In this document: piece after piece, positions 1-64,000 of the stretch | Position numbering within the stretch: position 1 is the stretch's first letter | Layout of the letters: each line of letters starts with the position of its first letter | From: a virus | Direction: 5' to 3' (one strand) | IMG/VR virus record: IMGVR_UViG_3300044675_005482 | Coordinates: 49,998 to 113,997 of that record | DNA length: 64,000 nucleotides | Translations under genes and position numbers: made by a program | The notes under the pieces: model-generated | Seen by the model: the letters and a program-made list of their open reading frames with translations, nothing else | The model's database searches: none | Told to the model about the DNA's origin: nothing

Positions 1-2124
1 GAATATCAAAAGGGTGGACAAGAAGCTTTTAGAGTAACATACCAAGCTAAATTTTATACCAATCAAAACTACGTAGACTATAAAATTATTAGATGGGGAT
101 CAAGCTTAACAATGTCTCCGACTGCTTTTGGTATGTACGCAAATGGCTCATTAGTTGCTAACACATATTCGGGACCATTTGTTTATAGTCCTGGAGTTAC
201 AATGCGTGTTTATTATGATGGAAGTATTCCAACAGCTTATGTTGGATTTACAGAGATTCCAGCAGCAGTACCAAATGATGCAATGCTAAATGCTGGTGCA
301 GTATCATCTGGATCTGCAGATGATGGTTATTTAACTTTATCTACTGCAGCAAATCAATATAATCCACCAACATTAACATCTGTAAGTGCATCTTCCACTG
401 GTACTTCTATTTCTGCAACATTTACAACTGGAGCTGATTATAACGGACATAATTATGTAATTAGGACTGGATCACACTTTGGAACTCTTATAAATAGTGG
501 AAGCTCATTTAGCGGTGCTTTTGCGTATGATAACCTTTCTGGAGGAACTACATATTATGTTACGCTTACACCATTTAACTCTCAATCACAAACTGGCTCA
601 TCATCTCAATTTAGTGTAACAACCTCAAGTAATCCTGGAGCATTTAGCGTTAACAGCGGAAGTAAATTTAAGCCACCAACGTCATTTGGAACTAGAACAG
701 TTACTGTTGGATGGTCAACATCACTAAATGGCCCCAATTATGAAGTTCAATTAGAAGGTAGTAGTGATGGATCTACGTGGGCAATATGTACTGGAAGATG
801 GCCAGGAAACACAGTAGATACAACATTAAGTTTAGCTGGATCTCCTTACTTTACAACAACTTCAATAACAATAACAAATGTTCAATATTTTAAATTTTAC
901 CGTGCTACTGCAAGAGCAAGAAATTCAAGTTTTGATTCTGCTTCTGCAGCATACTCAAATGGCGGAACTTCTACAAGCCTTCAATACTATCAGTTAGCTG
1001 GAGAAAATCCAGGAACTCCAGGAATTGGAACAATAACTTTAGGTAAAACTTCTGCATCAATACCATGGACATTTCCAACAAATACTGGATCCAACTTTAT
1101 TGATTGGGTACAGTTTTCGTTAGATAACTCTACATTTAATAATGATTTTACTACACCATATGCATTTACTGGTTTAACAGCAGGAACAGCATATACGTTA
1201 TATTATAGATCATTAAACTATGATGGGCTTTTTTCTTCTACTCTAACAAGCTCATTCACAACACTTGCACTTCAACCACCAAATACTCCAGCCGCACCAA
1301 CTGCTGGAACAACCAACAATACAAGTATTGCATGGAGCTGGTCTGCTCCAACAGTAGACTCAACACACTTAGCAGCTACTGGATATGAATATGCTCATAC
1401 ACAGTCTGCATCAACACCAACAAGTGGTTGGACGGCAACAACGGCTACATCTGTTACCATAACAGGGCTTTCTCAAAATACAACATATCATATGCATATT
1501 AGAGCAACAAACGCTGACGGAACTAGCGGATCAAGTAGTGCTTCTAAGACAACCACAAATGTAGTTGCAACAAGCTATACTGTTACTTATAGTGGAAATG
1601 GAAATACTGGAGGTACTGCTCCAACTGCACATTCAACTACAAGCTCATTAACAATTAAGGCCCTGCCTTCACCAGCCTTTACAAGAACAAACTGTACGCT
1701 TGGATCGGGATGGAATACGGCTGCAAATGGAAGCGGAACAAATATTGCAGCTGGAGACACATATACACCTACAGCAAATATTACTCTGTATGCAAAATGG
1801 ACTGCAAATTCTGTATCAGCAGCAGCTCCAGCAAACTTTACATTCGTTGGAAATATTAACAACAACACTCAAAAGCAGTGGAGCTGGAGTGCTCAAACAT
1901 CTGTTACAGGTGGAACGGCAAATGGCTACAGGTGGCAGCTAACAACAACAAACCCAAACGTTGCTGGATGGAACGGGGTATTTACAGAAGGTACTCAAAC
2001 GGCAACATCCCGTACTATTTCTGTTGCAAATGCTTCTTCAAACCCTAGATGGATGAGAGTATGTGTAAATATAACAGACGGCCTTGGGGCTGCAAAAAAT
2101 GGATCATTTACTCTATGGAAATAG
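1..2124 (+). CDS. Tail fibre/receptor-binding-like protein, 5'-truncated, with fibronectin type III and Listeria-Bacteroides (InlB B-repeat-like) domains
   Basis: Frame is open from base 1. Ser/Thr-rich, with FN3 signatures (LSGGTTYYVTL, GLTAGTAYTLY, GLSQNTTYHMHIRATN) and a YTVTYSGNG...GWNT...ITLYAKW repeat. Confidence 0.75.
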   Translation, partial: EYQKGGQEAFRVTYQAKFYTNQNYVDYKIIRWGSSLTMSPTAFGMYANGSLVANTYSGPFVYSPGVTMRVYYDGSIPTAYVGFTEIPAAVPNDAMLNAGAVSSGSADDGYLTLSTAANQYNPPTLTSVSASSTGTSISATFTTGADYNGHNYVIRTGSHFGTLINSGSSFSGAFAYDNLSGGTTYYVTLTPFNSQSQTGSSSQFSVTTSSNPGAFSVNSGSKFKPPTSFGTRTVTVGWSTSLNGPNYEVQLEGSSDGSTWAICTGRWPGNTVDTTLSLAGSPYFTTTSITITNVQYFKFYRATARARNSSFDSASAAYSNGGTSTSLQYYQLAGENPGTPGIGTITLGKTSASIPWTFPTNTGSNFIDWVQFSLDNSTFNNDFTTPYAFTGLTAGTAYTLYYRSLNYDGLFSSTLTSSFTTLALQPPNTPAAPTAGTTNNTSIAWSWSAPTVDSTHLAATGYEYAHTQSASTPTSGWTATTATSVTITGLSQNTTYHMHIRATNADGTSGSSSASKTTTNVVATSYTVTYSGNGNTGGTAPTAHSTTSSLTIKALPSPAFTRTNCTLGSGWNTAANGSGTNIAAGDTYTPTANITLYAKWTANSVSAAAPANFTFVGNINNNTQKQWSWSAQTSVTGGTANGYRWQLTTTNPNVAGWNGVFTEGTQTATSRTISVANASSNPRWMRVCVNITDGLGAAKNGSFTLWK

Positions 2125-2156
2125 TATAATCATATGAGATATGTTATAATTACAAT

Positions 2157-2378
2157 ATGAGAGACTTTACGCATATATCTAATGAAGATAAAATAAGCAT
2201 TATAAACGGAAGAATTAGAAATTTAGAATGGAATCTTTATAATTTAGAGGCTGGACTAGTAGAAGAAAATGCTAGAGAAAATATAATATCTGAAAATGTT
2301 ACTAATATAACTAATGAAATATTAGAGACTAAAAGATGTATAGAGGCTTTAGAGGTAGAGCTAAATAGCTTAATCTAG
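2157..2378 (+). CDS. Small coiled-coil protein, paralog of 2426-2653
   Basis: ORF; leaderless start 6 nt after TATAAT; EDKISIIN..YNLEAGLVEENA. Confidence 0.7.
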   Translation: MRDFTHISNEDKISIINGRIRNLEWNLYNLEAGLVEENARENIISENVTNITNEILETKRCIEALEVELNSLI

Positions 2379-2425
2379 GTATTGCCTAAAATTTACTAAA
2401 ATGCTATAATAAAGAAGGAGGAAAG

Positions 2426-2653
2426 ATGACAACATTAACAAAAGAAGAAAAGATTAATATAATCAATTCTCATAAAAGAAGTCTTTTGTATTCTCAATAT
2501 AATCTAGAAGTAGATCTTATACAAGAAAATGCAAAGACCACAGTAGATCCAGAAAATTTGGCTGTAATTAATAACCAGATTGCTGAATCTCAAAAGCAGA
2601 TAGATGCTCTAACTGCTGAGGCAACTAGACTTACAAACTTAACAGAAGCATAG
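2426..2653 (+). CDS. Small coiled-coil protein
   Basis: GGAGG RBS; EEKINIIN..YNLEVDLIQENA. Confidence 0.75.
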   Translation: MTTLTKEEKINIINSHKRSLLYSQYNLEVDLIQENAKTTVDPENLAVINNQIAESQKQIDALTAEATRLTNLTEA

Positions 2654-2659
2654 GATACA

Positions 2660-2857
2660 ATGACAAACAGCAATCCAGAAAAATTTGAATTAGTCATAAC
2701 TGCCTTGCAGCAAAGAATAGGTGAACTTGTCTCAAACTATGAGACTCAAATTGCTATTCTTCGTGCAGACCTTACTCAATTAGTAAAAGAAAAGGAATCA
2801 AAAGATGGGGCTATTCAAGAGTACTCAGACTCCCTTAATAATCTCACAGCCAACTAA
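2660..2857 (+). CDS. Hypothetical coiled-coil protein
   Basis: ORF in operon context. Confidence 0.7.
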   Translation: MTNSNPEKFELVITALQQRIGELVSNYETQIAILRADLTQLVKEKESKDGAIQEYSDSLNNLTAN

Positions 2858-3203
2858 TTTCCCATCTGGCATAGCAGTTAAAACAGACAAGAATACATAT
2901 TGGATTAAAGATTCTAAAAGGTATAAGTTAATATCTGACCGTGCTGCAAACTCATGGTCATTTACAACTGTTAATGCCACAGAAGAAGCTTTATCTAGCA
3001 CAAAGCTTGTTGGCAAGCTAGGATTTAGAGATGGAACCTTGATAAAAAACATCTCAGATGGTAAAATGTATTTAGTATCACAGAATAAACTAAGACACAT
3101 TTCTGACCCAGATCTATTTTTAAAATATGGTTTAGACAGATCAAAGGTTATAGAAGTATCTGATGCAGAAATTAAGTCACATGATTTAGGAGAAAATTTA
3201 TAA
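2805..3203 (+). CDS. Hypothetical phage protein
   Basis: ORF coupled to the next gene (TAATG). Confidence 0.7.
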   Translation: MGLFKSTQTPLIISQPTNFPSGIAVKTDKNTYWIKDSKRYKLISDRAANSWSFTTVNATEEALSSTKLVGKLGFRDGTLIKNISDGKMYLVSQNKLRHISDPDLFLKYGLDRSKVIEVSDAEIKSHDLGENL

Positions 3204-3625
3204 TGGCATTTAATGATGGAGAGCCTTTAGACGCTGCAAAGCTTGGGGCATTAGAGCTACAGATTAATAATCTAAGCGCTAATATACCAAAGATTGGTGC
3301 ATCTACTACAAATGTTACTGTAAATAATCAGACAGTCCAGCAAGCAAATATTCCACAAATAGTAGGAAATGCATTTGGAGAACCATGGGCATTAAAATTA
3401 GGACACAATACTAAAGACTTTCAGTTTCCAGGAACTGGATTAAATAGCATTCCTAAGGCAGTGATTCTTACTACAAGACACGGTGGGTCTAAGAATGTTT
3501 GGACTCCAGCGGTAGGTACAAAAACTGGAAGCATAACACAATCTGGTTTTACGGCACACGTATTCTTGCCAAGTGGTTGTACTCCACACAATATCTATAT
3601 CAGCTATATGGCAATCTGCTACTAG
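3203..3625 (+). CDS. Hypothetical protein, possibly tail-associated
   Basis: ORF; beta-rich C-terminus ending ISYMAICY. Confidence 0.6.
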   Translation: MAFNDGEPLDAAKLGALELQINNLSANIPKIGASTTNVTVNNQTVQQANIPQIVGNAFGEPWALKLGHNTKDFQFPGTGLNSIPKAVILTTRHGGSKNVWTPAVGTKTGSITQSGFTAHVFLPSGCTPHNIYISYMAICY

Positions 3626-3708
3626 TTGACAACACAAGTTAATATGTTACACTTACGGTGTAACATCAAAGTCACGCACCCGTGACTTTTTTCGTATAAA
3701 GGCGAACA

Positions 3709-4509
3709 ATGAGCAACGATTTAAAGTGGATGCTTTCATCCGACCAGCAGTTTCCGTATCAAGACGACAAGATGATTGCCCTATGGTTTAAGGTAATGAA
3801 ATGGTTCAAGCCAGACGTTGTAGACTATCTTGGCGATACAGATGACCAAGCTTGCTACAGCAAGTATACAGAAGGAAGATCGGCTGAGTTTTTAAACTAT
3901 CACAAGACAGAAAGCGGAGACCTCATTGTTCCAATGATGCGTCACGAAGCAAAGGGTGCAAGAGATTTCTATGCAAAGACAAGAGACATGCTTCCAGATG
4001 CTCAATTATTTTCTGCTTTAGGTAATCACGACATTAGAGTATTTAATTATGTAGATGCAAAGCTTCCAGAGTATATTAGCGAAGTAACTCCAGAATCTTT
4101 GTGGAGCCTTGACTCTTTAGGATACGAATACATTTATTACAATGAACTTCCTAAGCGCCGCTTTGGAGACATACATGTACACCATGGACTTTCTGTTTCA
4201 GCAACTGGTGCTGTTAGAAAAGACATGGAAGATTTACAGGTTTCATTAATTCGTGGCCACTCACACAGAATTGCTTCGCATATGGTAACATATGAACTTA
4301 GAAATAATGGAGAGGGAGAAACTCTGCGTGGCTATGAAATTGGACATATGTGTGATGAAAAGAGTGATGGCATGAAGTATAGCCAGCATCATGACTGGCA
4401 AAAGGGGTTTGCAGTTGCACATATTGTAAACGACTATCCACACATTCAAATGATTCACGTATCCCCAGACTACTCATGCGTAGTGGATGGAAAGGTGTTT
4501 ACTTTATAA
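3709..4509 (+). CDS. Calcineurin-like metallophosphoesterase
   Basis: SDQQ, LGDTDD, GNHD, HHG and GHSH motifs. Confidence 0.9.
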   Translation: MSNDLKWMLSSDQQFPYQDDKMIALWFKVMKWFKPDVVDYLGDTDDQACYSKYTEGRSAEFLNYHKTESGDLIVPMMRHEAKGARDFYAKTRDMLPDAQLFSALGNHDIRVFNYVDAKLPEYISEVTPESLWSLDSLGYEYIYYNELPKRRFGDIHVHHGLSVSATGAVRKDMEDLQVSLIRGHSHRIASHMVTYELRNNGEGETLRGYEIGHMCDEKSDGMKYSQHHDWQKGFAVAHIVNDYPHIQMIHVSPDYSCVVDGKVFTL

Positions 4510-4694
4510 TGTGGTGCCAAAAATGTAATGGCAGGGTTTTTGTAGATAGAGTATTTTCACAAAAATTACATATGGAGCTATTCTGCATAATGTGTGGAAA
4601 GCGTTGGATGATTAATAAGGAAACGAGTGCTTTCGGTAAATGGCTAGATCAAAAAGAAACGGCAAATCAAAAAGCTTACGGTATTTCTTCCTAA
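4509..4694 (+). CDS. Small zinc-ribbon protein
   Basis: CQKC...CIMC. Confidence 0.7.
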   Translation: MWCQKCNGRVFVDRVFSQKLHMELFCIMCGKRWMINKETSAFGKWLDQKETANQKAYGISS

Positions 4695-5119
4695 ACGATA
4701 AGATACATAAGGTATTAAAGCTTTCAAGGTCTAAAGACGAATTGGTTGCTTGGTGCTATCCAGACAAAAAAAGATATATGTACTCCTATTCTCAAGTTAA
4801 AAAGCATATGGAGAATGCATACGATCTAACTGAAGTTGGATCAATGCTGGGCAAGCACAGAGTAACCATACTTGATTATATACTTGAAGGAAAGATCGTT
4901 GCCCCACAGAAAGTTTATCCAATAGGCAATCCAGAAAGCACATGGTCAAAGTATATGTTTAATCAAAAAGACATATACGGATTACATGAGTTTATTTTAG
5001 ATTCAGGGCATGCTTCAAACATGCCTTCTAAAATAGAATTAACAGCGCTTCTCAAACACAACATTATATTGTATACTAAGACCGAATCGGGATTCGTACC
5101 AGTATGGAAGGCGGAGTAG
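4640..5119 (+). CDS. Putative HTH DNA-binding protein
   Basis: YDLTEVGSMLGKHRVTILDYILEGKI resembles an excisionase/MerR-type HTH. Confidence 0.6.
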   Translation: MARSKRNGKSKSLRYFFLNDKIHKVLKLSRSKDELVAWCYPDKKRYMYSYSQVKKHMENAYDLTEVGSMLGKHRVTILDYILEGKIVAPQKVYPIGNPESTWSKYMFNQKDIYGLHEFILDSGHASNMPSKIELTALLKHNIILYTKTESGFVPVWKAE

Positions 5120-5228
5120 TGGAAAAGGGAAGAACTGTTAACTGTGAGCTTTGTGGAAGAGACATAGAAGTTCGTTGGGGAATATTTGCTAACGAAACAT
5201 TATCAAGACATAAGAAGGCGGAACATAA

Positions 5229-5432
5229 ATGACAACGAAGGTAAAAGTAGACCTGTCTTTTACAAGAAATCTTGGGAACTATGAAAGCATTAAAATTGGA
5301 ATAGGTATTGAAGATGATGTACGACAAGGTGAGAATGTTGATGCTGCAACAGAACGTGTATACAAATTTGTTGAAGATAAGCTAATCCAAAAAACTCGTG
5401 AGGTAGAAGAGGAGCTTAAGGGTGGCAAATGA
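5229..5432 (+). CDS. Conserved phage hypothetical protein
   Basis: TRNLGNYESIKI motif; ORF coupled to neighbours. Confidence 0.7.
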   Translation: MTTKVKVDLSFTRNLGNYESIKIGIGIEDDVRQGENVDAATERVYKFVEDKLIQKTREVEEELKGGK

Positions 5433-5745
5433 TAGATCTCCATATATCTTAATGTCAATGTATCAGGCACTATATAAAGAAAGATATGGCACTGAGCCAC
5501 GAATGAATAAGTTTCGTGAGAAGTGGGCTATGCAAGATGTTATTGATAGTGTAGGATTAGATCGTGCAAAAGAGATACTGTCGTACTACTTTACACTGCC
5601 AAAGGGTGGCCACCCACTCCAATTCTTTCTGTATAACTTTGATAGAATAGATGCAGCTATTTCAGAGGCTGAAAAAGATAAAGAACGTCGTCGTTTGTTA
5701 TTAGAGGAAACGAAAAATTTAGTTGAAAGAGGCGGCATAGAGTGA
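5422..5745 (+). CDS. Hypothetical protein upstream of helicase (possible loader)
   Basis: ORF overlaps the helicase start; function inferred from position only. Confidence 0.6.
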   Translation: MANDRSPYILMSMYQALYKERYGTEPRMNKFREKWAMQDVIDSVGLDRAKEILSYYFTLPKGGHPLQFFLYNFDRIDAAISEAEKDKERRRLLLEETKNLVERGGIE

Positions 5746-6989
5746 ATACAGAAGCAACATTAATTTCTGCTGTATGTAAGAATAAAGATATTAGCACATT
5801 GCTGGCAGATAACGTAGACGAACTCTTTACATCGCATAGAGACATCTGGGAAGGTTTAAAATCTTATTACTATAAGTTTAAAGCTGTACCAGAAGCTGGT
5901 GTGCTGCTTGAAAAGTTTAAAGATTTTGAGATTGACCCAAACGCAAAAGCTGAGACTGGATACTATTTAGACAAACTAAAGAACGAGTATCTAACTAATA
6001 GGCTAAAGAATATTATTCTTAAGAGCGGCTCAATGCTTAAAGAAGATGCAGCATCTAGAGTTCTTGAGCAAATGCAAGTTCAGTTATCTTCTCTTAGCAA
6101 ATTTACTAGCAATGTTAGAGATTTAGATGTTACTGATATTGAAAATGCTACAAAGCACTTTGAGGCGGTAAAGCTTAGGTCTGCTGAAATGGGTGGATCT
6201 CCAGGAATTAAAACTGGGTTTGAAGCTATTGATTTAGCATACCCAACTGGTATGGCTCCTGGACACCTTATAGTTGCTATTGGTTGGCCAGGCCGTGGTA
6301 AGACATGGTTTACATCCTACCTCGCATGCAAGGCTTGGGAACAGGGATTCAAGCCAATGATTGTTTCACTTGAAATGTCACCAGAAAATATGCGTGACCG
6401 TATATTTACAATGTTAGGCTCTGGACTATTTCGTGCAAGTGATTTGTCAAAGGGTGACATTAACATTGACGATTTCCGTTCTTGGGGTAAAAAAAGATTT
6501 GATGAAAAGAATGGATTCGTTCTTGTATCAAATGAGGGAATGGCAGAAGTTACTCCTGCAACTATTCAGGGTAAGATTGATCAGCACAAACCAGACTTAG
6601 TTATTTTAGATTATCATCAGCTGTTTTCAGATAATAAAAAATCTATGGGTGCTACAGAGCGTAACATGAATATCTCTCGTGAGTTTAAAATGTTAGCAAT
6701 GAGCAATAACATTCCTATTATTGATATTACTGCAGCAACTATGGACGATGTATCAGATCAGGATAATCCTCCGATGCTATCTCAGGTTGCTTGGTCTAAG
6801 GCTATTGAATACGATGCTGATATGGCTATTGCAATTCATAAATATACTGGAACAAATATGGTTGAGGTGGTTTCAAGAAAGAATCGTCACGGCCAAGAGT
6901 TTGGCATGTATCTAGATTGGGATATCAACCGTGGTATTGTCAAAGAGATTTACGAAAATCCTTTTGCGAATGACGCACAAAAGAATTAA
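5742..6989 (+). CDS. dnaB: DnaB-like replicative helicase
   Basis: Walker A GWPGRGKT, SLEM, ILDYHQL, IEYDAD, KNRHG. Confidence 0.95.
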   Translation: MNTEATLISAVCKNKDISTLLADNVDELFTSHRDIWEGLKSYYYKFKAVPEAGVLLEKFKDFEIDPNAKAETGYYLDKLKNEYLTNRLKNIILKSGSMLKEDAASRVLEQMQVQLSSLSKFTSNVRDLDVTDIENATKHFEAVKLRSAEMGGSPGIKTGFEAIDLAYPTGMAPGHLIVAIGWPGRGKTWFTSYLACKAWEQGFKPMIVSLEMSPENMRDRIFTMLGSGLFRASDLSKGDINIDDFRSWGKKRFDEKNGFVLVSNEGMAEVTPATIQGKIDQHKPDLVILDYHQLFSDNKKSMGATERNMNISREFKMLAMSNNIPIIDITAATMDDVSDQDNPPMLSQVAWSKAIEYDADMAIAIHKYTGTNMVEVVSRKNRHGQEFGMYLDWDINRGIVKEIYENPFANDAQKN

Positions 6990-7272
6990 AAGATTTCAGG
7001 TTGATGTCGAGTTTGGTGATAATGCACAGATTATAAGCTTAAGGCCTCAGTACGAAAATTTGTTAGTGCACGACATGAGGTCAAAGGGATACGTTAGGGT
7101 ACTTGACATAGACCCAGCGTTTTCGGTAGAATTTACAGGTGAAACATGGAAGTTCTTAATGACTCTTCATGGCGTATACGTAGGAAAGAAGAAGGCATGG
7201 CAATCGGAGGGTATAATACAAAGCAAGTTGATACCACGCAATATTCCCCAGCACACATTAAGTCAATATTAA
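6970..7272 (+). CDS. Hypothetical protein
   Basis: ORF between helicase and primase. Confidence 0.65.
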   Translation: MTHKRIKRFQVDVEFGDNAQIISLRPQYENLLVHDMRSKGYVRVLDIDPAFSVEFTGETWKFLMTLHGVYVGKKKAWQSEGIIQSKLIPRNIPQHTLSQY

Positions 7273-8195
7273 AATCAATTGGCTTAGAGATAGTTGGAGA
7301 AACCAACAACGATTTCCTATGCTACTGCCCATTTCATTCAAATAGACATACATCAAGCTTTAGCGTAAGTCGTGAGAAAGGCGCTTTTATTTGTTTTAAT
7401 CCAGCATGTGGAGAAGCTGGAACCTTATTAGATTTAGTTAAAAGAACAATGCAGAAGAATGATTTTGAGTCTATGAGGTTTATATCCTCAAAAGAAACAG
7501 AGGCATTAGAAAACTTTGATGAGCTACTTAATGATGCAGTATCAGACAAGCCTGTATTTGAAGAGTTTCCTTATGAAACCTTAGTTAAATTAAATGATGA
7601 TTTGGTTACTGAATGGAAAGCCCAAAGGTACTTTGAGTCCAGAGGAATTACTATGGAGTCTGGAAAGTATTTTAATTTAGGGTATTCAAAAAATATGGAC
7701 ATGGTTACAGTGCCAGTTCACAGTCCAGACGGAATGCCAATTGGTATTGTAGGAAGATCAATAGAAGGAAAGTCATTTAAAAACAGCACAAACTTACCTA
7801 AAAGCAAAACTCTTTTTAATATTCACCGTGCTAAAAAGATTGGCGGAAATGTAATAGTTGTGGAGTCTAGCTTTGATGCAATCCGTGTGCATCAGGCTGG
7901 CTTCCCAAACGTTGTTGCTACCCTTGGTGGCTTTTTGTCAACAGAGCAACAGCATTTACTAAACAGATATTTTAATAAGATATTAATAATGACAGACTCA
8001 GATTTAGCTGGCAGGCAATTAGGCTTAAGCATAGCTAATAAATTAAAGATGAAAGACCTCTTGTGGGCTTCTTACGAATATGGTAAGATATATCCACATG
8101 ATGCAAAAGATGTGGGCGATATGACTGATGAAGAGATTAAAGCCTGTATTAAAAACGCTGTATCCGATATAGAATACAGATCCTGGAACTCGTGA
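7197..8195 (+). CDS. dnaG: DNA primase (CHC2 zinc finger + TOPRIM)
   Basis: CPFH...CFNPAC, VVESSFDA, DSDLAG, KDVGD. Confidence 0.95.
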   Translation: MAIGGYNTKQVDTTQYSPAHIKSILKSIGLEIVGETNNDFLCYCPFHSNRHTSSFSVSREKGAFICFNPACGEAGTLLDLVKRTMQKNDFESMRFISSKETEALENFDELLNDAVSDKPVFEEFPYETLVKLNDDLVTEWKAQRYFESRGITMESGKYFNLGYSKNMDMVTVPVHSPDGMPIGIVGRSIEGKSFKNSTNLPKSKTLFNIHRAKKIGGNVIVVESSFDAIRVHQAGFPNVVATLGGFLSTEQQHLLNRYFNKILIMTDSDLAGRQLGLSIANKLKMKDLLWASYEYGKIYPHDAKDVGDMTDEEIKACIKNAVSDIEYRSWNS

Positions 8196-8247
8196 TATAA
8201 TACAAATACAGATGGATTTACACCATCAATTACACAAGGAGATATAA

Positions 8248-8919
8248 ATGAGTATAGTAAAAGGTCTAAAAGACTTAAACAAGGCACTAGATAAGCCAAC
8301 ATACAGTGGCGGAGATGAAAACAAAGGTCGCTGGCTAAAGATTGAAGATGGCGAAAGCGTAAAGATCCGTTTCTTGCAGGAACTAGATCCAGATTCACCA
8401 ACATATAATGACAAGCTTGGTTGCGGATTTATCGCATTAGAGCACACAAACCCAAAGGATTACCGTCGTAAGGCTCTAGACACAATGGAGACCGAAGGCC
8501 GTGACTGGGCAAACGAACAGCATCGTAAGGATCCAAAGGCTGGCTGGAAGGCAAAGACACGCCTTTACATCAACGTATTAGTAGATGACGGCAAGGAAGA
8601 ACCATACGTTGCAATCCTTTCACAAGGCACAAGTGGAAAAACAATCACACCTACTCTTATTGAGTATGCTGGCGAAATTGGAAGCATTACTAATCTGATG
8701 TGGCGCATTAAGCGTAATGGGCTTAAGACAGATACAAGTTACACAATCATTCCACTCGCAAAGGATGAGACCCCATTTGATTTCTCAGGTCTAGAATTGT
8801 TTGATCTTGAGAAGACAGCAGTCAGACACGTTCCATATGCAGAGCAGGAAGCTTTTTATATGGGCGAAGGCGGAAGCGCAGAAGAGTCTTCTTCTACAAG
8901 CAGCAGCCTAGACTGGTAA
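8248..8919 (+). CDS. Single-stranded DNA-binding protein (gp32-like)
   Basis: WLKIEDGESVKIRFL, acidic/Ser-rich tail ending LDW; lies between primase and polymerase. Confidence 0.7.
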   Translation: MSIVKGLKDLNKALDKPTYSGGDENKGRWLKIEDGESVKIRFLQELDPDSPTYNDKLGCGFIALEHTNPKDYRRKALDTMETEGRDWANEQHRKDPKAGWKAKTRLYINVLVDDGKEEPYVAILSQGTSGKTITPTLIEYAGEIGSITNLMWRIKRNGLKTDTSYTIIPLAKDETPFDFSGLELFDLEKTAVRHVPYAEQEAFYMGEGGSAEESSSTSSSLDW

Positions 8920-8927
8920 CATTAAAT

Positions 8928-8957
8928 AATAGGGCCAGTCTATTGACTGGCCCTATT
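8928..8957 (+). terminator. Intrinsic terminator overlapping the next promoter
   Basis: AATAGGGCCAGTC-tatt-GACTGGCCCTATT perfect stem. Confidence 0.75.
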
Positions 8958-8977
8958 GTATTTAGTAGAATAGCAAC

Positions 8978-9184
8978 ATGATATCATACGAAATACCAGA
9001 TCCATTTACTACATTTGTTACTAAAAAGTATCAAAACTATACTGGAATGGCTTATGATTTCTTTGCCAGAGAATGGCATTTAAAGTGTGCTTGTTGCAAA
9101 GAGGATCTATATGCACCAAACAAAAAGCTTATGACAAAGATTAGACTTTATCATACTAGAAACGAATGCACAGGCGGATATTAA
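8978..9184 (+). CDS. Hypothetical Cys/His protein
   Basis: Leaderless ORF after TTGACT-17-TAGAAT. Confidence 0.65.
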   Translation: MISYEIPDPFTTFVTKKYQNYTGMAYDFFAREWHLKCACCKEDLYAPNKKLMTKIRLYHTRNECTGGY

Positions 9185-12100
9185 TGAGTTTTACGCACTT
9201 ACACGTTCACTCCTATTATTCATTAATGGATGGACTTAACTCACCTAAAGAATTATGTCAGGCAGCGCTAGATGCTGGACAAACTGCAATTGCAATCACA
9301 GACCATGGTACTCTCTCGTCACACAGAGATATGCAGATTGCTGCAAAGGAAATTGGCATTAAGCCGATTCTTGGTGTTGAAGCGTACATTTCTCCAACAG
9401 ATAGGTTTGACAAGTCTTCTAAAACAGACAAGAGTATTCAAGCCTATAACCATATTATTTTGCTAGCTAAAAATAAGACTGGGTTGGAGAATATTAATAT
9501 CCTGCAAGAGCTTGCCTGGAACGAAGGCTTTTATCATAAGCCACGTATTGACAGAGAGGTATTAAAAGAATATGCTGAAGGTATTATTGTATTGTCTGGA
9601 TGCCTTAATGGGCTTATCTCTAAGTGCATCGAAAGGAGCGAGTTTTCTGAGGCTAAACTTATTCTCAAAGACTTTAAGAAAACTTTCGGTGAAGATTTTT
9701 ATATTGAGGTTCAATCTCACAACCCGAAAGAGGTTAACGAAAAACTCTTAGAGTTGGCGGACGAGCTAAAGATTAAGGCGGTGGCAACAGGAGATGCTCA
9801 CTTTGCTAAAGAAGAAGATAGAATTCTAGAAGAAGCCCTGCTCATTTTATCTACATCTCCAAAGGCAGACAAAGACACAGATTTTGATATGTCTAGAAAC
9901 ATGAAGAACATGTTAGATAGATTTAACTATCTTTATCCTGATCGTAGAATTTCATTCCAAGATATGAATCTATTTATCCAGAGTCGCTCTGAAATTGAGG
10001 CTGACTTTAATAAGGCTGGAATTACTCGTAAGGATATTTACGATAATACAATAGAGATTACTAATAAAATTGGAGACTATGAATTCCATAGCGGACTAGA
10101 CCTTCTACCAGTCCCAAAAACAGATGCTGATGAAAGACTAAGGTCCCTATCTGAAAAGGGCTTAGAGAGCCTTCAGAAGGCTTCAGACCCAATTTATATA
10201 GAGCGCCTAGAAGAAGAGCTCTCAGTAATTGCATCTAAAAACTTTGCATCTTACTTCCTTGTTGTAGCCGATATGATTAACTGGGCAAAAGAAAATGGCA
10301 TTAAGGTTGGTCCAGGTCGTGGCTCTGCTGCTGGATCCTTAGTTTGTTATGCATTAGGAATTACAGATGTAGATCCAATTGAATATAACCTTTTGTTTTT
10401 CCGATTTATTAATCCAGAGCGAAATGACTTTCCAGATATTGATACAGACTTTGAAGACCGTCGACGTAAAGAAGTTAAAGACTATTTAAAGAAAAGATTT
10501 AAGCATGTTGCTTCTATCTCTACATATACTTATTTTAAGGATAAGGGTGTAGTTAGAGATGCTGCTCGTGTATTTATGGTTCCGCTTCAAGAAGTTAACC
10601 GTGCAATGAAATCAATTGACACCTTTGAAGACTTTATGGAGTCTCCAAATACAAAAGAATTTAGAATGAAATACCCAGAAGTTGTTTGGCTTGCAGAGCG
10701 TTTACGTGGACGCATTCGTTCTGTTGGAGTTCACGCTGCTGGAGTTGTGGTGGCAAAAGATGATCTTAGAAAGTATGCTCCAGTAGAATCTCGTGCAGAT
10801 GCTAATGACGATGTATCTGGACGTATCCCAGTTGTTGCATATGATATGGATACAGTTGCAGATATCGGACTTATTAAGCTTGATGCACTTGGACTTAAGA
10901 CTTTGTCTGTTATATCAGATACTTTGTCATCAATTAAAAAGAGAACTGGCAAAGATATTAATCTTTCTAGTCTTAAGTTAGACGATCCAAAAGTCTACAA
11001 GATGCTAAGCGATGGTTATACCAAGGGAGTTTTCCAGGCAGAAGCAACCCCATACACCAATTTGCTTATCAAGATGGGTGTGGATAAGTTTGAAGACCTT
11101 GTTGCATCAAACGCTTTGGTAAGACCAGGAGCTATGAACACGGTTGGAGCAGCTTACATTGACAGAAAAAATGGTAAAGAGGCTGTTGATTTTAGCCATT
11201 TGATTATGAAAGAGTTTACCGAAAACACATATGGTGTTATTATATATCAAGAGCAGGTTATGCAAGCCTGTGTGTATTTAGGTGGCATGTCTTGGTCAGA
11301 GGCTGATAAGGTCCGCAAGATTATTGGAAAGAAAAAGGATGCAAAAGAGTTCGACCAGTTCAAAGATCAATTTATTGATGGGGCTTCAAAACACATTACT
11401 AAGAAAAAAGCAGAGCAGCTATGGCACGACTTTGAAGCTCATGCTGGATATTCTTTCAACCGTTCTCACGCTGTTGCTTATTCTATGCTTAGCTATTATA
11501 CTGCTTGGCTTAAGTCCTATTATCCTCTTGAGTTCATGTTTTCAGTTCTTAAAAACGAAAACGATAAAGATGCGAGAACAGAATATTTAATTGAGTCTAA
11601 GAGACTAGGCATTAAAGTAAAGCTTCCACATGTAAATGAGTCTGAGATGTACTTCTCTTTAAAAAATGACTCGATTGTTTTTGGTTTAGCTGAGATTAAA
11701 TTTATTTCAGACAACATTGCAAATAAAATAATAGAAAAGAGGCCATATAAAAACTATGATGACTTTATTGAAAAATCATCGCAAAAAGGTAGCGGTATTA
11801 ACAGCAGGGCTGTCTCTGCTCTTAATGCCATCGGTGGTGCGGCGTTTGATGATAATCCAAGACAAGGTAACGAAAAAGACAACTACTACGAATACCTAGG
11901 CATACCAACATTTAATTTGGACCTACCTCCAAGAATTAAATCTCAAGCACGACCTATTTCTGAATTTGATGATCTAGGTTCGTTTGTAATGTTTGGAATG
12001 GTAAAGGCAATTAAAAGAGGAACTGGCTGGGCCAGAGTAGAGCTTGTTGATGAAACAGGATCTATTGGACTATTCCATACAGAGCAAACACAAATTGAGA

Positions 12101-12450
12101 CTGGGCAAATGTACTTCATCCTTGTTGGAGATAATCGTATTGCCAGATACATTAAGGTTGGAGACATTGATCCCAAGTCCGACGATTTGTTTGTAGACTA
12201 CCTGTATCGTAAGGAATATGATTTAGAAGAAGATGAATATATAGTTGTTAACTTTACTCCATACAAAACAAAAGCTGGCAAAATGATGAGCCACATAGTT
12301 TTGTCTAATGCAGATAAAGAATTAACTAGAGTAATTGTTTTTCCAACTATGTACAAAATGTCTTTAGCAAAGATGCGTGAAGGAATGAAGTGTAAGCTGG
12401 TTCTGTCAAAACTTGACGACGGAACTTTAAATGTTAAGGAGATACTATAA
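9184..12450 (+). CDS. dnaE: DNA polymerase III alpha subunit
   Basis: PHP domain HLHVHSYYSLMDG, GPGRGSAAGSLV, PDIDTDF, HAAGVV, YSFNRSHA. Confidence 0.97.
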   Translation: MSFTHLHVHSYYSLMDGLNSPKELCQAALDAGQTAIAITDHGTLSSHRDMQIAAKEIGIKPILGVEAYISPTDRFDKSSKTDKSIQAYNHIILLAKNKTGLENINILQELAWNEGFYHKPRIDREVLKEYAEGIIVLSGCLNGLISKCIERSEFSEAKLILKDFKKTFGEDFYIEVQSHNPKEVNEKLLELADELKIKAVATGDAHFAKEEDRILEEALLILSTSPKADKDTDFDMSRNMKNMLDRFNYLYPDRRISFQDMNLFIQSRSEIEADFNKAGITRKDIYDNTIEITNKIGDYEFHSGLDLLPVPKTDADERLRSLSEKGLESLQKASDPIYIERLEEELSVIASKNFASYFLVVADMINWAKENGIKVGPGRGSAAGSLVCYALGITDVDPIEYNLLFFRFINPERNDFPDIDTDFEDRRRKEVKDYLKKRFKHVASISTYTYFKDKGVVRDAARVFMVPLQEVNRAMKSIDTFEDFMESPNTKEFRMKYPEVVWLAERLRGRIRSVGVHAAGVVVAKDDLRKYAPVESRADANDDVSGRIPVVAYDMDTVADIGLIKLDALGLKTLSVISDTLSSIKKRTGKDINLSSLKLDDPKVYKMLSDGYTKGVFQAEATPYTNLLIKMGVDKFEDLVASNALVRPGAMNTVGAAYIDRKNGKEAVDFSHLIMKEFTENTYGVIIYQEQVMQACVYLGGMSWSEADKVRKIIGKKKDAKEFDQFKDQFIDGASKHITKKKAEQLWHDFEAHAGYSFNRSHAVAYSMLSYYTAWLKSYYPLEFMFSVLKNENDKDARTEYLIESKRLGIKVKLPHVNESEMYFSLKNDSIVFGLAEIKFISDNIANKIIEKRPYKNYDDFIEKSSQKGSGINSRAVSALNAIGGAAFDDNPRQGNEKDNYYEYLGIPTFNLDLPPRIKSQARPISEFDDLGSFVMFGMVKAIKRGTGWARVELVDETGSIGLFHTEQTQIETGQMYFILVGDNRIARYIKVGDIDPKSDDLFVDYLYRKEYDLEEDEYIVVNFTPYKTKAGKMMSHIVLSNADKELTRVIVFPTMYKMSLAKMREGMKCKLVLSKLDDGTLNVKEIL

Positions 12451-12650
12451 TGTCAAGCGAAGAAGAAGTTATTGCCTCGCTCAGCACAAATAAGATATTG
12501 GTGGCAATCCTAGAGTCTTTGGGTAAAGTTTCAGTACCAACCCTGACATTTTTAGATGCTTCTAATGAGGATAAAGAATTAGTTATTGACTATGACGAGG
12601 AAGGCCCGTCATTTGTTTTTAGTGTAAAGGCAAAGCAAAATAATGGATAA
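12450..12650 (+). CDS. Hypothetical protein
   Basis: Coupled ORF. Confidence 0.65.
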   Translation: MSSEEEVIASLSTNKILVAILESLGKVSVPTLTFLDASNEDKELVIDYDEEGPSFVFSVKAKQNNG

Positions 12651-12987
12651 CAGTTTAGTTACAGACTATGGATTAGATGCACTCTCTGCAGTACTTCATG
12701 AGACCGCTATTGAAAAAGGTTTCTGGGATGGAGATTACAGTAATGACAAAATTGGAAACAAGTTAGCACTTGTTCATTCTGAAGTTACTGAAGTGCTTGA
12801 AGCAATTAGAAAGTCTAAGGGCAGCGAACATATTGTAGAAGAAATTGCAGATATTTTAATTAGAACATTAGATGTATACGCAGCAATGAGAAATGAAAAT
12901 GTAGTTGTAGATAGTCTAGATGAAATTCTAAATAAAAAGATTAATATAAATAAAGATAGGCCAAGGCTTCACGGAAACCTATTTTAA
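12643..12987 (+). CDS. MazG-like NTP pyrophosphohydrolase
   Basis: LALVHSEVTEVLEA...EEIADILIR. Confidence 0.85.
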   Translation: MDNSLVTDYGLDALSAVLHETAIEKGFWDGDYSNDKIGNKLALVHSEVTEVLEAIRKSKGSEHIVEEIADILIRTLDVYAAMRNENVVVDSLDEILNKKININKDRPRLHGNLF

Positions 12988-13017
12988 ATGGTATACTAGG
13001 AGAAAGAAAAGGTTAAT

Positions 13018-14022
13018 ATGAAAATAGATATCGATAGTGTACTATCAAAATTAGATCCAAAAACAAGACAAAGAGTTCAATCAGCACAAGATGTAAAAGT
13101 AGAAAAGCAATTAACGCCAAGCATTGGTTTAAACATGGCGCTCAGAGGAGGACTTGGTTACGGTAGACAAGTTCTTGTATGGGGAAATAAGTCTGCTGGA
13201 AAGTCTTCTTTTTGCTTACAAATGATAGCCCTTGCACAAAAAGAAGGAAAGACTTGTGCATGGATTGATGCTGAGGCATCTTATGATCAGTCTTGGGCAG
13301 AAGCTTTAGGAGTTGATTCTTCTAAACTAATTTATTCACCAGCAAAAACTGTTAATGACATGGTAGATGTTGCTACAAAACTTATGGATGCAGGCGTAGA
13401 CATGATCGTTGTAGACTCAATATCTGCTTTGCTACCAGCCATCTACTTTGAAAAAGATGGAAATGAAATGAAAGATTTGCAAGACACTAAGCAAATCGGC
13501 GCTGAAGCAAAGGATATGACTCACGCAGTCAAAATGTTAAACTATGCAAACAAAAACACATTACTTGTTCTCATCTCACAACAACGAAATCAATTTGGAT
13601 CTATGCATGCTTCGCACATCCCCACAGGTGGCATGGCAGTCAAGTTCTTTTCTTCCACTGTCATTAAGCTCTGGTCGTCTGAGGCTGAAGCGAATGCTAT
13701 TAAGGCTGGGATTAAAGTTGGCGACAAGATCATTGAGCAAAGAGTCGGAAGGCCAGTTAATTGGATTATTGATTACAACAAACTCGGCCCCCCAAATCTA
13801 TCAGGACAATACGACTTTTACTACCAAGGGGAATCTCTTGGTGTAGATTATGTTGGAGAAACTTTAGATGTTGCTGAAATGGTTGGAGCAATTGAAAAGG
13901 GCGGAGCTTGGTATACTGTCAATGGAGAAAGACTTCAAGGACGTGCAAAAGCTGTTCAATATCTTCGTGATAATCCTGAAGTAGTTTTAAAACTACAGGA
14001 GGATATCAATGCCAAATCTTGA
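13018..14022 (+). CDS. recA: RecA/UvsX-like recombinase
   Basis: GNKSAGKS, WIDAE, IVVDSISAL, PTGGMAVKF, KGGAWY. Confidence 0.95.
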   Translation: MKIDIDSVLSKLDPKTRQRVQSAQDVKVEKQLTPSIGLNMALRGGLGYGRQVLVWGNKSAGKSSFCLQMIALAQKEGKTCAWIDAEASYDQSWAEALGVDSSKLIYSPAKTVNDMVDVATKLMDAGVDMIVVDSISALLPAIYFEKDGNEMKDLQDTKQIGAEAKDMTHAVKMLNYANKNTLLVLISQQRNQFGSMHASHIPTGGMAVKFFSSTVIKLWSSEAEANAIKAGIKVGDKIIEQRVGRPVNWIIDYNKLGPPNLSGQYDFYYQGESLGVDYVGETLDVAEMVGAIEKGGAWYTVNGERLQGRAKAVQYLRDNPEVVLKLQEDINAKS

Positions 14023-14197
14023 CGAATTTTTAAAACCACAGATCGAGCATAAGGAATATAATTTAGAAAAGCTTCCTGGGCTAAGAGCTTGCAACACATG
14101 TGACGAAGATGTTAATGGTGCGCTGTGGGATCCGATAGAGTTGGTAATGTCTTGGAGATGTTCCAAAGGTCATGAAACAGTATTTAAGGTGCAGTAG
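14009..14197 (+). CDS. Small zinc-binding protein
   Basis: CNTC...CSKGH. Confidence 0.6.
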   Translation: MPNLDEFLKPQIEHKEYNLEKLPGLRACNTCDEDVNGALWDPIELVMSWRCSKGHETVFKVQ

Positions 14198-14502
14198 TGT
14201 CAGAAAGATCAGAAGTAAAAAGAGATGGTGCCAAAGCACAGAAGAATTCTGGACGTGGTGATTATCAAAAGGGCGATGCTAAATGGAAGATGTTTCTTGT
14301 AGACTACAAGGAAGCTTCAAAATCTTTTACTTTAAACAAGCCAGTATGGTCAAAGATTTGTACTGATACATTTAAAGTAAGTAGAGATATGCATCCAGCA
14401 TTAAAGATTATTATAGGTGAGGATTCCAAAGTTCGACTTGGAATTATTGAATGGACTGTATTAGAAGAGCTAATGCAATTCTGGGAGGACAATCATGATT
14501 AA
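14197..14502 (+). CDS. Holliday junction resolvase-like PD-(D/E)xK nuclease
   Basis: NSGRG..KGD...VDYKE motif; follows recA. Confidence 0.65.
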   Translation: MSERSEVKRDGAKAQKNSGRGDYQKGDAKWKMFLVDYKEASKSFTLNKPVWSKICTDTFKVSRDMHPALKIIIGEDSKVRLGIIEWTVLEELMQFWEDNHD

Positions 14503-14653
14503 AGAAATATTTTTAACAACATTAACTGGAGCAGGAGTGGGTGCAATATTTGCATTGTTTAAGCTTCCAGTTCCAGCCCCACCAGTATTTGCAGGAGTTA
14601 TGGGTATTGTTGGTTTGTGGATTGGCTACGGATTAATTGCGAGAGCATTATAA
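14495..14653 (+). CDS. DUF1427/XapX-family small membrane protein (52 aa, not in ORF track)
   Basis: GAGVGAIFALFKLPVPAPPVFAGVMGIVGLWIG; GGAGG RBS. Confidence 0.8.
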   Translation: MIKEIFLTTLTGAGVGAIFALFKLPVPAPPVFAGVMGIVGLWIGYGLIARAL

Positions 14654-14757
14654 TGACTATGTTTTTATTAGGATTGATGTTGGGTTTTAGCGTCGGATAC
14701 CCAATGGGATTGTTTATAGACAAATTAGATAAAAGGGTGAAGAATGGCAGAAGATAA
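14653..14757 (+). CDS. Small membrane peptide (34 aa)
   Basis: Coupled ORF MTMFLLGLMLGFSVGYPMGLFIDK... Confidence 0.5.
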   Translation: MTMFLLGLMLGFSVGYPMGLFIDKLDKRVKNGRR

Positions 14758-15082
14758 AAATACACTAGAACTTATTAGTGACATAACTGAGTTTAACGAC
14801 CTTCATGAGTTTATGAAGGACGAACATCTAGACAAAGCTTTGGCAGTTGTTGTAAAGCTTTTGATGAATCCAGATGTTCCATCTGCAAAGTCTCCTATGC
14901 TAATTATGGAGCTTCAGGCAATGTCTACTAAATTTGCTGTGCTTGCGTCTTACTATTCAACTATTGCAAAAGATAAAGCTGGCACAGAAAATAATAACAA
15001 AAAGAATATTTATTACTCTTTAAAAGAAGCCATCGACAAACTTGTAGATGCCCTTAAATATGTCGTTAGGTACAATTCATAA
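14744..15082 (+). CDS. Hypothetical protein
   Basis: ORF. Confidence 0.7.
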   Translation: MAEDKNTLELISDITEFNDLHEFMKDEHLDKALAVVVKLLMNPDVPSAKSPMLIMELQAMSTKFAVLASYYSTIAKDKAGTENNNKKNIYYSLKEAIDKLVDALKYVVRYNS

Positions 15083-15867
15083 TGGGAAGAGATATTGTAA
15101 AGAACCTTAAGTTTAAAAAGCATGCTGGAAAACATTTTGACCCAGAACGCTTTGCCAATCTACTAGACGAGGCATATAGAAATACAAAACGTGCAGACGG
15201 TGAGATGACAAAGAAGTCATTTAGCCCAAGCTCGCTTGGCTATGGACATGGAACCTGCCCAAGATACTGGTACATGGCATTTAGCGGAGCAATGTTTATT
15301 GATAATAACGATGCAGTTGCTGTTGCTAATATGGCACAGGGAACACAGGCTCACGAAAGGCTTCAGAATTTAATTAAGAGTATGCCAGAGTGGAGAGCGG
15401 AAGAAGAAGAGATCATTAATGAGTATCCTCCTATTCGTGGCTTCATTGACTTGATCATGGAGTATGATGGCGAAACTGTAATTGGTGAAATTAAAACGGC
15501 GAAGCAAGAAGTTTGGGATGCTAGACAGTCTGAGATGAAGTCTTCTGCTAACCACATGCTTCAACTCCTTACATACATGAAGCTAAAGAACGCTAAAGAG
15601 GGATTCTTTTTGTATGAAAATAAAAATACTCAGGAGATTCTTGTCATTCCAGTCTCAATGAATGAAAAAAATAAAAAGATAATTGAAGATACATTTTTAT
15701 GGATGCAAGAAGTGTGGGATAATTTTCAAGACGGAGATCTTCCTATGCGTCCAGCAGGTGCAACAAAATCCAAAATGCCGTGCACCTATTGTCCAGTTAA
15801 GAAAGAATGTTATGCTGGACTTACTGGTACAGTTCAAATAGAAAAGTTTGAGATTCCAGTATTATGA
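15082..15867 (+). CDS. Cas4-like PD-(D/E)xK exonuclease
   Basis: SPSSL..CPR, GTQAH, GFIDL..EIKT, QLLTY, C-terminal CTYCPVKKEC. Confidence 0.85.
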   Translation: MGRDIVKNLKFKKHAGKHFDPERFANLLDEAYRNTKRADGEMTKKSFSPSSLGYGHGTCPRYWYMAFSGAMFIDNNDAVAVANMAQGTQAHERLQNLIKSMPEWRAEEEEIINEYPPIRGFIDLIMEYDGETVIGEIKTAKQEVWDARQSEMKSSANHMLQLLTYMKLKNAKEGFFLYENKNTQEILVIPVSMNEKNKKIIEDTFLWMQEVWDNFQDGDLPMRPAGATKSKMPCTYCPVKKECYAGLTGTVQIEKFEIPVL

Positions 15868-16145
15868 TATGCTCAAATAAAGAGTGTGGCAAAGAGTTCG
15901 AAATAAGAACCCATAATCAAAAGTATTGCTCTGATGAGTGTTGCCGAATTGCAACAAATAAAAGAATTATGGAAAAGTATTATGAGAAAAAGGCAATAAG
16001 AAACGGATCAATTGTAAGAACATGTAAAAAGTGTAAGACACGACTAAGCGTCTATCACAACCAGGATGTCTGCTCTGCTTGCGAAAAATCTTTAAGCCTA
16101 GAGGCTCGTGAGAAATTGTTGAGGATGATAGATGACATTAGCTGA
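15864..16145 (+). CDS. Cys-rich zinc-finger protein
   Basis: CSNKEC, YCSDEC, CKKC, CSAC. Confidence 0.7.
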   Translation: MICSNKECGKEFEIRTHNQKYCSDECCRIATNKRIMEKYYEKKAIRNGSIVRTCKKCKTRLSVYHNQDVCSACEKSLSLEAREKLLRMIDDIS

Positions 16146-16701
16146 TTTAGTAAAGGTTAAAGCAAACCGTGTCCTAGGTATTGATGCTTCTACCAATTCC
16201 GTAGCCTTTTGTTTAATGGAAAATGATAAACCTTTAAAATGGGGTAAGATAGAATTTAAAGGCAACGATATCTTTGAAAAAATTCACGATGCAAAAAATA
16301 AAATGCATGTAATGCTAGATGAATTAAAGAGTGATTATATTGTAGTTGAGGGTGCAGTACTTGTCAGATCACCTGATGCTGTGATAAAATTGTCTTATGT
16401 CTATGGAGTTGTTATTGCTGAGCTTATGTCTACTGGCGCTAAGGTTATTACAATTAGCCCTACCGCTTGGCAGGCGTACATTGGCAACAAAAATCCGACG
16501 AAAGATGAAAAGTCTGCAATAAGATTAGCCAATCCAGGATATGCAGATTCATGGTACAAAAATCAATTAAGAAATATGCGTAAGCAAAGAACCGTAGACT
16601 ACTTTAATAAAAAGTATAATCTATCGCTAACAGATTTTGATGTTGCAGATTCATTCGGAATTGCACACTACTCTAATCAAATACTGACGGAGAGAAAATG
16701 A
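16132..16701 (+). CDS. RuvC-like resolvase
   Basis: VLGIDAS, IVVEG, DVADSFGIA. Confidence 0.85.
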   Translation: MTLADLVKVKANRVLGIDASTNSVAFCLMENDKPLKWGKIEFKGNDIFEKIHDAKNKMHVMLDELKSDYIVVEGAVLVRSPDAVIKLSYVYGVVIAELMSTGAKVITISPTAWQAYIGNKNPTKDEKSAIRLANPGYADSWYKNQLRNMRKQRTVDYFNKKYNLSLTDFDVADSFGIAHYSNQILTERK

Positions 16702-17546
16702 TACCTAAAACTATTTTTCAAACCTACTCCTGCGCCTACGAAGATCTTCCTTCATACATTAAGAATTGTACAGACACATGGAAAGAAAGAAACCCAGACT
16801 TTGATTACGTTTATATGAGCGAAAAAGAATGTTATGAGTTTATTTTAAACAACTATAGTCAACGCCATGCAGATATTTATGCTGGGCTTAAACACAAGGC
16901 AATGAAAGGCGATTGGTGGAGATACCTTATTGTGAATAAGCTTGGCGGAGTTTACATGGATATAGACACTGTATGTCGTAAGCCCTTATCTTCAGTTTTA
17001 GATTTAAGTAATGACTTTATGACATCGTTAGATTTAGTACCAAGCGCCTTGTTTACACAGTGGGGATTTGCAGCTAAGTCTAATAGTCCAATACTTGAAA
17101 ATCTAATTGATCATGTATTAGATAATTATGATGAGTTTCCAGATAACAGAAAGTTAATTGGAACAGATTTAACTGGGCCAACAGCTTTTCAAAAATCAAT
17201 TAAAGATGTAATTGGAGATGATATTCAAATGCTAATTAATTTGTGTAGCCCTGATGCATCCAAGCATCTAGACTTTGCAGAAGAAAATTCACAATCAATT
17301 GATCAAATTGTAGAAATTTTTAACAACTCAGAGCACGTTAAAAACAATAAATTTAAATTATATTTTTGGACATTTAATAATGCTGCTCGACACTTTACGT
17401 CGGCATGGAGATGGTCGGACCATACAATAGATGATAACATTATTAGTAGAATGATAAAGCATAAGTGTGATAATGTTAATTATGAGTATGCAGATATTAA
17501 AATACATTTAAAGAAGCCTTCCTACAGTTCGTTTGGATTTAATTAA
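16698..17546 (+). CDS. Glycosyltransferase, DXD sugar-binding type (GT32/OCH1-like)
   Basis: MIPKTIFQT, DWWRYL..GGVYMDID, TGP. Confidence 0.9.
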   Translation: MIPKTIFQTYSCAYEDLPSYIKNCTDTWKERNPDFDYVYMSEKECYEFILNNYSQRHADIYAGLKHKAMKGDWWRYLIVNKLGGVYMDIDTVCRKPLSSVLDLSNDFMTSLDLVPSALFTQWGFAAKSNSPILENLIDHVLDNYDEFPDNRKLIGTDLTGPTAFQKSIKDVIGDDIQMLINLCSPDASKHLDFAEENSQSIDQIVEIFNNSEHVKNNKFKLYFWTFNNAARHFTSAWRWSDHTIDDNIISRMIKHKCDNVNYEYADIKIHLKKPSYSSFGFN

Positions 17547-17547
17547 T

Positions 17548-17892
17548 ATGGCTATGGACTTAATTGGACTGGACCCTATAGGAATAGAGGGCAAACATTT
17601 TAGAAGAAATATTAGATCATGGCATCATATGTGGGATGCAATATCAGCATTATACCCAGATATTGCCACTAAAGTAGAGTACGCATATTCAAATGATGGC
17701 GACGGTTTAAATAAAGAAGATTGTTTGGCACTGGCAGAGCTTCTTGCCTTAGAAATGGAAAATGAAAGACAAGACTTAAAGGTGTATGTAAAAGAAAATT
17801 TTTCTAAAAACAATGTAATGGCTCCAGACTTTACAGACTTTAATGATTTTTTAATCTTCTTAGAAGAGTGTGGAGGATTTGAAATATGGTAA
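17548..17892 (+). CDS. Hypothetical protein
   Basis: ORF ending GGFEIW. Confidence 0.65.
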   Translation: MAMDLIGLDPIGIEGKHFRRNIRSWHHMWDAISALYPDIATKVEYAYSNDGDGLNKEDCLALAELLALEMENERQDLKVYVKENFSKNNVMAPDFTDFNDFLIFLEECGGFEIW

Positions 17893-18035
17893 AGTTTTAT
17901 CAAAGCAAAGAATGGCTATATAGAAGGTACGTTGTTCAAAAGAAAACGGTAACAGAGATAGGTAAAGAGTGTGGAGTTTCTGCTATGACTATACAGAGAT
18001 ACTTAGAACAGTTTGGATTGATTAAAAAAAGATGA
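17886..18035 (+). CDS. Small HTH DNA-binding protein (49 aa, not in ORF track)
   Basis: SKEWLYRRYVVQKKTVTEIGKECGVSAMTIQRYLEQFGL. Confidence 0.75.
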   Translation: MVKFYQSKEWLYRRYVVQKKTVTEIGKECGVSAMTIQRYLEQFGLIKKR

Positions 18036-18613
18036 CTAACCCAATAGCTTTTGACAATGTATATTTAAATGATGTATGGGGATACAAAAGTGGACCAGGC
18101 TCTGACCCAACATTTGCTAAGCCTTGGATTGATCAGGTTAATTATTTTCTGTCAAGAAAAGATGTTAAGACTGTAATTGATATTGGTTGTGGAGACTGGA
18201 GAATAGGCAAATGCTTAAATCTAGAAGGCAAAGACTATACTGGTATAGATATTAGCTCAATAATTTTAAAAGAAACCTCTTTAAACGCCACAGAAAATAT
18301 TAAATTTATACACGGAGACTTTGAAACCTTAGAGACACACGATGCTGATCTAATAATAATTAAAGACGTACTACAACACTTGACAAACGCTTCTATATAT
18401 AATATTATTAATAAAATTATGGGCAAAGCTAAGTATGCTTTAATTTGTGATGATTTAGATAGAGATAATAAAAGCAACAACAATGCAGATATTATGCCAG
18501 GACATCATAGATTTATAGATATATCTGCAGAGCCATTTAACTTTAACTTTATACAGTTAGGATATTTTAAAGGCAAGAACATTAGTCTATATATTAGAGA
18601 TGAGGAGCGGTAA
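18032..18613 (+). CDS. Class I SAM-dependent methyltransferase
   Basis: SGPGS, VIDIGCGD, DVLQHL. Confidence 0.9.
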   Translation: MTNPIAFDNVYLNDVWGYKSGPGSDPTFAKPWIDQVNYFLSRKDVKTVIDIGCGDWRIGKCLNLEGKDYTGIDISSIILKETSLNATENIKFIHGDFETLETHDADLIIIKDVLQHLTNASIYNIINKIMGKAKYALICDDLDRDNKSNNNADIMPGHHRFIDISAEPFNFNFIQLGYFKGKNISLYIRDEER

Positions 18614-18955
18614 ATGTTGAAGCCAGTATATGAGGACGTAAGCAGGTTTGATTGCTCAGACCTATATTTAAGATCAGTTGGTGCGCCTTCTGGTTCTAAA
18701 ATATGGTCAGCGTGTCACGAAATAGCCCACCTCCTAATTGAAAAGAATATATCATATGGAGACTCAGCTTTAAATCCTGCAAGAATATTTTCTTCGGCGG
18801 ACCCAACAGAACAGCTAAAGGTTCGCATAGATGACAAGCTAAATAGAGTAATGAATAATCAAGGATATGCTGGGGATAATGATATCGATGATTTAATTGG
18901 ATACTTGGTTCTATATAAAATTGCTAAAAGTCAGGTTGCAATTTCAGTCGACTAG
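18614..18955 (+). CDS. Nucleotide modification-associated domain 1 (DUF1599-like) protein
   Basis: KNISYGDS...RIDDKLNR...DLIGYLVL. Confidence 0.7.
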   Translation: MLKPVYEDVSRFDCSDLYLRSVGAPSGSKIWSACHEIAHLLIEKNISYGDSALNPARIFSSADPTEQLKVRIDDKLNRVMNNQGYAGDNDIDDLIGYLVLYKIAKSQVAISVD

Positions 18956-18970
18956 AAGTATAATATATAC

Positions 18971-19507
18971 ATGACAGAATTAGAACCAGCGGTGCATTTT
19001 GATCGCATGAACAAGGTAGTTGAAGAGTTATTAAAGGGCAATACTCATAGTCAGATTGCAGCATCTACTGGATTCAAAAGAGCAGAAGTAATAGAGCTAA
19101 TTAATGAATGGAAAGATGTCGTTCATAATGATGTTAGTTTAAGAGGTCGTGCAAAAGAAGCCATATCTGGAGCTGATCAGCACTATGCAATGCTCATTAA
19201 AGAGGCCTGGAAGACCGTAGAGGACGCAGATACACAGGGCCAACTAAGTGTTAAGGCTGGTGCTTTAAAGCTCATAGCGGACATTGAGACCAAGCGTATA
19301 GGCATGCTACAGTCTGTCGGGGTGCTTGAAAATAATGAACTGGCATCTCAAATTGCAGAGACAGAAAGAAAGCAGGAAATCCTTGTTGGCATATTAAAAG
19401 AGGTAACTGCAGGATGTCCAAAATGTAAGATGGATGTTGCTAAAAGGCTTTCACAAATTACTGGAATAGTAGAGGCAGTTGTTGTAGAGGACTCCAATGC
19501 CGTTTGA
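18971..19507 (+). CDS. Putative terminase small subunit (N-terminal HTH)
   Basis: HTH at N-terminus; overlaps the large terminase start. Confidence 0.55.
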   Translation: MTELEPAVHFDRMNKVVEELLKGNTHSQIAASTGFKRAEVIELINEWKDVVHNDVSLRGRAKEAISGADQHYAMLIKEAWKTVEDADTQGQLSVKAGALKLIADIETKRIGMLQSVGVLENNELASQIAETERKQEILVGILKEVTAGCPKCKMDVAKRLSQITGIVEAVVVEDSNAV

Positions 19508-21293
19508 TTTTGGCGACTTAATAGATTTACTTGATGGCGAAGAGTTTGAAGAAAAGCCAGTAGATCTTCGTGAGTTTGTTACAAGCCCAAATTATTTAGG
19601 GCTTCCTCCATTGTCAGATCTTCAATACACATTAATCGAAAAAAGCTCACAAATATATAAAGAGTCCACATTGATAAAATTGTTTGGAGAAGAAGAAGGA
19701 AAAAGAATTGCAAAACAAACTGCAACTGAAGTTATTGCACAGCTAGGCAAGGGAAGCGGAAAAGATTACTGCTCTACAATTGCAGTATCTTATATAGTAT
19801 ATTTACTATTGTGCCTAAAGGATCCAGCATCATATTATGGTAAGCCTCCAGGTGATGCAATTGATATCATTAATATTGCTATTAACTCACAGCAAGCAAA
19901 CAATGTATTCTTTAAGGGATTTAAAACTAGAATTGAAAAGTCGCCATGGTTTATAGGTAAATACGATCCAAAGGCTTCTGAAATGAAGTTTGATAAAGCT
20001 GTTACAGTACACTCAGGTCACTCAGAAAGAGAAGCCTGGGAAGGATATAACGTTATTGTAGTTATTCTAGATGAGATATCAGGCTTTTCTATTGAAAATA
20101 CAACAGGACACGATCAGGCTAAAACTGCTGACGCTATATATGATATGTATCGTGCATCCGTAGACTCTCGTTTTCCAGACTTTGGGAAAGTAATTCTTCT
20201 TTCATTTCCACGATTTAAAAATGACCCTATACAAAAATTTTATGAATCTGTCATTGGTGAAAAAGAAACTATAATTAGAACACATAAGTTTAAGATGGAT
20301 GAAGATCTTCCAGACGGAACTGTTGGGAATGAGTTTGAGGTTGAGTGGGAAGAAGATCATATAAAGTCTTACCTTGTTCCAAAAGTGTATGCTTTAAAAA
20401 GACCAACTTGGGAAGTAAACCCAACAAGAAGCATTGAAGATTTTAAGACAGCGTTCTACAAAAATAGTATGGACGCACTTGGTAGATTTGCCTGCATGCC
20501 TCCAGAAATGATTGATGCATTTTTTAAATCAAGAGAAAAAGTAGAAAAAGCGTTTAACAACACAGGCATAGCCGTAGATCAGTTTGGAAGACTTGAAGAA
20601 TGGTTCAAGCCAGATCCAGACAAAAAATATTTTCTTCACGTTGACTTGGCTCAAAAGCATGACCATTGTGCAGTTGCAATGGCACATGTCGATAGATGGG
20701 TAAACGTTAAAGTAACAAGCGATTATTCTCAGCCAGCTCCAATAGTACATGTAGATGCTGTAAGATATTGGACTCCTACTCCAGATAAGTCTGTAGATTT
20801 TACTGAAGTAAAAGACTATATTCTTTCATTAAGAACAAGGGGATTTAATATAGGTGTTTGCACATTTGACCGATGGAACTCTCACGACATGATGCAGCAA
20901 TTAAAGCAGTATGGAATTAACACGGAGATTTTATCTGTAGCAAAGAAGCATTATGATGATATGGCAATGGTGGTTCTAGAAGAAAGAATTAACGGACCAC
21001 ATATACCGCTTCTTATTGATGAATTGCTTCAGCTTAAGATAATGAGAGATAAAGTAGATCACCCAAGAAAGGGATCCAAAGACTTGGCTGACGCAGTTTG
21101 TGGATCAATATTTAATTCAATTAGCAGAACTAGACCAGATAATAATTCTGAAATAAATATTCATACTTATGAATCAATGAGTTATGATAATGACTTTAAG
21201 GTTGATGATAAAGAAACATCACTGAATATGATTAGGCCACCAAGAATGCCAGATAGGTTGTCGGAAGCGCTAGAGAGTATGGAGATAATATGA
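19497..21293 (+). CDS. Terminase large subunit
   Basis: GKGSGKD Walker A, VILDE Walker B, RNase H-like HVDLA, FDRWN, KDLADA. Confidence 0.9.
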   Translation: MPFDFGDLIDLLDGEEFEEKPVDLREFVTSPNYLGLPPLSDLQYTLIEKSSQIYKESTLIKLFGEEEGKRIAKQTATEVIAQLGKGSGKDYCSTIAVSYIVYLLLCLKDPASYYGKPPGDAIDIINIAINSQQANNVFFKGFKTRIEKSPWFIGKYDPKASEMKFDKAVTVHSGHSEREAWEGYNVIVVILDEISGFSIENTTGHDQAKTADAIYDMYRASVDSRFPDFGKVILLSFPRFKNDPIQKFYESVIGEKETIIRTHKFKMDEDLPDGTVGNEFEVEWEEDHIKSYLVPKVYALKRPTWEVNPTRSIEDFKTAFYKNSMDALGRFACMPPEMIDAFFKSREKVEKAFNNTGIAVDQFGRLEEWFKPDPDKKYFLHVDLAQKHDHCAVAMAHVDRWVNVKVTSDYSQPAPIVHVDAVRYWTPTPDKSVDFTEVKDYILSLRTRGFNIGVCTFDRWNSHDMMQQLKQYGINTEILSVAKKHYDDMAMVVLEERINGPHIPLLIDELLQLKIMRDKVDHPRKGSKDLADAVCGSIFNSISRTRPDNNSEINIHTYESMSYDNDFKVDDKETSLNMIRPPRMPDRLSEALESMEII

Positions 21294-21529
21294 GCGAGTA
21301 TCAGGAAAGAGCAAAGGAGTGTAAATGCTGTGGAAAGCATGTTCCTCTACCAACCGTGTTAAAAGATTTTAACGGTATTATTTTATGCCCAACAACCTTT
21401 GCTAACGTAATGGAATATAAAAGAATATGGAAGGCAATAGGAAGTAGGCCAAGCGGATCTATTAGAAAACATTTCTCTGAGTATGTTCAATCTCTAGTAG
21501 AAAATGAAGCTATTAATGAAGTTCAATGA
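21290..21529 (+). CDS. Hypothetical zinc-binding protein
   Basis: CKCC...LCP. Confidence 0.65.
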   Translation: MSEYQERAKECKCCGKHVPLPTVLKDFNGIILCPTTFANVMEYKRIWKAIGSRPSGSIRKHFSEYVQSLVENEAINEVQ

Positions 21530-22595
21530 TGTTTTTAATACCAGGGTACTTAATTCAATACATCCAGATTCGGTAGAAAGATTTTTATTTAACTTAGATT
21601 CAAATAGCGTTTTAAATAAAGAACGTGTACAAAAAATGTTTTATAATAATATAAGCAACGAAAATATAAAATATATACACACTCTAGGAAAATCTGGACA
21701 CAAAAATGACAACATTACATATTCTTATAATAGCTTGGGCTTTAGAGGCAAAGAGTTTGAGCCAGAAGAAGATTTAGTTATTGCTGGGTGCTCTCAAACT
21801 TTTGGAATGGGGCTAGAAGAAAATTATATATGGGGGAATGTAGTAGCAAACAGTCTTGGATATAAGGCCTCAAATATTTCTATGCCAGGTGCATCAACTG
21901 AATCAATTATAAATAACATATATGCTTACTTTAAAGAGTATGGTCACCCTAAAATGCTACTAGCTCTTTTCCCAGACATGTATAGATTTCAAATACCAAC
22001 TAATAGAAAATATATAACATCTTCCTCTATTAAAAATGAAGGACCAGAACCTTACGAACAACCATACATGACCTACCTTTACCTTGATAAACAAGAGCAA
22101 AGCAAGAAGCCTAAGTACCAAAAGATTCCTTTTGATTTAGAAGAAATTATAACACCAGAAATTGCTTTTTTTTATAACATGAAAAGCATTATTATTTTAA
22201 ACCAATATTGTAATGCATTGGGTATCAAATTTTATTGGGCTAGCTGGAGGCCAGAACTAGATATTGCTATAACAAAGATTAAATCTGATTCTAAAGACTA
22301 CGAAAACTATGTATCATTAGACATATTTAACTGGTACACAAAGCACTCATTTGAAGAAGACCCATTCGGGGTTGAAAAAAATTTAATAGAATCGGAATAT
22401 TATCATAAAGATTACGCCTTAGATTGCTATAATTGCTATAATGAACAAGAGTGTGACATGATCGTTAATTGCCATGAGGAATTATTTGAATCTAATAAAA
22501 ATTTGTTTCATCACGGAAATGACCGTGCACATATAGGCTCGCATAAACATCAACACATAGCAGAAAAATTTATTGAAAGGATAAAGAATGAATAG
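21504..22595 (+). CDS. SGNH/GDSL-like hydrolase or acyltransferase
   Basis: NSLGFR, GCSQTFG block I, C-terminal DRAH. Confidence 0.6.
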   Translation: MKLLMKFNDVFNTRVLNSIHPDSVERFLFNLDSNSVLNKERVQKMFYNNISNENIKYIHTLGKSGHKNDNITYSYNSLGFRGKEFEPEEDLVIAGCSQTFGMGLEENYIWGNVVANSLGYKASNISMPGASTESIINNIYAYFKEYGHPKMLLALFPDMYRFQIPTNRKYITSSSIKNEGPEPYEQPYMTYLYLDKQEQSKKPKYQKIPFDLEEIITPEIAFFYNMKSIIILNQYCNALGIKFYWASWRPELDIAITKIKSDSKDYENYVSLDIFNWYTKHSFEEDPFGVEKNLIESEYYHKDYALDCYNCYNEQECDMIVNCHEELFESNKNLFHHGNDRAHIGSHKHQHIAEKFIERIKNE

Positions 22596-22688
22596 AATAA
22601 CATTTACTACTTTTTATATTATAGAAAAAATAAAAAGAAAAATAAAGACTAAAAAATATAAAAAAAGAAATAGCGGGTTTATGTACTA

Positions 22689-24197
22689 ATGATTATCCTG
22701 GGGATAAACGAGACTTCTCACGATGCTTCTGTGTCTTTAATTAAGGATGGCCAGATACTTTTTGCAGGACATGCAGAAAGATATAGCAAAGAAAAGAATG
22801 ATTGGTATATAAATGATGATCTCCTTAAAGATGCTTTTTCTTATGGGTTTCCAGACCACATAGCATACTATGAGAAGCCTCTTTTAAAAGCATCTAGATT
22901 ATTTTTAAAAGGAGGATCTGGAGACTGGCTTCCAAGATATAAAGTAGATAATATTTTTGGCAGACCTCTACCAGTAAAATCATTCAAGCATCACTACTCC
23001 CATGCTTGTGCTGGGTATTATACTAGCCCATATGCAGACGCAGCTATTGTTGTGCTTGATGCTATTGGAGAATATAATACTTCAACCATCTGGGTTGGAG
23101 AAGGAGAAAAAATTAAATTAAAGTATAAGCAAAATTACCCAGTGAGCTTTGGACTTTTTTATTCGGCATTTACAGAGCTATTAGAATTAATGCCAAATCA
23201 AGAAGAGTATATAATGATGGGAATGGCAGCTTATGGAAATCCAGATAGATATTTTAATCAAGTAAATAATTATTTCCCAGAATACAATAAGCAAAAATAT
23301 AATTTTCACAAAGGAATAAAAGATTTTGATTGGGGACACGTTCCTTGTTTTGCTGGTACGGAGGGCACAGGCTATGTTGGAGAATGGTTCCAGCAAAGAA
23401 AATTTGATTTAGCTGCGGCGGTACAAAAGGTATACGAACTAAGGCTTAGCGAGTTTATGCACATGGCATATACAATTACTGGTAAAAAGAATTTAGTTTT
23501 TATGGGAGGTTGTGCTTTAAACAGCAAGGCAAATACAATGCTCTGGAATATATTTAAAGATGTTTGGATCATGCCAAACCCAGGAGACGCTGGAAGCTCA
23601 TTAGGAGCAGCATTAGCACTATACGGCAAACACATAGAGTGGAAAGGTCCATATTTAGGACACGACATTGGTGGGAAATATCCAGTTCAAAAAATTTTTG
23701 ATGGCATATTAAAAGATGGCATAGTTGCTGTTGCTTCAGGAAGGGCAGAGTATGGCCCAAGAGCTTTAGGAAATAGAAGCATCCTTGCTGACCCTAGAGA
23801 TCCAAACATTAAAGACAAAGTAAATCTAATAAAACAAAGAGAGATGTTTAGACCGTTTGCTCCAGTAGTATTAGAAGAGTTTGCCAGCGAATGGTTTGAT
23901 ATGAATTTTGCATCTCCATATATGCAATACACTGTTAAATGTAAATATCCAGACAAGGTTCCATCTGTAGTTCATGTAGACGGAACATCTAGAGTTCAAA
24001 CAGTCAATAGAGATCAGCATCCAGGCCTGCACATGGTTTTAAGAAAGTTTTACTGGGAAACTGGAATCCCAATGCTATTGAATACTAGCTTAAATATAAA
24101 GGGACAGCCATTGTTAAATGATAAACAAGATGCTATTGACTGGCAGGAGCATTATAGATATAATATACTAACTAGCAACAATAGCTTAGTTGGTTAA
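22689..24197 (+). CDS. Carbamoyltransferase (NodU/CmcH family)
   Basis: HDASV, ERYS..KND, HHYSHA, MGMAAYG, GGCALN, EYGPRALGNRSIL, RPFAP, LNTSLN. Confidence 0.95.
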   Translation: MIILGINETSHDASVSLIKDGQILFAGHAERYSKEKNDWYINDDLLKDAFSYGFPDHIAYYEKPLLKASRLFLKGGSGDWLPRYKVDNIFGRPLPVKSFKHHYSHACAGYYTSPYADAAIVVLDAIGEYNTSTIWVGEGEKIKLKYKQNYPVSFGLFYSAFTELLELMPNQEEYIMMGMAAYGNPDRYFNQVNNYFPEYNKQKYNFHKGIKDFDWGHVPCFAGTEGTGYVGEWFQQRKFDLAAAVQKVYELRLSEFMHMAYTITGKKNLVFMGGCALNSKANTMLWNIFKDVWIMPNPGDAGSSLGAALALYGKHIEWKGPYLGHDIGGKYPVQKIFDGILKDGIVAVASGRAEYGPRALGNRSILADPRDPNIKDKVNLIKQREMFRPFAPVVLEEFASEWFDMNFASPYMQYTVKCKYPDKVPSVVHVDGTSRVQTVNRDQHPGLHMVLRKFYWETGIPMLLNTSLNIKGQPLLNDKQDAIDWQEHYRYNILTSNNSLVG

Positions 24198-24248
24198 AGC
24201 CCCGAACTCATAATTCGGTAATCGTAGGTTCAAGTCCTACTTGTTGCA
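24175..24248 (+). tRNA. tRNA with CAT anticodon (elongator Met or Ile2)
   Basis: Cloverleaf: GCAACAA/TTGTTGC acceptor, CCGAA-CTCATAA-TTCGG, GTAGG-TTCAAGT-CCTAC. Confidence 0.9.
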
Positions 24249-24261
24249 CACAGGAGGTGCT

Positions 24262-25266
24262 ATGTTTAATACACATATGGGTGACAATGAAAGCTTGCTG
24301 GACGCAATGATCCATAAGCCAAGTCATTTTTTTAATGTGTCAGAACACACCAAATTTTTATTATATGATAACTCTTTAGTTAAAGACACACCTAAAGAAG
24401 TAAATCCTGCTGTGTTTAGAAAGAATCAAATATCATACAGGATGAACAGAAAAAATTATAGGTCTCCAGATTTTCACAAAGACACCGACATTCTTTTTGC
24501 TGGTTGCTCTTTGACTTATGGTGACGGAATCCCAGAAGAATTTGTATGGCCTAGCATTGTTGCAAGAGATCTTGGTCTAACCTATGCCAATTTGGGACTA
24601 TCTGGAGATTCAGTTTACGGACAAGTAAAAAGAATATTTGCCTACTTTAAAGAATTTGGACATCCTAAATATCTATACGCTATTTTCCCAGAATTTTATA
24701 GAATGGTTATACCAATAAATAGAAGAGTGTTTACTACTGGGAATTCTGTAAGAGAATTAAAGGAAAGAAAAGATAATGATTATAATGAATTTATTTTAAA
24801 AAATGCTTTTATTCCAGGCTCTATAGATAAAAACTTTAAAATGTCTATTCGTCCTCATGTTGCAGAGCATGTATTGAACCCAGAAATACCTCATTTTTTA
24901 TCTGCACAAAGCATACTTATGCTGGACGCATACTGTGAAGCCGCAGGCATTAAGTTTGCTTGGTCTACGTGGGATCAAAAACAATTTATGGTGCTAAAAT
25001 CATTAGGAGAAAACTACTATAAAAACTTAATAGATATAGACATGGAGTCATGGGAAATATGCTATAGTCCAATAGAAGATAAGTATAAGAAAAATGGAGA
25101 ACAGGTATTCTGCCATAATGAGTTAAAAGATATAAGCAGAGGGTTTTTTGATTTAGGTATGGATAGAGATTATGGAATTAAATCAGCACATTGGGGATCT
25201 CATAGGCATCAGCACGTAGCTGATATCATTAAAAATCATGTATCGAAATGGATTAGTAATGGATGA
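24262..25266 (+). CDS. SGNH/GDSL-like protein, paralog of 21504-22595
   Basis: GCSLTYG, IFAYFKEFGHPK, HWGSHRHQHVA. Confidence 0.6.
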   Translation: MFNTHMGDNESLLDAMIHKPSHFFNVSEHTKFLLYDNSLVKDTPKEVNPAVFRKNQISYRMNRKNYRSPDFHKDTDILFAGCSLTYGDGIPEEFVWPSIVARDLGLTYANLGLSGDSVYGQVKRIFAYFKEFGHPKYLYAIFPEFYRMVIPINRRVFTTGNSVRELKERKDNDYNEFILKNAFIPGSIDKNFKMSIRPHVAEHVLNPEIPHFLSAQSILMLDAYCEAAGIKFAWSTWDQKQFMVLKSLGENYYKNLIDIDMESWEICYSPIEDKYKKNGEQVFCHNELKDISRGFFDLGMDRDYGIKSAHWGSHRHQHVADIIKNHVSKWISNG

Positions 25267-25540
25267 AATAATGCAACATTACCTAGAAATAGGTGCAATT
25301 GAAATTTCTGGTGTAGATAGTAATGGAGAAATGCTGTTCTCTATTACTGAAAAAGCAAAGGAAGTTGCCCCAGAACTATGGGAGTCTCACCAAGAGCATG
25401 TAGATAAAACCCTTATAGATCTTTATGAAAAGGGGCTTATTGAGGTAGAGTATAATGAAAACCTAGAGGCTGAAATAAAGTTAAGCGAAGCTGGCATTGA
25501 GGCATCAAGAGAATACGGCTTAAGGTTTTTAGGAGAATAG
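25259..25540 (+). CDS. Hypothetical protein
   Basis: ORF. Confidence 0.65.
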   Translation: MDEIMQHYLEIGAIEISGVDSNGEMLFSITEKAKEVAPELWESHQEHVDKTLIDLYEKGLIEVEYNENLEAEIKLSEAGIEASREYGLRFLGE

Positions 25541-25543
25541 TTA

Positions 25544-26593
25544 ATGTTTAGTTATCAGGGCTGGAAATTTGACACTATAGAATCAATACCATACCCAGAA
25601 GAAAACTTTGAAATAATTAAGGTTACTAACTTAAGGAACAGAGAGTCTATATCCTATGGCTCTGTAATTGAAGAGCCTGCCTTTATGATGCCAGCCAACG
25701 CACACCTGTGGCATTTTGTGCAGGAGGGCCTAGCTCAGTATGAAGTTATAGCCAATAAAATTCCATCAGTTAAGTTATTTTTGCACGACATACATATTGG
25801 AACCGTAACAGAAAAATTTTTAAGTATTGAAAATTATTGTAAAATAAAAGGAAAGAATTTTAAATACATTAAAGATTTGTCTAATATTTATAGTCACGAT
25901 AAAAAAGTATACATTACACACAGCAGGACTATTCTCATTAAGGAAGCATATTTTATTAACGATACACTAAGATTAATAGACAGAGATTTAGTGCTTCAAG
26001 GTAATGTTGTGCCATACTGGGTAGAAGCAACAGATGCTGACGGTAACTGGATTGAAGGAGAAGAGTATAAAAAGGCTTCCCCTTATTTTAATCAAGACTG
26101 CATATACGATAGATGGCAGATGGACGGACTACACCTTGTAAAAGATAGATTGAGTCCTTATATAAAAGAAAATAATGAGTCTTATAAAAAAATATATATT
26201 AGCAGAGAAGATGTAAATAAAATGTGGTCGCAATTGTCCCCAGATAGAGCCTTTGCGGAAGAGCATATCTTGGTTGACTATTTTATTTCACAGGGGTATA
26301 ATAAGGTTGTACTGACTAATTATGATTACATAGATCAAATTAATATTATTTTTAATGCTACTCATATTGTTGGTCTTACTGGTTCTGGTTTATTTAATAC
26401 CTTTTTATGTAAACCTGGCACTACCGTAATTGAAATAAACGTAAGCGGTGGATACTATTGGTCTTATGAATATTTTAAAGAATTTAATATAAAAGTTAAA
26501 ACGGCAGAACTAAGATGGAGAAAAGATTACACTGCAGTATTGTCAAAGAAAAACATGGATAAATTAAAAGAACTGGTAGAAAATAATGATTAA
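25544..26593 (+). CDS. Glycosyltransferase family 61-like
   Basis: LWHF, KIYISR, QINIIFNATHIVGLTGSGLFNTFLCKPGTTVIEI. Confidence 0.8.
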   Translation: MFSYQGWKFDTIESIPYPEENFEIIKVTNLRNRESISYGSVIEEPAFMMPANAHLWHFVQEGLAQYEVIANKIPSVKLFLHDIHIGTVTEKFLSIENYCKIKGKNFKYIKDLSNIYSHDKKVYITHSRTILIKEAYFINDTLRLIDRDLVLQGNVVPYWVEATDADGNWIEGEEYKKASPYFNQDCIYDRWQMDGLHLVKDRLSPYIKENNESYKKIYISREDVNKMWSQLSPDRAFAEEHILVDYFISQGYNKVVLTNYDYIDQINIIFNATHIVGLTGSGLFNTFLCKPGTTVIEINVSGGYYWSYEYFKEFNIKVKTAELRWRKDYTAVLSKKNMDKLKELVENND

Positions 26594-27680
26594 TATAGTT
26601 GTTCCGCTAGCTGGAGAAGGAACTAGATTTTCTTCTGCTGGCTTCAAAACCCCAAAGCCTTTAATAGTTGTCGATGGCAAAACTATGATAGAGCATTCCG
26701 TAGAGACCCTTGGTATTAAGGGCAGGTATATTTTTATAACAAAAGAATATAAAAACAATTTATATAACATTGAGCTGTCCTCTATTATTAAAAGGATAAT
26801 GCCAGATGCAATTGAAATAAAAGTTGATAAAAAACAACGTGGTGCTGCAGATGCCGTAATGTATGCAGAAAAATATATTGATAATAAGAACAGCTTAATA
26901 ACAATTAATTGCGATCAAATTTTAAATTGGGATGCGGAAGAGTTTCTTAAGCATGTTGAAGATTCTGGTGCTGACGGTGCTGTAGTTTTATTTAAAGCCG
27001 ACGATCCAAAGCATAGCTACGCAGAAGTTATAGACAATAAGATTATAAAGATTGTTGAAAAAGAAGTGATATCTAATGACGCATTAATTGGAGTACACTA
27101 CTGGAAACACGGTTCAGATTTTGTTGCTTCGGCAAAAGAGCTTTTAAACATTGACGGCCCAAATGAAGTATATATATCTCAAACATACTCTGCTATGTTA
27201 AAAAATGGAAAGACAATATCTCCATTCTTTATTCCTAATAATGACTATATTAATTTAGGAACACCAGAAGACGTAACAATTTATTTGGGGAAGGTTAAAG
27301 AATTTTATACAGACAAGCCAAAAACAATATTCTGCGATATAGACGGAACAATTATAAAGCACCTACACAAGTTCAGTGACCTAGGTAAATTTGATGCAGA
27401 AATTTTGCCAGGGGTAATAAATAAGTTTAATGAGTGGGATTCAAAAGGATATAAGATTATTTTAACAACTGCTAGAAAAGAATCGGCAAGGGCAATTACA
27501 GAGAAACATTTAAATGGGCTTGGTTTGTGCTGGGACATGTTAATAATGGGAGTCACAAGCGGGCAAAGAGTTCTAATAAATGATAAACTAAACTATAAAG
27601 ATCCAGATAGAGCAACTTCTATTAACCTAATCACAAACGACGGGTTTGAATCAACATACTGGGAAGAGTACGGGCTATGA
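26586..27680 (+). CDS. Sugar nucleotidyltransferase-like domain fused to a HAD-like domain
   Basis: PLAGEGTRF..PKPLI, NCDQ, LGTPED; C-terminal FCDIDGTI, TTAR, INDK. Confidence 0.85.
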   Translation: MINIVVPLAGEGTRFSSAGFKTPKPLIVVDGKTMIEHSVETLGIKGRYIFITKEYKNNLYNIELSSIIKRIMPDAIEIKVDKKQRGAADAVMYAEKYIDNKNSLITINCDQILNWDAEEFLKHVEDSGADGAVVLFKADDPKHSYAEVIDNKIIKIVEKEVISNDALIGVHYWKHGSDFVASAKELLNIDGPNEVYISQTYSAMLKNGKTISPFFIPNNDYINLGTPEDVTIYLGKVKEFYTDKPKTIFCDIDGTIIKHLHKFSDLGKFDAEILPGVINKFNEWDSKGYKIILTTARKESARAITEKHLNGLGLCWDMLIMGVTSGQRVLINDKLNYKDPDRATSINLITNDGFESTYWEEYGL

Positions 27681-28006
27681 AGCTTTCAAGACTAGAAGAC
27701 ACTATCGGAGGATGGTTTGTAGGAGATTTTGACAAGGCGGCATACAGGACAGATGCATGTGAGGTATCCTATAAGTATCATCATAAGGGAGAGCATTGGC
27801 CCACACACTACCAAGAAAAGGTAATGGAGATCAATCTAATGGTTCGTGGACAAATGAAGATGCAGGATAAAATACTTTTATCTGGAGATATTTTTATAAT
27901 ATATCCTTATGAGATAGCTGATCCAGAATTCCTTACTGACTGCGAAGTTGTTTGCGTAAAGGTTCCTGGAATTACAAATGACAAAGTGGTAGTTGAAAAG
28001 ATATGA
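27677..28006 (+). CDS. Cupin-fold protein
   Basis: GGWFVGDF, HWPTHYQ..EIN. Confidence 0.7.
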   Translation: MKLSRLEDTIGGWFVGDFDKAAYRTDACEVSYKYHHKGEHWPTHYQEKVMEINLMVRGQMKMQDKILLSGDIFIIYPYEIADPEFLTDCEVVCVKVPGITNDKVVVEKI

Positions 28007-28473
28007 GGCTTATATCTCATAGAGGTAATTTATCTGGACCAAATTCTGAAAAGGAAAATAGTCCAGAGTATATAAAAATAGCTTATGAATTAGGGTACGA
28101 TGTAGAGATAGATCTTTGGTCTAATGACACAGAAATGTTTTTAGGTCACGATGAACCACAATATAAAATAGATTATGAGTTTATAAACTCAATGTCTGAT
28201 AGATTATGGGTACACTGCAAAAATTTAGAAGCCCTATATTGTTGCGAGTTTTTACTTAAAGATATAAACTATTTTTGGCATCAATCTGATGATTTTACTT
28301 TAACTAGCAAAAACATAATATGGACATATCCAGGGAAATACTTAACTCCAAATTCTGTTCTTGTGATGCCAGAGCTTAATAAGTTTGCTGATATCGGTCC
28401 AGATGTGTATGGTATTTGCACAGATGAGATTCTAGAAGTAAAGGAAATGCTAGATGACATACCAGTTTCCTGA
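28003..28473 (+). CDS. Glycerophosphodiester phosphodiesterase-like protein
   Basis: ISHRGN, ENSP, DVEIDLW, LGHD, HCKN, GICTD. Confidence 0.8.
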   Translation: MRLISHRGNLSGPNSEKENSPEYIKIAYELGYDVEIDLWSNDTEMFLGHDEPQYKIDYEFINSMSDRLWVHCKNLEALYCCEFLLKDINYFWHQSDDFTLTSKNIIWTYPGKYLTPNSVLVMPELNKFADIGPDVYGICTDEILEVKEMLDDIPVS

Positions 28474-29572
28474 TAGATGGAAGGCTGAGTCGGTAGAAGT
28501 AATAGATACACCAGATTCATTTGGCAAAATATTTAAGCTCTCTAATGTATCTTATACCAATAAGTCTCATACTGAAACAATACATGTACCAGGCAAAACT
28601 TTTATTGGCTTAGCAGACTTTTATATATGGCATTTTTTATATGATTCGATTGCACAATTTTGTTATTTAAAAACTCAAATTAAAGATATTAATCTTTTTT
28701 TTATTGCTCCAGCAGTAGTTGAGCCTGGCACAAAAGATGACTTCTTAGATCAAATGAAATACATTAGCTTTCATGCTAAGTCAGATACAATTAAAGAACC
28801 TCAGCCACACAAATATTTTGAAGATATATTTGAAATATTTGTAACCCAAGAACATATATATAATCTAGACTCTGTTAACTTTACTTTTGAGGAAGTATAT
28901 TTTGTTTATGACAACGTTAGATATTTTAATAGAGTTCCAGAACTATTACATGCTGGCAAACACTGGTTTAATATACCATACGCATATTGGATAAATAACT
29001 CATGGGAATCTCGTGCTCATATTACTAGGGGAGTTTTTCCAGAAACATGGTGGAGAAGCATAGGCATACTAGAAATGAGAAATATATTTTTAAAAAAATT
29101 AAAAGATGTAAAAACAGAAACTCCTAAAAAAATATTTTTATCTAGAAAAGATGCCAATGGGAGGTACAAAGAGAGAGGACTAAGTCCAACTTTTGATAGG
29201 TATTGCAGTGACGAGGTAGACTCAACTGTAGAAGATTTTTTTGTTTCTCGTGGATATCACCCTATAGTTTTAGAAGGAATGGGATATCTAGAGCAATTAA
29301 ATTATTTTAAAAATGCTACACATATTGCTGGCATAGTCGGATCGTCTTTTTGCCAAACGCTTGTATGTAATCCTTCTGCCATAGTATCTCAAATTATGGT
29401 AAATAGAAAATATGATTTTACCTACCAATTTATTTCAGAGATGGTAGGATATCATCTTAATGATATAGACTTAAGGTCAGTCTATCCAGTTATTGATAAA
29501 ATAAAATTAATTTTAGAAAAAAAATACGGATTCATTGAGTCTGTACATAGGAGTAAAAATTATGAGATATAA
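28454..29572 (+). CDS. Glycosyltransferase family 61-like
   Basis: IWHF, KIFLSR, EQLNYFKNATHIAG. Confidence 0.75.
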   Translation: MTYQFPDRWKAESVEVIDTPDSFGKIFKLSNVSYTNKSHTETIHVPGKTFIGLADFYIWHFLYDSIAQFCYLKTQIKDINLFFIAPAVVEPGTKDDFLDQMKYISFHAKSDTIKEPQPHKYFEDIFEIFVTQEHIYNLDSVNFTFEEVYFVYDNVRYFNRVPELLHAGKHWFNIPYAYWINNSWESRAHITRGVFPETWWRSIGILEMRNIFLKKLKDVKTETPKKIFLSRKDANGRYKERGLSPTFDRYCSDEVDSTVEDFFVSRGYHPIVLEGMGYLEQLNYFKNATHIAGIVGSSFCQTLVCNPSAIVSQIMVNRKYDFTYQFISEMVGYHLNDIDLRSVYPVIDKIKLILEKKYGFIESVHRSKNYEI

Positions 29573-30578
29573 TCAAGTTAATGCTATAGACATAATTCCA
29601 GTTAACTCGTCGGCATTTTGCATGAGGGTACCTAGAGTAAAATTTAAGTCTTTGCAGGCCAGAACACCCACAAGCATATATTATAATTTTGTATACCCAG
29701 AAGAACATGATCCTAATTTAGAAATTACTGAGCAGAGAGACGTATTTGTTATTCCCTATGTTGAAAAATATTATCATAACTTTTTAGAGCTTATTCCAAA
29801 GATATTGTTTTTAAAAAATATTAACCCGAATTTTAGATTAATAGTAATTGCCAATAATGAGTCTGAAGTTAATCCAAAAACTGGACTTTTTTATGGGTGG
29901 GAAAAGGGGGAAGACGACAATAATCATAATTTGAGCAACATAAAAGAATTTTTAGATATGTCTAACATTAGATATATGTGTACTCATTCAAAATCAGATT
30001 TTTTTCAAAACATGGTTGCCCAATCAGCGTACATATTCTTTGATTATAAAAAAAATATTGGAAGAAATCGTCCAAGCTTTTATCCAAAAAATTATGATTT
30101 TCCAAACTCGTACCCCTTTCACGCAACTACAGCTCAGACCGCAGAGTCTTTAATGCCGTATCTTGAGATATTACATGGAATAATAAATGAAAGTATATCT
30201 GGAAATAGAAGCATATATGTATCTAGAAAACATTTTCCAGAAAGAAAATTAGATAACGAAGAAGCTTTAGAGCAATTTATGATTGATTCTGGATACGAGA
30301 TACATCATTTTGAAACAATGTCAATAGTTGATCAATTAAAATTAGTAAAAGAGTGCAAAAGAATAGTTATTTTAAATGGATCTTCCGCAGTTAATTGTAT
30401 GTTTGCCAACCCAGGCACAGAAGTTTTTGTTTTTAATAACGGGGCTGACATAGTAGGTCTTTACGAAAAGGCTTGTGAGGAGTATAATATACAATACAAC
30501 TTCATAGAAATGCCAGACAACAATGCAGAATGGATAATTGAATATTTAAAAACAAATAAACTTAATAAGCCTTTGTAG
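29562..30578 (+). CDS. Glycosyltransferase family 61-like
   Basis: YYHNFLE..PKI, IYVSR..RKLDNEE, DQLKL...NGS. Confidence 0.8.
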   Translation: MRYNQVNAIDIIPVNSSAFCMRVPRVKFKSLQARTPTSIYYNFVYPEEHDPNLEITEQRDVFVIPYVEKYYHNFLELIPKILFLKNINPNFRLIVIANNESEVNPKTGLFYGWEKGEDDNNHNLSNIKEFLDMSNIRYMCTHSKSDFFQNMVAQSAYIFFDYKKNIGRNRPSFYPKNYDFPNSYPFHATTAQTAESLMPYLEILHGIINESISGNRSIYVSRKHFPERKLDNEEALEQFMIDSGYEIHHFETMSIVDQLKLVKECKRIVILNGSSAVNCMFANPGTEVFVFNNGADIVGLYEKACEEYNIQYNFIEMPDNNAEWIIEYLKTNKLNKPL

Positions 30579-30641
30579 CTCAGAGGACAGAGCAGGACTC
30601 TTCTAAGGTCTTGGTCGCAGGTTCGACTCCTGCCAAGGGCA
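30569..30641 (+). tRNA. tRNA-Arg(TCT)
   Basis: Cloverleaf; anticodon loop CTTCTAA. Confidence 0.93.
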
Positions 30642-30645
30642 CAAG

Positions 30646-30718
30646 GCCCCTGTAGCCCAGTGGCAGAGGCACACGACTTAAAATCGTGAAAGCGTTGGTT
30701 CGAATCCAACCAGGGGCA
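30646..30718 (+). tRNA. tRNA-Leu(TAA), short variable arm
   Basis: GCCCCTG/CAGGGGC acceptor, CACGA-CTTAAAA-TCGTG. Confidence 0.93.
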
Positions 30719-30722
30719 CAAT

Positions 30723-30795
30723 TGGAGATTAGCTCAGCAGGCAGAGCGGGAAGCTGTTAACTTCTAGGTCATAGGTTCGAATCCTATATCTCCAG
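30723..30795 (+). tRNA. tRNA-Asn(GTT)
   Basis: TGGAGAT/ATCTCCA acceptor, loop CTGTTAA. Confidence 0.93.
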
Positions 30796-30815
30796 CAAAT
30801 GTTAAACAGTTTTAT

Positions 30816-31550
30816 TTAGTCTTCTTCTGGCGTCCAGGCAGGACCTTCAAGCCATCTACCTATAGATTCTTTTGATCTATCTTTTACATACTTAAGATAT
30901 TCTTCGCCTTTGTAATTATAAAATGTTCCAGGAGCATGTTCTGTTTTTGTTGCAAAACAAGAGAATGCATATCTTGTTCCAGAAGTCACAGGTTTTGTTC
31001 CATGATAATATGGAGACTCAGCGCCATGAATTACAACATCTCCAGGTTCTGGTTTATATATTAATTCTCCAGGCATGCATTCAATTTCAGCATTTGGTTT
31101 TAATGTTCCGTCTGGTAAAAATGCTGGATAAAAAACTTCTCCACCTTCAAATTCAGATAAATATGTTACAACACCATAATCAATTAGGCTACAGGTTCCG
31201 TATGTGTCTTCTTGTGTAAGCTCGTGAGCTTTATCTTTTCCTGGATTATCAGCATGAATAAACATTCCTTCATGACCTACTCTAGAGGTAATTACTTGAG
31301 ACTGTGGATTAATTACGTAGTCTGGATAAAGCAATTCTGACACATGCTCCCATAGATCTATAATGCCAGGAACTGGTGGGCTCATTTTGTCATCATACCA
31401 AGGAATAGCATTGCCCTCTTCCTGAAATAGCTCTGGATTAAAGGTATCTAGTATGCTTGAAAATCTATCGCACATCTCTCTGGGGACATATCCCTTAAAT
31501 ACGTATATGCCATCAATTATTTTAGTGCAATCTGGTCTGTCGTAGAACAT
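30816..31550 (-). CDS. 2OG-Fe(II) oxygenase (prolyl-4-hydroxylase-like)
   Basis: HAD..., YLSEFEGGE, HGTKPVTSGTRY. Confidence 0.88.
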   Translation of the reverse strand: MFYDRPDCTKIIDGIYVFKGYVPREMCDRFSSILDTFNPELFQEEGNAIPWYDDKMSPPVPGIIDLWEHVSELLYPDYVINPQSQVITSRVGHEGMFIHADNPGKDKAHELTQEDTYGTCSLIDYGVVTYLSEFEGGEVFYPAFLPDGTLKPNAEIECMPGELIYKPEPGDVVIHGAESPYYHGTKPVTSGTRYAFSCFATKTEHAPGTFYNYKGEEYLKYVKDRSKESIGRWLEGPAWTPEED

Positions 31551-31666
31551 TCCTTAATTATACCATAGGTAATATATTTCCTAGGCAACCACTTTTTTAA
31601 TAGAAAAAATGCTATAATACATATATATGCCATAGAGCATAAGCAATAATTTTAAAGGAGAATAAC

Positions 31667-32230
31667 ATGTCAAGCAATATACACCCAAATGCAGCAAAGG
31701 TGGTAGCAGCAGCAAAGAAGTATGCAGATGAAGGATACTCAGAGGGACCAAACAACGATACAATTTTTGGAAAGCGCTATGGAATGAATAATCAACCATG
31801 GTGTGCAATGTTTGTTTCAGGATGCTTTGATGATGCAGGACTAGTTCACCTAGTTGCAGCTTCAACCAAGAAGGGCTTTGCATCATGCGATGCAGGAGCA
31901 CAGTGGTTTGCAAAGAACAAGAGAATTGTTCCAATTGGACAAGCACAAGCTGGTGACGTAGTATTCTTTAACTTTGATAAGACTCCTACAGATACAGAGC
32001 ATGTTGGAATTGTTGTTAAGAATGACGGAAAGAATCTTCATTGCTATGAAGGAAACACAAGCGGAAACGCAAAAGGATCTCAAGCTAACGGAGACGGTGT
32101 ATTTCTTAAGAAGAGAGCATACAGCTTAGTAATGTCAGTTGCTCGCCCAGATTGGGATGCAGCTCCAAAGGCTGCGGCTGCAGCTCCTGCAAAAAAGGCA
32201 GCAGTAAAAGCGCCAGCAAAGAAGAAGTAA
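31667..32230 (+). CDS. CHAP-domain peptidoglycan hydrolase (endolysin candidate) with Ala/Lys/Pro tail
   Basis: QPWCAMFVS, GDVVFF, HVGIV, EGNT. Confidence 0.88.
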   Translation: MSSNIHPNAAKVVAAAKKYADEGYSEGPNNDTIFGKRYGMNNQPWCAMFVSGCFDDAGLVHLVAASTKKGFASCDAGAQWFAKNKRIVPIGQAQAGDVVFFNFDKTPTDTEHVGIVVKNDGKNLHCYEGNTSGNAKGSQANGDGVFLKKRAYSLVMSVARPDWDAAPKAAAAAPAKKAAVKAPAKKK

Positions 32231-32461
32231 ATGCTTCATAGATGGTTGCCAAATCCAGATAACAGTATAGATTATAATTATTTAGATATCGATACTCACA
32301 ATGGCCCATTTTGCGACGTATGCAGAAAGTTTTTTTGTATGATATGCGACGACCTATCTCTTTTAAAGTGCGAAGAAGATCCAGATCCTAGCATAGAGTG
32401 GTCTCCAATAGGTGGAGAACTTGCAATGGCAATAATAAATAGAAAAGGTCACAATGAATAA
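32231..32461 (+). CDS. Hypothetical Cys-rich protein
   Basis: CDVC..CMIC. Confidence 0.55.
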   Translation: MLHRWLPNPDNSIDYNYLDIDTHNGPFCDVCRKFFCMICDDLSLLKCEEDPDPSIEWSPIGGELAMAIINRKGHNE

Positions 32462-33044
32462 AGTAGAATTAGGTCCAGACATTTGGGCAATTGAAGATTT
32501 CTTATCTAAAGAAGAATTAGATCAGCTTGTAGAGTTGGCAGAATCAAAGACTCAAGAAGATTGGGAGTATCAGTATAACTTTGATATTTCACAGGCCGCC
32601 TCACAAGATGGTAAATTTAAAAAGGGTGACCCAGAATTTGATGAAGCAGTAAAAAAGAAAAATGTGTTTTGGGATGACAAAATGTTAGCAATATCTTTTC
32701 CAGAACTAAGAAAAATTCTTACAAAGAGAACGCTAGATGCATTTGACAATCAGTATAGAATCAATGAAATAGCACGAATTCAAAGACAATATCCTGGAAC
32801 AGAGTTAAAGGTTCATCACGATCAGGGCTACGACATGACTCTATTAAGAGCGGTTATCATTTACCTTAATGATGATTATGATGGTGGAGAACTTTACTTT
32901 ACACAGCACGACTTAAAGCTTAAACCAAAGGCTGGTACCCTGGTTACATTCCCAGGAACTGACGACTACTTACATGGGGTGGCAAATGTATTGCCAGGCA
33001 AAACACGCTATGTGATTAGCACATTTGCTTTTTCTAAGGACTAA
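32454..33044 (+). CDS. 2OG-Fe(II) oxygenase
   Basis: HHD, YLNDDYDGGEL, HGV...TRY. Confidence 0.9.
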   Translation: MNKVELGPDIWAIEDFLSKEELDQLVELAESKTQEDWEYQYNFDISQAASQDGKFKKGDPEFDEAVKKKNVFWDDKMLAISFPELRKILTKRTLDAFDNQYRINEIARIQRQYPGTELKVHHDQGYDMTLLRAVIIYLNDDYDGGELYFTQHDLKLKPKAGTLVTFPGTDDYLHGVANVLPGKTRYVISTFAFSKD

Positions 33045-33048
33045 TACA

Positions 33049-33555
33049 ATGAATATATCAATACTTGGCAATGGTTTTATTGCATCTGCATTAATAGAAA
33101 TTATTGATGATTACAATAAAAAAGAAGAAGCAAACAAAATAAACATCAATAACGTTCTTGTCAGAAACCCTTCTAGATATAGCAATGTTTCAGAATATAT
33201 GACTACTGATTTAGAAGACATTCTTCAAAACCAAAGCGATATTGTTATAGATCTTAGTAATAACATAAAGTTTTCTTTAGAGACATTGCCTAAAATTGCT
33301 GCTGCTGGTAAATCTATAATGGTTCTAGGCAAAGTTTTTCTTTCAGAGCACGGTAAATTTGTATCCAACTTAGAAAAAGAATATGGAATAAAGGTTTTAA
33401 TAGGAGGCTGTATTTCTGCTGACCTTCCACTTAACATATCAGATTCTAATCCAATGTATTATCCAGGAGTTAATTACATTGAAAAAAGAGGGAATAGCTC
33501 TGACCAAGTCTGTACTGCAATTTTTGAAGAACTCATATATTTCTATAGCAAGTAA
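33049..33555 (+). CDS. Homoserine-dehydrogenase-like NAD-binding (Rossmann) domain protein
   Basis: ISILGNGFIA, VLVRN, TTDLEDIL..DIVIDL. Confidence 0.6.
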   Translation: MNISILGNGFIASALIEIIDDYNKKEEANKININNVLVRNPSRYSNVSEYMTTDLEDILQNQSDIVIDLSNNIKFSLETLPKIAAAGKSIMVLGKVFLSEHGKFVSNLEKEYGIKVLIGGCISADLPLNISDSNPMYYPGVNYIEKRGNSSDQVCTAIFEELIYFYSK

Positions 33556-33571
33556 TATGATATAATTATAC

Positions 33572-33628
33572 TAGGATGCCCGATAGGGGTCCTAATATAA
33601 CTTATTCGCTTGAAAGGGGAATAAAATG
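33572..33628 (+). promoter_or_regulatory. ROSE-like RNA thermometer in the hsp20 leader
   Basis: Two hairpins; the second, TTATTCGCTT-gaa-AGGGGAATAA, sequesters the SD with UCGCU. Confidence 0.55.
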
Positions 33629-34045
33629 GTAACACAATTTGCTATGGATCTTTTTAGAGATCCATTTTTTATTGGCTTTAATCGTGAGTTAGAAAGAATG
33701 GCTAATGTGCACAATGCTGCATCTCGTCAATCTTATCCTCCATATGATGTATTAAAGCTAGATGATGACACATACAGAGTGTCACTTGCAGTAGCAGGAT
33801 TTACAAAGGAAGATATTGATCTATCAGTAGACAATGGAACCCTTGTAGTATCTGGAGAAATCACAGAAATTACCGATGCAGAAGTTTTGCATAAAGGAAT
33901 TGCTGCCCGTAAGTTCACAAGGTCTTTTGCCCTTGGAGAATACATGGAAGTCTCTACTGCGTCGTTAAAGGACGGAATGCTTCATATTGATATTGATCGC
34001 ATTATTCCTGAAGACAAAAAGCCAAAAACAATTAAAATCAAATAA
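33626..34045 (+). CDS. Small heat shock protein (Hsp20/IbpA-like)
   Basis: YPPYDV, LAVAGF, HKGIAARKFTRSF, LKDGMLHI. Confidence 0.95.
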   Translation: MVTQFAMDLFRDPFFIGFNRELERMANVHNAASRQSYPPYDVLKLDDDTYRVSLAVAGFTKEDIDLSVDNGTLVVSGEITEITDAEVLHKGIAARKFTRSFALGEYMEVSTASLKDGMLHIDIDRIIPEDKKPKTIKIK

Positions 34046-34103
34046 GGTATAATAGTACTGTCCCATCGGATGGGATATCGGGCTAATAGTTACGCCTTAG
34101 GAT

Positions 34104-34130
34104 GGACCTGAGCATGTCCTCAAACTGCTC
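34104..34130 (+). ncRNA. Small H-type pseudoknot motif, copy 1
   Basis: GGAC-CTGAGCAT-GTCC-TCAAACTGCTC. Confidence 0.6.
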
Positions 34131-34149
34131 TTTAAATTTAGGGAGACAC

Positions 34150-34557
34150 ATGTTTGAATACAGGGTTAAGCAGGTAACAAAGGTAGTGGACGGAGATACT
34201 ATTGATGTTGATATTGATCTTGGTTTTAGCATATCTTACTCTCAAAGATTAAGACTAGCTGGAATAGATACACCAGAGTCTAGAACATCAGACAGGTTTG
34301 AAAAGACACTTGGAGTTGAATCAAAGGATTATTTAAAACATAAGTTAAAAGATGCTAAGGATGTAGTTGTAAGAACAGAAAAGCCAGACAGCTCAGAAAA
34401 GTATGGCAGAATACTTGGTTGGGTTTATGTTGATGGAAACACAAAATCAGTTAATGAACAAATGATTGAAGATGGATATGCATGGGGATACATGGGAGAA
34501 ACTAAGGTCAAAGATTTTGCAGCCTTAGCTGAAAAGAGAAAAAAGAGCGGCAAGTAA
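34150..34557 (+). CDS. Thermonuclease (SNase-like)
   Basis: VVDGDTI, RLAGIDTPE, KYGRILG. Confidence 0.92.
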   Translation: MFEYRVKQVTKVVDGDTIDVDIDLGFSISYSQRLRLAGIDTPESRTSDRFEKTLGVESKDYLKHKLKDAKDVVVRTEKPDSSEKYGRILGWVYVDGNTKSVNEQMIEDGYAWGYMGETKVKDFAALAEKRKKSGK

Positions 34558-34745
34558 TGCCAGTATACGAATACAAATGTAGATTAGATGAAGCACATGC
34601 TTTGTTATCAATAACAAGATCCATATCAGATTCAGATCCAGGATACAGATGTGAAGAATGTAACTCAGAAATGATAAGACACTTTAGTCCATTTGGTATA
34701 CAGTTTAAGGGTAACGGCTTTTATAAAACAGATAATCCTAGTTAA
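34557..34745 (+). CDS. FmdB-family zinc-ribbon protein
   Basis: MPVYEYKC...CEEC...FKGNGFYKTD. Confidence 0.88.
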   Translation: MPVYEYKCRLDEAHALLSITRSISDSDPGYRCEECNSEMIRHFSPFGIQFKGNGFYKTDNPS

Positions 34746-34812
34746 TTTTAACTAACATTCTGCTATAATTACTAAGTAAGCAAAGATATTGCATTACTTA
34801 GGAGATACCTAG

Positions 34813-37326
34813 TTGACTAGAAAGTTACAGTATTTTTTAACCAGCCTTTTTATAATCGGCTGGCTTTTCCTTTTTGGGCCCAGTATAGCAAATGCTGATG
34901 AGCCAACAGTTCAAGTAACTCCAGCTAATCCTTCTTCAGATACTGCCACAGCAACCACTCCTATTACAGTTGAAACGGTTGCAGATAAGGTAGAAGCGGC
35001 AGCAGATACATTACAGGCAGCAGCAGAAACACAAGCAGCTGCTATAACTACTACAATTCAAGCTAATGTTCCTAACACAACAATAACACAAGCAGCTACA
35101 ATTGCTACCACACAAGAGCCAATTGCTACTGCAGTTGCAGAGGCTACAGTAAAGGTGCAAGAGGCCACAACAGCGATTCAGTCTGCTGAGACAGCGGTTT
35201 CTGTTGCTACAACGGCACAGTCAGCTGTTGAGTCACAAACGGTGGTAGTTGCAGAAGCAACAACAAATTTAAATAATGCTCAGACAGCATTAAATACAGT
35301 AACTCAGCAAGTCGAATCACAGACCGCAGTGGTTGCTGCAGATACTGCAAACGTAGCAGTGGCGCAGGCTGCCGTTAATGCACAGACCACCGTAGTAAAT
35401 ACCGAAACTTCAGAGCTAACTGCTCTTCAAAATACTCCTTCAGATTCTAAAACCTATACAACTACTGGATATGTAGCCCCAGTTGCTCCTGAAAATCCAA
35501 CCACAACCACTACAGTTTTGCCAGCAATGTATGATGCAGCAACTAAAATAAACACACCGTTTGATATCAAAATGGGTAACACTGTTTATGAAGGACAGGG
35601 CAATAATAGCCAGATATATGTAACTTCAAAAGCAACTATTACATTTGGCGTGGGAGATTTTAACTGGACCGACTTCCCAGCAGGTGCACACATTTCAGTA
35701 TTTGGTAGTGATTTTATGAGTGCAGGTCCTGGTGCTGGAATTACTGTAAAAACAACAGAGACAACTTTAGCTGTTGATTGGGATCTTCATAGATTTGGAG
35801 ACAATAATGGACCAATTACAAATGTTAATTGGACTATGACTGTTAACCCTACAACAGGTGAATGGACTGGTGTAGGTACCGTTGCTGGTAATACTACATC
35901 ATTATATGGCGGACCTCGTATTGGAATTCGTGAGGCTTCTGGCCAAGCTGTAAAGCCAATGACAAATGTAACTAATACAGAACTAACTGCTCAAATTGAA
36001 AGTCAAACAGCAGTGGTTGCTACTGAAACTGCAGAACTAACTACCTTAGTCCAAGAAAAGAATGAAGCTGTAGCGGTACTTGCAGCAGACACTGCAATTC
36101 TAAATACATTGCAAGCGCAAAAAACAACTGCTGAAGCAGTAGTTATAGATAAAACAGAAATTAAAACAGCAGAAGTTGCAACTTTAACTCAACTTACAGA
36201 AACTGCAACGGCCACAGTTCAGGCTGCAGATACACTTGCAAATACAGCAACTACAAAAGTAAATGAGGCAGTAACAGCAATGACAAATGCTGCACAAGTT
36301 ACTACAAATTATTACGCAGAACAGAGAGCTGCACAACAAGCAGCGTCTCAGGCAGCTGCAGAAGCAGCAGCACAACAAGCAGCACAAGAAGCTGCGGCAG
36401 CGGAAGCTGCAGCGGCCAAAGCAGAAGCAGAAGCTAAAGCAGCTGCAGAAGCTGCAGCAAAAGCCGAAGCCGAAGCAAAGGCAGCCGCTGAAGCAGCGGC
36501 CAAAGCAGAAGCAGATAGAGTTGCTGCTGAGGAAGCAGCAGCTAAAGCAGAAGCAGATCGTGTAGCAGCAGAAGAAGCTGCAGCAAAAGCTGAACAAGAA
36601 GCTAAAGAGCAAGCAGAGGCAAATGCTAAAGCAGAAGCAGAAAGATTAGAGGCAGAAGCAGAGGCTGCAAGACAAGCAGAAGAGCAAGCCAAAGCAGAAG
36701 CAGAAGCTAAAGCACAAGAAGAAGCAAATGCAAAAGCAGAAGCGGAAGCTAAGCAAGCAGAGGCAGATAAATTAAAGGCTGAGGCGGAAGCAAAAGAGGC
36801 AGAGAAGGAAGCCCTTGATAAAGCTATAGAAGATGCTAAACAAGGTAAAGAATTAACTGAAGAACAAAAAGACGCAGTAGTTGAAAGTCTTGTTGCAGAC
36901 CTAAAGCAAGGAGAAGCAGTAAGTTCTGCAGATATTAAAGCATCTGGAATTGAATATAAAGATCTTCCACCTGCAACCCCAGTAGATGTTAGAACAGATG
37001 AAAATGGAAATGCAGTTGTAATTACTGCAGCAGTTGCTGCACAAGTAGAATTATTACAAAATCCTTCAGAGCTTTTGTCAACAGCATTAGAGAATCCAGC
37101 TGCAGCAATTGCAGCATTGGGCGCAATCGGTGCTGACATGTCAGATGAAGAAAGAGAAGAAGCAACAGATATGGTTGTTGCTACAGTAGTTGCAGCAGGT
37201 GCTGCAATTAACGCAGCAGCCGTTGCCACAGGAGGAGCCACAGGAGGTGGCACAGGAGGCGGAGGAAGTTCTGGTGGGGGCTCAGGAGCCAATTCACCAG
37301 GTTCACGAGGAGGAAGAAGATGGTAA
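34813..37326 (+). CDS. Large exported Ala/Thr-rich protein with TolA-like EAAAKAEA repeats and C-terminal hydrophobic segment
   Basis: Signal peptide ending ANA-D, long coiled coil, GGAG RBS before TTG start. Confidence 0.8.
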   Translation: MTRKLQYFLTSLFIIGWLFLFGPSIANADEPTVQVTPANPSSDTATATTPITVETVADKVEAAADTLQAAAETQAAAITTTIQANVPNTTITQAATIATTQEPIATAVAEATVKVQEATTAIQSAETAVSVATTAQSAVESQTVVVAEATTNLNNAQTALNTVTQQVESQTAVVAADTANVAVAQAAVNAQTTVVNTETSELTALQNTPSDSKTYTTTGYVAPVAPENPTTTTTVLPAMYDAATKINTPFDIKMGNTVYEGQGNNSQIYVTSKATITFGVGDFNWTDFPAGAHISVFGSDFMSAGPGAGITVKTTETTLAVDWDLHRFGDNNGPITNVNWTMTVNPTTGEWTGVGTVAGNTTSLYGGPRIGIREASGQAVKPMTNVTNTELTAQIESQTAVVATETAELTTLVQEKNEAVAVLAADTAILNTLQAQKTTAEAVVIDKTEIKTAEVATLTQLTETATATVQAADTLANTATTKVNEAVTAMTNAAQVTTNYYAEQRAAQQAASQAAAEAAAQQAAQEAAAAEAAAAKAEAEAKAAAEAAAKAEAEAKAAAEAAAKAEADRVAAEEAAAKAEADRVAAEEAAAKAEQEAKEQAEANAKAEAERLEAEAEAARQAEEQAKAEAEAKAQEEANAKAEAEAKQAEADKLKAEAEAKEAEKEALDKAIEDAKQGKELTEEQKDAVVESLVADLKQGEAVSSADIKASGIEYKDLPPATPVDVRTDENGNAVVITAAVAAQVELLQNPSELLSTALENPAAAIAALGAIGADMSDEEREEATDMVVATVVAAGAAINAAAVATGGATGGGTGGGGSSGGGSGANSPGSRGGRRW

Positions 37327-37499
37327 GAATAATAAAGAATATCCTAAAGGATATGGTAGACCAAGCATGGACGCTTCTCGGTATGTTTATTGCTTGGGTA
37401 GTTCTGGACGGAAGTGCAAAGACTGTAGTTGGTTATGGAATCATGGCAACAACTGCTCTTTGGATAATTACAAGCCCGATCAGAAATAGAGAGGAATAA
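37320..37499 (+). CDS. Small two-TM membrane protein (59 aa, not in ORF track)
   Basis: QAWTLLGMFIAWVVLDGSAKTVVGYGIMATTALWII. Confidence 0.7.
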   Translation: MVRIIKNILKDMVDQAWTLLGMFIAWVVLDGSAKTVVGYGIMATTALWIITSPIRNREE

Positions 37500-37501
37500 A
37501 A

Positions 37502-37792
37502 ATGGCAAAAGCACATATTGAAGAGCCAGTACAGGTAGGTTCTGGAGCAATTGCAAGCATCAATAACATATTCATGAGAATTGTTGCTGTATTTGCAGCA
37601 TCAGGACTTTCAGTAATTGGAGCAGGAGCAGTAGTCGGAATTGAAACATACAAGGCTGTTATTCTTGCTGGAACATTAGGAGTAGCAACAGTAGTTGAGA
37701 AATTAGCTCGTGGTTTCCTAGATGATGGCAAGCTAACAATTGATGAAATTAATTCAGCGTTTTCAGCAGTCGATAAAAAAGCTGCGAAATAA
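37502..37792 (+). CDS. Membrane protein, holin-like
   Basis: Two hydrophobic helices, charged C-terminus. Confidence 0.6.
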   Translation: MAKAHIEEPVQVGSGAIASINNIFMRIVAVFAASGLSVIGAGAVVGIETYKAVILAGTLGVATVVEKLARGFLDDGKLTIDEINSAFSAVDKKAAK

Positions 37793-37807
37793 TGCTATAA
37801 TAGTATT

Positions 37808-37951
37808 ATGAAAACCTATTTAATTAAGTTATCTGTTGATATTGAAATAGAGGCCTTTAATGAGGACGATGCTAAAGAATATTTATCAGACATATTTAAT
37901 ATTGATGATGAGATTAAAAAGGTTGGCATAGTAAAAATTATTGAAAAATAA
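37808..37951 (+). CDS. Hypothetical protein (47 aa)
   Basis: Leaderless ORF MKTYLIKLSVDIEIEAF... Confidence 0.55.
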   Translation: MKTYLIKLSVDIEIEAFNEDDAKEYLSDIFNIDDEIKKVGIVKIIEK

Positions 37952-38019
37952 TCGTTGACAAACCTCATTAATACAATGTATAATAGTTATACCAGGCGGA
38001 CTGAGTGATAGGAAAATGA

Positions 38020-38253
38020 GTGCTTAATCTCACCGAAAAGGGTGTTGAGGTATTTATCAAAAAATACAAAAGCGACAAGCAAGAGTCTTTCTGGGATAAC
38101 TACGACCTAATTATTTGGAATAAAAATAATAGTGGTTTTACAAACATCAAAGGACTTTTCAGAAACAATTCATGGGGCCTAGCAGATAAAATATCTGTTA
38201 GTGATCAAGGAGTCTGGAAACTGTCAAAAAAGTATGTCAAATATTTTAAATGA
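38020..38253 (+). CDS. Hypothetical protein
   Basis: ORF downstream of TTGACA-17-TATAAT. Confidence 0.65.
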   Translation: MLNLTEKGVEVFIKKYKSDKQESFWDNYDLIIWNKNNSGFTNIKGLFRNNSWGLADKISVSDQGVWKLSKKYVKYFK

Positions 38254-38545
38254 ACTTGGTATAGATAGAGACGACTTTCAATGGTTCCATCTTGCGCTAT
38301 GTCGTGGGATGGACACCAATTTGTTCTATGACAAGTACGAAGCAGATGTAAATATAGCAAAAAATATAGACGAGGCCTGTCTTGGGTGCCCCGTTATTAA
38401 AACATGCTACGAGTTTGGTACTGAAAACAACGAGCACGGAATCTGGGGTGGAGTGTACTTAAACTCTGGATCAACAGATAAAGCCAGAAACTCTCATAAA
38501 ACAAAAGAGGTCTGGAAGAGACTAAAGGCAAAGCATGGAAAATAA
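38234..38545 (+). CDS. whiB: WhiB-family Fe-S transcription factor
   Basis: ALCRGMDTNLFY...CLGCPVIKTC...HGIWGG. Confidence 0.92.
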   Translation: MSNILNELGIDRDDFQWFHLALCRGMDTNLFYDKYEADVNIAKNIDEACLGCPVIKTCYEFGTENNEHGIWGGVYLNSGSTDKARNSHKTKEVWKRLKAKHGK

Positions 38546-38840
38546 ACACTTTAAGTATGGAATCAATCAATGGACTGGTGAGCCAAATAAGCCTGTTTTT
38601 TATACCCCAGAAATGTCTAAAGCTGTAAGATCAATTAAAAAACCAGTTCACAATTTACAAATGGACATAGCACAGTACCCAGATTTTCTTGCTATAAGAC
38701 TATATGAAGATAATTTTGTTCAATTTGCTGGAAATAAAAAAGAAATGGTAATTGATTATGTATCTAAGATTAAAAAGATTATAGAGTCATATGGGGTAAG
38801 ATGTGAATTGGAAGGTGTTCCTAGTGCAAGAATACTATGA
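38535..38840 (+). CDS. Hypothetical protein
   Basis: Coupled ORF. Confidence 0.7.
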   Translation: MENKHFKYGINQWTGEPNKPVFYTPEMSKAVRSIKKPVHNLQMDIAQYPDFLAIRLYEDNFVQFAGNKKEMVIDYVSKIKKIIESYGVRCELEGVPSARIL

Positions 38841-39020
38841 TACGGTTATTATAGTTTATTTACACAATTTAGGTGTTACTGGAACAATTGATAAAATGGG
38901 AGCGTATGCTTCAATTGTAAGATATAAAAAAGACGAAGTAGAGTACGAAGAACTGATTGAAAATAATGAATTCGCCATATTGGATGAATTAGTATTTGAA
39001 CATATAATAGAGGAACAATA

Positions 39021-39257
39021 ATGGAAAAGATCCTGTGCTATTCATGCAATAAGAGTAAGAATAAACTAAGCGTAAAGTTTTCTTCCCTTTTGCCAATTAG
39101 CCTACTGATGTGCGAAACCTGCATATCTTCTAAGTTTGAGCCACGCTGGGTAATTATCTTGTCTGGAAGACAAAATGGGGCTGAGTCCGTAAGAGACTTT
39201 ATCCTAAAAAGAAAGTACGTTGGTAGCGAAATTACAGCATCTGAGCTTATTCTTTAA
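39021..39257 (+). CDS. Hypothetical zinc-binding protein
   Basis: CYSC...CETC. Confidence 0.65.
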   Translation: MEKILCYSCNKSKNKLSVKFSSLLPISLLMCETCISSKFEPRWVIILSGRQNGAESVRDFILKRKYVGSEITASELIL

Positions 39258-39297
39258 GCATGTTGGACATTGAATTTATAAATAGTATACTAGTATT

Positions 39298-39855
39298 ATG
39301 ACCTGTATAGTTGCTATTGCCCAAAATGGAGTTGTCTATATGGCCTCCGACCATGCTGCTTCAGACGATAAAACTGGATGGATTCTGTCTAGAAAAGAAC
39401 CAAAGGTTTTTAAAGTTGGACAATATGGAGTTGCATTTACAGATTCATTTCGCATGGGACAAATTTTGCAATACTCATGGACTCCTCCAAAGTACACACC
39501 AACAAAAACAAATTCTGGTTTAGATAAATTTATGAGAACTAAGTTTGTTGATTCAGTTAAGCAAGCATTTAAAGACAACGGATACGGAAGCATCGGATCT
39601 TCCTCAGAAGAAGATACTGGTGGAATTTTTATAGTAGGGGTATGCGGTAGAATCTTTACTATAGATGAAGACTTTCATGTAGGAGAAAATGTTGTAAACT
39701 ATATGGCGGAAGGCAGTGGCGGAATGATAGCATTGGGAGCTTTATACGCTACAAAAAATCAAAAGAATCCACGTTTACGTTTAAAGGCTGCATTAGAAGC
39801 TGCAACAGAGTTTAATATGTCAGTAGCAGCACCCTACACTTATATTCAAGTTTAG
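39298..39855 (+). CDS. Ntn-hydrolase protease (HslV/proteasome beta-like)
   Basis: N-terminal M-TCIVA, ASD, KVF, AEGSGG..ALGAL. Confidence 0.82.
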   Translation: MTCIVAIAQNGVVYMASDHAASDDKTGWILSRKEPKVFKVGQYGVAFTDSFRMGQILQYSWTPPKYTPTKTNSGLDKFMRTKFVDSVKQAFKDNGYGSIGSSSEEDTGGIFIVGVCGRIFTIDEDFHVGENVVNYMAEGSGGMIALGALYATKNQKNPRLRLKAALEAATEFNMSVAAPYTYIQV

Positions 39856-39869
39856 TGTATAATTGAGGT

Positions 39870-40199
39870 ATGAAGATGTTAACAACCTTACTTGCAGCAG
39901 TAGTTGGATTTTTCGGATTCAAGGCGGCCAGAGAGTTCTTTGATAAGAATGTAATTTTAATTGCAGATAAAGACGATATTATTCAAGAAGGATATAACGA
40001 TCCTGATGATTTTTACAAAGATGCTATGGATTTAAGAGGGACCCCAACACACGAATGCGTATGTGGATCTAATATATGGAATGTTAGAGTTATATTCCAA
40101 GATTTTGAGGTTGCCCAATACTTTTTAGATATGGAATGTGCAGGCTGTGGTAGCATTGCAACAGCACCTACGTTATTAGACAGAGAACCTAAAGAATGA
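39870..40199 (+). CDS. Hypothetical membrane-anchored zinc-ribbon protein
   Basis: N-terminal TM; CVCG, CAGCG. Confidence 0.65.
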   Translation: MKMLTTLLAAVVGFFGFKAAREFFDKNVILIADKDDIIQEGYNDPDDFYKDAMDLRGTPTHECVCGSNIWNVRVIFQDFEVAQYFLDMECAGCGSIATAPTLLDREPKE

Positions 40200-40396
40200 G
40201 AAAGACTGAAAGAATAAGGGCTCTAGAGATAGAGCAATCCGCTTTAAAGGCACAATTAGACCTGCTTACAGAAACATTGTTAACTTTAATAGACATTCGT
40301 AGTCTAGAAAAGACTACTCTAGAGTCTGGCAAGTGGTATACAAAACCTAAAGAATAGGCTATTGACAGCCATTATTCTATTTAGTAGAATAAAGAA

Positions 40397-41338
40397 ATGA
40401 ATACAAAAACTATAGCGCTGATTGCAGCCTTACTAATTGCAGTACCTCAATCTGCTGAAGCTTCTAAGACTTCAGTTAAGAATACTACTATCACAACGCC
40501 TTCATTGGCAATTCTAGACACTGGACTAGACACCTCTTTGCCGTTCTTTGCTGGCAAAATTGTACACGAAGTTTGTTTTGTTGGCTGGAGCACATGTCCA
40601 AACGGTTCTGGTTTTCAAGAAGGTCCTGGGTCTGCTGTTGTAAACCCTAAGTTTATTAATACAAATGGATTTGATCATGGAACACAGATGGCCTATATTG
40701 CATTGGCTACTAATCCAAATATGAATATTGTGTTTGTTAGAATTGTCGGTAATACTTCAGACGGAAGACGACAGATTGTCCCAGATAGCACAATTGAAGG
40801 TGCATTAAAGTGGGTACTGGCAAATAAAGATAAGTATAATATTCAAGCAGTTGCAATGGCGCAAGGGTCTATGTCAAGAAACACTTCTGCAACAGATTAT
40901 TGCGTAAAGATTCCTACAGTAACTTCAGCAGTCGATGCCCTTGTTGCTGCTGGTGTACCTTCTTTCTTCCCTAATGGAAATGATAGAAATTATAATAAGA
41001 TTAATTGGCCAGCATGTATCCCATCAGCAGTTGCGGTTGGATCAACAGACCAAATGGGGTCCATCAACCTATATACAAATCACGATAAGTCTTTGACAGA
41101 CTTTTTCTCTCTAGGCAATGCTAAAGTAATGGTTCCTGGTGGATCAATTATTAATGGTGCTGGAACCTCTATCTCTGTTCAAACTGCAGCAGCAAATTGG
41201 ATTAAGCTAAAGTCTGCTAAGCCAAATCTCAGTTATCAAGAAACATATAATTTAATTCTTAAAACTGGAAAGGCAACCAAAAATTCAAGAATACCTACTG
41301 GTATTTTGTTTGATGTGAATGGGGCAATAAATGGATAA
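40397..41338 (+). CDS. Secreted subtilisin-like (S8) serine protease
   Basis: Signal peptide; ILDTG, HGTQM, GTSIS catalytic motifs. Confidence 0.9.
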   Translation: MNTKTIALIAALLIAVPQSAEASKTSVKNTTITTPSLAILDTGLDTSLPFFAGKIVHEVCFVGWSTCPNGSGFQEGPGSAVVNPKFINTNGFDHGTQMAYIALATNPNMNIVFVRIVGNTSDGRRQIVPDSTIEGALKWVLANKDKYNIQAVAMAQGSMSRNTSATDYCVKIPTVTSAVDALVAAGVPSFFPNGNDRNYNKINWPACIPSAVAVGSTDQMGSINLYTNHDKSLTDFFSLGNAKVMVPGGSIINGAGTSISVQTAAANWIKLKSAKPNLSYQETYNLILKTGKATKNSRIPTGILFDVNGAING

Positions 41339-41540
41339 ACAGCAAACTGTAATGGAAGGCATCATTGAAGATGTAGCAACAGACCTATATAATAAATGGT
41401 CAGCAGCACTTCCAGAAGCAGAAAGAAATGATAATGCATTTAGTGCTTTATCAACAAATGCTCACGAGACTACTTTATTTATTATTCAAAACTTTATGAA
41501 TAGATTTAATGAAGCAGCAGAGGAACTAAAAGATAAATGA
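41331..41540 (+). CDS. Hypothetical protein
   Basis: Coupled ORF. Confidence 0.65.
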   Translation: MDKQQTVMEGIIEDVATDLYNKWSAALPEAERNDNAFSALSTNAHETTLFIIQNFMNRFNEAAEELKDK

Positions 41541-41839
41541 AGATTACAGACGACACATTAGACGAAGTTTTAAAGTCTAACGATTTAGTCCTTGTGGATT
41601 TCTGGGCTGAATGGTGCGGACCGTGTTTAAAGATATCTCCAATTCTAGATGAAATATCTAAAGAGACTGGGCTACTCGTTGGTAAGTTAAATATTGATGA
41701 GAATCCTGTAAAAACATCTGAATATTCAGTTGTCTCTATACCAAATATGATATTATTTAAAGACGGTAAGCCAGTAAAAACCATAATTGGAGCAAAGCCA
41801 AAGCATGCTATGCTAAAGGAGCTTGAAGAATGGATTTAG
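41537..41839 (+). CDS. trxA: Thioredoxin
   Basis: DFWAEWCGPC. Confidence 0.95.
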   Translation: MKITDDTLDEVLKSNDLVLVDFWAEWCGPCLKISPILDEISKETGLLVGKLNIDENPVKTSEYSVVSIPNMILFKDGKPVKTIIGAKPKHAMLKELEEWI

Positions 41840-42024
41840 AAAACCTAGACTCAGATCATTTAGAGTTTGAGATATGGTTAAAAAATGGCTTTGATCGTGG
41901 ATGGGTATCAGATGTATTCTGTAATACTCATGACGGTCCACCTCTTTCAGAAGAAGAGGCGCAAGAATGGGATGAGGGCGGAGATCCGTGCTCTTTCCAA
42001 GTTAAAGTAAATATGCTAAACTAA
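41830..42024 (+). CDS. Hypothetical protein
   Basis: CNTHDG...GGDPC. Confidence 0.65.
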   Translation: MDLENLDSDHLEFEIWLKNGFDRGWVSDVFCNTHDGPPLSEEEAQEWDEGGDPCSFQVKVNMLN

Positions 42025-42073
42025 GTTTCTGTGCTCGCATAAGAGGCAGAATAAATAAGGAGAAATGAATTAA

Positions 42074-43096
42074 ATGAACTCATTTAAGAAAGTATCGCTA
42101 ATCATCGCTGCAGCCCTGACTAGCACAATGCTTGTATCGCCAGCAGCTAACGCTAACGCTGGAACTGTTACCCTAACGGTGGCGGGATCTGCAGCAGTAG
42201 GTGGAACAGTAGTAGGAACTCCTGTATCACTACCAGTACCAGCAGATAACAGTATCGATGCAGCAGATGCATTAAAGATTGCTGTAACATCAGTAGACAC
42301 TGGAACAGTAGTAACAGCAGTTGCAACAAATGCAACAATTGTTCCTGCTCTAGCAACAGCATCAGCACCAGTAACTGCATCAAGCGGTTCATCAACACTT
42401 TCAGTTTCAACAGGAACTGGAAATTCAGCAGACTTTTTTGTATATACTAAGTCTACAGCAGTAGGAACAGTTGCGATTACTCGTGCTGGAACTACAACAG
42501 TTTATTATGTACAAGGTACAGCAGGTGCCCTAAACTCAATCGCAATTACAGCACCAGCATCTGGAGCAGCAGGAACAGTTGCAACACTTAAGGTAGCAGG
42601 ATACGATGTATTCGGAAACCTAAAGGGTGGATCAACAATTAATACTCTTGTAAGCTCAAATGGCGCAGCAGTTGTCACAGCTCTTACAACAGACACAGCA
42701 GTAGCAACACTTGGAACTAAGGAGCAGACAGTTACACTTCCTGCTTCAGGCCAGGTTGTAGTTACAGCATATGCAACAGTAGCATCAGCCGTAACAGGAC
42801 TTGCAACACCTGTAGGCTCTGTAGTTGCAACAGTAGCTGTTCGTGATCTTGCAGGAGAACTTGCAGCAACAAATGCTGCTCTTGCAGTAGCAAATGCTGC
42901 TCTTGCAGCAGAAAAGGCTGGACGTGCAGCAGATAAGGTTGCCTCAGATAAGGCCCTTGCAGACGCATCAGCAAAGCTTGCAACCGATAAGGCAGCAGCG
43001 GATCTTGCTAAGGCTACTTACATTGCAGAGTATAATGCTCTAGCAAAGAAGTGGAACGCAAAGAATCCAAAGGCTAAGGTTAAGCTAAAGAAGTAA
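42074..43096 (+). CDS. Secreted surface (S-layer-like) protein
   Basis: MNSFKK signal peptide, Ala/Thr/Val-rich beta region, coiled-coil and basic C-terminus; strong RBS and terminator. Confidence 0.7.
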   Translation: MNSFKKVSLIIAAALTSTMLVSPAANANAGTVTLTVAGSAAVGGTVVGTPVSLPVPADNSIDAADALKIAVTSVDTGTVVTAVATNATIVPALATASAPVTASSGSSTLSVSTGTGNSADFFVYTKSTAVGTVAITRAGTTTVYYVQGTAGALNSIAITAPASGAAGTVATLKVAGYDVFGNLKGGSTINTLVSSNGAAVVTALTTDTAVATLGTKEQTVTLPASGQVVVTAYATVASAVTGLATPVGSVVATVAVRDLAGELAATNAALAVANAALAAEKAGRAADKVASDKALADASAKLATDKAAADLAKATYIAEYNALAKKWNAKNPKAKVKLKK

Positions 43097-43104
43097 TGCT
43101 TACA

Positions 43105-43150
43105 TTAAAGATTGAGGGCAGTATATACTTATATTGTCCTCAATCTTTAA
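43105..43150 (+). terminator. Long stem-loop terminator
   Basis: TTAAAGATTGAGGGCAGTATA...TATATTGTCCTCAATCTTTAA. Confidence 0.7.
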
Positions 43151-43316
43151 CTTCAACAGAAAGAATAAAATGAATCAAGAAGCCCAAAACATTGAAGATC
43201 AAGTTCGTGAAAAGATAGTCCAAAGCCTTTTGGCATTAACAATACCATCTACATGGAATCCAGACACTACATTGAGATATATAATTAGCTATATTAGTAA
43301 AAAGGATAACTAACAA

Positions 43317-44036
43317 TTGATTAGAACATTGTATGACAAGATATTTGTAATAGAAAATTATATAAGTAAAGACACTTGTAACTTTTTAGCTAACTGTTTT
43401 GAGTCTAGGGTTGTAGAAACAGAAAGAAAAGGTATATTTGGCGGACCATCATATTCAAAAGGCAATAACATTAAAGGCGCCTCAGATGGCCAAAACTTTT
43501 TAGATTATTCAAACGTTCCTGATTACAACATAGGCGTTGATATTATGGCGGGCATAATAGAAAGAACATGCAGAACAATATCAGACCATTACGATAATCC
43601 TTATTACTTAAAGAGTATGTTCTGGAGTAAAATGCTTACTGGAGGCAAAAATACTCTTCATATGGATAACTGGTATGAAAATTTTGATGGACAATTAAAG
43701 CCAAGACCATATAACATGTACGATAGATCTGGACTTCTTTACCTAACAGATAACTATCAGGGTGGGGAATTGTATTTCCCTAAGCAGGATCTTAAATTTA
43801 AGCCTAAGGCTGGAACATTTATATTCTTTGAAGGCAATATAGAAGTTCCTCATGAAGTGCTAGAAGTAACTGGTGGTACAAGATGTAATATTATTTCTTT
43901 CTATGGAGATGCAAATAATTATACACTGGATACAAACTCTATCTTGGATCAATTTCCAATTAATGAAACACAAAGTACTGCAGATAGTTTAAATAACATA
44001 AAGGAGATAATAAAAGAATATGACAGATTCAACTAA
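43317..44036 (+). CDS. 2OG-Fe(II) oxygenase
   Basis: HMD, YLTDNYQGGEL, HEV...GTR. Confidence 0.88.
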   Translation: MIRTLYDKIFVIENYISKDTCNFLANCFESRVVETERKGIFGGPSYSKGNNIKGASDGQNFLDYSNVPDYNIGVDIMAGIIERTCRTISDHYDNPYYLKSMFWSKMLTGGKNTLHMDNWYENFDGQLKPRPYNMYDRSGLLYLTDNYQGGELYFPKQDLKFKPKAGTFIFFEGNIEVPHEVLEVTGGTRCNIISFYGDANNYTLDTNSILDQFPINETQSTADSLNNIKEIIKEYDRFN

Positions 44037-44223
44037 AAAGACTTTACTAAAAACAACAAGCTGGGAAACTTTTCACCTAGTAGGAGTTGCTGGAGTAATT
44101 TATTTATTTACTGGTGAATGGGAGTATGCTAGCTTAGGTGCACTTATTTATATCGGCTGGGAAGCTCTTGGATACTTTTTACACGAAAGAGTATGGGCTA
44201 AATTTGGTGGTAAGGTTAAGTAA
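44020..44223 (+). CDS. DUF2061-like membrane protein
   Basis: KTTSWE...YLFTGE...YFLHERVW. Confidence 0.8.
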   Translation: MTDSTKKTLLKTTSWETFHLVGVAGVIYLFTGEWEYASLGALIYIGWEALGYFLHERVWAKFGGKVK

Positions 44224-44814
44224 TGGGAAAGCATAACGATAAGATTAAAAGAGCATTGGAGCAAAGAATTGCTTCAACTCCAAATGGTGCTGGCTTTAAG
44301 AAGCCTGGATCAATGAATAAGAAGAAGACAGGGTACCGTGGCCAAAAGGCCAGAGGAACATCAAAGTAATGTTTAGCGATATATGCGAATGGAATAAATG
44401 TGGCAAGAAAGCTAGCAGGATTGCCGCAAAGCCAGAGGGCGGTATCATAGACATTTGTGACGAATGCTGGCATCAGCATTACAGGTCTTAATCAACTAAA
44501 TGCTATAATAGGGTTATAGATGGAATTCTAGACCCATCTAAATAACAAACCTATAGGAGAAATAAAATGTCAGACGGATTAAACTTAACAGGCTTTAATG
44601 ATGTAAAGCCAGCAGGAACAAACAATTTGGGAGAGCAGTATGCTGCTGATCCAAAGTCAGCATTCCCATCAACAGACGTATCAAACCAATCTGCAGCACA
44701 GGGCCCAAAGTAAACCATGTGTATTGAATGTGGCTGCGAGTCTATCGGAAGCGAAACAGGTATTGCTTCAGTTGTAATAGAAGATACTTCAACGCAGGAT
44801 AGATCAGGAAACTA

Positions 44815-45207
44815 ATGATCAAGGGTTTTGACAAGATTGGCCCACTTCAAAAGGCTTCTTTAAGAGAAGGTAATTTTGTTCTTACTGGAGACGAAGAAGA
44901 TGTTTTAGTTGGTCGTATCGAATACGTTATGGTCGAAGGATTATTTGGAATACCTGGTTCAGAGTATGCTATTGAAGCATCAGAAGATGAGCCAGCAATT
45001 CTAATAAGAAAATTCGAACAAGAAGAAGAGAGCGGATTGTGGGAAGAAACTCAATGGCTAATCGGTAAGCCTCTAAAGCTTTGTACATTAATACAACCGC
45101 TACCTCTTGAAGAAGAAGATTCAATGGCAAAAGCTATTGATACTGATTCCAATATCACAAAGAGCTATTGGAATGGAAGTTTCAGCCCGAAGGGTGCTAT
45201 AAAATAA
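44815..45207 (+). CDS. Hypothetical acidic protein
   Basis: ORF. Confidence 0.65.
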   Translation: MIKGFDKIGPLQKASLREGNFVLTGDEEDVLVGRIEYVMVEGLFGIPGSEYAIEASEDEPAILIRKFEQEEESGLWEETQWLIGKPLKLCTLIQPLPLEEEDSMAKAIDTDSNITKSYWNGSFSPKGAIK

Positions 45208-45398
45208 TGTCAGATAACGGTACAGGCATGACGCCACCACCAAATGCAGGATCACCTTCAGGTGCTGTAACTAGTAGAGAAGCTACTAGAAAACAACCAA
45301 GACAAGGTTTAAAGATAGATACAAACAAACATGGCATACGCAGGGAAACATCTTTAGTTCCTAAACCGCCTAAAAAGTTTGGTAGAAAGAAAGTATAA
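45207..45398 (+). CDS. Hypothetical basic protein
   Basis: Coupled ORF followed by a terminator. Confidence 0.55.
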   Translation: MSDNGTGMTPPPNAGSPSGAVTSREATRKQPRQGLKIDTNKHGIRRETSLVPKPPKKFGRKKV

Positions 45399-45407
45399 CT
45401 ATATAAA

Positions 45408-45437
45408 AAATACAGCCCTAGAAATAGGGCTGTATTT
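45408..45437 (+). terminator. Bidirectional stem-loop terminator
   Basis: AAATACAGCCCTA-gaaa-TAGGGCTGTATTT. Confidence 0.75.
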
Positions 45438-45536
45438 ATTTAAGGATAAACATGTGTAAAAATTGTGGTAACTGTTCAACAGAACATAATGGAAGAACAA
45501 TAGATGATGCAGTTGATGTATCAGAGGCTAGTATAA

Positions 45537-45836
45537 TTATTTAGATTTATCAGTAACGGCACGTTCAATTCTATCAATTGAATCACGTAATGAAGATCCA
45601 CCGTTATTAAATAACTCGGCTTTGATAATTGCAAGCTCAGTGTCTATTTTATTAAAGTGCTCTTGTCCGTCATTTAGTCTTTGAGTAATTCCAGGCTTTT
45701 CATCGGTGCCATACCAGTCATCAATAAACTTAAACCATGTACCAAAAAGCTTTACAAACTTAGAAAATAAGTACCCAATCGCAGAGGCGGCAGCACCAAT
45801 TAAAACAATCCATTGTAAAGGGTTCATATTTTTCAT
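45537..45836 (-). CDS. Membrane protein with coiled-coil C-terminus
   Basis: N-terminal TM; NGGSSLRDSIDRIE. Confidence 0.7.
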   Translation of the reverse strand: MKNMNPLQWIVLIGAAASAIGYLFSKFVKLFGTWFKFIDDWYGTDEKPGITQRLNDGQEHFNKIDTELAIIKAELFNNGGSSLRDSIDRIERAVTDKSK

Positions 45837-45936
45837 AATGAACTTATTATACATTCCTGGTAAACTCAATGCAATTAACTAAAAAATGTTTATTATTATG
45901 GTTGACAAGGACGTCTATAAATTATATAATAAATAC

Positions 45937-46110
45937 ATGATAAACTTAGTCGAAAAAATCGTATGCCTTTTTAAGGGTCATGACCTATCTTTTGCAGGTA
46001 CTTGCCCGTACACACAAAGGGCCTATAACGTATGCTTGAGGTGCACTAAGATGTCTCCCAAGATTAAAGAATTTGATCTTGTAGAAGAAATAGATAAGGA
46101 AGACGTGTGA
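45937..46110 (+). CDS. Hypothetical protein (CLFKGH...CLRC)
   Basis: Leaderless after TTGACA-17-TATAAT. Confidence 0.6.
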   Translation: MINLVEKIVCLFKGHDLSFAGTCPYTQRAYNVCLRCTKMSPKIKEFDLVEEIDKEDV

Positions 46111-46493
46111 TATATCACAAGCATTTACTAGTAAACGCTAAGGTTAACACCCCAATTAGAACAGAAGAGCAAGGTATTGCATTCCTGCGTAATCTTGTAG
46201 AAAAAATTGATATGAAAATTATCAAGGGTCCGTTTGCTAAGTTTGTAGATAATGACGCAGAGGGAAACTCTGGGTTAACAGGAATAGTTATGATTGAAAC
46301 AAGCCATATAGCATTTCATATATGGGATCAAGTAAACCCAGGACTGCTACAGTTTGATTTATACACATGTGGTAAGCTAGAGTTGGAAAAGGTTACAAGA
46401 CTAATTCAAGAAACATTTGATATTGTTTCAATGGACTATGTCTTATTTGATAGAGAAGATGGTTTTGTTGTAGAAAGCCAGGGTAGCCTATAA
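46107..46493 (+). CDS. speD: S-adenosylmethionine decarboxylase-like proenzyme
   Basis: HKHLLV, GLTGIVMIETSHIAFHIW, DLYTCG. Confidence 0.88.
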   Translation: MIYHKHLLVNAKVNTPIRTEEQGIAFLRNLVEKIDMKIIKGPFAKFVDNDAEGNSGLTGIVMIETSHIAFHIWDQVNPGLLQFDLYTCGKLELEKVTRLIQETFDIVSMDYVLFDREDGFVVESQGSL

Positions 46494-46624
46494 TGCCAGC
46501 AATGTGCCACTGCAACATGTCTAAGAACTATCCATTTTGTGATAGTACCCATAAGAAAATCGGGCAGGGAACAGTTAAGCCAGAAGAATCAGAGCAGTTT
46601 GATAAGCCAGAAGAGGCTATTTAA
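46493..46624 (+). CDS. CDGSH-type iron-sulfur mini-protein (43 aa, not in ORF track)
   Basis: CHCNMSKNYPFCDSTH. Confidence 0.75.
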   Translation: MPAMCHCNMSKNYPFCDSTHKKIGQGTVKPEESEQFDKPEEAI

Positions 46625-46705
46625 CACTAGACGTATAGCAATACTTGCTGTATAATAAGAAGATACGTGGCTATAATATTTAGCCTAGAATAAAAGGAGA
46701 TAAAG

Positions 46706-46915
46706 ATGACTTTAGAATCAACATTTACAGATACTTTAGGTGTTTGGGAGATTGACCTTAACGAAGAGCGTTTTGTTCGCAAGGACGAAGAGGGCAATAT
46801 TAACGGCGAAGCACCATTTGATTACATTGCAGAGGACAAGGAAGCTCCAGAGTGGTTTACTGCTCATCTAGCAGAGATCCGTCCAGCAGCCCCAGCAGAA
46901 GAGTCTGCTGAATAA
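46706..46915 (+). CDS. Hypothetical acidic protein
   Basis: AGGAG RBS; terminator at about 46938-46963. Confidence 0.7.
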   Translation: MTLESTFTDTLGVWEIDLNEERFVRKDEEGNINGEAPFDYIAEDKEAPEWFTAHLAEIRPAAPAEESAE

Positions 46916-46982
46916 TAAACTATAAGTTTAGAACACAAAGCTAGAGGATAATCCTCTAGCTTTAGGTTTATAGAAAGACAAC

Positions 46983-47372
46983 ATGACATACGTAGATAAA
47001 CTATCAGACAATAAATCACTGGCATACTACTTTAAAAAGGTATTTCATTTAACTCCAGATGATATTAAACTAAAGCTATCTGAACAAGACTTTAAGTGTG
47101 TTGTATGCAATACTTACATTGCTGATAAGTTTGTGGTTGATCATGATCACGCATGTTGTCCACCAGCAGAAAACGCTAAAGGCAGGACAAGGAAGACCTG
47201 TGGCAATTGTGTAAGAGGGTTTCTTTGTGGTCCATGCAATAGAGGCATAGGCTTATTAAAAGAAGATAAAGAGATATTGATGAACGCTATTAAATATCTA
47301 GAATACTATGAAACCATGAATGAACTAATTGCAATTAGCTCGAAAGGCAGGGTTTTAAATGAATCCAGATGA
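46983..47372 (+). CDS. Endonuclease VII-family (His-Me finger) nuclease
   Basis: CVVC..VDHDH..VRGFLCGPCNRGIG. Confidence 0.9.
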   Translation: MTYVDKLSDNKSLAYYFKKVFHLTPDDIKLKLSEQDFKCVVCNTYIADKFVVDHDHACCPPAENAKGRTRKTCGNCVRGFLCGPCNRGIGLLKEDKEILMNAIKYLEYYETMNELIAISSKGRVLNESR

Positions 47373-48489
47373 CATTCTTCCACGATGGATTGCTGATTCA
47401 GTAGAGGTTATAGATGCTCCTGATTCTATGGGCAAGATCTTTAAAATTTCTAATGCTCAGGTAATAAATAACAAAAAGGAAGAAGTTATAAGGATCCCAG
47501 GCAAGACTTATATCGGAGAGACTCAGCTATACCTTTGGCATTTTTTGTATGATGACATAGCACAGTATGTCTATTTAAAGAAACATATCCCAGACTTAAA
47601 CCTATTCCTATTTGCACCTAAAGAGCTAAGATGTTCTACTAAATCAGAATTCTTAGAAGATATAAAGCATATGAATTTTCATCAAAGGCATGAAGAAAAA
47701 AGTGAAAATGGTCCACATAAATACTTTGAAGATATACTACCTTTATTTTTAACACAGGAGCACCTACCTAACTTATTTAAAGGAAACTATTCTTTTGAAG
47801 AGATATATTTTGTTTATGACTCAAGGTACTATTTTTCAAAGCTGGCAGACCTAGTAAAAGCTGGCCTGCATTGGTTTAATGTCCCATACGCATTTTGGCT
47901 CCCATTTGGCACCTGGGAAGAAAGAGCCGACATTCATAGAGCAGTATTTAATGAATTTTGGTGGAGAGACATTGGTATGCTAGAAATGAAAAAAATATTT
48001 TTAGAACAGATTAAAGATTACCCAACAGATACCCCCAAAAAGATATTTGTTTCTAGGAGAGACGCTCACAAAAGGCACAAGGCCACGAGTGATCCAGGAC
48101 CAATATCTCAAAGAGTTGTTGATGAAAGATTAAACAATAGAATAGAAGAGGCTTTTGAGGCAAACGGCTACGAGATGGTTCACCTTGAGGGTATGGGATA
48201 CTTTGATCAACTAAATCTATTTAGGAACGCAACTCACGTTGCAGGACTCTCTGGCACAGGGCTTTGTCAAACACTTGTCTGCGGACCAAACACCTTCCTT
48301 ACGCAGATATTTGCAACTAAGCTTTATGGATTTTCCTATAAGTTTATACCTAAGAGTATAGGATTTAAGATTCAGAGCTTAACCTTTACCAATGTAAAAC
48401 AATTAGATAAGATAAAAGAGATAGTAGATAAGCATTGTGCTTATGCTGACTCATTCATAGAAGCTAGGTCTAAATTAGATGATAAATAA
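47359..48489 (+). CDS. Glycosyltransferase family 61-like, close paralog of 28454-29572
   Basis: Shared blocks RW.A.SVEVID.PDS.GKIFK, PHKYFEDI, PKKIF.SR, LEGMGY. Confidence 0.75.
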   Translation: MNPDDILPRWIADSVEVIDAPDSMGKIFKISNAQVINNKKEEVIRIPGKTYIGETQLYLWHFLYDDIAQYVYLKKHIPDLNLFLFAPKELRCSTKSEFLEDIKHMNFHQRHEEKSENGPHKYFEDILPLFLTQEHLPNLFKGNYSFEEIYFVYDSRYYFSKLADLVKAGLHWFNVPYAFWLPFGTWEERADIHRAVFNEFWWRDIGMLEMKKIFLEQIKDYPTDTPKKIFVSRRDAHKRHKATSDPGPISQRVVDERLNNRIEEAFEANGYEMVHLEGMGYFDQLNLFRNATHVAGLSGTGLCQTLVCGPNTFLTQIFATKLYGFSYKFIPKSIGFKIQSLTFTNVKQLDKIKEIVDKHCAYADSFIEARSKLDDK

Positions 48490-48498
48490 GTCCCATAT

Positions 48499-48529
48499 AG
48501 TGCGAAAAAGTGCGGCGAAAAGAGAGAAC
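48499..48529 (+). repeat. Oriented site A (AGTGCG...CGAAA...AGAGA.C), copy 1
   Basis: Near-identical reverse copy at 63109-63140. Confidence 0.65.
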
Positions 48530-48531
48530 AA

Positions 48532-48801
48532 ATGCTTGAATATGTAGTAAATAAGTTATTCACCATAAAGTCTCTAAGAGAGGCAATATTTGCCGAAGTC
48601 CATTTCTATGATCAGATTGATGCGGCTCTAAAAGAGCCAACAACTAATCTTACATGGGAAGAGGGCGGGAAGTGGTATGGATATACCTTCAATGAGATGC
48701 ATAAGATATATCTATTTGATGATACAGGACATGATAGTATGAGTGACCTATGGGATGATCTCTGGAGAAGAGATTCAGACTATAACTTGATGTATCGATG
48801 A
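48532..48801 (+). CDS. Hypothetical protein
   Basis: ORF. Confidence 0.6.
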   Translation: MLEYVVNKLFTIKSLREAIFAEVHFYDQIDAALKEPTTNLTWEEGGKWYGYTFNEMHKIYLFDDTGHDSMSDLWDDLWRRDSDYNLMYR

Positions 48802-48980
48802 ACCTATTCACATATAGCTTTATATGCATGAGAGATAAGTCTGTAATGGATCTTGAATTAAGTAGAGAACTTGACTATATACCGAAATGTCTAAAATGTA
48901 ATGGCAATATGATTATTAGATTCTCCATAAATAATGATGGAGATATATGGATGAATTCAGCCATACTAAATAGCGAGTAA
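48798..48980 (+). CDS. Hypothetical zinc-ribbon protein
   Basis: C..D...CLKC. Confidence 0.5.
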   Translation: MNLFTYSFICMRDKSVMDLELSRELDYIPKCLKCNGNMIIRFSINNDGDIWMNSAILNSE

Positions 48981-49016
48981 TCCTAGTTGACTAAGATAAT
49001 ATGCTATAATAAGAAT

Positions 49017-49247
49017 ATGGATAACAACGACAACATTGAATTAACAGATGAAGAGATCTCAAAGGCCTATACTTCAGATAATGAAGATGAGGACAAATGG
49101 GACAATCTGGAAAAGGCTTGCTGGTCTGGATATAAGCAAGTAGGAATGAAAGAAAAGGGCGGGAAGAAAGTACCGAACTGTGTTCCTATTAAGAAGTCTA
49201 TCTTTGGTACAGAAGGACCTCAATCAATCATACCTAGGAACAAGTAG
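49017..49247 (+). CDS. Hypothetical protein with CWxGY...VPNCVP motif
   Basis: Leaderless start; CWSGYKQVGMKEKGGKKVPNCVP. Confidence 0.7.
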   Translation: MDNNDNIELTDEEISKAYTSDNEDEDKWDNLEKACWSGYKQVGMKEKGGKKVPNCVPIKKSIFGTEGPQSIIPRNK

Positions 49248-49415
49248 CCATGCTAGAACCAATACTTGTATATATAGGGCTTGCTGTAGTAATTGCATAT
49301 CTTGCCATTAAAGAAGATGGCTTTAAATTCTTCACAAATGACAGAGATAAAGACGGCATTGTTCAAGAGGGTACTAAATGGGAGAGATCATTCTTCTATT
49401 GGAGTAAGAAGTAAT

Positions 49416-49586
49416 ATGGCAATATTAGACAATCTAGAGGCATATATGGAAATGGCGGAAAAGACAGAAAAGTGTCACTATTGCCAAGGTCTAGCTAAAT
49501 ATAATGATATAGCTGAAGTAGATAAGGCTAAATACGATATTGTAGGCGTATGTGAATGTCATTCATATAAGGGATTAGTGTCATAA
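49416..49586 (+). CDS. Hypothetical zinc-binding protein
   Basis: CHYC...CECH. Confidence 0.55.
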   Translation: MAILDNLEAYMEMAEKTEKCHYCQGLAKYNDIAEVDKAKYDIVGVCECHSYKGLVS

Positions 49587-49632
49587 TATCGTCAGAAGTG
49601 AAGTCGAAAAGTAGAGACCCATTGGTCACTAC

Positions 49633-50004
49633 GTGGCCACTATGAAGAATCTAAATCAGGTATTTAAGCCTTATAAGGCTCAATTTGATAGATGTCCTAG
49701 ACATATTAAGATCCTAGCCATATTGTGCGTTATGTACCTATCTGTCCCAATTGACCCATTTGATATATTATTCCCATGGATGGCATTTACAGATGATCTA
49801 TTCATAGCAGGTATCCTTTTGAAGATTCTGCACAAACACGGCGGGCTACCAGAAGAAGACAAGACTTCCCCTATAGACCTATTAAGAGATATATTCAAGA
49901 GAGTAGATAATAAACAAGATAGTACATCCCTTGCAGTACATTTGTTTAAAGATAATGTATGTAGCCATTGTGGATTAATTGATCACAACAAGACCAAGAA
50001 TTAG
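49633..50004 (+). CDS. DUF1232/YkvA-like membrane protein
   Basis: YLSVPIDPFDILFPWMAFTDDL. Confidence 0.7.
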   Translation: MATMKNLNQVFKPYKAQFDRCPRHIKILAILCVMYLSVPIDPFDILFPWMAFTDDLFIAGILLKILHKHGGLPEEDKTSPIDLLRDIFKRVDNKQDSTSLAVHLFKDNVCSHCGLIDHNKTKN

Positions 50005-50485
50005 CTTTAAAATTAAAGCAATATGGTCTTAACTCCTCATACTACCCGCCCTTTTACATAGCTTATATAGCCCTTAGAAGGCTTATTTGAGCCATATTTG
50101 TATCATCCTACCAACTTAAATTACTATTAATTCCCTTGTGAATACTACCGATATATATGTATTTAGATATACATGTAATTGAGCGATTCCCCATCTTAAA
50201 CCATAATGCTCCATTTTGCTCCACATGTAGCCCATGTGCCAGCATATTCCAGGGATTTTGTCAATAGCCTCGTAAATGGCATATTTGGCCCACTTTGTCA
50301 ATAGTTTTTATGATCTAATTTGGCCATAATTTATGCCAGATTTGTCATACATTTTGTACATATTTGTCGACATTTATAATGTATAATTAATTATTTAGAC
50401 ATATTATGTACACATTTTCTAGGATTTCAGGGAGATTTTATAAGCTCTCGTAAACGGGAAATTTGGCCCTCAATTTTGCACACAA

Positions 50486-50518
50486 AAAATCCACAGGCTG
50501 TGGATAACCTGTGGATAA
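50486..50518. promoter_or_regulatory. DnaA-box cluster 1
   Basis: TGTGGATAA at 50499 and 50510; degenerate AAATCCACA at 50486. Confidence 0.65.
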
Positions 50519-50573
50519 TTTGGGCTAGATATGTTTATCTATCTTGCCAGACATTCTTCTCTCATATATGTCT

Positions 50574-50939
50574 TTATTGGAATGGATCTTTATCCTCTAT
50601 ATAACCAAAGCCTTGTCGCTTTGGTTCTGTTTTCTTTACCACCGCTTTTGGTTCCTGCGGAAGTTTTAGATTTTTCCAGTCATACTTCTTAGTTAGTTTA
50701 TCTACTACAATGTCTAACTGTTTTGCTAGAAATAGACCTTCGCTTGTTGTTCCGTTGTTCCAGTCCGCCTCGTGCTTTCGTGCTTCCTTCTCAATAATCC
50801 ACACAACCAACTCCATAACTCTGTCAATGGTGTAATGAGGTTGGTCTGCTAAGTATCGGGCTACTGAAGCAGGATTGAAGTAATGGTCTTCGATTGCATT
50901 TGCTATCGCAACTGCAACTTTGCTTTCTTTGGTATTCAT
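50574..50939 (-). CDS. Hypothetical early protein
   Basis: ORF with promoter and RBS. Confidence 0.7.
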   Translation of the reverse strand: MNTKESKVAVAIANAIEDHYFNPASVARYLADQPHYTIDRVMELVVWIIEKEARKHEADWNNGTTSEGLFLAKQLDIVVDKLTKKYDWKNLKLPQEPKAVVKKTEPKRQGFGYIEDKDPFQ

Positions 50940-51010
50940 AGTCCGCCTTTCTTGATTAGGATTATAACATAAGGGACTGACATTGTGCCAGTCCCCTAAT
51001 GTATATTAGA

Positions 51011-51160
51011 TTACTTAGCCTTGTTGACTGGAGTCTCTGCGGTAAACTTCATGCCCTTTGATTCCGCCTCCTGGATAGCAACCTTAGCTGCTCCTGAGAA
51101 ACGACCACGAGCTCCGACTGTGATTCCTTGTGACTTTAGATATTCACGCTTTGTTGTCAT
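51011..51160 (-). CDS. Lsr2-like DNA-binding mini-protein (49 aa, not in ORF track)
   Basis: KREYLKSQGITVGARGRFS with RGR hook; GAAAGGGGA RBS. Confidence 0.65.
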   Translation of the reverse strand: MTTKREYLKSQGITVGARGRFSGAAKVAIQEAESKGMKFTAETPVNKAK

Positions 51161-51702
51161 TTGTATCCCCTTTCAAGAGATGTTTTATTTATTATATCAA
51201 CTATTTACGGATTTGTAAATAGCTTTCCGCCTATATTTAATTGTGATCGTAAGAGCCAAATTTGGCCCCTACAAATTTACCTGTTCTACTCGATCTTTAA
51301 TTAATTTACTAATGATGTTGTGGGCCTCGATATTCTCAGTCTCAGATCCACCCCACAAAAGCTGCTGTGCTTTATTTAATTGATCATTGATGTACACATC
51401 ACTCATCTTCATCTTCGTCCTCCTCCTCTTCAAACATCAAGTCTGTCATGATGTCGTTGTTTAACAGCCAGTCACGTATATCTTCGTAGTGTTGCTCTGC
51501 CCCGTACTCCAGAGAGAACCCGTAGCCGTTCTGTACAGCCTCTCCGAGTTTGTCCCACACCTCTTGCTCTGATACCTCAAAGCGAAACTCCTTGTCGTCC
51601 ATTAGGTTTTTAATTGTGGACCATGTCCACAGCCATACCATGGAAAGACCAAGGTCGGTGGTGTCAAGAATCTTTAAACATTCATTTAGTTTATCTTTGT
51701 CA

Positions 51703-51975
51703 TCAGGCTTCATCTCGTTCTCCAATCGCAAATGCCAACTGATATGTAAGTTGATATAGTTCTACTAATGTATCAAGGGCACCCTCACATCTTGTGCGCT
51801 CCATTGAGTCCATTGCTTCTTCTGATTCATCCTCCTGCTCCTGTGCACGGGCTAGGTCCCGTTCAGCAATGAGCATTAGATTCTTTAGTTCTCCATGGAT
51901 GATGTCAAGGCCTGACACTCCAGCATTAACCATGCGTTGCATGTGGGGCGGGAGCCCAATATCTTCTGAGTTCAT
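51703..51975 (-). CDS. Hypothetical early protein
   Basis: ORF with AACGAAAGG RBS. Confidence 0.7.
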   Translation of the reverse strand: MNSEDIGLPPHMQRMVNAGVSGLDIIHGELKNLMLIAERDLARAQEQEDESEEAMDSMERTRCEGALDTLVELYQLTYQLAFAIGERDEA

Positions 51976-52574
51976 TATTCATACCTTTCGTTAGAAGAGT
52001 TCATTATATCAGTAGCCACTGACAATAAATGCCTGGTTGTCTCAATCTCTGCTTGTTTAACTTTATAGAAATGATGACCATTTACATAGTCAATCTTTTC
52101 TAGGTCTTGTTCAAGACTAATTAAATGAAGTTTCATATATTCCATAAACTTAGAAGACTTAGACATCTACTACCTCATATCTCTGAGTCAATCTGTCGAA
52201 ATACCTGGCAGCTTGGCAGGTACAACTGCATACACCAGGTATGTCTGTCGCTTGCCAGTAATGTTTATGCATGATCGAAATACCCCTCTGCCCACAGCCC
52301 TTGAAGGAAATCGTGGGCGGATACAAGATAGTTATGAATAGCAGGATTCTCATCAGCATCTATTAACAAGTCTGCTTGATAAACCCCATATGTCATATCT
52401 GCTAAATCTCTCTGTGTATAACCTAACATTATGCAACCTCGTATTCATGTAAGTAGTTTAATACATTGTGAATTATGCAATCACAATCTCCGCCCATATT
52501 ATCCATAAAATCTAAGTGGGAATAATTATCCTCATAGATAGTATTGATTACTTTATCAAACATTTCTATTGTTG

Positions 52575-53348
52575 TCATACATCCGCCTTTTCTCTAGATT
52601 CCAATAATACCATGTGGGTCTGACATTTTGCCATAGCCTCTTCATCTTGCCAAGAGCCTTGGTTACATTCTGAGCAGAATTCACCACAGTCATCTTCACA
52701 GTAATCTAATGTATCAAAAGATTGGCAAGCATAACAGCGATTCTCATATGAAAGAATTTCCTTTACCTCACCACGGACAATCTCATACTCTCCGCCCCAG
52801 CCTGTTTCTTCCTCATACTCTAATGTAAGCAGGCAGTTCGGAACAAGATTACTTAGTTTAGTTAAGATAGTTACAGCAGGTGACCATGCAGTCTCATAAC
52901 GATAGATAACCCAGTTGTCATCACCTTCTGATTTATATTCAACTAATTCTGTATTTGAATACTCCTCATCATCACGAACGGCTACATCCCACTTAGTTCC
53001 CCAGTTGGTGTTATTCCAAGAATACCAATCCTTTTGAGTCTTAGCATGTTCAATAGATTTAGCAAACCAATTAGGGTCGTCCATTGAATAATCACCACGA
53101 GAAGGCTGGCATGCATATTCCTCATCAGTAATGCCGTCATCCTTATATGAATGAATGTTGTGAAAAGCGAATACAGGATTATTATATTCAACTAATTTAA
53201 TTTTGGTGGGGAATCCAGAAGAACTAATATCACCCATACCATAAGTCTCTTGTGCTAATGTAAATGGCTTATTCAATCTATCTTTAATCATATCTACCTC
53301 AGACTTAGGTCCTTGGATAGTTAATGTGTTATAACACCAATTTGGCAT
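52575..53348 (-). CDS. YubB/DUF1281 ferredoxin-like domain protein
   Basis: MPNWCYN, WYSWNNTNWGTKWD, ETAWSP. Confidence 0.8.
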   Translation of the reverse strand: MPNWCYNTLTIQGPKSEVDMIKDRLNKPFTLAQETYGMGDISSSGFPTKIKLVEYNNPVFAFHNIHSYKDDGITDEEYACQPSRGDYSMDDPNWFAKSIEHAKTQKDWYSWNNTNWGTKWDVAVRDDEEYSNTELVEYKSEGDDNWVIYRYETAWSPAVTILTKLSNLVPNCLLTLEYEEETGWGGEYEIVRGEVKEILSYENRCYACQSFDTLDYCEDDCGEFCSECNQGSWQDEEAMAKCQTHMVLLESREKADV

Positions 53349-53526
53349 TTTATATCCTTTCGTTGATATGGCTTAATTATACAATGGACCACTGACAATT
53401 GGAATACTTTATAAGTGTGTTTCACACCACATTTTTCAAGCTATGTGGTCAAGATCACCAAATTTCCAGGAAATATATATTGACTTCGTAAACAAACTAT
53501 TATACCCTCAGCTTTTGGGGGCCAAA

Positions 53527-53670
53527 CAAAAATCCCCGCTTGCACGGGGATTAATGAAATGTACGGCTGCTAGGATCTACCAACGAAAGTAAAAAGTCCT
53601 GCTTTACTTAGCGACTTGACGAATGCCTTATCTAGCCGCACCGAACATGTATAAGAAGGCACCAGGCCTA
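53527..53670 (-). ncRNA. Candidate structured small RNA with its own promoter and terminator
   Basis: TGGTATAAT ending at 53676; stems GTGCCTT/AAGGCAT and GTGCGGCT/AGCCGTAC; terminator AATCCCCG..CGGGGATTTTT. Confidence 0.45.
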
Positions 53671-53676
53671 CTTAAA

Positions 53677-54042
53677 TTATACCATAACTAGTCGACTGTA
53701 TTTATTTACAAATTCATCGATAGTTAAACTGAAGACAACTGTCTCAAGGTCCTCTTCCATCAATGTAAATGTTTTGGCAGCCCAGTCAATTACTGGTACC
53801 TTGTGCTCATTGTCCGCCAATTGATTTACGCTAATGCCCCAGCCTGTTTCTGATTCCCATTCTTCGCCAACCATGCGACTAATAGCAATACGTGTAGCAT
53901 ATGACTCATCATTCCAACGAGGACGTGCTGCCTCTACAGCATTGGCCAAGTTCTCTAACATGTTATAGCCTGCCCAGTGCCCGTACAGGAATACTGTATC
54001 TCCCTTACGGTCCTTAAATCCAAAGTTTGCTCTGTCTCCCAT
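53677..54042 (-). CDS. Conserved phage hypothetical protein
   Basis: MGDRA...LYGHWAG. Confidence 0.75.
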   Translation of the reverse strand: MGDRANFGFKDRKGDTVFLYGHWAGYNMLENLANAVEAARPRWNDESYATRIAISRMVGEEWESETGWGISVNQLADNEHKVPVIDWAAKTFTLMEEDLETVVFSLTIDEFVNKYSRLVMV

Positions 54043-54399
54043 TTTATTCCGCCGTTTCTAATGTAGGTACTTCTTCTTCGATTTTGTCTAATTCTATCAT
54101 CTCGTATGAGACCTTGGCAAGTCCATCCTCGAACTTGTTTTTGTGGTGACCGCAGAAGAACAGCTCGCCTTCTACTAGCTTAATTAACCATTTAGCTTGA
54201 GCTGTACTACATGCATCACATGCAATCCATCTAGTTAGATCTTCAGAGGTCATAGTCAACGGTTCCAAATTCTATGGTGTCAGCAATGTCATCATAAACC
54301 TGTCCGTCATCAGATGACTCCGCCCATAGTCTAATGTTGGCAATGATAACTTCACGGGCAAATTTTACCCCGTCTTCAAAACCGTCTTGGTAATCCATT

Positions 54400-54618
54400 T
54401 TATCTCCCTGTATATCCTGTTGGCTCGTAGTCTGATGTATAACTCTCTACTAGGTTATACTTATCACGAATGCGTGATACTTTCTCAATGCTACCAGTTC
54501 CCACATTGAATGTCAATGGTCCAATCGCTTGTGGGTCCAGGCCAATCATCTCCGCATCCCAGGTAGCCCTCGCAAAGGCTACCTGGTTTGGAGCGGTTAA
54601 TTCAAAATACATTAGCAC
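54400..54618 (-). CDS. Hypothetical early protein
   Basis: Coupled ORF. Confidence 0.6.
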   Translation of the reverse strand: MLMYFELTAPNQVAFARATWDAEMIGLDPQAIGPLTFNVGTGSIEKVSRIRDKYNLVESYTSDYEPTGYTGR

Positions 54619-55262
54619 TCCCTAACGTGACATACTTCTTGTTCTGTCACTTCGATATTGCCATTGTGTGAATCGGCATAGATAGCATCTGCAATCTCAT
54701 CTTCGATGTCATAGTCCTCAAGCAAATCAAGTTCCATGGTTCCGCTAACCTCGATAGTTGCAGTCCATTCAACGCTACGTGTTAGAGAGATATCTAAAGC
54801 CTCAGCAATTGCACGTAATGTGTCTTGGTCTTGTGAATCAGCATATGCCTCAGCAATAATATCTTTAACTGTTTTAACTTTGTCTTCAAAGATGCCAACA
54901 CGCTTTTGTGCTTGACGTGCATTGTGTAGGTCCCACTCAATTGATGTGACCTTGTCAGTTGCATACTCTGCATCTGAGTATCCACGAATAACTTTATAGG
55001 TTACTAATAGATTTGGGTTATATGTATCAGGAACAGTTACTGCAGTTGTTGTTTCTTCCATGGTTTCCTCTTTCGTTTGTGTAGGTTGTATTGTAGCATG
55101 CTCCACTGACACCAATGTAGTATCTCGACCACACGGGCATGTGAGCTTAGTCACACCAGATGGGAATCCAAATCCATCCGATGATGTTAGTTCAATTAGA
55201 GAATCACATTCATCTGGGTCACATACAAATGTGTACTTACTTGATATGAGTTCGTTGGTCAT
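54612..55262 (-). CDS. Early protein, likely two in-frame isoforms (starts 55262 and 55061)
   Basis: Near-leaderless start after promoter 55270; internal promoter 55090 plus RBS. Confidence 0.65.
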   Translation of the reverse strand: MTNELISSKYTFVCDPDECDSLIELTSSDGFGFPSGVTKLTCPCGRDTTLVSVEHATIQPTQTKEETMEETTTAVTVPDTYNPNLLVTYKVIRGYSDAEYATDKVTSIEWDLHNARQAQKRVGIFEDKVKTVKDIIAEAYADSQDQDTLRAIAEALDISLTRSVEWTATIEVSGTMELDLLEDYDIEDEIADAIYADSHNGNIEVTEQEVCHVREC

Positions 55263-55364
55263 GACGAGAATTATACACCTGGCCACTGACATTTACAAGC
55301 TTTTTCAGGGATTTTATTTGTGATTCGTAACACACAAAATGTGCCTTCACATCTGGGGGCTTTG

Positions 55365-55438
55365 CGATCCATAACGGACTTGAACCGTCGACCTCTACCG
55401 TGACAGGGTAGCGCTCTAACCAACTGAGCTAATGGACC
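55365..55438 (-). tRNA. tRNA-Asp(GTC)
   Basis: GGTCCAT/ATGGATC acceptor, CTACC-CTGTCAC-GGTAG, TTCAAGT T-loop. Confidence 0.93.
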
Positions 55439-55445
55439 TAATGGT

Positions 55446-55473
55446 GAGCAGTTTTAAATCTTGCTCAGGATTT
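55446..55473 (-). ncRNA. Small pseudoknot motif, copy 2
   Basis: AAATC-CTGAGCAA-GATTT-AAAACTGCTC. Confidence 0.6.
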
Positions 55474-55480
55474 TTTTTAT

Positions 55481-56485
55481 TTAGAAATTCATAACCAATT
55501 TCTTGATTTTGTTTTTCTCAGCAGTTAGAACGGGGTCAAATCCAGATGCACCCGCCATAAGAGTTTCACCATTGCCACGACCAGAACGATAGTAATCAAG
55601 GCGCTCAGTAAGTGCATTAAACGCACCCCATTTTGTTCCCTTGATATTAGCGTTAGTTGGTGAGTTATGATACAAATCATCAAGCAGGACAACTTTGTTT
55701 TCCCACTTCTTCAATGCACCCTTAGTGTCTTTATCAGGCTTTGGATAAATTGTCTGAATCAACTTTGAGAATTCAGCATCGGTGATTGCTTGAGTGTAAA
55801 GCGCCTTTGCTTCAACTTCAAACTCATCAAAATAACCAAGAGCAAGACCAAGAGTCTCACGAGCAACTTGAATGCGACCTTCAACAGATTGCGTGTGGCG
55901 AATCTTGAAAGATTGCTTTGCATTACGCATTGCAAGATTCAAAGTATTTTGGCAAACAACACGAACAGGAGTAACCGCTGCTTGAACAGCAACAGAACCA
56001 TCGTGTGATGTCCATACGATTAGATATAACTTTGTCTCATCATTGGCGCCTTGTGGGTCAAGAACCATTGTGCGAGGAATATCTACAGTGCCGAATACAA
56101 CTTTGCCCTTCTTAAGAGAACCAGCAGATTCCCAACGGCAATCAGCATTCGCATCGTGAATTGCATCTGCAAACTGAAATAATTCTTCATTCTGCACAGG
56201 CTTGTAACGCTTTCCAACAGTTGCAAGAACATCAGTTCCGCCATTGAATGGATTTGTGCGAACAACTAGAGATGAATCTGAAACATCATTCCAAGATTCG
56301 TCAATGTGATTTGTGATAGGTGATAAGCGAACATTCCAATTTGCTAACTTTGCTTCTTCAAGCATTGTTGCAGTTGTAACTTCCTCATCTTTTGTGAAGA
56401 TGCGATTTGCTAGATTATGCCAAGCAGGAGCACCACGGAGAGCGAAAGCAACTTCGCCATTTTCGACTTCGAGATTGTGAGCCAT
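55481..56485 (-). CDS. DUF932 family (phage/plasmid-like) protein
   Basis: MAHNLE, PAWHNL, YKPVQN, ESAGSL, SHDGS, TPVRVVCQNTL, WGAFNALTE. Confidence 0.88.
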   Translation of the reverse strand: MAHNLEVENGEVAFALRGAPAWHNLANRIFTKDEEVTTATMLEEAKLANWNVRLSPITNHIDESWNDVSDSSLVVRTNPFNGGTDVLATVGKRYKPVQNEELFQFADAIHDANADCRWESAGSLKKGKVVFGTVDIPRTMVLDPQGANDETKLYLIVWTSHDGSVAVQAAVTPVRVVCQNTLNLAMRNAKQSFKIRHTQSVEGRIQVARETLGLALGYFDEFEVEAKALYTQAITDAEFSKLIQTIYPKPDKDTKGALKKWENKVVLLDDLYHNSPTNANIKGTKWGAFNALTERLDYYRSGRGNGETLMAGASGFDPVLTAEKNKIKKLVMNF

Positions 56486-56574
56486 TTTTTACCTTTCGTT
56501 TAGTTGATTTGGCAATTATAACAGGTGGCACTGACATTGTCTAGATTAGTTAGTCATTTGTCCGAATTGATCCG

Positions 56575-56590
56575 TGTGAGTAATCTCACA
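56575..56590. promoter_or_regulatory. CRP/GlxR-type palindrome (one of a family)
   Basis: TGTGA-GTAATC-TCACA; further perfect copies at 58047, 58640, 60050, 61099. Confidence 0.7.
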
Positions 56591-56603
56591 AATTTTCAGG
56601 GGC

Positions 56604-56633
56604 TGTGGATAACCGTCTTAAACCTGTGGATAA
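56604..56633. promoter_or_regulatory. DnaA-box cluster 2
   Basis: TGTGGATAA at 56604 and 56625. Confidence 0.65.
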
Positions 56634-56701
56634 GTCCGCACATATGCGGGCGTCTCAGATAGTGGGAAGATGAGGCGGGATTTTAGATCCCGCCCCAAGC
56701 T

Positions 56702-56962
56702 TTAAAGTATTCCGATTTCCTGAGCAGTTAGTGGCTTATGTGTGTTCATTTTATTTACAATACTTTCATCAAGAAACATTGCAGTTGTTTTCTTTTTCTT
56801 TACGCTATCAAACACATAAGCATTTACTCTGCCGCTAAACTTACGCAGGTTGCTAAATACTAATTCCGTTAGGTATTCTTTATCTACACCTTGCTCAGAA
56901 TAAATTGTTACATCGTTCATCTTGTTTGCGTCATAGATTTCAATTCTAAAACGATTTTTCAT
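56702..56962 (-). CDS. Hypothetical early protein
   Basis: ORF with RBS and upstream TATAAT. Confidence 0.7.
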   Translation of the reverse strand: MKNRFRIEIYDANKMNDVTIYSEQGVDKEYLTELVFSNLRKFSGRVNAYVFDSVKKKKTTAMFLDESIVNKMNTHKPLTAQEIGIL

Positions 56963-57031
56963 TTTGTTCCTTTGTTAGTAGGGATAAGAATTATAACATT
57001 GGGGGCTAGAGTTTGTCTAGCCCCCTAAAAG

Positions 57032-57214
57032 TTATGCGCCGATTTTTACCATAGCCCAGCGCAGACCATTTTCTGTATTCAATCCTAGTTTAGTTAGATT
57101 AGGACGGATAGAAACGATTTCTGCGATAGTGCCAGTAATTCCTGATTTACCAGTTGTAAAGACATCGCCCTTACGATAGAAGCGACCCTTAGTAGTATCT
57201 AGAATTGGTGACAT
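57032..57214 (-). CDS. Small beta-barrel-like protein, paralog of 57807-57980
   Basis: YRKGDVFTTGKSGITGTIAEI...TENGLRW. Confidence 0.7.
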   Translation of the reverse strand: MSPILDTTKGRFYRKGDVFTTGKSGITGTIAEIVSIRPNLTKLGLNTENGLRWAMVKIGA

Positions 57215-57241
57215 TGTATTACCTTTCGTTAGTGGGTTGGT

Positions 57242-57269
57242 GAGCAGTTTTACAACTTGCTCAGGTTGT
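57242..57269 (-). ncRNA. Small pseudoknot motif, copy 3
   Basis: ACAAC-CTGAGCAA-GTTGT-AAAACTGCTC. Confidence 0.6.
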
Positions 57270-57318
57270 CCCACTCTATTTATTTAGACACGCATTTCTG
57301 TGGGGCGTGTTGTATTAG

Positions 57319-57735
57319 TTAGAGATACTTAGCAATCTGCTTCATTGTAGAAGCATTTACTGTTTCCTCATCTGTCATCTTTAGAATTGTGAGAGCATTT
57401 GTGATGTCCTCTTTCATTTCCTTATAGGTATGAGTGTGAATAACCTCAAAATCCTTTTCAGGTTCAGCAGGGAACTCTGAGCCATTTACTGTGATGTCAA
57501 AATCAACATTAAGTGTCTTGTTCCAAGAACGATAGTTTGTGCGAAGGTTCTCAGCCTTTGAGAAATTGTCAATAGCCCACTTGCCAATTTCCTTGCGCCA
57601 CTTTTCTTGCGCCTTCTGATACTTTGCTTCGTTAGCACCTTGTGTAGCATAGTCTTTTTCCAACTGTGCTAGACGACCTTCTAGTGCCTTGATTACCTTT
57701 GGTGTTGCCACCTTTACTGTTATTGCTCTACTCAT
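57319..57735 (-). CDS. Hypothetical early protein
   Basis: ORF with promoter and AACGAAAGG RBS. Confidence 0.75.
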   Translation of the reverse strand: MSRAITVKVATPKVIKALEGRLAQLEKDYATQGANEAKYQKAQEKWRKEIGKWAIDNFSKAENLRTNYRSWNKTLNVDFDITVNGSEFPAEPEKDFEVIHTHTYKEMKEDITNALTILKMTDEETVNASTMKQIAKYL

Positions 57736-57806
57736 TGTGTTTCCTTTCGTTGGTTGGTTGTTTGAGTATTATAGCAGGGGGGTCTGACAACCCCCCTGCC
57801 ATTTCA

Positions 57807-57980
57807 TTACGCTAGGCTATCGGCAAGAACTGTTGTCCAGCGTTCGCCATTTTGTGTTTCTAAGCGAACACGCACCGAGCCAGATGCGTTAGGAATAATC
57901 TCTTTAATTACTCCAGTTTCTTTTGACTTCAGAGTGGTGAATAAATCTCCAACCTGATAGACTTTGTTATCTAGTGTCAT
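57807..57980 (-). CDS. Small beta-barrel-like protein (57 aa, not in ORF track)
   Basis: YQVGDLFTTLKSKETGVIKEI...TQNGERW. Confidence 0.7.
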   Translation of the reverse strand: MTLDNKVYQVGDLFTTLKSKETGVIKEIIPNASGSVRVRLETQNGERWTTVLADSLA

Positions 57981-58057
57981 TTTGCTTCCTTTCTGTTTAG
58001 GGTCTGATTATAGCAGAGGCTACCGACATTTAGTAGCCCCTGCCTGTGTGAGTTATC

Positions 58058-58324
58058 TCACAATTCTTCAGGTAGCCAAGCACCCAAGTGGTGTTGTTCG
58101 ATGATAGCCCAAGCGGGTGCGTGAGTCTGACCCTTATACGATACGCCTTCAGGCATTTCGATAGCACGATCAAAATCTTCTTCGTAGTATGCGTCAATTG
58201 CTTCGATGCAAGGTTCGACCATAGAAAGTGGAACGGGTGGGTAATGATTACCCTGCAAGTGATAGCCAATAGCAACTTCTAAATCTAATTCTTGCGATAG
58301 GTCTAGTGCTGTGTTGTATCCCAT
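58058..58324 (-). CDS. Conserved phage hypothetical protein
   Basis: HLQGNHYPPVP...IIEQHHL. Confidence 0.7.
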   Translation of the reverse strand: MGYNTALDLSQELDLEVAIGYHLQGNHYPPVPLSMVEPCIEAIDAYYEEDFDRAIEMPEGVSYKGQTHAPAWAIIEQHHLGAWLPEEL

Positions 58325-58326
58325 TA

Positions 58327-58551
58327 TTAGTTACCTTCCTTAATTGTTAATTCTGCCCAAGAGTTACCTTCATTTGCAACTGTAAGAGTGTTAGACATAG
58401 CAAGAGCGTGAATTGTTGCACCCTTACACATCTTTTCAATTTCAGATTGTGGTAGGTTGATTAGCGCAGGCAATAACTTTGCGTCAATTTTATCCAAGTC
58501 AATAATTGCCTCGAATACAACTGTGTGTGGAACTTTCATTAGATTAGACAT
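58327..58551 (-). CDS. Hypothetical early protein
   Basis: ORF with promoter and RBS. Confidence 0.65.
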   Translation of the reverse strand: MSNLMKVPHTVVFEAIIDLDKIDAKLLPALINLPQSEIEKMCKGATIHALAMSNTLTVANEGNSWAELTIKEGN

Positions 58552-58972
58552 TTGTTACCTTTCGTTGTTGGAATAAGAGTATTTTAGCATAGGCCACTGA
58601 CATTTAATAATCGAGCTTCGGCGTGTTTCTAATTTATTTTGTGATAAACCTCACAATTTTCAGGGTGTGTCGTAACTTGACGTAAACGGCTTTTTGCCCC
58701 CACACCTTTGCGGGCTTCTTTCAGTTTGTCAAGTTAATTTTGCCAAATGTCGGGATCAACATCCTGCAAATATTCTTTTGCAAGCTTTTGTTGTTCGTCT
58801 GATCCAGTTACAGTGGCCATTAATGCATTTAAATAGCCAAGGTCCATTTTATAAAAAGGATTTTCGTTACTCATCATGTTGCCCCTTATGTTTAATTTTA
58901 CGTGTGTACTTTTTTTTATTGCGAACAGGTTGCGCCGCATTGCTACGGCGCAATTCCTGAATGCGTTTTACT

Positions 58973-59164
58973 TTATTTTGAACTGAAGTTAGGAACATTG
59001 TAATTACTCGCTTCGTGAAATCTTTTTACATCAAATCGCTCATTGTCTTTCGCAAACATTTCTGCGAAGTCGTGAACAGTTTTAGAAAAAACAGCGGGGT
59101 GAACTTTATTGCTGAGATACTTTAGAATTTCAGCGGTTGCGATGTAATCTTTTCGTGTCATCAT
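58973..59164 (-). CDS. Hypothetical early protein
   Basis: MTRKDY...DNERFD..RF. Confidence 0.7.
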   Translation of the reverse strand: MMTRKDYIATAEILKYLSNKVHPAVFSKTVHDFAEMFAKDNERFDVKRFHEASNYNVPNFSSK

Positions 59165-59740
59165 TTTTGTGTAACCTTTCCATTTCGGTAGAAGTTCTTA
59201 GTGTGCATTTTACCAGAAGGCTCTGACAAATTATAGGTTGCGTATTCTTTAGCATCGCCAAAGTCTGAGCATTTATCGAATTCGTGAACGGCGGTTAGAG
59301 CATCTGAAAAATCCCACGATGCAACTCTTTCACCATCATAAGCAATAGTTAGTTTATACATTAAATGTTCCAATCTTCTAGGGCGCATTCACACGCTTCT
59401 ACATCATAATTATTTTCATCGCCCCAGAATAAAAATCCAGCGCCACCGCATTCATCACAACTCGCTGCGATAATTTCTAAGTATTGTTTTACTTTAGCCA
59501 TTCAGGTTTTCCCTTTCGTTTGTTTTGGTAATTGTAGCAGATAGGACTGACAAGGCTTCCGCCTTGCTTGCTTCACGTTGTTCGATAACGTGCTTCTTGA
59601 ATTCTTCTAAGTTCATTCGAACGCCCCCTCTTCTAGTAATCCTAATTCAATGTTAAACAATTCATCGGGAGTGGCTTCGGATAAATCTACCCAGCCAGCA
59701 CCCTCGTCATCCATTCTAAAAATTTCAATGTATCCCATTA

Positions 59741-59947
59741 TTATTCACCAACCTTTACTGCGATTGTTGCGAATTTATTTCGCAGACCGCCTGTGCGAAT
59801 TTCGATTAAATAGGCTTCAGCGTTGTCGCCATAATAAATTTCAGGGCGAGGTTCTGCTGAAACAATTTCGCCTGAAAAGTGGCGAGAGTTTGAGCGATAG
59901 TTTTTCCCTACAAGTAGGCTTTCGATTGTGTATAGTTTGGTAGCCAT
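59741..59947 (-). CDS. Hypothetical early protein
   Basis: ORF with promoter and RBS. Confidence 0.65.
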   Translation of the reverse strand: MATKLYTIESLLVGKNYRSNSRHFSGEIVSAEPRPEIYYGDNAEAYLIEIRTGGLRNKFATIAVKVGE

Positions 59948-60206
59948 TGGCAGACCTTCTTTCGTTTTGTTAATAATGGTATTTTACCAGAACGGACTGA
60001 CATTTTCCAATTCTGCAAGGGTTTGTCTCATTATTTGGAGCGTGGGCAATGTGATAAGCATCACACGTAAATGTCCGATTTGTCTGTCAAATCGACACGC
60101 CGCAAATTTTCAGGGAATTTATAACTCTTTCATAACGACACGCCCGACGCCGCACCACTGTGGGCGGGCCAGCTTGATTTTGTCAAGCCGACACGCCGTT
60201 ATTTAT

Positions 60207-60404
60207 TTATTCATTTTCTAATTCTGCTAAATAATCTTCGTGCTCTACTAATCCAATCGCAAACGCTACAGGATCGCAACACTCTAAAATTTCGGCAGGT
60301 GTGAAAGTAGAGTAACCGATTTTTACAGTAGGGTAAATATCGTTTAGCAAATCTATAAAGCTTTCTTTTATTTCTAAATCTTTTTCAAATTGTGTTTTTT
60401 CCAT
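60207..60404 (-). CDS. Hypothetical early protein
   Basis: ORF. Confidence 0.65.
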   Translation of the reverse strand: MEKTQFEKDLEIKESFIDLLNDIYPTVKIGYSTFTPAEILECCDPVAFAIGLVEHEDYLAELENE

Positions 60405-60655
60405 TTTAGTTTAATCCGTTTTCTCTTAGGTCTTTTATTACTAGGCGCAACATTAGCAGGGCGGGAATACCGATACCTAATTGCACAAGGGTGGTTAGTA
60501 TGCGTGTAGTAGTCATTACTTATTCTTCTTTCTCTTGATTACTTTATAAAGTGTAACACCTACCACCGACAAGATAATAAACGCCCACGATTGGGAGATA
60601 TATAGAAAGTCCCCTAGGTCAATCATTAAGCCATATTCATTTAGTTCTATAGTCA

Positions 60656-60844
60656 TTACTTATCTCCAAACATATTAAAGACCTCATCTAATTGGTCATC
60701 GGTTAGGTGGTCAATTTCAATAGCCTTAGCAAATCCGAAAATATCTTCTTCTTCTGCCATTAGTTTTTCATACATTTCTTCTTCTGCTAGGTGTGCGTAT
60801 TGGTCTTGCACATCTGCTTGAATTGTATCCCATTTGCTCATCAT
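60656..60844 (-). CDS. Hypothetical acidic early protein
   Basis: ORF. Confidence 0.6.
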   Translation of the reverse strand: MMSKWDTIQADVQDQYAHLAEEEMYEKLMAEEEDIFGFAKAIEIDHLTDDQLDEVFNMFGDK

Positions 60845-62085
60845 ATTACTTACCTACCTTTATCTCTTGAACATTAGCGGAAAACTTTTGTGATTTAGCG
60901 AGGTCGCTAGTATTTAATTCTTTAATTAGGTTATCTATCTCCTTAGTGTTAGTAGCAACATTACCAATAGATAGTAGGCGAGAGCCTTGCCATAGTGAGT
61001 ATGTGATAGTCATTTACTGTTCTTCTTTCGTTAGTAGTTATAGTAGGAATTGTAGCGTATAGCGGGGACAAATAGGGGGATATAGCGGGGGTGTGTCGTG
61101 TGAGTTACCTCACATTGACTAGGGCGTGTGTAGCGTAGTTACCGCCACACATTACGCATAGAGTCCAAGCGGTTACTCTACCGCAACCGCTAGAGCAAGC
61201 CACATAGTGGGCGGGTGTGTGGTAGTCGTTACGACTTTCCCATATTCTATTAGTCATTAGTTAGACTCCTTATCTAAACAGTTGATACATTGGCAACCCT
61301 TAGAGGATAGCAAGGCTTTTAGTATCGCCTTTCGTGTATAGGTATCTAGTCCATATGAGGACTTGACTCCACCATTGTGAAAGTCGTGCACGATTGTGCT
61401 ATATAGTGTTTCTGTAAGTTGAGTCATTATCTGACTCCTTTCTTTTAGTTAGTATCTCTAACTCCTTATACATATAACTATACAGGTGGGGTCTGACAAA
61501 TTGCAACCCCAAAAAGGAATAAATCGGACATTTTAAAAAATAACTATGTGTTTTACATCACATTTAGGGGTCTTATGGGCGCACTATCGGACAAAACGGA
61601 CATTTTTTATAGTGTGTATCATACAAATTAAAAATATATTAACATTTTAGAAAATATGAAAAAAGTATTGACTTACGAAAATTTCAAATGTTATACTTAG
61701 AAAGGTTTCGGGGGGTTACACTAAGGAACTCAATACACCAAGTAGCTCTTGGGATTTTGATCCAGACTCTCCTCTATCTTTCCAAAAAGATTTTTTAAAT
61801 TTGGGGGGTAGGGGGGGTTTGCTAAAAAATCTAATTCCCAAGTAATCAATATACTAAATATAGAATATATTATATATATAAGCAATAGATATCTAAAAAA
61901 AATATTTTATTAACATTTAGATATATCTAATATTGCAGTTGACTAGAATATATAGTACAATAAGATTATGAAATGCAGTTTCTGTGAAAATGAGAAGTAC
62001 GTCCAACGATTAAATTCGAGGGGGATACTAGAAAATTTTTGCATTGACTGCATTTCTAATATAAACCGAATACGCTAATCCTTAA

Positions 62086-62160
62086 GGGGATATAGCTTAA
62101 TCTGGTTAAAGCATTTGTCTTATATACAAACGAGTTTGGGTTCAAATCCCAATATCCCTA
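62086..62160 (+). tRNA. tRNA-Ile(TAT)
   Basis: GGGGATA/TATCCCT acceptor, TTTGT-CTTATAT-ACAAA, TTGGG-TTCAAAT-CCCAA. Confidence 0.85.
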
Positions 62161-62290
62161 CTATAAAGCAGTTGACTAGGATAATATGAAGAAATTAAAA
62201 CTTTATACGAACTACTTTGCGTGGTTCTGGATGATTGCATGGATAATTTATCTTATTAGATTGTGATTAAACGTGTTATATAATTAACAC

Positions 62291-62575
62291 ATGGAGCAAA
62301 CCAAATCTTCTGCAAGAAAGACTAAAGAATATTTGGCACGGTACTTAAAAGAAATTAAAGAAAAGAATCCATGCATGGACTGTAAAGTTTGGTATCCGTA
62401 TTATGTGATGGACTTTGATCATGTTAGAGGGCGGAAGCACAAGAATGTTGCAGAACTCATCGATACTCTATCAAAGAAGAAAATAGATGAAGAAATAGCA
62501 AAGTGTGAGATTGTTTGTTCTAATTGTCATAGAATTCGTACACATGACAGATTAATGAATAAGAAAGCTAGTTGA
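62291..62575 (+). CDS. HNH endonuclease-like protein
   Basis: CMDC..DFDH...CEIVCSNCHRIRT. Confidence 0.8.
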   Translation: MEQTKSSARKTKEYLARYLKEIKEKNPCMDCKVWYPYYVMDFDHVRGRKHKNVAELIDTLSKKKIDEEIAKCEIVCSNCHRIRTHDRLMNKKAS

Positions 62576-62606
62576 CTAGAATATATATGAATATGGAATA
62601 TCATAC

Positions 62607-62903
62607 ATGATTATAAAAAACGGGGAAGAACTAGTAAAAGGCCTTATCTTGGCCTATGAGAGCTCAAGGATCCAGAATAGGAACTTCTACCTTGGAGATG
62701 AGATAATGGCTCAAAAGGCCCTTGGAGTATTTGTAAGCTATATCCAGGATATCTTGCTAGAGTGTCCAAATGTAGAATTTAAGAAATGCTCTACTTGGTG
62801 GAGACATGACGATTGCAATAAATTGATGAATATCTTATTTGATCTTACTGGAGATAAGGGATATAAGGCTGAATTTGCTAAACAAGAAAGTCTATGGGAC
62901 TAA
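62607..62903 (+). CDS. Hypothetical protein
   Basis: ORF. Confidence 0.6.
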   Translation: MIIKNGEELVKGLILAYESSRIQNRNFYLGDEIMAQKALGVFVSYIQDILLECPNVEFKKCSTWWRHDDCNKLMNILFDLTGDKGYKAEFAKQESLWD

Positions 62904-63138
62904 TTAGGTCTCTTATTTCGCCCGCCGCACTTTTCTGATCCAATATAGAGGATTAAGTGCATTTAGTATTCTAACAATACGAGCTTCTATTTTCTTTTCT
63001 ATCTGAGCAGTTTTAGACTCTTCCTGGAAATACTTAGTACGGAAGTATGGGTTATTCATCTGCTTAGAGAAATGATGTGGACTCATATATTAATTATACA
63101 CCCAAATTGGTCTCTAGTTTCGACGCACTTTTTTCGCA

Positions 63139-63612
63139 CTATTCGGCTATATAAGTTCCATTAATATAAATCTTAGTGGCTGTAGTTAATATTACTGGAG
63201 AAGTGCCTGTAAGAAGGTTTTCCATAACTGGCTTAGGTTCAGCGGTAGCTCCACGATACCAGTGCAAGTCTAGAACTTTAGTATCCGCAAGGTGGTCTGC
63301 CTGCAAAACAACGTGACCTGCTAAATCTGGATTTACAGAAGGATCAACATTGGCCCATGCAGAAAAGTGGTTCATCTTGCCAGCCATCGGCATTACTGGA
63401 AGCTCTGTCTTTATTTGGCCAGTTCCAAAGTTTGTAATTGTTGCACAATTAATTTCAATATAAAAGCTTACTAGCTTTCCAACCTTTACGTAGTGTGAGT
63501 TATAGCATGGGTGGGTAGCGTTTGTTCCAGTAAAGGTAAATCCGCCATTAGCAGTTAGTGTTGGAGTCCATCTTACGACTGGTTGTCCAGCAGGGTCAGA
63601 TACGTGTATCAT
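63139..63612 (-). CDS. Hypothetical beta-rich protein resembling a tail-fibre C-terminal domain
   Basis: WTPTLT...YVKVGKLV...LPV...INGTY. Confidence 0.6.
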   Translation of the reverse strand: MIHVSDPAGQPVVRWTPTLTANGGFTFTGTNATHPCYNSHYVKVGKLVSFYIEINCATITNFGTGQIKTELPVMPMAGKMNHFSAWANVDPSVNPDLAGHVVLQADHLADTKVLDLHWYRGATAEPKPVMENLLTGTSPVILTTATKIYINGTYIAE

Positions 63613-63878
63613 GCCTTTTCCAAAATCAATACTGATACAGTTACACCAGTATCACCAGTTGCATATAGTTTATTTTCTGCTCCTAAGTCGATAAAGAAAC
63701 TCTGTCCAGGAAACAGTTTGTGTCCATATGACGTTGAGGATACAGTCTGTGTTCCAATATAGGCATACCCTGTGTCAGATGTGTTTTGAATTGATATAGA
63801 GTTTGGGCTATCTACGGCATCATCGATTGTTAGTTCTTGAGGTGTGCCGTTAAGCGTTAAATTACGTGTTCTAAGCAT
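63609..63878 (-). CDS. Hypothetical beta-rich (possibly structural) protein
   Basis: Leaderless start at 63878; SISIQN...YIG...G.KL.PG. Confidence 0.6.
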   Translation of the reverse strand: MLRTRNLTLNGTPQELTIDDAVDSPNSISIQNTSDTGYAYIGTQTVSSTSYGHKLFPGQSFFIDLGAENKLYATGDTGVTVSVLILEKA

Positions 63879-64000
63879 GTTTACATTATACACCCATACA
63901 AACACAAAACCCAATCAGAGGCGGATCCGATTGGGTTTATGTAGTATATTACTATACGTTATACTGGGAACATCTCTGCTCTACCAGCACTGCTTAATTG

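Follow-up and report, generated by a model that had tools for sequence, protein, structure and literature searches.

Three copies of a small RNA repeat in a freshwater phage genome

The window analysed here, a stretch of 64,000 nucleotides, belongs to a phage from a freshwater lake with a complete 114-kb genome. An initial annotation had described three copies of a small RNA repeat in it, and all three are present exactly where they had been placed and on the strand of their flanking ORFs. The two regions concerned contain the following features.

33626–34045, + strand: Hsp20 gene, upstream of copy 1
34046–34100, + strand: leader before copy 1, with TATAAT (34048–34053), a hairpin (34061–34075) and a second GC hairpin
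34104–34130, + strand: pseudoknot copy 1 (41.9 bits), with stem 1 (34104–34107 with 34116–34119), loop 1 CU (34108–34109), stem 2 (34110–34114 with 34126–34130) and linker UCAAAC (34120–34125)
34150–34557, + strand: SNase-type endonuclease gene (phrog_452, E 4e-48), downstream of copy 1
55364–55438, − strand: tRNA-Asp(GTC), directly downstream of copy 2
55446–55473, − strand: pseudoknot copy 2, AAAUC-CUGAGCAA-GAUUU-AAAAC-UGCUC (49.9 bits)
55481–56485, − strand: DUF932 / phrog_1221 gene, whose stop codon precedes copy 2
56543–56515, − strand: the DUF932 gene's own promoter, TAGACA-17-TGTTATAAT
57032–57214, − strand: 60-aa ORF downstream of copy 3, with the conserved leader ACUAACGAAAGG
57242–57269, − strand: pseudoknot copy 3, ACAAC-CUGAGCAA-GUUGU-AAAAC-UGCUC (45.4 bits)
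57288–57310, − strand: plain hairpin ACACGC...GCGUGU, between the stop codon of the 138-aa ORF and copy 3
57319–57735, − strand: 138-aa ORF upstream of copy 3, without family match

Stem 1 differs in each copy and is paired in all of them (GGAC/GUCC, AAAUC/GAUUU and ACAAC/GUUGU). The pattern CTGAGCA-N4-12-AAACTGCTC matched three times in the window and never in 100 shuffles, and both pattern and covariance-model searches of the complete 113,997-bp genome returned these copies only, with scores of 42–50 bits against at most 17 bits for the next best hit. Each copy stands singly, at spacings of 1.8 and 21 kb. The described positions relative to downstream elements likewise hold, copy 1 ending 19 nt before the ATG of the SNase gene, copy 2 ending 7 nt before tRNA-Asp and copy 3 lying 27 nt 5' of an ATG preceded by an AAAGG ribosome-binding site. 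On the upstream side, copy 2 starts 7 nt past the DUF932 stop codon, and at the position of copy 3 the pseudoknot directly follows the stop codon in relatives. A plain hairpin stands between stop codon and knot at copies 1 and 3, and the knot is therefore not the sole candidate cap at these two sites.

Fold, covariation and distribution

The motif is a 28-nt H-type pseudoknot with a 4-bp stem 1 closed by a C:G pair, the loop CUGAGCAW, a linker NNAAAC and the tail UGCUC. Stem 2 spans 5–6 bp, loop 1 has 1–2 nt, one base forms the junction, and the A-rich NNAAAC stretch makes up loop 3. The closing pair of the four-pair stem 1 core is C:G in 115 of 122 copies, and a U1:A23 pair lengthens stem 2, which explains the A found after UGCUC. 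The proposed pairing of GAGCA with UGCUC is invariant inside the window, so that the window alone offers no test of it, and related sequences bear it out by covariation. Both helices covary in a set of more than 170 copies, drawn from phage contigs in IMG/VR as well as from the genomes of many bacterial phyla; 91% of cells are paired, and the covariation score reached 0.449 as compared with 0.132 in shuffles (0/500). Stem 2 variants include GGGUA/UACCC, GGACA/UGUCC, GGCCA/UGGCC, AAGCA/UGCUU and AGGCA/UGCCU. Single changes in the helices comprise 12 G.U and no A.C mismatches, an asymmetry that places the fold on the sense RNA strand. Taken together, the compensatory changes in two helices and the presence of G.U but not A.C show, on this comparative basis, selection for an RNA fold and not for DNA identity, and the description of the motif as a functional, covarying H-type RNA pseudoknot holds by the same comparison.

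Hundreds of matches to the motif occur in IMG/VR and in bacterial genome assemblies. About 40% of the matches in genome contigs, off-length and with stem 1 unpaired, are chance matches within coding sequence, of the kind to be expected in 596 Gb, and were set aside. The motif is carried by cultured phages of Mycobacterium, Synechococcus and Paracoccus, which makes it directly testable, and it recurs nearly unchanged in phages of very many phyla; genomes of many bacterial phyla contain it as well. The pseudoknot had no match in Rfam 15 even at E<=10: gathering-threshold scans of the window and of 15 multi-copy loci returned tRNAs and tmRNAs only, and permissive scans (E<=10) of two copies returned noise only. 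A search of the accessible literature with the loop sequence found nothing relevant. The pseudoknot is thus absent from Rfam 15 and from the searchable literature.

The part of the initial annotation that saw in the repeat a functional RNA module is accordingly upheld in the form of a covarying pseudoknot outside Rfam, and its suggestion of a type III antitoxin mimic is not. The copies are single and dispersed, with no tandem array beside a ToxN/AbiQ-type toxin gene as in ToxI-like antitoxin RNAs and no Rfam match; no ToxN-like gene lies nearby, none of 20 flanking-ORF queries against PHROGs and Pfam matched a toxin family, and the motif is near-constant across phyla. The preQ1-I riboswitch (RF00522) also folds into a small H-type pseudoknot and has a 3' tail rich in A, but the phage knot lacks its conserved ligand-pairing C in loop 2, has no RF00522 match at E<=10 and is tied neither to queuosine genes nor to any single gene class. 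A hairpin promoter of the N4 vRNAP type does not agree with a fold on the sense strand and with copies that stand between convergent genes or past stop codons, and promoters of the sigma-70 type are present separately.

Conservation of the sequence across phyla is extreme and exceeds the needs of pairing, and could alternatively reflect recognition by a conserved factor. Under such a reading the motif would be a recognition or processing signal for a cellular or phage factor. It might imitate a tRNA acceptor arm as a substrate of RNase P, bind a protein or cleave itself as a very small ribozyme. The frequent adjoining of tRNAs would suit it, as would a topology shared with pseudoknotted tRNA-like acceptor arms such as that of TYMV, and in this phage group 17% of copies, copies 2 and 3 among them, have ACC(A) after the knot. 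ACC is rare in the genome set, however (3/61), ACC(A) being confined to this phage group, and the A past UGCUC is already accounted for by the U1:A23 pair. Moreover, no protein family common to the neighbourhoods was found in PHROGs or Pfam, nor any conserved flanking element able to form a catalytic core, and we consider a signal of this type quite unlikely.

Position relative to genes, tRNAs and U-runs

The emphasis originally placed on a position upstream of genes is correct for the window, but across phages the preceding stop codon is the tighter link. The stop-to-loop distance shows a sharp lower limit of 9 nt, equivalent to a 4–5-nt spacer, so that the pseudoknot starts at least 4–5 nt past the stop codon, and for 85 of 154 copies the stop codon of an ORF with at least 70 codons is no more than 25 nt away. 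With this limit, stem 1 would come to lie near position +11/+12 of a terminating ribosome, which is the edge of the ribosomal helicase. Genes upstream of the knot are diverse and mostly small unknowns (DUF932 in 15/81) and no common partner gene was found among them; downstream neighbours include tRNAs and the SNase-type nuclease gene, tRNAs being located downstream of 17 copies and upstream of one. A role in −1 frameshifting or readthrough was rejected, since there is no slippery site, the knot sits past the stop codon and all frames are soon closed (median next stop 7, 7 and 3 codons in the 0, −1 and +1 frames).

The slot past the stop codon can be filled in other ways. Between DUF932 and the tRNA, 70 of 80 close relatives have the pseudoknot and 10 a canonical intrinsic terminator, while Mycobacterium phage Patience has a long plain hairpin where phage Labelle has the knot. 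Homology between these two phages stops at the stop codon, where the Labelle knot begins; L338 carries a deletion with one end inside the knot, and the sequence 3' of the knot varies among close relatives. These observations, with a precedent in the PeSL elements of T4-like phages (PMC2839356), could be read as marks of a recombination linker, a conserved 28-bp homology that shuffles gene cassettes and has little RNA function. We regard this as highly improbable, because two-helix compensation and the G.U/A.C asymmetry denote selection on an RNA fold, the variable stem splits the homology into pieces of 8–9 bp, and mosaic junctions showed no clear excess at the knot over other gene borders.

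A U-run lies within 10 nt 3' of the knot in 22–30% of copies, as compared with 0–5% at other offsets. Together with the terminators that take its place in 10/80 relatives, its location at the unit end between convergent genes (L104 and L086) and in the leader of the nuclease gene, this raises the possibility that the knot replaces a terminator hairpin, a partial stop of RNA polymerase setting the ratios of neighbouring cistrons. PeSL stem-loops, in the same kind of slot, are terminators shown by experiment (PMC2839356). Nevertheless, 70–78% of copies, including all three in the window, have no U-run, and a plain hairpin would suffice for attenuation, leaving the special fold and the conserved sequence unexplained. 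Canonical terminators showed no association with the knot, occurring near 8–9 of 180 copies on either side. No promoter was found between copy 2 and tRNA-Asp or between copy 3 and the 60-aa ORF, and most RNA polymerases must therefore pass both knots; judging from this arrangement, copies 2 and 3 are not full terminators. One RNA-library contig spans 57056–57284, copy 3 included. Among the Logan contigs of four metatranscriptomes, which show neither starts nor ends of RNAs and in which uncovered parts carry no weight, summed depth was about 10-fold higher over the genes just upstream of copies 2 and 3 than just downstream in three runs; contig depth is a poor measure that cannot rank genes, and the step, which would also fit attenuation, is a weak hint of a gene-boundary role. 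On balance, we judge attenuation as the main function unlikely.

Copy 1 differs in its setting. Its leader is kept as a block in relatives, in the order TATAAT, two hairpins, knot and SD, and an orthologous pseudoknot with compensatory stem changes, 9–12 nt 5' of the SD, occurs in this conserved leader in 36 of 79 SNase orthologs. Copy 1 and its 36 orthologous copies thus lie in an apparent 5' leader, a setting that suits attenuation or action from the 5' side more readily than it suits a 3' cap. A roadblock acting from the 5' side only, in the manner of the coremin RNAs of plant viruses, might keep RNase J or a scanning RNase E away from the downstream SD and ORF or from a tRNA precursor, or halt ribosomes leaving the upstream cistron. 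The likeness to coremin in hairpin, loop start and AAAC spacer would agree with this, as would a UUCG hairpin found 3' of copy-3-type knots in about 60 of 80 relatives. On the other side, the second hairpin (hp2) that coremin strictly needs is not enriched 3' of the phage knot (24/177, against 24–38 at control offsets) and follows none of the three window copies. The motif is also found in contigs binned to beta- and gamma-proteobacteria, which to our knowledge lack RNase J. Copies between convergent genes protect nothing downstream, a tRNA has no need of a 5' shield and contig depth is, as a weak indication, greater upstream, so that an exclusively 5'-side role seems distinctly improbable.

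Proposed role of the pseudoknot

Among the functions listed in the initial annotation, an exonuclease block or processing-boundary signal fits the contextual evidence best. We tentatively propose, with a confidence somewhat short of even, that the knot, as a compact roadblock or 3' cap, delimits and protects the ends of cistrons and sometimes serves as an attenuator. From the observed fold, strand, distribution and positional rules we infer every step of the following sequence. Phages place the knot at the cistron boundaries of polycistronic RNAs, in a slot otherwise used for terminator or stabiliser hairpins, and there it would act as a mechanical roadblock and end-cap independent of the host, as its occurrence in cultured phages of three genera and in genomes of many phyla suggests. 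After RNase P has cut at a tRNA located downstream, or after some other cleavage or termination, 3'→5' exonucleases would trim back as far as the knot and be halted there, and the upstream cistron would keep its stop codon intact, with a 3' UTR of minimal length. Knots with a U-run may also attenuate transcription. Machines approaching from the 5' side, for instance ribosomes that run past the stop codon, scanning RNase E or RNase J, may be impeded by the knot just as well. We know of no knot of this size that stops PNPase, RNase II or RNase R.

If this proposal is true, phages possess a portable RNA part of 28 nt that can set the ends of transcripts or insulate cistrons in almost any bacterium. 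This would explain the partition of long early transcripts rich in small genes and tRNAs, connect the RNA biology of phages with the xrRNA and frameshifter knots found in eukaryotic viruses, and provide synthetic biology with an insulator or stabiliser of very small size. The motif itself is very common, despite its absence from Rfam 15 and the searchable papers.

Comparison with known folds

In its slot the knot recalls REP-type intercistronic stabilisers, which are stem-loops at gene ends, and the PeSL stem-loops of T4-like phages, also past stop codons in early regions rich in small ORFs (PMC2839356). Gene-end hairpins exchange with the knot in relatives, and a subset of knots is followed by a U-run; however, those hairpins are lineage-specific and GC-rich, whereas the knot is a pseudoknot of near-fixed sequence across phyla.

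Among known folds, the coremin xrRNA of plant viruses and the luteoviral frameshift knots come closest, but the phage knot belongs to neither group. The BWYV-type pseudoknots (28 nt) that direct −1 frameshifting in luteoviruses share its size and layout, with an A-rich loop 3 that should occupy the minor groove of stem 1 in both, but the phage knot has no slippery site and is often followed by a tRNA. Coremin (xrRNA-C) and its Watson-Crick variant xrRNA-WCC, from plant and other RNA viruses, stall Xrn1, scanning ribosomes and elongating ribosomes, the latter with −1 frameshifting (PMC6546385, PMC10520033, PMC10321173); canonical frameshift knots fail to stop Xrn1, and coremin requires its second hairpin (PMC10321173). 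Coremin GUCCGAAGACGUUAAACUAC and the phage knot have in common a 4-bp first hairpin with a C:G closing pair, a spacer carrying AAAC ahead of the pairing tail and a size of about 20–30 nt. Both loops start with C..GA (Xrn1-resistant heptaloop CGAGUAA; phage CUGAGUAA). The coremin consensus YGAD / YGNNAD has G second, while the 8-nt phage CUGAGCAW has U second and G third and resembles the resistant heptaloop plus one U. Unlike coremin, the phage stem 2 has 5–6 Watson-Crick pairs, and the knot sits just past stop codons in DNA phages of bacteria, hosts without Xrn1; as in xrRNA-WCC, its loop pairs with the tail. By analogy, its architecture is of the compact triplex type of the luteoviral knots and coremin xrRNAs. 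It is conceivable, if rather less probable than not, that the xrRNAs with which eukaryotic RNA viruses stall exonucleases and ribosomes have in this knot their first counterpart from a prokaryotic virus; it would then be a host-independent roadblock of 28 nt with which phages of nearly all bacterial phyla punctuate polycistronic RNA and which can replace an intrinsic-terminator hairpin.

Three copies of a pseudoknot in the window

The initial annotation had described three intergenic pseudoknots, and all three sequences were found exactly where it had placed them, next to the SNase and tRNA-Asp genes that it had named as neighbours of two of them. Each copy, here called the knot, consists of a stem 1, a loop CUGAGCAW, an A-rich NNAAAC linker and a tail UGCUC, with stem 2 formed by pairing of loop and tail.

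34104-34130, + strand: copy 1, ending 19 nt from the ATG of the SNase-type endonuclease gene
55446-55473, − strand: copy 2, starting 7 nt after the stop codon of the DUF932 gene and ending 7 nt before tRNA-Asp
57242-57269, − strand: copy 3, flanked by a 138-aa ORF and a 60-aa ORF

The window contained three matches to the pattern CTGAGCA-N4-12-AAACTGCTC, whereas 100 shuffles contained none. The source record is a single virus of 113,997 bp, the window making up its right-hand 64 kb; this record is rated complete by CheckV and has been found repeatedly in freshwater-lake metagenomes. Throughout this record, pattern searches allowing mismatches returned no copy beyond the three, and a covariance model gave these 42-50 bits, with everything else at 17 bits or less. 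The phage also carries a Nol-like carbamoyltransferase gene (22689-24197, +) and an Hsp20 gene (33626-34045, +), auxiliary genes typical of aquatic phages.

Fold and covariation

The fold of the knot is well established, as are its positional rules. IMG/VR was scanned with the invariant parts alone, leaving the flanking bases out of the pattern, and yielded at least 146 matches on at least 120 contigs. Among the matches listed, at least 103 had the 7-nt gap of the window copies, many contigs carried two to four copies, and the flanking bases paired in almost all cases though absent from the search pattern. The variable yet paired stem 1 was borne out by covariation in 122 distinct copies, in which a four-pair core with a closing C:G showed two-sided changes at all four pairs and at a weaker fifth pair, 91% of cells being paired. 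The covariation score was 0.449, against 0.132 in shuffles, none of 500 of which reached the observed value, and no more than 0.10 with the partners slid.

To avoid bias, the loop-tail pairing was tested with the skeleton 'stem 1 of 4 or more pairs, CU-N5, ..., AAAC-N5'. All five pairs were present in 115 matches, the six four-pair matches being unrelated junk, and the pairing annotated as GAGCA/UGCUC was kept across variants (GGGUA/UACCC, GGACA/UGUCC, GGCCA/UGGCC, GGGCA/UGCCC, AAGCA/UGCUU and GAGUA/UACUC, with AGGCA/UGCCU in close relatives). Since 12 single changes led to G.U and none to A.C, the structure must form in RNA, from the sense strand. The order of elements is stem 1, a loop 1 of 1-2 nt, stem 2, a single junction base and the A-rich NNAAAC loop 3; nested folding indicated a possible pair of U1 with the A usually found after UGCUC, giving a six-pair stem 2.

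Position at gene ends

Crude ORF calls gave 159 intergenic copies, 112 of them with co-directional genes on both sides of the knot. Spacing between the first loop base and the stop codon before it had a sharp floor at 9 nt, with almost none below it (18 copies at 9 nt, 8 at 10, 5 at 11, 12 at 12 and 9 at 13). This floor implies a spacer of 4-5 nt ahead of stem 1. With the stop codon in the A site, the first paired base then falls at about +11/+12 of the ribosome, where the ribosomal helicase starts unwinding; the knot thus lies as near the stop as possible while still folded during termination. A recoding signal is ruled out because, past the stop, a further stop codon is reached in each of the three frames at a median of 3-7 codons.

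Downstream features were also asymmetric, a tRNA following the knot in 17 copies and preceding it in one, and in two contigs (L104, L086) the knot stood at a unit end between convergent genes. In 22% of viral copies (from IMG/VR phage contigs) and 30% of genome copies (from bacterial assemblies), a run of at least four U began no more than 10 nt beyond the knot, against 0-5% at other offsets; no other association with canonical terminators near the knot was detected. ACC(A) directly followed 17% of viral versus 5% of genome copies, including 55442-55445 and 57238-57241 (−) in the window, and common descent may account for part of this.

The same slot was compared in 80 contigs encoding a DUF932 protein 90-95% identical to that of the window. 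In 70 of them the DUF932 stop was followed by the knot and then by the next feature, usually a tRNA, while the other 10 had a textbook intrinsic terminator (CGGGGGAGA...UCUCCCCCG then UUUU). Likewise, Mycobacterium phage Patience has a long plain hairpin before tRNA-Gln where phage Labelle has the knot, so that the knot is interchangeable with gene-end hairpins. In about 60 of 80 relatives (L248-L327, ~950-1050) a UUCG-tetraloop hairpin (UCCCUUCGGGGA or ACACCUUCGGGUGU) lay directly 3' of a copy-3-type knot; window copy 3 has its hairpin upstream instead, and none after it.

Transcription context

The early region on the minus strand contains recurrent promoter cassettes that run into a conserved leader, and a further conserved block precedes copy 1.

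57025-56964 and 56543-56486, − strand: PeSL-like cassettes, in which a TAGACA −35 box is overlapped by a GC-rich stem-loop (GGGGGCUAGA...UCUAGCCCCC) and followed by an extended −10 (TGTTATAAT) and an SD leader
57222-57233, 57743-57754, 59512-59523, 61024-61035 and 51984-51995, − strand: conserved leader ACUAACNAAAGG, upstream of several early-gene start codons
34046-34100, + strand, and also contigs L332-L409: conserved TATAAT and two or three hairpins before the knot, ahead of the SNase gene (36/79 orthologs)

The cassettes, which provide two 11/12 sigma-70 matches ahead of early genes, closely resemble the PeSL cassettes found in T4-like phages, where the stem-loops have been proven to be terminators (PMC2839356). 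The leader occurred seven times against 1.5 expected, and in about 60 related contigs it also comes after the knot. Neither tRNA-Asp nor the 60-aa ORF has a promoter between it and the knot that precedes it (copies 2 and 3, respectively); RNA polymerase must therefore transcribe through both copies, and the knot acts inside the transcript. Metatranscriptome contigs cover the knot region, one of them extending over copy 3 and the ORF downstream of it. Summed depth, a weak measure from contigs that show no ends, was about 10x higher in the genes just upstream than in those just downstream of copies 2 and 3 in three runs.

Copy 1 differs from the other two: in its block (TATAAT, hairpin, hairpin, knot, SD), the knot is the last of the conserved elements, and this arrangement looks like a 5' leader and may serve the nuclease gene as a structured leader or an attenuator.

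Distribution across phages and bacteria

A stricter 18-base pattern, run on one-genome-per-species bacterial assemblies (596 Gb), gave at least 119 loci. Among those listed, about 60% had canonical length and a paired stem 1, and the remaining ~40% were chance matches, as expected for 596 Gb. Convincing copies came from Saccharibacteria and other CPR groups, Firmicutes, Actinomycetota, Chloroflexota, Cyanobacteria, Bacteroidota, Desulfobacterota, Verrucomicrobiota, several Pseudomonadota classes and others, with uncertain bin assignment because many are MAG contigs. Cultured carriers are Mycobacterium phage Labelle, Cyanophage S-RIM4 and Paracoccus phage ParKuw1, in all of which the knot is intergenic, 6-9 nt after an annotated CDS in the first two and ~45 nt after one in ParKuw1; in Labelle it stands between gp85 and tRNA-Gln. 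Its function is thus directly testable in cultured phages. No family in Rfam 15 matched, and the knot represents a genuine RNA pseudoknot family that is very widespread and apparently uncatalogued.

Several variants were observed among the compared contigs. Six viral contigs (L002, L003, L045, L059, L067, L101) form a subgroup with a 10-nt loop (CUGAGCAGUC), a 6-bp stem AUAGAC/GUCUAU and an extended −10-like TGCTATAAT about 12 nt after the knot. Knots were decayed or half-deleted in L338 (upstream of 701), L350 and L368: in L338, ACUGCUC is joined straight onto the stop of the upstream gene, one deletion end lying inside the knot, and in L350 the tail is mutated (AAAAGGCUC). Two knot-bearing phage contigs carry tmRNA genes (L054:11778-12019, L114:11486-11558), one permuted and one standard by Rfam gathering scores.

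Proposed role and comparison with known elements

As the best-supported reading we infer, at every mechanistic step, that at cistron boundaries the knot would act as a compact roadblock independent of the host, mainly by capping the 3' end of the upstream cistron. RNase P cleavage at a downstream tRNA would create a new 3' end in need of protection, which the knot would cap, and this would explain the tRNA asymmetry. Such a roadblock would also account for the stop-codon rule, the convergent-gene cases, the spread across hosts and the exchange with hairpins of the terminator and stabiliser kind. Copies with a U-run behind them may attenuate transcription as well.

Among known elements, the knot has the layout of compact triplex pseudoknots, with groove triples predicted for C0/U1 and the AAA linker, and shares its architecture but not its context with luteoviral frameshift knots. 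Identity with preQ1-I riboswitches or N4-type hairpin promoters failed a defining test in each case, as did the ToxI-type identity behind the early suggestion of a type III antitoxin mimic. Coremin xrRNAs have in common with the knot a 4-bp hairpin with C:G as its closing pair, a loop that begins C..GA and an ..AAAC.. spacer, and their Watson-Crick variant also the loop-tail pairing. Membership of this class is ruled out, since the phage loop departs from the coremin loop consensus and the second hairpin that coremin xrRNAs require is not enriched after the knot. Coremin xrRNAs stall Xrn1 and ribosomes (PMC10520033, PMC10321173), and by analogy the phage knot may work like them; given this likeness and the leader position of copy 1, it may also have a 5'-side role.

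Follow-up and report, generated by a model that had tools for sequence, protein, structure and literature searches.

A rigid, one-directional DNA element specific to a phage lineage recurs between the small early genes of an uncultured actinobacterial phage

The middle promoters of T4, with their MotA box, and the middle and late promoters of SPO1 are phage promoter classes read by a reprogrammed host RNA polymerase. In these classes the phage factor has been identified, and there is either a retained sigma-70 -10 or a sigma factor of the phage's own. They are frequently found in tandem with host-type early promoters of the same genes and also serve replication origins (T4 oriF and oriG). Polarity of another kind is found in Tus-Ter and RTP-Ter, asymmetric composite sites whose effect is set by the direction of approach, although we know of no Ter-type polar barrier in phages of the kind studied here. 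The PeSL (promoter-early stem-loop) cassettes of T4-type phages, in which a host-type early promoter is joined to a stem-loop, are a further comparison for repeated regulatory modules flanking the small genes of a hypervariable early region. In actinobacteria, PafBC-dependent promoters (tGTCgg-N10-tAnnnT) are bipartite, lack a -35 and are served by an adapted holoenzyme (PMC8635444). Finally, the terminal repeat of T5 holds eight DnaA boxes, arranged in pairs inside conserved repeats and proposed to act as an injection stop signal (Davison 2020, bioRxiv 10.1101/866236), and in T5-like phages nicks are confined to one of the two strands (PMC10644984).

The window analysed here is a stretch of 64,000 nucleotides (positions 49,998 to 113,997 of IMG/VR record IMGVR_UViG_3300044675_005482) from an uncultured actinobacterial phage. 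A sequence-only reading had described five copies of an element of about 58 bp, together with two partial copies with a 16-nt spacer (50247 and 50425), and all seven are present. Its first two boxes, TTYCAGGR-N15-CDTAA, match the plus strand exactly at 53464, 55303, 56594, 58658 and 60108; with one mismatch allowed there are six matches against 1.08 expected, a number reached in 0 of 100 shuffles. That description stood as a pattern but overlooked two things. The genes of the early block lie on the minus strand, and thus the natural reading is the reverse complement, T(G/A)nGGG-N13-TTACGa-N10/11-AAAAn-CCCTGRAA-TTT, with TTACGA as box 1 and CCCTGRAA as box 2. It also missed the CCC/GGG box at a fixed 13-nt offset: the distal CA-N4-TG-N-GGGC is the 3' half of a palindrome, CCCnCA-N4-TGnGGG, whose GGG lies exactly 13 nt from TTACG, a rigid offset. 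The copies, with the variable stretches beside and between the boxes called slots, are as follows.

60108..60165, minus strand: full three-box copy with a TTATG variant of box 1 and CGACACGCC words in its slots
58658..58715, minus strand: full three-box copy, TGTGGG-N13-TTACG-N15-CCCTGAAA, followed by a TGTGA-N6-TCACA palindrome and then a TGTCAG-N10-TAAAAT promoter
56594..56651, minus strand: full copy of the TTAAG variant, carrying perfect DnaA boxes at 56604-56612 and 56625-56633 in its slots, upstream of a conserved 334-aa gene (PHROG phrog_1221)
55303..55360, minus strand: full copy abutting the 3' end of tRNA-Asp, its TTACGA centred in a TGTG..CACA palindrome; a PafBC-type promoter box begins about 13 nt past CCCTGAAA
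53464..53522, minus strand: copy with variant box TCCTGGAA and a 5-nt palindrome loop, directly after the terminator of a small promoter-to-terminator unit
51224..51271, minus strand: degenerate eighth copy, GGGGCCAAATTTGG..CTTACGA-N16-GGCGGAAA, upstream of a 49-aa Lsr2-like gene; its counterpart in relative L048 has the last box intact (CCCTGAAA)
50489..50518, minus strand: three clustered DnaA boxes, two of them perfect (TTATCCACA) and the third inverted (TGTGGAT), with a T-run, directly upstream of the terminal array
50425..50472, minus strand: terminal-array subfamily copy, GAGGGCCAAATTT..TTTACGA-N16-CCCTGAAA, lacking the 5' palindrome arm and a downstream gene, with an AT-rich tract after it
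50247..50294, minus strand: the other copy of the terminal array, GTGGGCCAAAT..TTTACGA-N16-CCCTGGAA, its slot 2 holding TTGACA

The copies of the terminal array are irregularly spaced, about 50-180 bp apart, and this one subfamily of the element is without the 5' palindrome arm.

Across 80 related IMG/VR contigs and the window, where loci carry 4-7 copies each, the gene strand holds all 381 occurrences of the full motif and the opposite strand none, and every one falls in an intergenic spacer, in agreement with the single orientation first reported. The spacing is likewise kept in related phages, which answers a refuting condition set by the sequence-only reading: at the 80 IMG/VR loci, 188 of 248 cases have 15 or 16 nt between TTACG and CCCTGAAA. 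The gap from TTACG to CCCTGRAA takes two values one base apart (15 nt in 154 instances, 16 nt in 150), and the same one-base play is seen at a single orthologous site and in Streptomyces phages. Counted between hexamers, TTTACG is followed after 17 or 18 bp by CTGRAA, with identical spacing in the Streptomyces phages Wakanda and Samisti12. Box 2 reads C-T-G-R-A-A in all 111 non-redundant copies and is followed by a T-rich stretch. The constant parts of the whole element come to only about 20 scattered bases. The slots, as had been noticed, are unrelated between copies and host other sites: DnaA boxes at 56.6 kb, GACACGCC words at 60.1 kb and TGTGATTCGTAACACA at 55.3 kb. They are also swappable. 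DnaA boxes occupy the stretch immediately before box 1 and the gap between box 1 and box 2, flanking TTACGA at about 12-13 nt from each other, and at one orthologous site they may stand in either orientation or be absent; the slot-2 box flips, and slot contents are exchanged. A TGTGA-N6-TCACA palindrome begins 3-4 nt past box 2. Every between-gene copy lies upstream of a TGTCRG-N10-TAnnnT promoter, which confirms the proposed link with early promoters, but this PafBC-type pattern (1192 occurrences on the gene strand of the loci) is a separate unit 10-130 nt downstream. The element itself holds neither a TGTCRG nor a TAnnnT box and was rejected as a PafBC-dependent promoter on this ground. In spacers with a PafBC-type promoter alone, GC stem-loops surround the promoter box. 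None of the 381 instances is immediately followed by a ribosome-binding site; there is either a further promoter in between or no gene downstream.

A new finding is a two-box core, TTACGA-N16/17-CWGRAW (equally TTACG-N17/18-CWGRAW), that the window shares with cultured Stanwilliamsviridae phages of Streptomyces, which have genomes collinear with its own; Streptomyces phages hold 2-7 copies per genome. The window's clade has in addition T(G/A)nGGG as a third box, placed exactly 13 bp upstream. The boxes are kept from lake phages to Streptomyces phages at about 45-60% protein identity, an argument for a sequence-specific reader. In the window's genome, Samisti12, Wakanda and BillNye, all four collinear, motif and DnaE are on opposite strands, and in all relatives checked the motif has a single genome-wide polarity independent of local gene direction; the transcribed strand of the element differs between clades. 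In the 127-kb genome of Wakanda, about seven copies are spread over 55 kb, antisense to the annotated genes. Five of six copies start no further than about 10 nt from where the plus-strand gene or tRNA before them ends, one of them just inside the gene, and the sixth starts 36 nt past the gene end; two Wakanda genes start 12-13 nt behind a copy, with no room for a promoter of their own. In Samisti12, whose physical genome ends were determined experimentally (PMC5764925), the core motif is found only 192-674 bp from the left end of the 10.7-kb terminal repeat, and at the right junction a group of three DnaA boxes is found 50-95 bp beyond the repeat. The location in a terminal repeat is thus established for the core motif in Samisti12, whereas for the window's genome we infer it from such relatives. 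In BE-cluster phages the distance from the end to the motif is about 220 bp. A module combining three DnaA boxes with motif copies is kept in the window, Wakanda and Samisti12, and in these three lineages tandem copies stand beside a DnaA-box cluster and an AT-rich tract. In the window and Samisti12, the tandem copies sit exactly where a plus-strand operon meets the minus-strand block.

The element acts in cis as a DNA signal, is peculiar to this phage lineage and has the two boxes TTACGA and CWGRAW as its conserved core. It is phage-specific because matches in bacterial genomes are at chance level: 13 in about 185,000 species genomes, compared with more than 120 stretches in viral contigs. 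Similarly, 401 Actinomycetota genomes gave 9 matches against 4 in the control, and 46 Mb of large genomes gave 3, compared with about 7 copies in the 127 kb of Wakanda. That it acts as DNA rather than RNA follows from the swappable DnaA boxes, which may take either orientation, from the lack of covariation in the palindrome beyond that in shuffles (41 hairpins observed, 42.7 in shuffles), and from Rfam 15, which over 49800-62400 at E up to 1 returned two tRNAs and one chance-level match, and no family for the element. G.T and A.C mismatches are about equally frequent in the palindrome, and the G.U-containing hairpin of the sequence-only reading, whose 5' arm one subfamily lacks, is not supported by these comparisons. 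An intrinsic terminator was also rejected: the palindrome is followed by TTATCC, TCGGGC or similar and by no U-run, and a terminator scan did not pick it up. A role as a terminator, processing or antitermination site in early transcripts, to which the position shortly past stop codons and the GC palindrome of one subfamily might point, is thus largely refuted and extremely improbable, the more so as the slot-2 DnaA box flips and the transcribed strand changes between clades.

What reads these boxes? A protein reading fixed boxes is still the best kind of explanation for a DNA element of fixed geometry, and we tentatively favour, while granting that it may well be wrong, a phage-specific promoter-like launch site for leftward transcription with operators for host factors in its slots. 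That RNA polymerase reads the site, which way transcription runs from it and all that would follow functionally are what we infer. A host RNA polymerase, redirected by a putative phage factor, would bind the two boxes and initiate leftward transcription, and host regulators bound in the slots (candidates are DnaA, a CRP-type protein and a reader of CGACACGCC) would compete with or aid docking. Copies before PafBC-type early promoters would form a second promoter class for the same genes, and the array beside the triple DnaA boxes and AT-rich tract may activate or prime a replication origin; phage promoters act at the T4 and T7 origins and provide a model for such an array. Like the T4 and SPO1 classes, the element has short boxes at promoter-like spacing, in one orientation and between genes. 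Box 1 is -35-like (TTTACG against TTGACA/G), a second hexamer lies within the 16-18 bp of sigma-70/sigma-A promoters, and a gap of two values one base apart is a tolerance typical of this family. The Streptomyces -10 is TAGGAT, and box 2 of Wakanda and Samisti12 (CAGGAT or CAGGAA) is one base away, with a T-rich stretch after it. Strict polarity, operator-like slots and an origin-like setting in three lineages also argue for the promoter-like site, as does its being neither RNA nor a host motif. On the other hand, unlike the T4 and SPO1 classes, it has no evident factor or -10-like element. In the window's clade box 2 is CTGRAA and not the sigma-A -10 hexamer TAnnnT, lacking the A (position 2, -11) and the T (position 6, -7) that sigma-A needs, and among the 111 non-redundant copies TAnnnT is enriched at no fixed offset from the element. 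Sigma region 2 (Sigma70_r2) was not found in the phage genome nor an RNA polymerase among the large proteins scanned, and the sole region-4-like match is a 49-aa HTH protein. Moreover, no instance directly precedes a ribosome-binding site, the Wakanda copies are antisense and mostly near the end of a preceding plus-strand gene or tRNA, and the left-repeat copies of Samisti12 would fire off the physical end of the genome.

The Wakanda positions near gene ends, a usual place for stop signals, speak for a polar protein-DNA barrier or insulator, in which a putative bound protein of phage or host would stop rightward RNA polymerases or forks and let leftward ones pass. Such a barrier would block machines arriving from long plus-strand operons, in keeping with the tandem copies at the convergence in the window and Samisti12, and the polarity of the motif follows the genome and not local genes, as in the four collinear phages and as in Ter sites, which keep one orientation per chromosome arm independently of gene direction. 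Ter sites, however, are few and have fixed internal spacing and a known binding protein, and one-base play is unusual for a rigid barrier complex. Five further copies inside the leftward-transcribed block would be left unexplained, and a tight stop would silence the two Wakanda genes 12-13 nt behind a copy. We consider this barrier somewhat unlikely, though not far behind the promoter-like site, and give the same weight to a group of non-transcriptional terminal-repeat or origin signals taken as a whole, in which the machinery of replication, packaging (small terminase) or DNA entry would dock at the element, T5-type strand-specific nick sites and priming signals included. The candidate DNA-entry or packaging signal of the sequence-only reading in fact gains some ground, because the Samisti12 motif is confined to the first 700 bp of the terminal repeat and relatives show one genome-wide polarity; the near-end BE-cluster copies, the conserved DnaA module and the DnaB-type helicase, DnaG-type primase and putative small terminase, all encoded by the phage and conserved across the family, point the same way. 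T5 is a close parallel, sharing a large siphovirus-type genome, a long terminal repeat (here putative) of small first-expressed genes, conserved non-coding repeats of unproven function inside and at the edge of that block, and host DnaA boxes paired at fixed places within them. The repeats of T5 are long, both inverted and direct, and 3 nt separate the DnaA boxes of a pair. The present element has an oriented frame of three boxes over 58 bp, its DnaA boxes stand astride TTACGA at about 12-13 nt from each other, it belongs to a phage of an actinobacterial host, copies also lie between genes, and there is no sequence similarity to the T5 repeats. Origin or packaging signals usually occupy one locus, but copies here extend over 10 kb, and in Wakanda over 55 kb. 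A DnaA cluster and an AT-rich tract, as in an iteron-type origin, are present, yet the copies are irregular, no initiator gene was found among the conserved genes, and 50005-61960 would be a terminal repeat by analogy with relatives.

Two further possibilities carry much less weight. A rightward promoter, with TTYCAGGG as -35 and CGTAA as -10, would be sense in Wakanda and an antisense early shut-off in the window; it would point the same way as the Wakanda genes and almost every gene outside the early block, and its box spacing is promoter-like. Nevertheless it has no AAC-type -35, no TAnnnT and no cognate sigma factor, and with the motif in no host regulon the divergent ECF-type promoter proposed earlier is not supported either. 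In addition, the motif hugs the upstream and not the downstream gene in long Wakanda spacers, a start codon at 12-13 nt would leave a leader that fits neither a leaderless nor a Shine-Dalgarno start, and the motif is absent before all other plus-strand operons of the window's genome. We therefore regard the rightward promoter as improbable, and as slightly more so a PeSL-like recombination scaffold or mobile cassette boundary, whose constant frame would serve mainly to shuffle small genes and regulatory slots. Varying copy number among close relatives, slot exchange at orthologous sites and the GC stem-loops of certain spacers speak for such a scaffold, but so few scattered constant bases are too little for homologous exchange, and box conservation points to a reader. 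Furthermore, PeSL fits the spacers that have only a PafBC-type promoter, whereas the three-box element holds no host-type promoter.

In summary, a rigid, one-directional signal recurs between the small early genes of an uncultured actinobacterial phage, and, with its two-box core present in cultured phages, the function of the element is now testable at the bench.

The virus record is a single contig of 113,997 bp, of which the window forms the right-hand 64 kb. Plus-strand genes extend to 50,004, and a minus-strand block of some 35 small genes runs from about 61.5 kb to 50.57 kb. Because the genes of this block lie on the minus strand, the element is read on that strand below. The sequence-only reading had described five evenly built copies in the block, and all five are recovered as exact matches to TTYCAGGR-N15-CDTAA at 53464, 55303, 56594, 58658 and 60108. 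With one mismatch permitted, the pattern gives 6 matches, a number reached in no shuffle, against 1.08 expected, and the partial copies with a 16-nt spacer at 50247 and 50425 are present as well. Across the whole genome, the octamer TTTCAGGG occurs seven times on the plus strand, six of these at 50.4-60.1 kb, and never on the minus strand. One more copy can be added:

51224-51271: eighth copy of the element, degenerate

The copies other than the intergenic ones form an array in the 570-bp non-coding region that closes the block, where, in minus-strand reading, three DnaA boxes with a T-run are followed by a copy, an AT-rich tract and a second copy. Judging from relatives, 50005-61960 is probably a terminal repeat of the window genome.

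A logo built from 111 copies of relatives sharing at most 70% identity reads T(G/A)nGGG-N13-TTAcGa-N10/11-aAAAn-CCCTGRAA-(W)TTt, that is, an upstream box followed by box 1 (TTACGA) and box 2 (CCCTGRAA), separated by variable spacers, or slots. The distance from GGG to TTACG is rigid at 13 nt; between TTACG and CCCTGRAA, 154 instances have 15 nt and 150 have 16 nt. Most intergenic copies have a palindrome, CCCnCA-N4-TGnGGG, to which T(G/A)nGGG contributes the 3' arm, whereas in the 50.2-50.5 kb array the 5' arm is missing and the box is GTGGGC(C/A)AATTT. No -10 element was found at a constant distance downstream of CCCTGRAA.

The 334-aa protein encoded just downstream of the 56.6-kb copy (55481-56485) has 305 relatives in IMG/VR. 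The best 80 of these 305 loci (90-95% protein identity) and the window together contain 381 full motifs on the gene strand and none on the other, against a chance expectation of ~0.7 per strand by our own estimate from base composition, with 4-7 copies per locus. The spacing, whose loss in related phages the sequence-only reading had named as evidence against the element, is conserved in these relatives, and the element therefore withstands that test. The three-part pattern is found in at least 120 stretches of viral contigs and as 13 scattered matches in ~185,000 bacterial and archaeal species genomes. The two-box pattern has 9 matches in 401 Actinomycetota genomes against 4 for a control, all in coding sequence, and the Streptomyces-type variant has 3 in five large actinobacterial genomes of 8-10 Mb (46 Mb). 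With matches so few and scattered across the bacterial genome scans, a host regulon motif was rejected.

The slots hold DNA-binding words in fixed register, namely DnaA boxes, CGACACGCC words, TGTG..CACA halves around TTACGA, and TTGACA. The perfect DnaA box TTATCCACA occurs 5 times in the window against 0.83 expected. Slot content was compared at one orthologous site, upstream of the 334-aa gene, in 80 relatives: 45 carry a face-to-face pair of DnaA boxes and 6 a tandem pair, 7 have a perfect box in slot 1 alone and 2 in neither slot, while 20 lack a strict copy of the element within 300 nt. Other words were also observed in and around the slots. Palindromes of the CRP/GlxR type (TGTGA-N6-TCACA) occur between 53416 and 61120; in the copies at 56.6 and 58.7 kb they begin 3-4 nt past CCCTGRAA, and more lie at 58.05, 60.05 and 61.1 kb. 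The words CGACACGCC and GGCGTGTCG recur at 60050-60200, where they occupy slots and flanking sequence of the 60.1-kb copy, and also at 58600, 57290-57310 and 61090. They contain GACAC, which we take to be the WhiA motif, and a palindrome related to them, TGTCGGGCCCGGACA, is seen in Samisti12 spacers. A second family-wide word, often present in pairs and sometimes as GGACAT on the opposite strand, is followed by a T-rich stretch:

Window 61540-61620 and 60030-60095; Wakanda 118,950-119,030 and 125,030-125,090; Samisti12 early spacers: (A)ATGTCCG word

The element is never directly before a ribosome-binding site. Instead, TGTC(A/G)G-N10-TAnnnT stands 10-130 nt downstream of every intergenic copy, and these promoters match the published PafBC consensus, tGTCgg-N10-tAnnnT (PMC8635444). 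Over the 80 best IMG/VR loci and the window they number 1192 on the gene strand versus 7 on the opposite one. Those of the window are:

50961-61498, minus strand: fifteen PafBC-type promoters TGTC(A/G)G-N10-TAnnnT, mostly with a TG extension

Where spacers are short, a GC-rich inverted repeat surrounds the promoter box, which occupies its loop; one example is GCAGGGGGGT-TGTCAGA-CCCCCCTGC at 57774-57799. In addition, a unit of ~140 nt (53527-53698, minus strand) carries a TGGTATAAT promoter of its own together with a U-tailed terminator of canonical form (53531-53552); it contains no convincing ORF and matches no Rfam family.

The element is a signal at the level of DNA, not RNA. Its palindrome had been proposed in the sequence-only reading as a distal hairpin, but covariation is absent: five or more Watson-Crick pairs form in 41 copies, compared with 42.7 when the 3' arms are reassigned between copies. 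Variation is confined to the middle position, which is paired in 25 of the 41, mismatches are G.T about as often as A.C, no U-tract follows the palindrome, and an Rfam scan returned no family matching the element. Moreover, the flip of DnaA boxes at the orthologous site keeps a protein site and not an RNA fold. RNA structure, sought by best-hairpin search and by covariation against shuffles, was thus rejected for want of signal, and an RNA element is very improbable. Inverted repeats flanking TTACGA are enriched (mean stem 3.19 versus 2.56 +/- 0.12 in shuffles), but in 16 of the 111 copies only, where symmetric DnaA or TGTG/CACA sites explain them, so display of TTACGA in a hairpin loop was also rejected.

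A nucleotide search for close cultured relatives found none. The plus-strand core, comprising ribonucleotide reductase, virion genes, replication and recombination genes and terminase, is collinear with those of the Streptomyces phages Wakanda (NC_070785.1) and Samisti12 (NC_042012.1) of the family Stanwilliamsviridae, at ~30-65% protein identity, whereas the right arm of small genes is not common to these genomes and its strand differs between lineages. The phage encodes a WhiB-like protein, DnaE, DnaB, a DnaG-type primase, a RecA-like protein and further replication and recombination proteins; the WhiB-like protein and the collinearity with Streptomyces phages establish an actinobacterium as host.

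In Wakanda, about seven copies of CCT-TTACGAA-N8/9-AAAATCTCAGGA(A/T)-TTTT, all on the minus strand, are spread over 65.6-118.9 kb. There the motif runs antisense to the neighbouring genes, which are encoded on the plus strand. Relative to the gene or tRNA that precedes them, four copies start 3-10 nt past its end and another 36 nt past it, while one starts 6 nt ahead of a stop; a start codon follows just 12-13 nt beyond two copies. Beside one copy, in 1.4 kb of non-coding sequence, lies a triple DnaA-box cluster. The ends of Samisti12, with a terminal repeat of 10.7 kb, are experimentally defined (PMC5764925). There, TTTACGA-N16/17-C(A/T)GGA(A/T) is found on the minus strand at 192-220, 264-292 and 645-674, within 900 bp of non-coding sequence at the repeat's left edge, and elsewhere only as the right-repeat copies; a triple DnaA-box cluster (122,951-122,995) lies ~50-95 bp outside the right repeat. 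BE-cluster phages have the motif ~220 bp from their left end. It is missing from Rhodococcus phages, which are closer judged by one protein. The gap from TTACG to CWGRAW, the family-wide form of box 2, is 17 or 18 nt in Wakanda and Samisti12, as in the window, and in all four genomes compared (these two, BillNye and the window's) the motif is on the minus strand relative to a collinear core with DnaE on plus. Its polarity thus tracks the genome and not local genes. Box sequence, identical spacing, strand and co-location with DnaA clusters suggest that the motifs of the IMG/VR clade and of the Streptomyces phages are homologous. The present analysis adds the core that the family has in common, the polarity of that core relative to the genome, and where it lies in phages whose ends have been mapped.

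The element is not explained by any known protein or class of promoter. A sigma region 2 (Sigma70_r2) was not found in the phage genome, the sole region-4-like match is a 49-aa HTH, and the large proteins with a family match are all structural or of nucleotide metabolism, with no RNA polymerase among them; a phage sigma factor or polymerase as the reader was therefore rejected. The 266-aa protein adjoining DnaB, another candidate reader, proved to be a metallophosphoesterase, and other conserved small proteins lack annotation and none stood out. Two small genes have counterparts in Wakanda:

38201-38545, plus strand: WhiB-like protein (Pfam Whib, E 1.7e-11)
51011-51160, minus strand: 49-aa ORF, 53% identity over 38 residues to part of the Wakanda Lsr2-like gene (113,728-114,279)

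The WhiB-like protein is kept in Wakanda (52% identity) and Samisti12 (47%) and is a candidate modifier of host sigma-A, with no link to the element; the 49-aa ORF on its own has no Pfam match.

Any account has to explain that the core is bipartite and its spacing can vary by one base, that its polarity is strict across the genome, that copies are dispersed and always lie between genes, that the element is specific to phages, that its slots carry host-factor sites, and that it resides beside DnaA boxes and AT-rich DNA, at the boundary of the terminal repeat or close to it. We rank first, tentatively, a leftward promoter-like site, on which host polymerase with a putative phage adaptor would dock for leftward transcription. 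In its favour, the spacing is as tolerant as at sigma-type promoters, box 1 resembles a -35 element, box 2 is near consensus in the Streptomyces phages, and the slots are placed as operators would be; phage promoters are also known to serve at replication origins. It is weakened by the absence of a -10-type element in the window's clade and by the fact that the element drives no gene directly and is antisense to genes in Wakanda. The literature on phiC31 early promoters and BE-cluster transcriptomes yielded nothing usable. A polar barrier against rightward transcription or replication would fit Wakanda and the convergent boundary well, but leaves the internal copies unaccounted for and seems unlikely. 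Rather unlikely, too, is a signal of the terminal repeat or origin that would serve replication, packaging, entry, nicking or priming: it suits Samisti12 and has a parallel in T5 (bioRxiv 10.1101/866236; PMC10644984), but does not fit the wide dispersal of copies. The ECF-type divergent promoter of the sequence-only reading is improbable, and a scaffold for recombination about equally so.

It is possible, if doubtful, that the element represents a phage DNA signal of a new kind, strand-polar and programmable, in which a conserved frame, read by a factor of Stanwilliamsviridae-like phages, would act on a directional DNA process (polymerase launch or block, priming, or staged genome entry) and the slots would be loaded copy by copy for host regulators. 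With slots for DnaA, a CRP-type protein and others, each copy would report a different host state. The core has been traced to Streptomyces phages that are cultured and genetically tractable and whose ends are mapped (Wakanda, Samisti12, BillNye and the BE cluster), which makes its function directly testable. Few non-coding features of these actinobacterial phages, a large group that is abundant in the environment, are conserved as well as the element. Should it prove to be a promoter class, it would indicate that actinobacterial RNA polymerase can be redirected in a way not yet discovered; should it instead be a polar signal for entry, replication or a barrier, with DnaA boxes built in, it would offer a second, independent system for the decades-old T5 question of what purpose the conserved DnaA-box repeats serve in a long terminal repeat.

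Follow-up and report, generated by a model that had tools for sequence, protein, structure and literature searches.

An uncultured lake-water phage with a genome of 113,997 bp carries, in the stretch of 64,000 nucleotides analysed here (the window), a block of small genes with minus-strand promoters resembling those that depend on PafBC, and copies of the palindrome TGTGA-N6-TCACA stand upstream of most of them in helical register. We hold it about evenly probable, from the arrangement of these sequences, that the palindromes are binding sites of a CRP-type symmetric dimer, most likely the Crp/GlxR orthologue of the host, that would modulate the PafBC-type promoters. What we observe are the sites themselves, their confinement to the block, the pattern of their conservation, and their phasing over many independent spacers and lineages.

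The window holds six exact palindromes where 0.05 would be expected, along with three that carry one mismatch, at 55319, 57435 and 61547 (Table 1). The copy at 57435 is intragenic, is not followed by a promoter and probably does not belong to the system. The five perfect sites listed in a preliminary description of this DNA, there assigned to the CRP/GlxR consensus TGTGA-N6-TCACA, are all real and do match it; the exact site at 55140 had been missed. All nine sites with no or one mismatch fall within 55140-61562 of the window and none occurs in the remaining 103 kb of the genome. Of the near-matches listed earlier, those at 55319 and 61547 have one mismatch, and those at 53416 and 53444 have two. 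Two-mismatch sites are not enriched over the whole genome (6 against about 4 expected), and the latter pair is therefore unsupported by this genome alone; both are rescued by the relatives, where their orthologues mostly carry one mismatch at the same phased positions.

Table 1. Palindromes and promoters of the block in window coordinates. Distances are given between the palindrome centre and the first T of the -10 box.
Feature	Coordinates	Strand	Remarks
One-mismatch palindrome	61547..61562		72.5 bp from -10 box of 61477-61498 promoter
PafBC-type promoter TGTCAG-N10-TATAGT	61477..61498	-	First of block in transcription direction
Exact palindrome	61099..61114		52.5 bp from -10 box of 61049-61070 promoter
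Variant promoter TGTCCC-N10-TACAAT	61049..61070	-	
Exact palindrome	60050..60065		71.5 bp from -10 box of 59981-60002 promoter
PafBC-type promoter TGTCAG-N7-TGG-TAAAAT	59981..60002	-	
Exact palindrome	58640..58655		61.5 bp from -10 box of 58581-58602 promoter; CCCTGAAAAT box adjoins distally
PafBC-type promoter TGTCAG-N7-TGC-TAAAAT	58581..58602	-	
Exact palindrome	58047..58062		42.5 bp from -10 box of 58007-58028 promoter; starts at stop codon of upstream ORF
PafBC-type promoter TGTCGG-N7-TGC-TATAAT	58007..58028	-	
Exact palindrome	56575..56590		62.5 bp from -10 box of DUF932-gene promoter
PafBC-type promoter of DUF932 gene, TGTCAG-N7-TGT-TATAAT	56515..56536	-	
One-mismatch palindrome	55319..55334		51.5 bp from -10 box of 55270-55291 promoter
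PafBC-type promoter	55270..55291	-	ATG 7 nt past -10 box, so transcript may be leaderless
Exact palindrome	55140..55155		52.5 bp from -10 box of 55090-55111 promoter
PafBC-type promoter TGTCAG-N7-TGC-TACAAT	55090..55111	-	
Degenerate site, 2 mismatches	53444..53459		70.5 bp from -10 box of 53376-53397 promoter
Degenerate site, 2 mismatches	53416..53431		42.5 bp from -10 box of 53376-53397 promoter
PafBC-type promoter TGTCAG-N10-TATAAT	53376..53397	-	
Six palindrome-free promoters, same class	50961..59552	-	-26 boxes at 59547, 59223, 57784, 52620, 52019, 50977

The promoters of the block fit TGTC[A/G]G-N10-TAnnnT, most have an extended -10 element (TGn), and there is no conserved -35 element. 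The motif of PafBC-dependent (RecA-NDp) promoters in actinobacteria is tGTCgg(N10)tA(N3)T (PMC8635444), and 15-16 copies of it lie at 50961-61498, all on the minus strand, with none elsewhere in the genome. By their motif, then, the block promoters are PafBC-type hybrids with a -26 box and without a -35 box, rather than plain early sigma-A promoters, and their dependence on PafBC is putative. Because they are such hybrids, "early" is an assumption and "class I", a term applied to them before, is an analogy only. Metatranscriptome contigs from three lake or freshwater studies overlie the block genes, and the intergenic parts less so, although these contigs reveal neither starts nor strand nor true transcription.

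The nine centre-to-minus-10 distances reported earlier reproduce exactly, with the 55140 site adding 52.5 bp, and the ladder of about 10 bp read from them is real beyond this genome. Its rungs lie at 42.5, 52.5, 62.5, 72.5, 83.5 and 94.5 bp, which correspond to 29, 39, 49, 59, 70 and 81 bp from the centre of the -26 box. Within one orthologous promoter group, the distance shifts between phages are mostly about 10 bp and come about through unrelated spacers; the 56575 site stands at 61.5-62.5 bp in 81 of the 81 members of its group (80 related loci and the window). Phasing was looked for in related phages and found, with a Rayleigh R of 0.75 at a period of 10-10.25 bp (p ~6e-10, n = 38 independent spacer families, each counted as one observation). 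A scan of the whole of IMG/VR with a composite motif that admitted any gap of 18-48 bp returned R = 0.62 (p ~1e-12, n = 72 families among the matches listed), and about 83% of these 72 independent spacer families, again among the matches listed, fall on an 18/28/38/48 ladder. A half-turn class at 57.5-58.5 bp accounts for about 8-15% of spacer families and is not represented in this window. If -12 is assigned to the first T of the -10 box, the site centres fall at -54.5, -64.5, -74.5 and -84.5, a register that under this assumption is 3 bp off the class I positions of Escherichia coli. Every site stops 18 bp or more short of the -26 box, whereas a phage repressor's operator would overlap or adjoin the -35/-10 elements and so block RNA polymerase.

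Both half-sites of the palindrome are kept in the relatives, and the central 6 bp are free to vary. In 1.34 Mb of related loci there are 452 exact sites, and a relative with only 67% terminase identity keeps the architecture. At its ten core positions the site agrees fully with the CRP consensus; counted at family level and folded by symmetry, mismatches number 10 at positions 1/16, 3 at 2/15, 2 at 3/14, 5 at 4/13 and 16 at 5/12. Tolerance is thus found at positions 5/12 and 1/16, GTG/CAC is almost never mismatched, and a symmetric preference for T/G and A/C is seen at positions 6/11. In CAP, residues R180, E181 and R185 read G2 and G4 (PMC10187061), and the least variable triplet here, GTG/CAC, includes these two bases read by the recognition helix. 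Paradiddles, a Streptomyces relative, has the same promoter layout without the palindrome, though its host has Crp.

The host of the phage is probably an actinobacterium, as its gene content suggests, because the phage carries a WhiB gene and an Lsr2-like ORF; kinship with Streptomyces phages and promoters that fit the PafBC motif are further pointers, and the actinobacterial host proposed before is accordingly plausible. Searching cultured phages for near and distant DNA matches gave no close relative, and more than 300 IMG/VR contigs are related to the phage. Phages of this group are plentiful in lakes, and the dominant freshwater actinobacteria are probably their hosts. The sole terminase matches in bacterial genome bins were to Bacteroidia, Cytophagaceae and cyanobacterial MAGs, which we read as composition-driven mis-binning because the phage has strong Shine-Dalgarno sites, TATAAT boxes and WhiB. 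Searching bacterial genomes with WhiB gave no match. As a plausible stand-in, and not as an identified host, we used acI (four complete genomes, 5.4 Mb). All four encode one Crp each (E = 2e-76 to M. tuberculosis Crp) with a recognition helix identical to that of Rv3676, and acI genomes also contain a PafBC-like pair of WYL genes and a recA promoter of PafBC type. The four acI chromosomes contain no exact site, and one-mismatch sites occur in them no more often than in the control, a count to be read in light of real regulons using degenerate sites and of acI being only a stand-in.

The earlier finding that no CRP-family gene lies in the window extends to the whole phage genome, which has no gene for a CRP-family or cNMP-binding protein. 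Since the phage thus encodes no Crp/GlxR, the binder would most likely be the host's. No sigma factor gene was found in the phage; a weak sigma region-4-like match at window positions 17907-17999 is below the cut-off. The dimer would sit at whole helical turns upstream of a promoter made up of a -26 TGTCAG box and an extended -10 with no -35, and would face the RNA polymerase complex from one side of the helix to modulate initiation, most likely by class-I-like co-activation through the alpha C-terminal domain. In this scheme we infer the identity of the binder, the sign of its effect and the contact made. About 60% of the block promoters would have a second host input besides PafBC, and six promoters of the same class are free of palindromes, from which it follows that the palindrome is an optional add-on.

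A more tentative proposal, possible but on balance doubtful, is that these promoters are assembled from host parts as two-input devices, in which an ssDNA-triggered PafBC core is combined with Crp boxes and the first genes would follow both the host alarm and the cyclic-nucleotide or energy state. The host damage alarm, set off by ssDNA, might perhaps be raised by the incoming phage DNA itself, the Crp boxes would act at class-I-equivalent distances from the -26 box, and after phage DNA replication the perfect sites would out-compete every host Crp site. That the carbon or energy state of the host gates infection, as proposed before, is speculation, because DNA binding by Crp of actinobacteria is only moderately dependent on cAMP (PMC10187061).

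Several observations run counter to host Crp as the binder: consensus extended -10 boxes should need little help, the acI chromosomes lack consensus sites, the register is offset by 3 bp, the half-turn class exists, Paradiddles is palindrome-free, abutting sites 16-17 bp apart in a few relatives resemble an operator array, and the block contains about 35 small phage ORFs to which no function has been assigned. It is conceivable, though we would not expect it, that a phage-encoded or virion-delivered dimer of unrecognised fold switches the block on or off, with its likeness to CRP being coincidence or mimicry. These small ORFs have no Pfam matches and several have Cys4 zinc-ribbon-like motifs, the absence of consensus sites from acI is what a private phage operator would predict, and both the abutting tandem sites and the half-turn class would suit such a protein. 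There is also precedent in P2-type phages, where a small zinc-finger activator (P2 Ogr, P4 Delta) acts at a TGT-N12-ACA dyad near -55. Against a phage binder, 20 early ORFs compared with Pfam yielded no DNA-binding domain and hence no candidate protein, and the sites combine the full CRP consensus core with CRP-like mismatch tolerance. The first promoter of the block itself bears sites, so an activator would have to precede phage gene expression, which is awkward for one made by the phage, and at 42-95 bp upstream the sites are clear of the core promoter, unlike typical repressor operators.

Another host regulator, such as a second CRP/FNR-family paralogue or an unrelated dimer, is an unlikely binder: two acI genomes do have extra weak CRP-type helix-turn-helix matches, but these are below the family cut-off, and FNR-type paralogues usually read TTGAT-N4-ATCAA, not TGTGA. 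We consider it improbable, too, that host Crp is bound mainly by a high-affinity decoy that drains it from host promoters during phage replication instead of acting on phage promoters. The 9-10 near-perfect sites per genome, against no perfect site in 5.4 Mb of candidate host DNA, would favour a decoy, as would their strength, which exceeds that of typical CRP sites in nature with their departures from consensus (PMC10187061); however, the helical phasing, the strongest signal in the data, would be needless for a pure decoy, and the sites adjoin only this one promoter class. That the palindromes act as RNA hairpins, or are left over from duplication of a promoter cassette, is very improbable. 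Several do sit in a larger repeated cassette with a hairpin, a TTATCCACA pair and a CCCTGAAAATT box, and each can form a 5-6-bp stem, yet the sites precede the start of the promoter to which they are phased, and spacers of different lengths are unrelated in sequence, so duplication cannot yield the 10-bp ladder. We rejected an RNA hairpin on account of a stem conserved without covariation around a variable loop, and of phasing to a downstream -10 box that has no RNA rationale. A LacI-type operator (AATTGTGAG...) was likewise rejected, as the half-sites are separated by N4, not N2, and a central CG is absent.

If the block is under joint control of host Crp and PafBC, infection outcome would be tied to host physiology in a predictable and testable way, and the block would offer a natural promoter series for cooperation between an upstream activator and sigma adaptation, which is known to date solely from DNA-damage genes of mycobacteria. 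Were the two-input proposal true, it would be the first case of Crp co-activation of sigma-adaptation promoters and the first of a lytic phage coupling an entire block of genes to two global regulators of the host. If the ligand is a phage protein, a small regulator of a new kind, sharing the specificity of CRP, would have been found. Binding and spacing experiments would have ready substrates in the perfect phased sites.

The phage architecture shares features with several known systems. Like the promoters of P2 Ogr and P4 Delta, these are phage promoters without a good -35 element and with a TGT...ACA dyad centred near -55, but here the spacing is N10, the phage lineage and host are different, the sites occupy several helical positions, and no Ogr-like gene was identified in the phage. 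With the PafBC-dependent mycobacterial promoters, which are read by sigma adaptation (PMC8635444), they share sequence, exact spacing and the missing conserved -35, and this motif also stands ahead of recA in an acI genome. In contrast to these cellular promoters, the ones described here are phage-borne, number about 15 in 11 kb and mostly have the extended -10 TGn; no description exists of CRP-type boxes upstream of the cellular ones, and the few acI examples inspected have none. We found no published description of phased CRP-type boxes on such phage promoters. Actinobacterial Crp/GlxR proteins (M. tuberculosis Rv3676, C. glutamicum GlxR) also bind CAP-like palindromes, and GlxR is both activator and repressor (PMC10187061); their known sites, however, are cellular and mostly imperfect, and no phased series on PafBC-type promoters is described. 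Class I sites of the lac type in E. coli are centred near -61.5, -71.5, -82.5 and -92.5, at 29, 39, 50 and 60 bp from the -35 centre (PMC4132738). The phage core differs in having a -26 PafBC-type box in place of -35, a register to +1 displaced by 7 bp (or by 3 bp in the opposite direction), perfect consensus sites of a kind rare in cellular genomes, several site-bearing promoters in a row and, in relatives, the half-turn class. The two nevertheless have in common the same 16-bp consensus, a site that precedes the core promoter, a choice of positions spaced by one helical turn on one DNA face, and the same ladder to the upstream promoter element (29, 39, 49-50 and 59-60 bp).

The genes between ~50.1 and 61.5 kb of the window (the block) lie on the minus strand and share an upstream layout on that strand, in which a TGTC[A/G]G box is followed by 10 nt (mostly N7-TGn), a TAnnnT -10 box and a AACGAAAGG ribosome site. 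The combination TGTC[A/G]G-N10-TAnnnT occurs 15-16 times between 50961 and 61498, always on the minus strand and nowhere else in the genome, and the block promoters have no conserved -35 element. In sequence and exact spacing, they agree with the in vivo motif of PafBC, tGTCgg(N10)tA(N3)T, in which a '-26 element' spans -23 to -28 and a -35 is missing (Müller et al., 2021, PMC8635444). PafBC is activated by single-stranded DNA, and the motif is read via insertion between the DNA and sigma region 4 (PMC8635444). Nine of these promoters bear a palindrome of the form TGTGA-N6-TCACA (16 bp, the CRP/GlxR consensus), while six of the same class do not; the promoter below site 61099 is a variant, TGTCCC-N10-TACAAT. 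At the minus-strand promoter 55270-55291, the transcript may be leaderless, because the ATG lies only 7 nt past the -10 box. A second minus-strand promoter of this class (55090-55111), with a palindrome of its own, is nested in the reading frame that this ATG opens (region 55061-55292), and two nested products are possible from this frame, since the internal promoter stands ahead of another in-frame ATG (55061) that has a strong ribosome site. On the plus strand, a canonical sigma-A/sigma-70-type promoter with a TGn (TTGACT-N18-TATACT, 61668-61697) is directed at tRNA-Ile (62086), away from the block, and has neither a -26 box nor a palindrome.

The window (G+C ~37%) makes up the final 64 kb of its parent IMG/VR record. 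It has six exact copies of TGTGA-N6-TCACA, where shuffled sequence would give 0.05. All five exact palindromes of the preliminary description were recovered, and the site at 55140, which it had missed, was added. Over the whole parent IMG/VR record (113,997 bp), 9/9 sites with zero or one mismatch fall inside the block and the other 103 kb contains none, which is the enrichment over the rest of the genome that the earlier reading led one to look for; two-mismatch sites are not enriched genome-wide (6 against ~4 expected). The site at 57435, which is intragenic and has no downstream promoter, is probably a chance occurrence. The weak sites at 53416 and 53444 are genuine, if decayed, because their orthologues in relatives are mostly one-mismatch sites at unchanged positions.

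Palindromes, candidate regulatory genes and recurring boxes (window positions; distance from site centre to the first T of the -10 box)
Feature	Position	Strand	Distance (bp)	Details
Palindrome	53416		42.5	weak
Palindrome	53444		70.5	weak
Palindrome	55140		52.5	exact
Palindrome	55319		51.5	one mismatch
Palindrome	56575		62.5	exact
Palindrome	57435			one mismatch
Palindrome	58047		42.5	exact
Palindrome	58640		61.5	exact
Palindrome	60050		71.5	exact
Palindrome	61099		52.5	exact
Palindrome	61547		72.5	one mismatch
WhiB-family gene	38282-38455	plus		Pfam PF02467, 45.5 bits
Lsr2-like basic ORF	51011-51160	minus		49 aa, pI 10.2, ...ARGRFS... RGR motif
DnaA-box nonamers TTATCCACA	56604-56612, 56625-56633	minus		21 bp apart
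CCTG[A/G]AAA[A/T]T	53461, 56591, 58655, 60105	minus
GACACGCC	60094-60197
CGGACA[A/T][A/T]T	56556, 60069, 61525, 61597

All distances listed in the preliminary description kept their values when re-measured. We compared them with 80 related loci whose DUF932 protein is 90-95% identical (1.34 Mb), which contain 452 exact palindromes and 1,177 promoters of the PafBC-type class, every one on the gene strand; in 430 of these promoters, an exact palindrome lies 20-130 bp upstream. When promoters were grouped into orthologues via the downstream gene, the site distance at one orthologous promoter was seen to vary between phages, mostly by ~10 bp (sets of 42.5/62.5, 52.5/62.5, 41.5/51.5/61.5 and 61.5/72.5/94.5). 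Spacers from different length classes are unrelated sequences, which rules out duplication or unit insertion as the source of the ladder. When each of 38 independent spacer families is counted once, phasing by the Rayleigh statistic is strongest for periods of 10-10.25 bp (R = 0.75, p ~6e-10). A relative whose terminase is only 67% identical retains the promoter class and has sites at 51.5, 72.5, 72.5 and 82.5. An IMG/VR-wide scan for the palindrome, any gap of 18-48 bp and TGTCAG-N10-TAnnnT gave at least 120 loci, reduced to 72 spacer families; among the matches listed, gaps are 18, 27-29, 37-41 or 47-48 in 60 families, 33-34 in 11 and 21 in one, with the remaining lengths empty (R = 0.62, p ~1e-12). 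Because distances vary over unrelated spacers and both sets of families are phased, the ~10-bp ladder is real, and the phasing first claimed for this genome extends to related phages. A discrete half-turn class at 57.5-58.5 bp makes up 8-15% of independent spacer families in the related loci and none in the window, with no counterpart at 47.5 or 67.5 bp in those loci. In a few relatives, three abutting palindromes, 16-17 bp apart, stand upstream of the first promoter.

Among relatives, the half-sites of the palindrome are conserved, with free variation in the six bases at its centre. In one-mismatch sites ascertained equally over the ten core positions, mismatches concentrate at 5/12 and 1/16 and are very rare in GTG/CAC, within which G2 and G4 are the bases contacted by CAP residues R180, E181 and R185 (PMC10187061). 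Positions 6 and 11 show a symmetric preference, T/G and A/C, respectively. This conservation pattern is what marks binding by a symmetric dimer of CRP-like specificity. The reading as an RNA hairpin is rejected, since the stem lacks covariation and each site precedes the promoter to which it is phased. That a CRP-type dimer acts on one face of the helix has good support.

Several features suggest that the host is an actinobacterium, namely the WhiB-family gene (a hallmark of actinophages), the Lsr2-like ORF, kinship with Streptomyces phages and the PafBC-type promoters themselves. The motif of the 49-aa ORF resembles the Lsr2 C-terminal DNA-binding domain. The bins in which close relatives of the phage are found disagree in taxonomy (Bacteroidia, Cytophagaceae and cyanobacterial MAGs) and were rejected as host evidence, as they look like composition-driven mis-binning; one Bacteroidia bin contains several contigs related to this phage. 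As a stand-in host set, we used four complete genomes of the freshwater actinobacteria acI (Nanopelagicaceae), reached by a 16S probe, from which the actual host may differ. An adjacent WYL gene pair resembling pafBC is present in 4/4, as is the phage-style promoter motif at conserved acI positions, one of them ahead of a gene with a product that reads as RecA. Two acI genomes carry a PafBC-type motif, TGTC[A/G]GTGATGGCTGGTAGAAT, 24 nt upstream of a gene reading as CarD and preceded by a long perfect hairpin; CarD would be an unexpected PafBC target.

As to the protein that binds the palindromes, the preliminary description had early transcription wired to host CRP. Its CRP-type palindromes and their phasing stand, and its statement that the window has no CRP-family gene now covers the whole phage genome, where a CRP-type helix-turn-helix, a cNMP-binding domain and sigma region 2 are all absent; host Crp itself is only the best single guess for the dimer, with about an even chance of being right. 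Each of the four acI genomes encodes one Crp orthologue (E=2e-76 to M. tuberculosis Rv3676), in which the stretch AQLVGASRETVNKALADFA is the same as in Rv3676. The exact palindrome is missing from all four acI chromosomes and one-mismatch sites are no commoner there than in the control; these chromosomes give no independent support for host Crp. Host Crp is thus a feasible binder, and in an acI-like cell it would find its best sites on the phage. A binder encoded by the phage itself is a serious though less likely rival. Of twenty early ORFs compared with Pfam, several of which code for small Cys-rich proteins, none matched a DNA-binding family. Gating of infection by carbon or energy state is speculative, since actinobacterial Crp has only moderate cAMP dependence (PMC10187061).

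Further boxes recur around these promoters. The two DnaA-box nonamers, both perfect to consensus, lie directly upstream of a CCCTGAAAATT box and palindrome 56575; such a pair recurs at several promoters of relatives, and 2/5 nonamer copies in this genome are in the block. All four copies of CCTG[A/G]AAA[A/T]T are within the block, three directly next to a palindrome, on its distal side, and one 40 bp off, and a similar CCCTGAATT lies upstream of a PafBC-type motif in two acI genomes. The block also holds 3/4 genome copies of GACACGCC and 4/5 of CGGACA[A/T][A/T]T. At the DUF932 promoter, a spacer box, TCGGACAAATGAC, is better conserved than the palindrome.

A literature search turned up no earlier account of CRP-type or PafBC-type motifs at actinophage promoters. 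The cultured Streptomyces phage Paradiddles carries a homologous DUF932 gene inside its terminal repeat, and its block has the same layout, with an analogous TGTCC[CT]-N10-TAGACT promoter in the repeat, but lacks the palindrome. The Paradiddles block includes an annotated Lsr2-like gene, compared with the 49-aa ORF here, and its homologous intergenic regions are also filled with CGGACA boxes. Because Paradiddles has the promoter layout without the palindrome, the promoter class is old in this lineage of phages, and the palindrome was added to it in the lake group. With the first T of the -10 box set as -12, site centres fall at -54.5, -64.5, -74.5, -84.5, -95.5 and -106.5, a 3-bp offset from the class I CRP positions of E. 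coli, -61.5, -71.5, -82.5 and -92.5 (PMC4132738). With the -26 box centre as the reference, the phage sites are at 29, 39, 49, 59, 70 and 81 bp; for class I sites of E. coli, the distances to the middle of the -35 hexamer are 29, 39, 50 and 60 bp. Relative to E. coli class I, the sites are thus shifted by 7 bp, as is the upstream promoter element, and from spacing alone this would fit a class-I-like arrangement around PafBC and sigma region 4.
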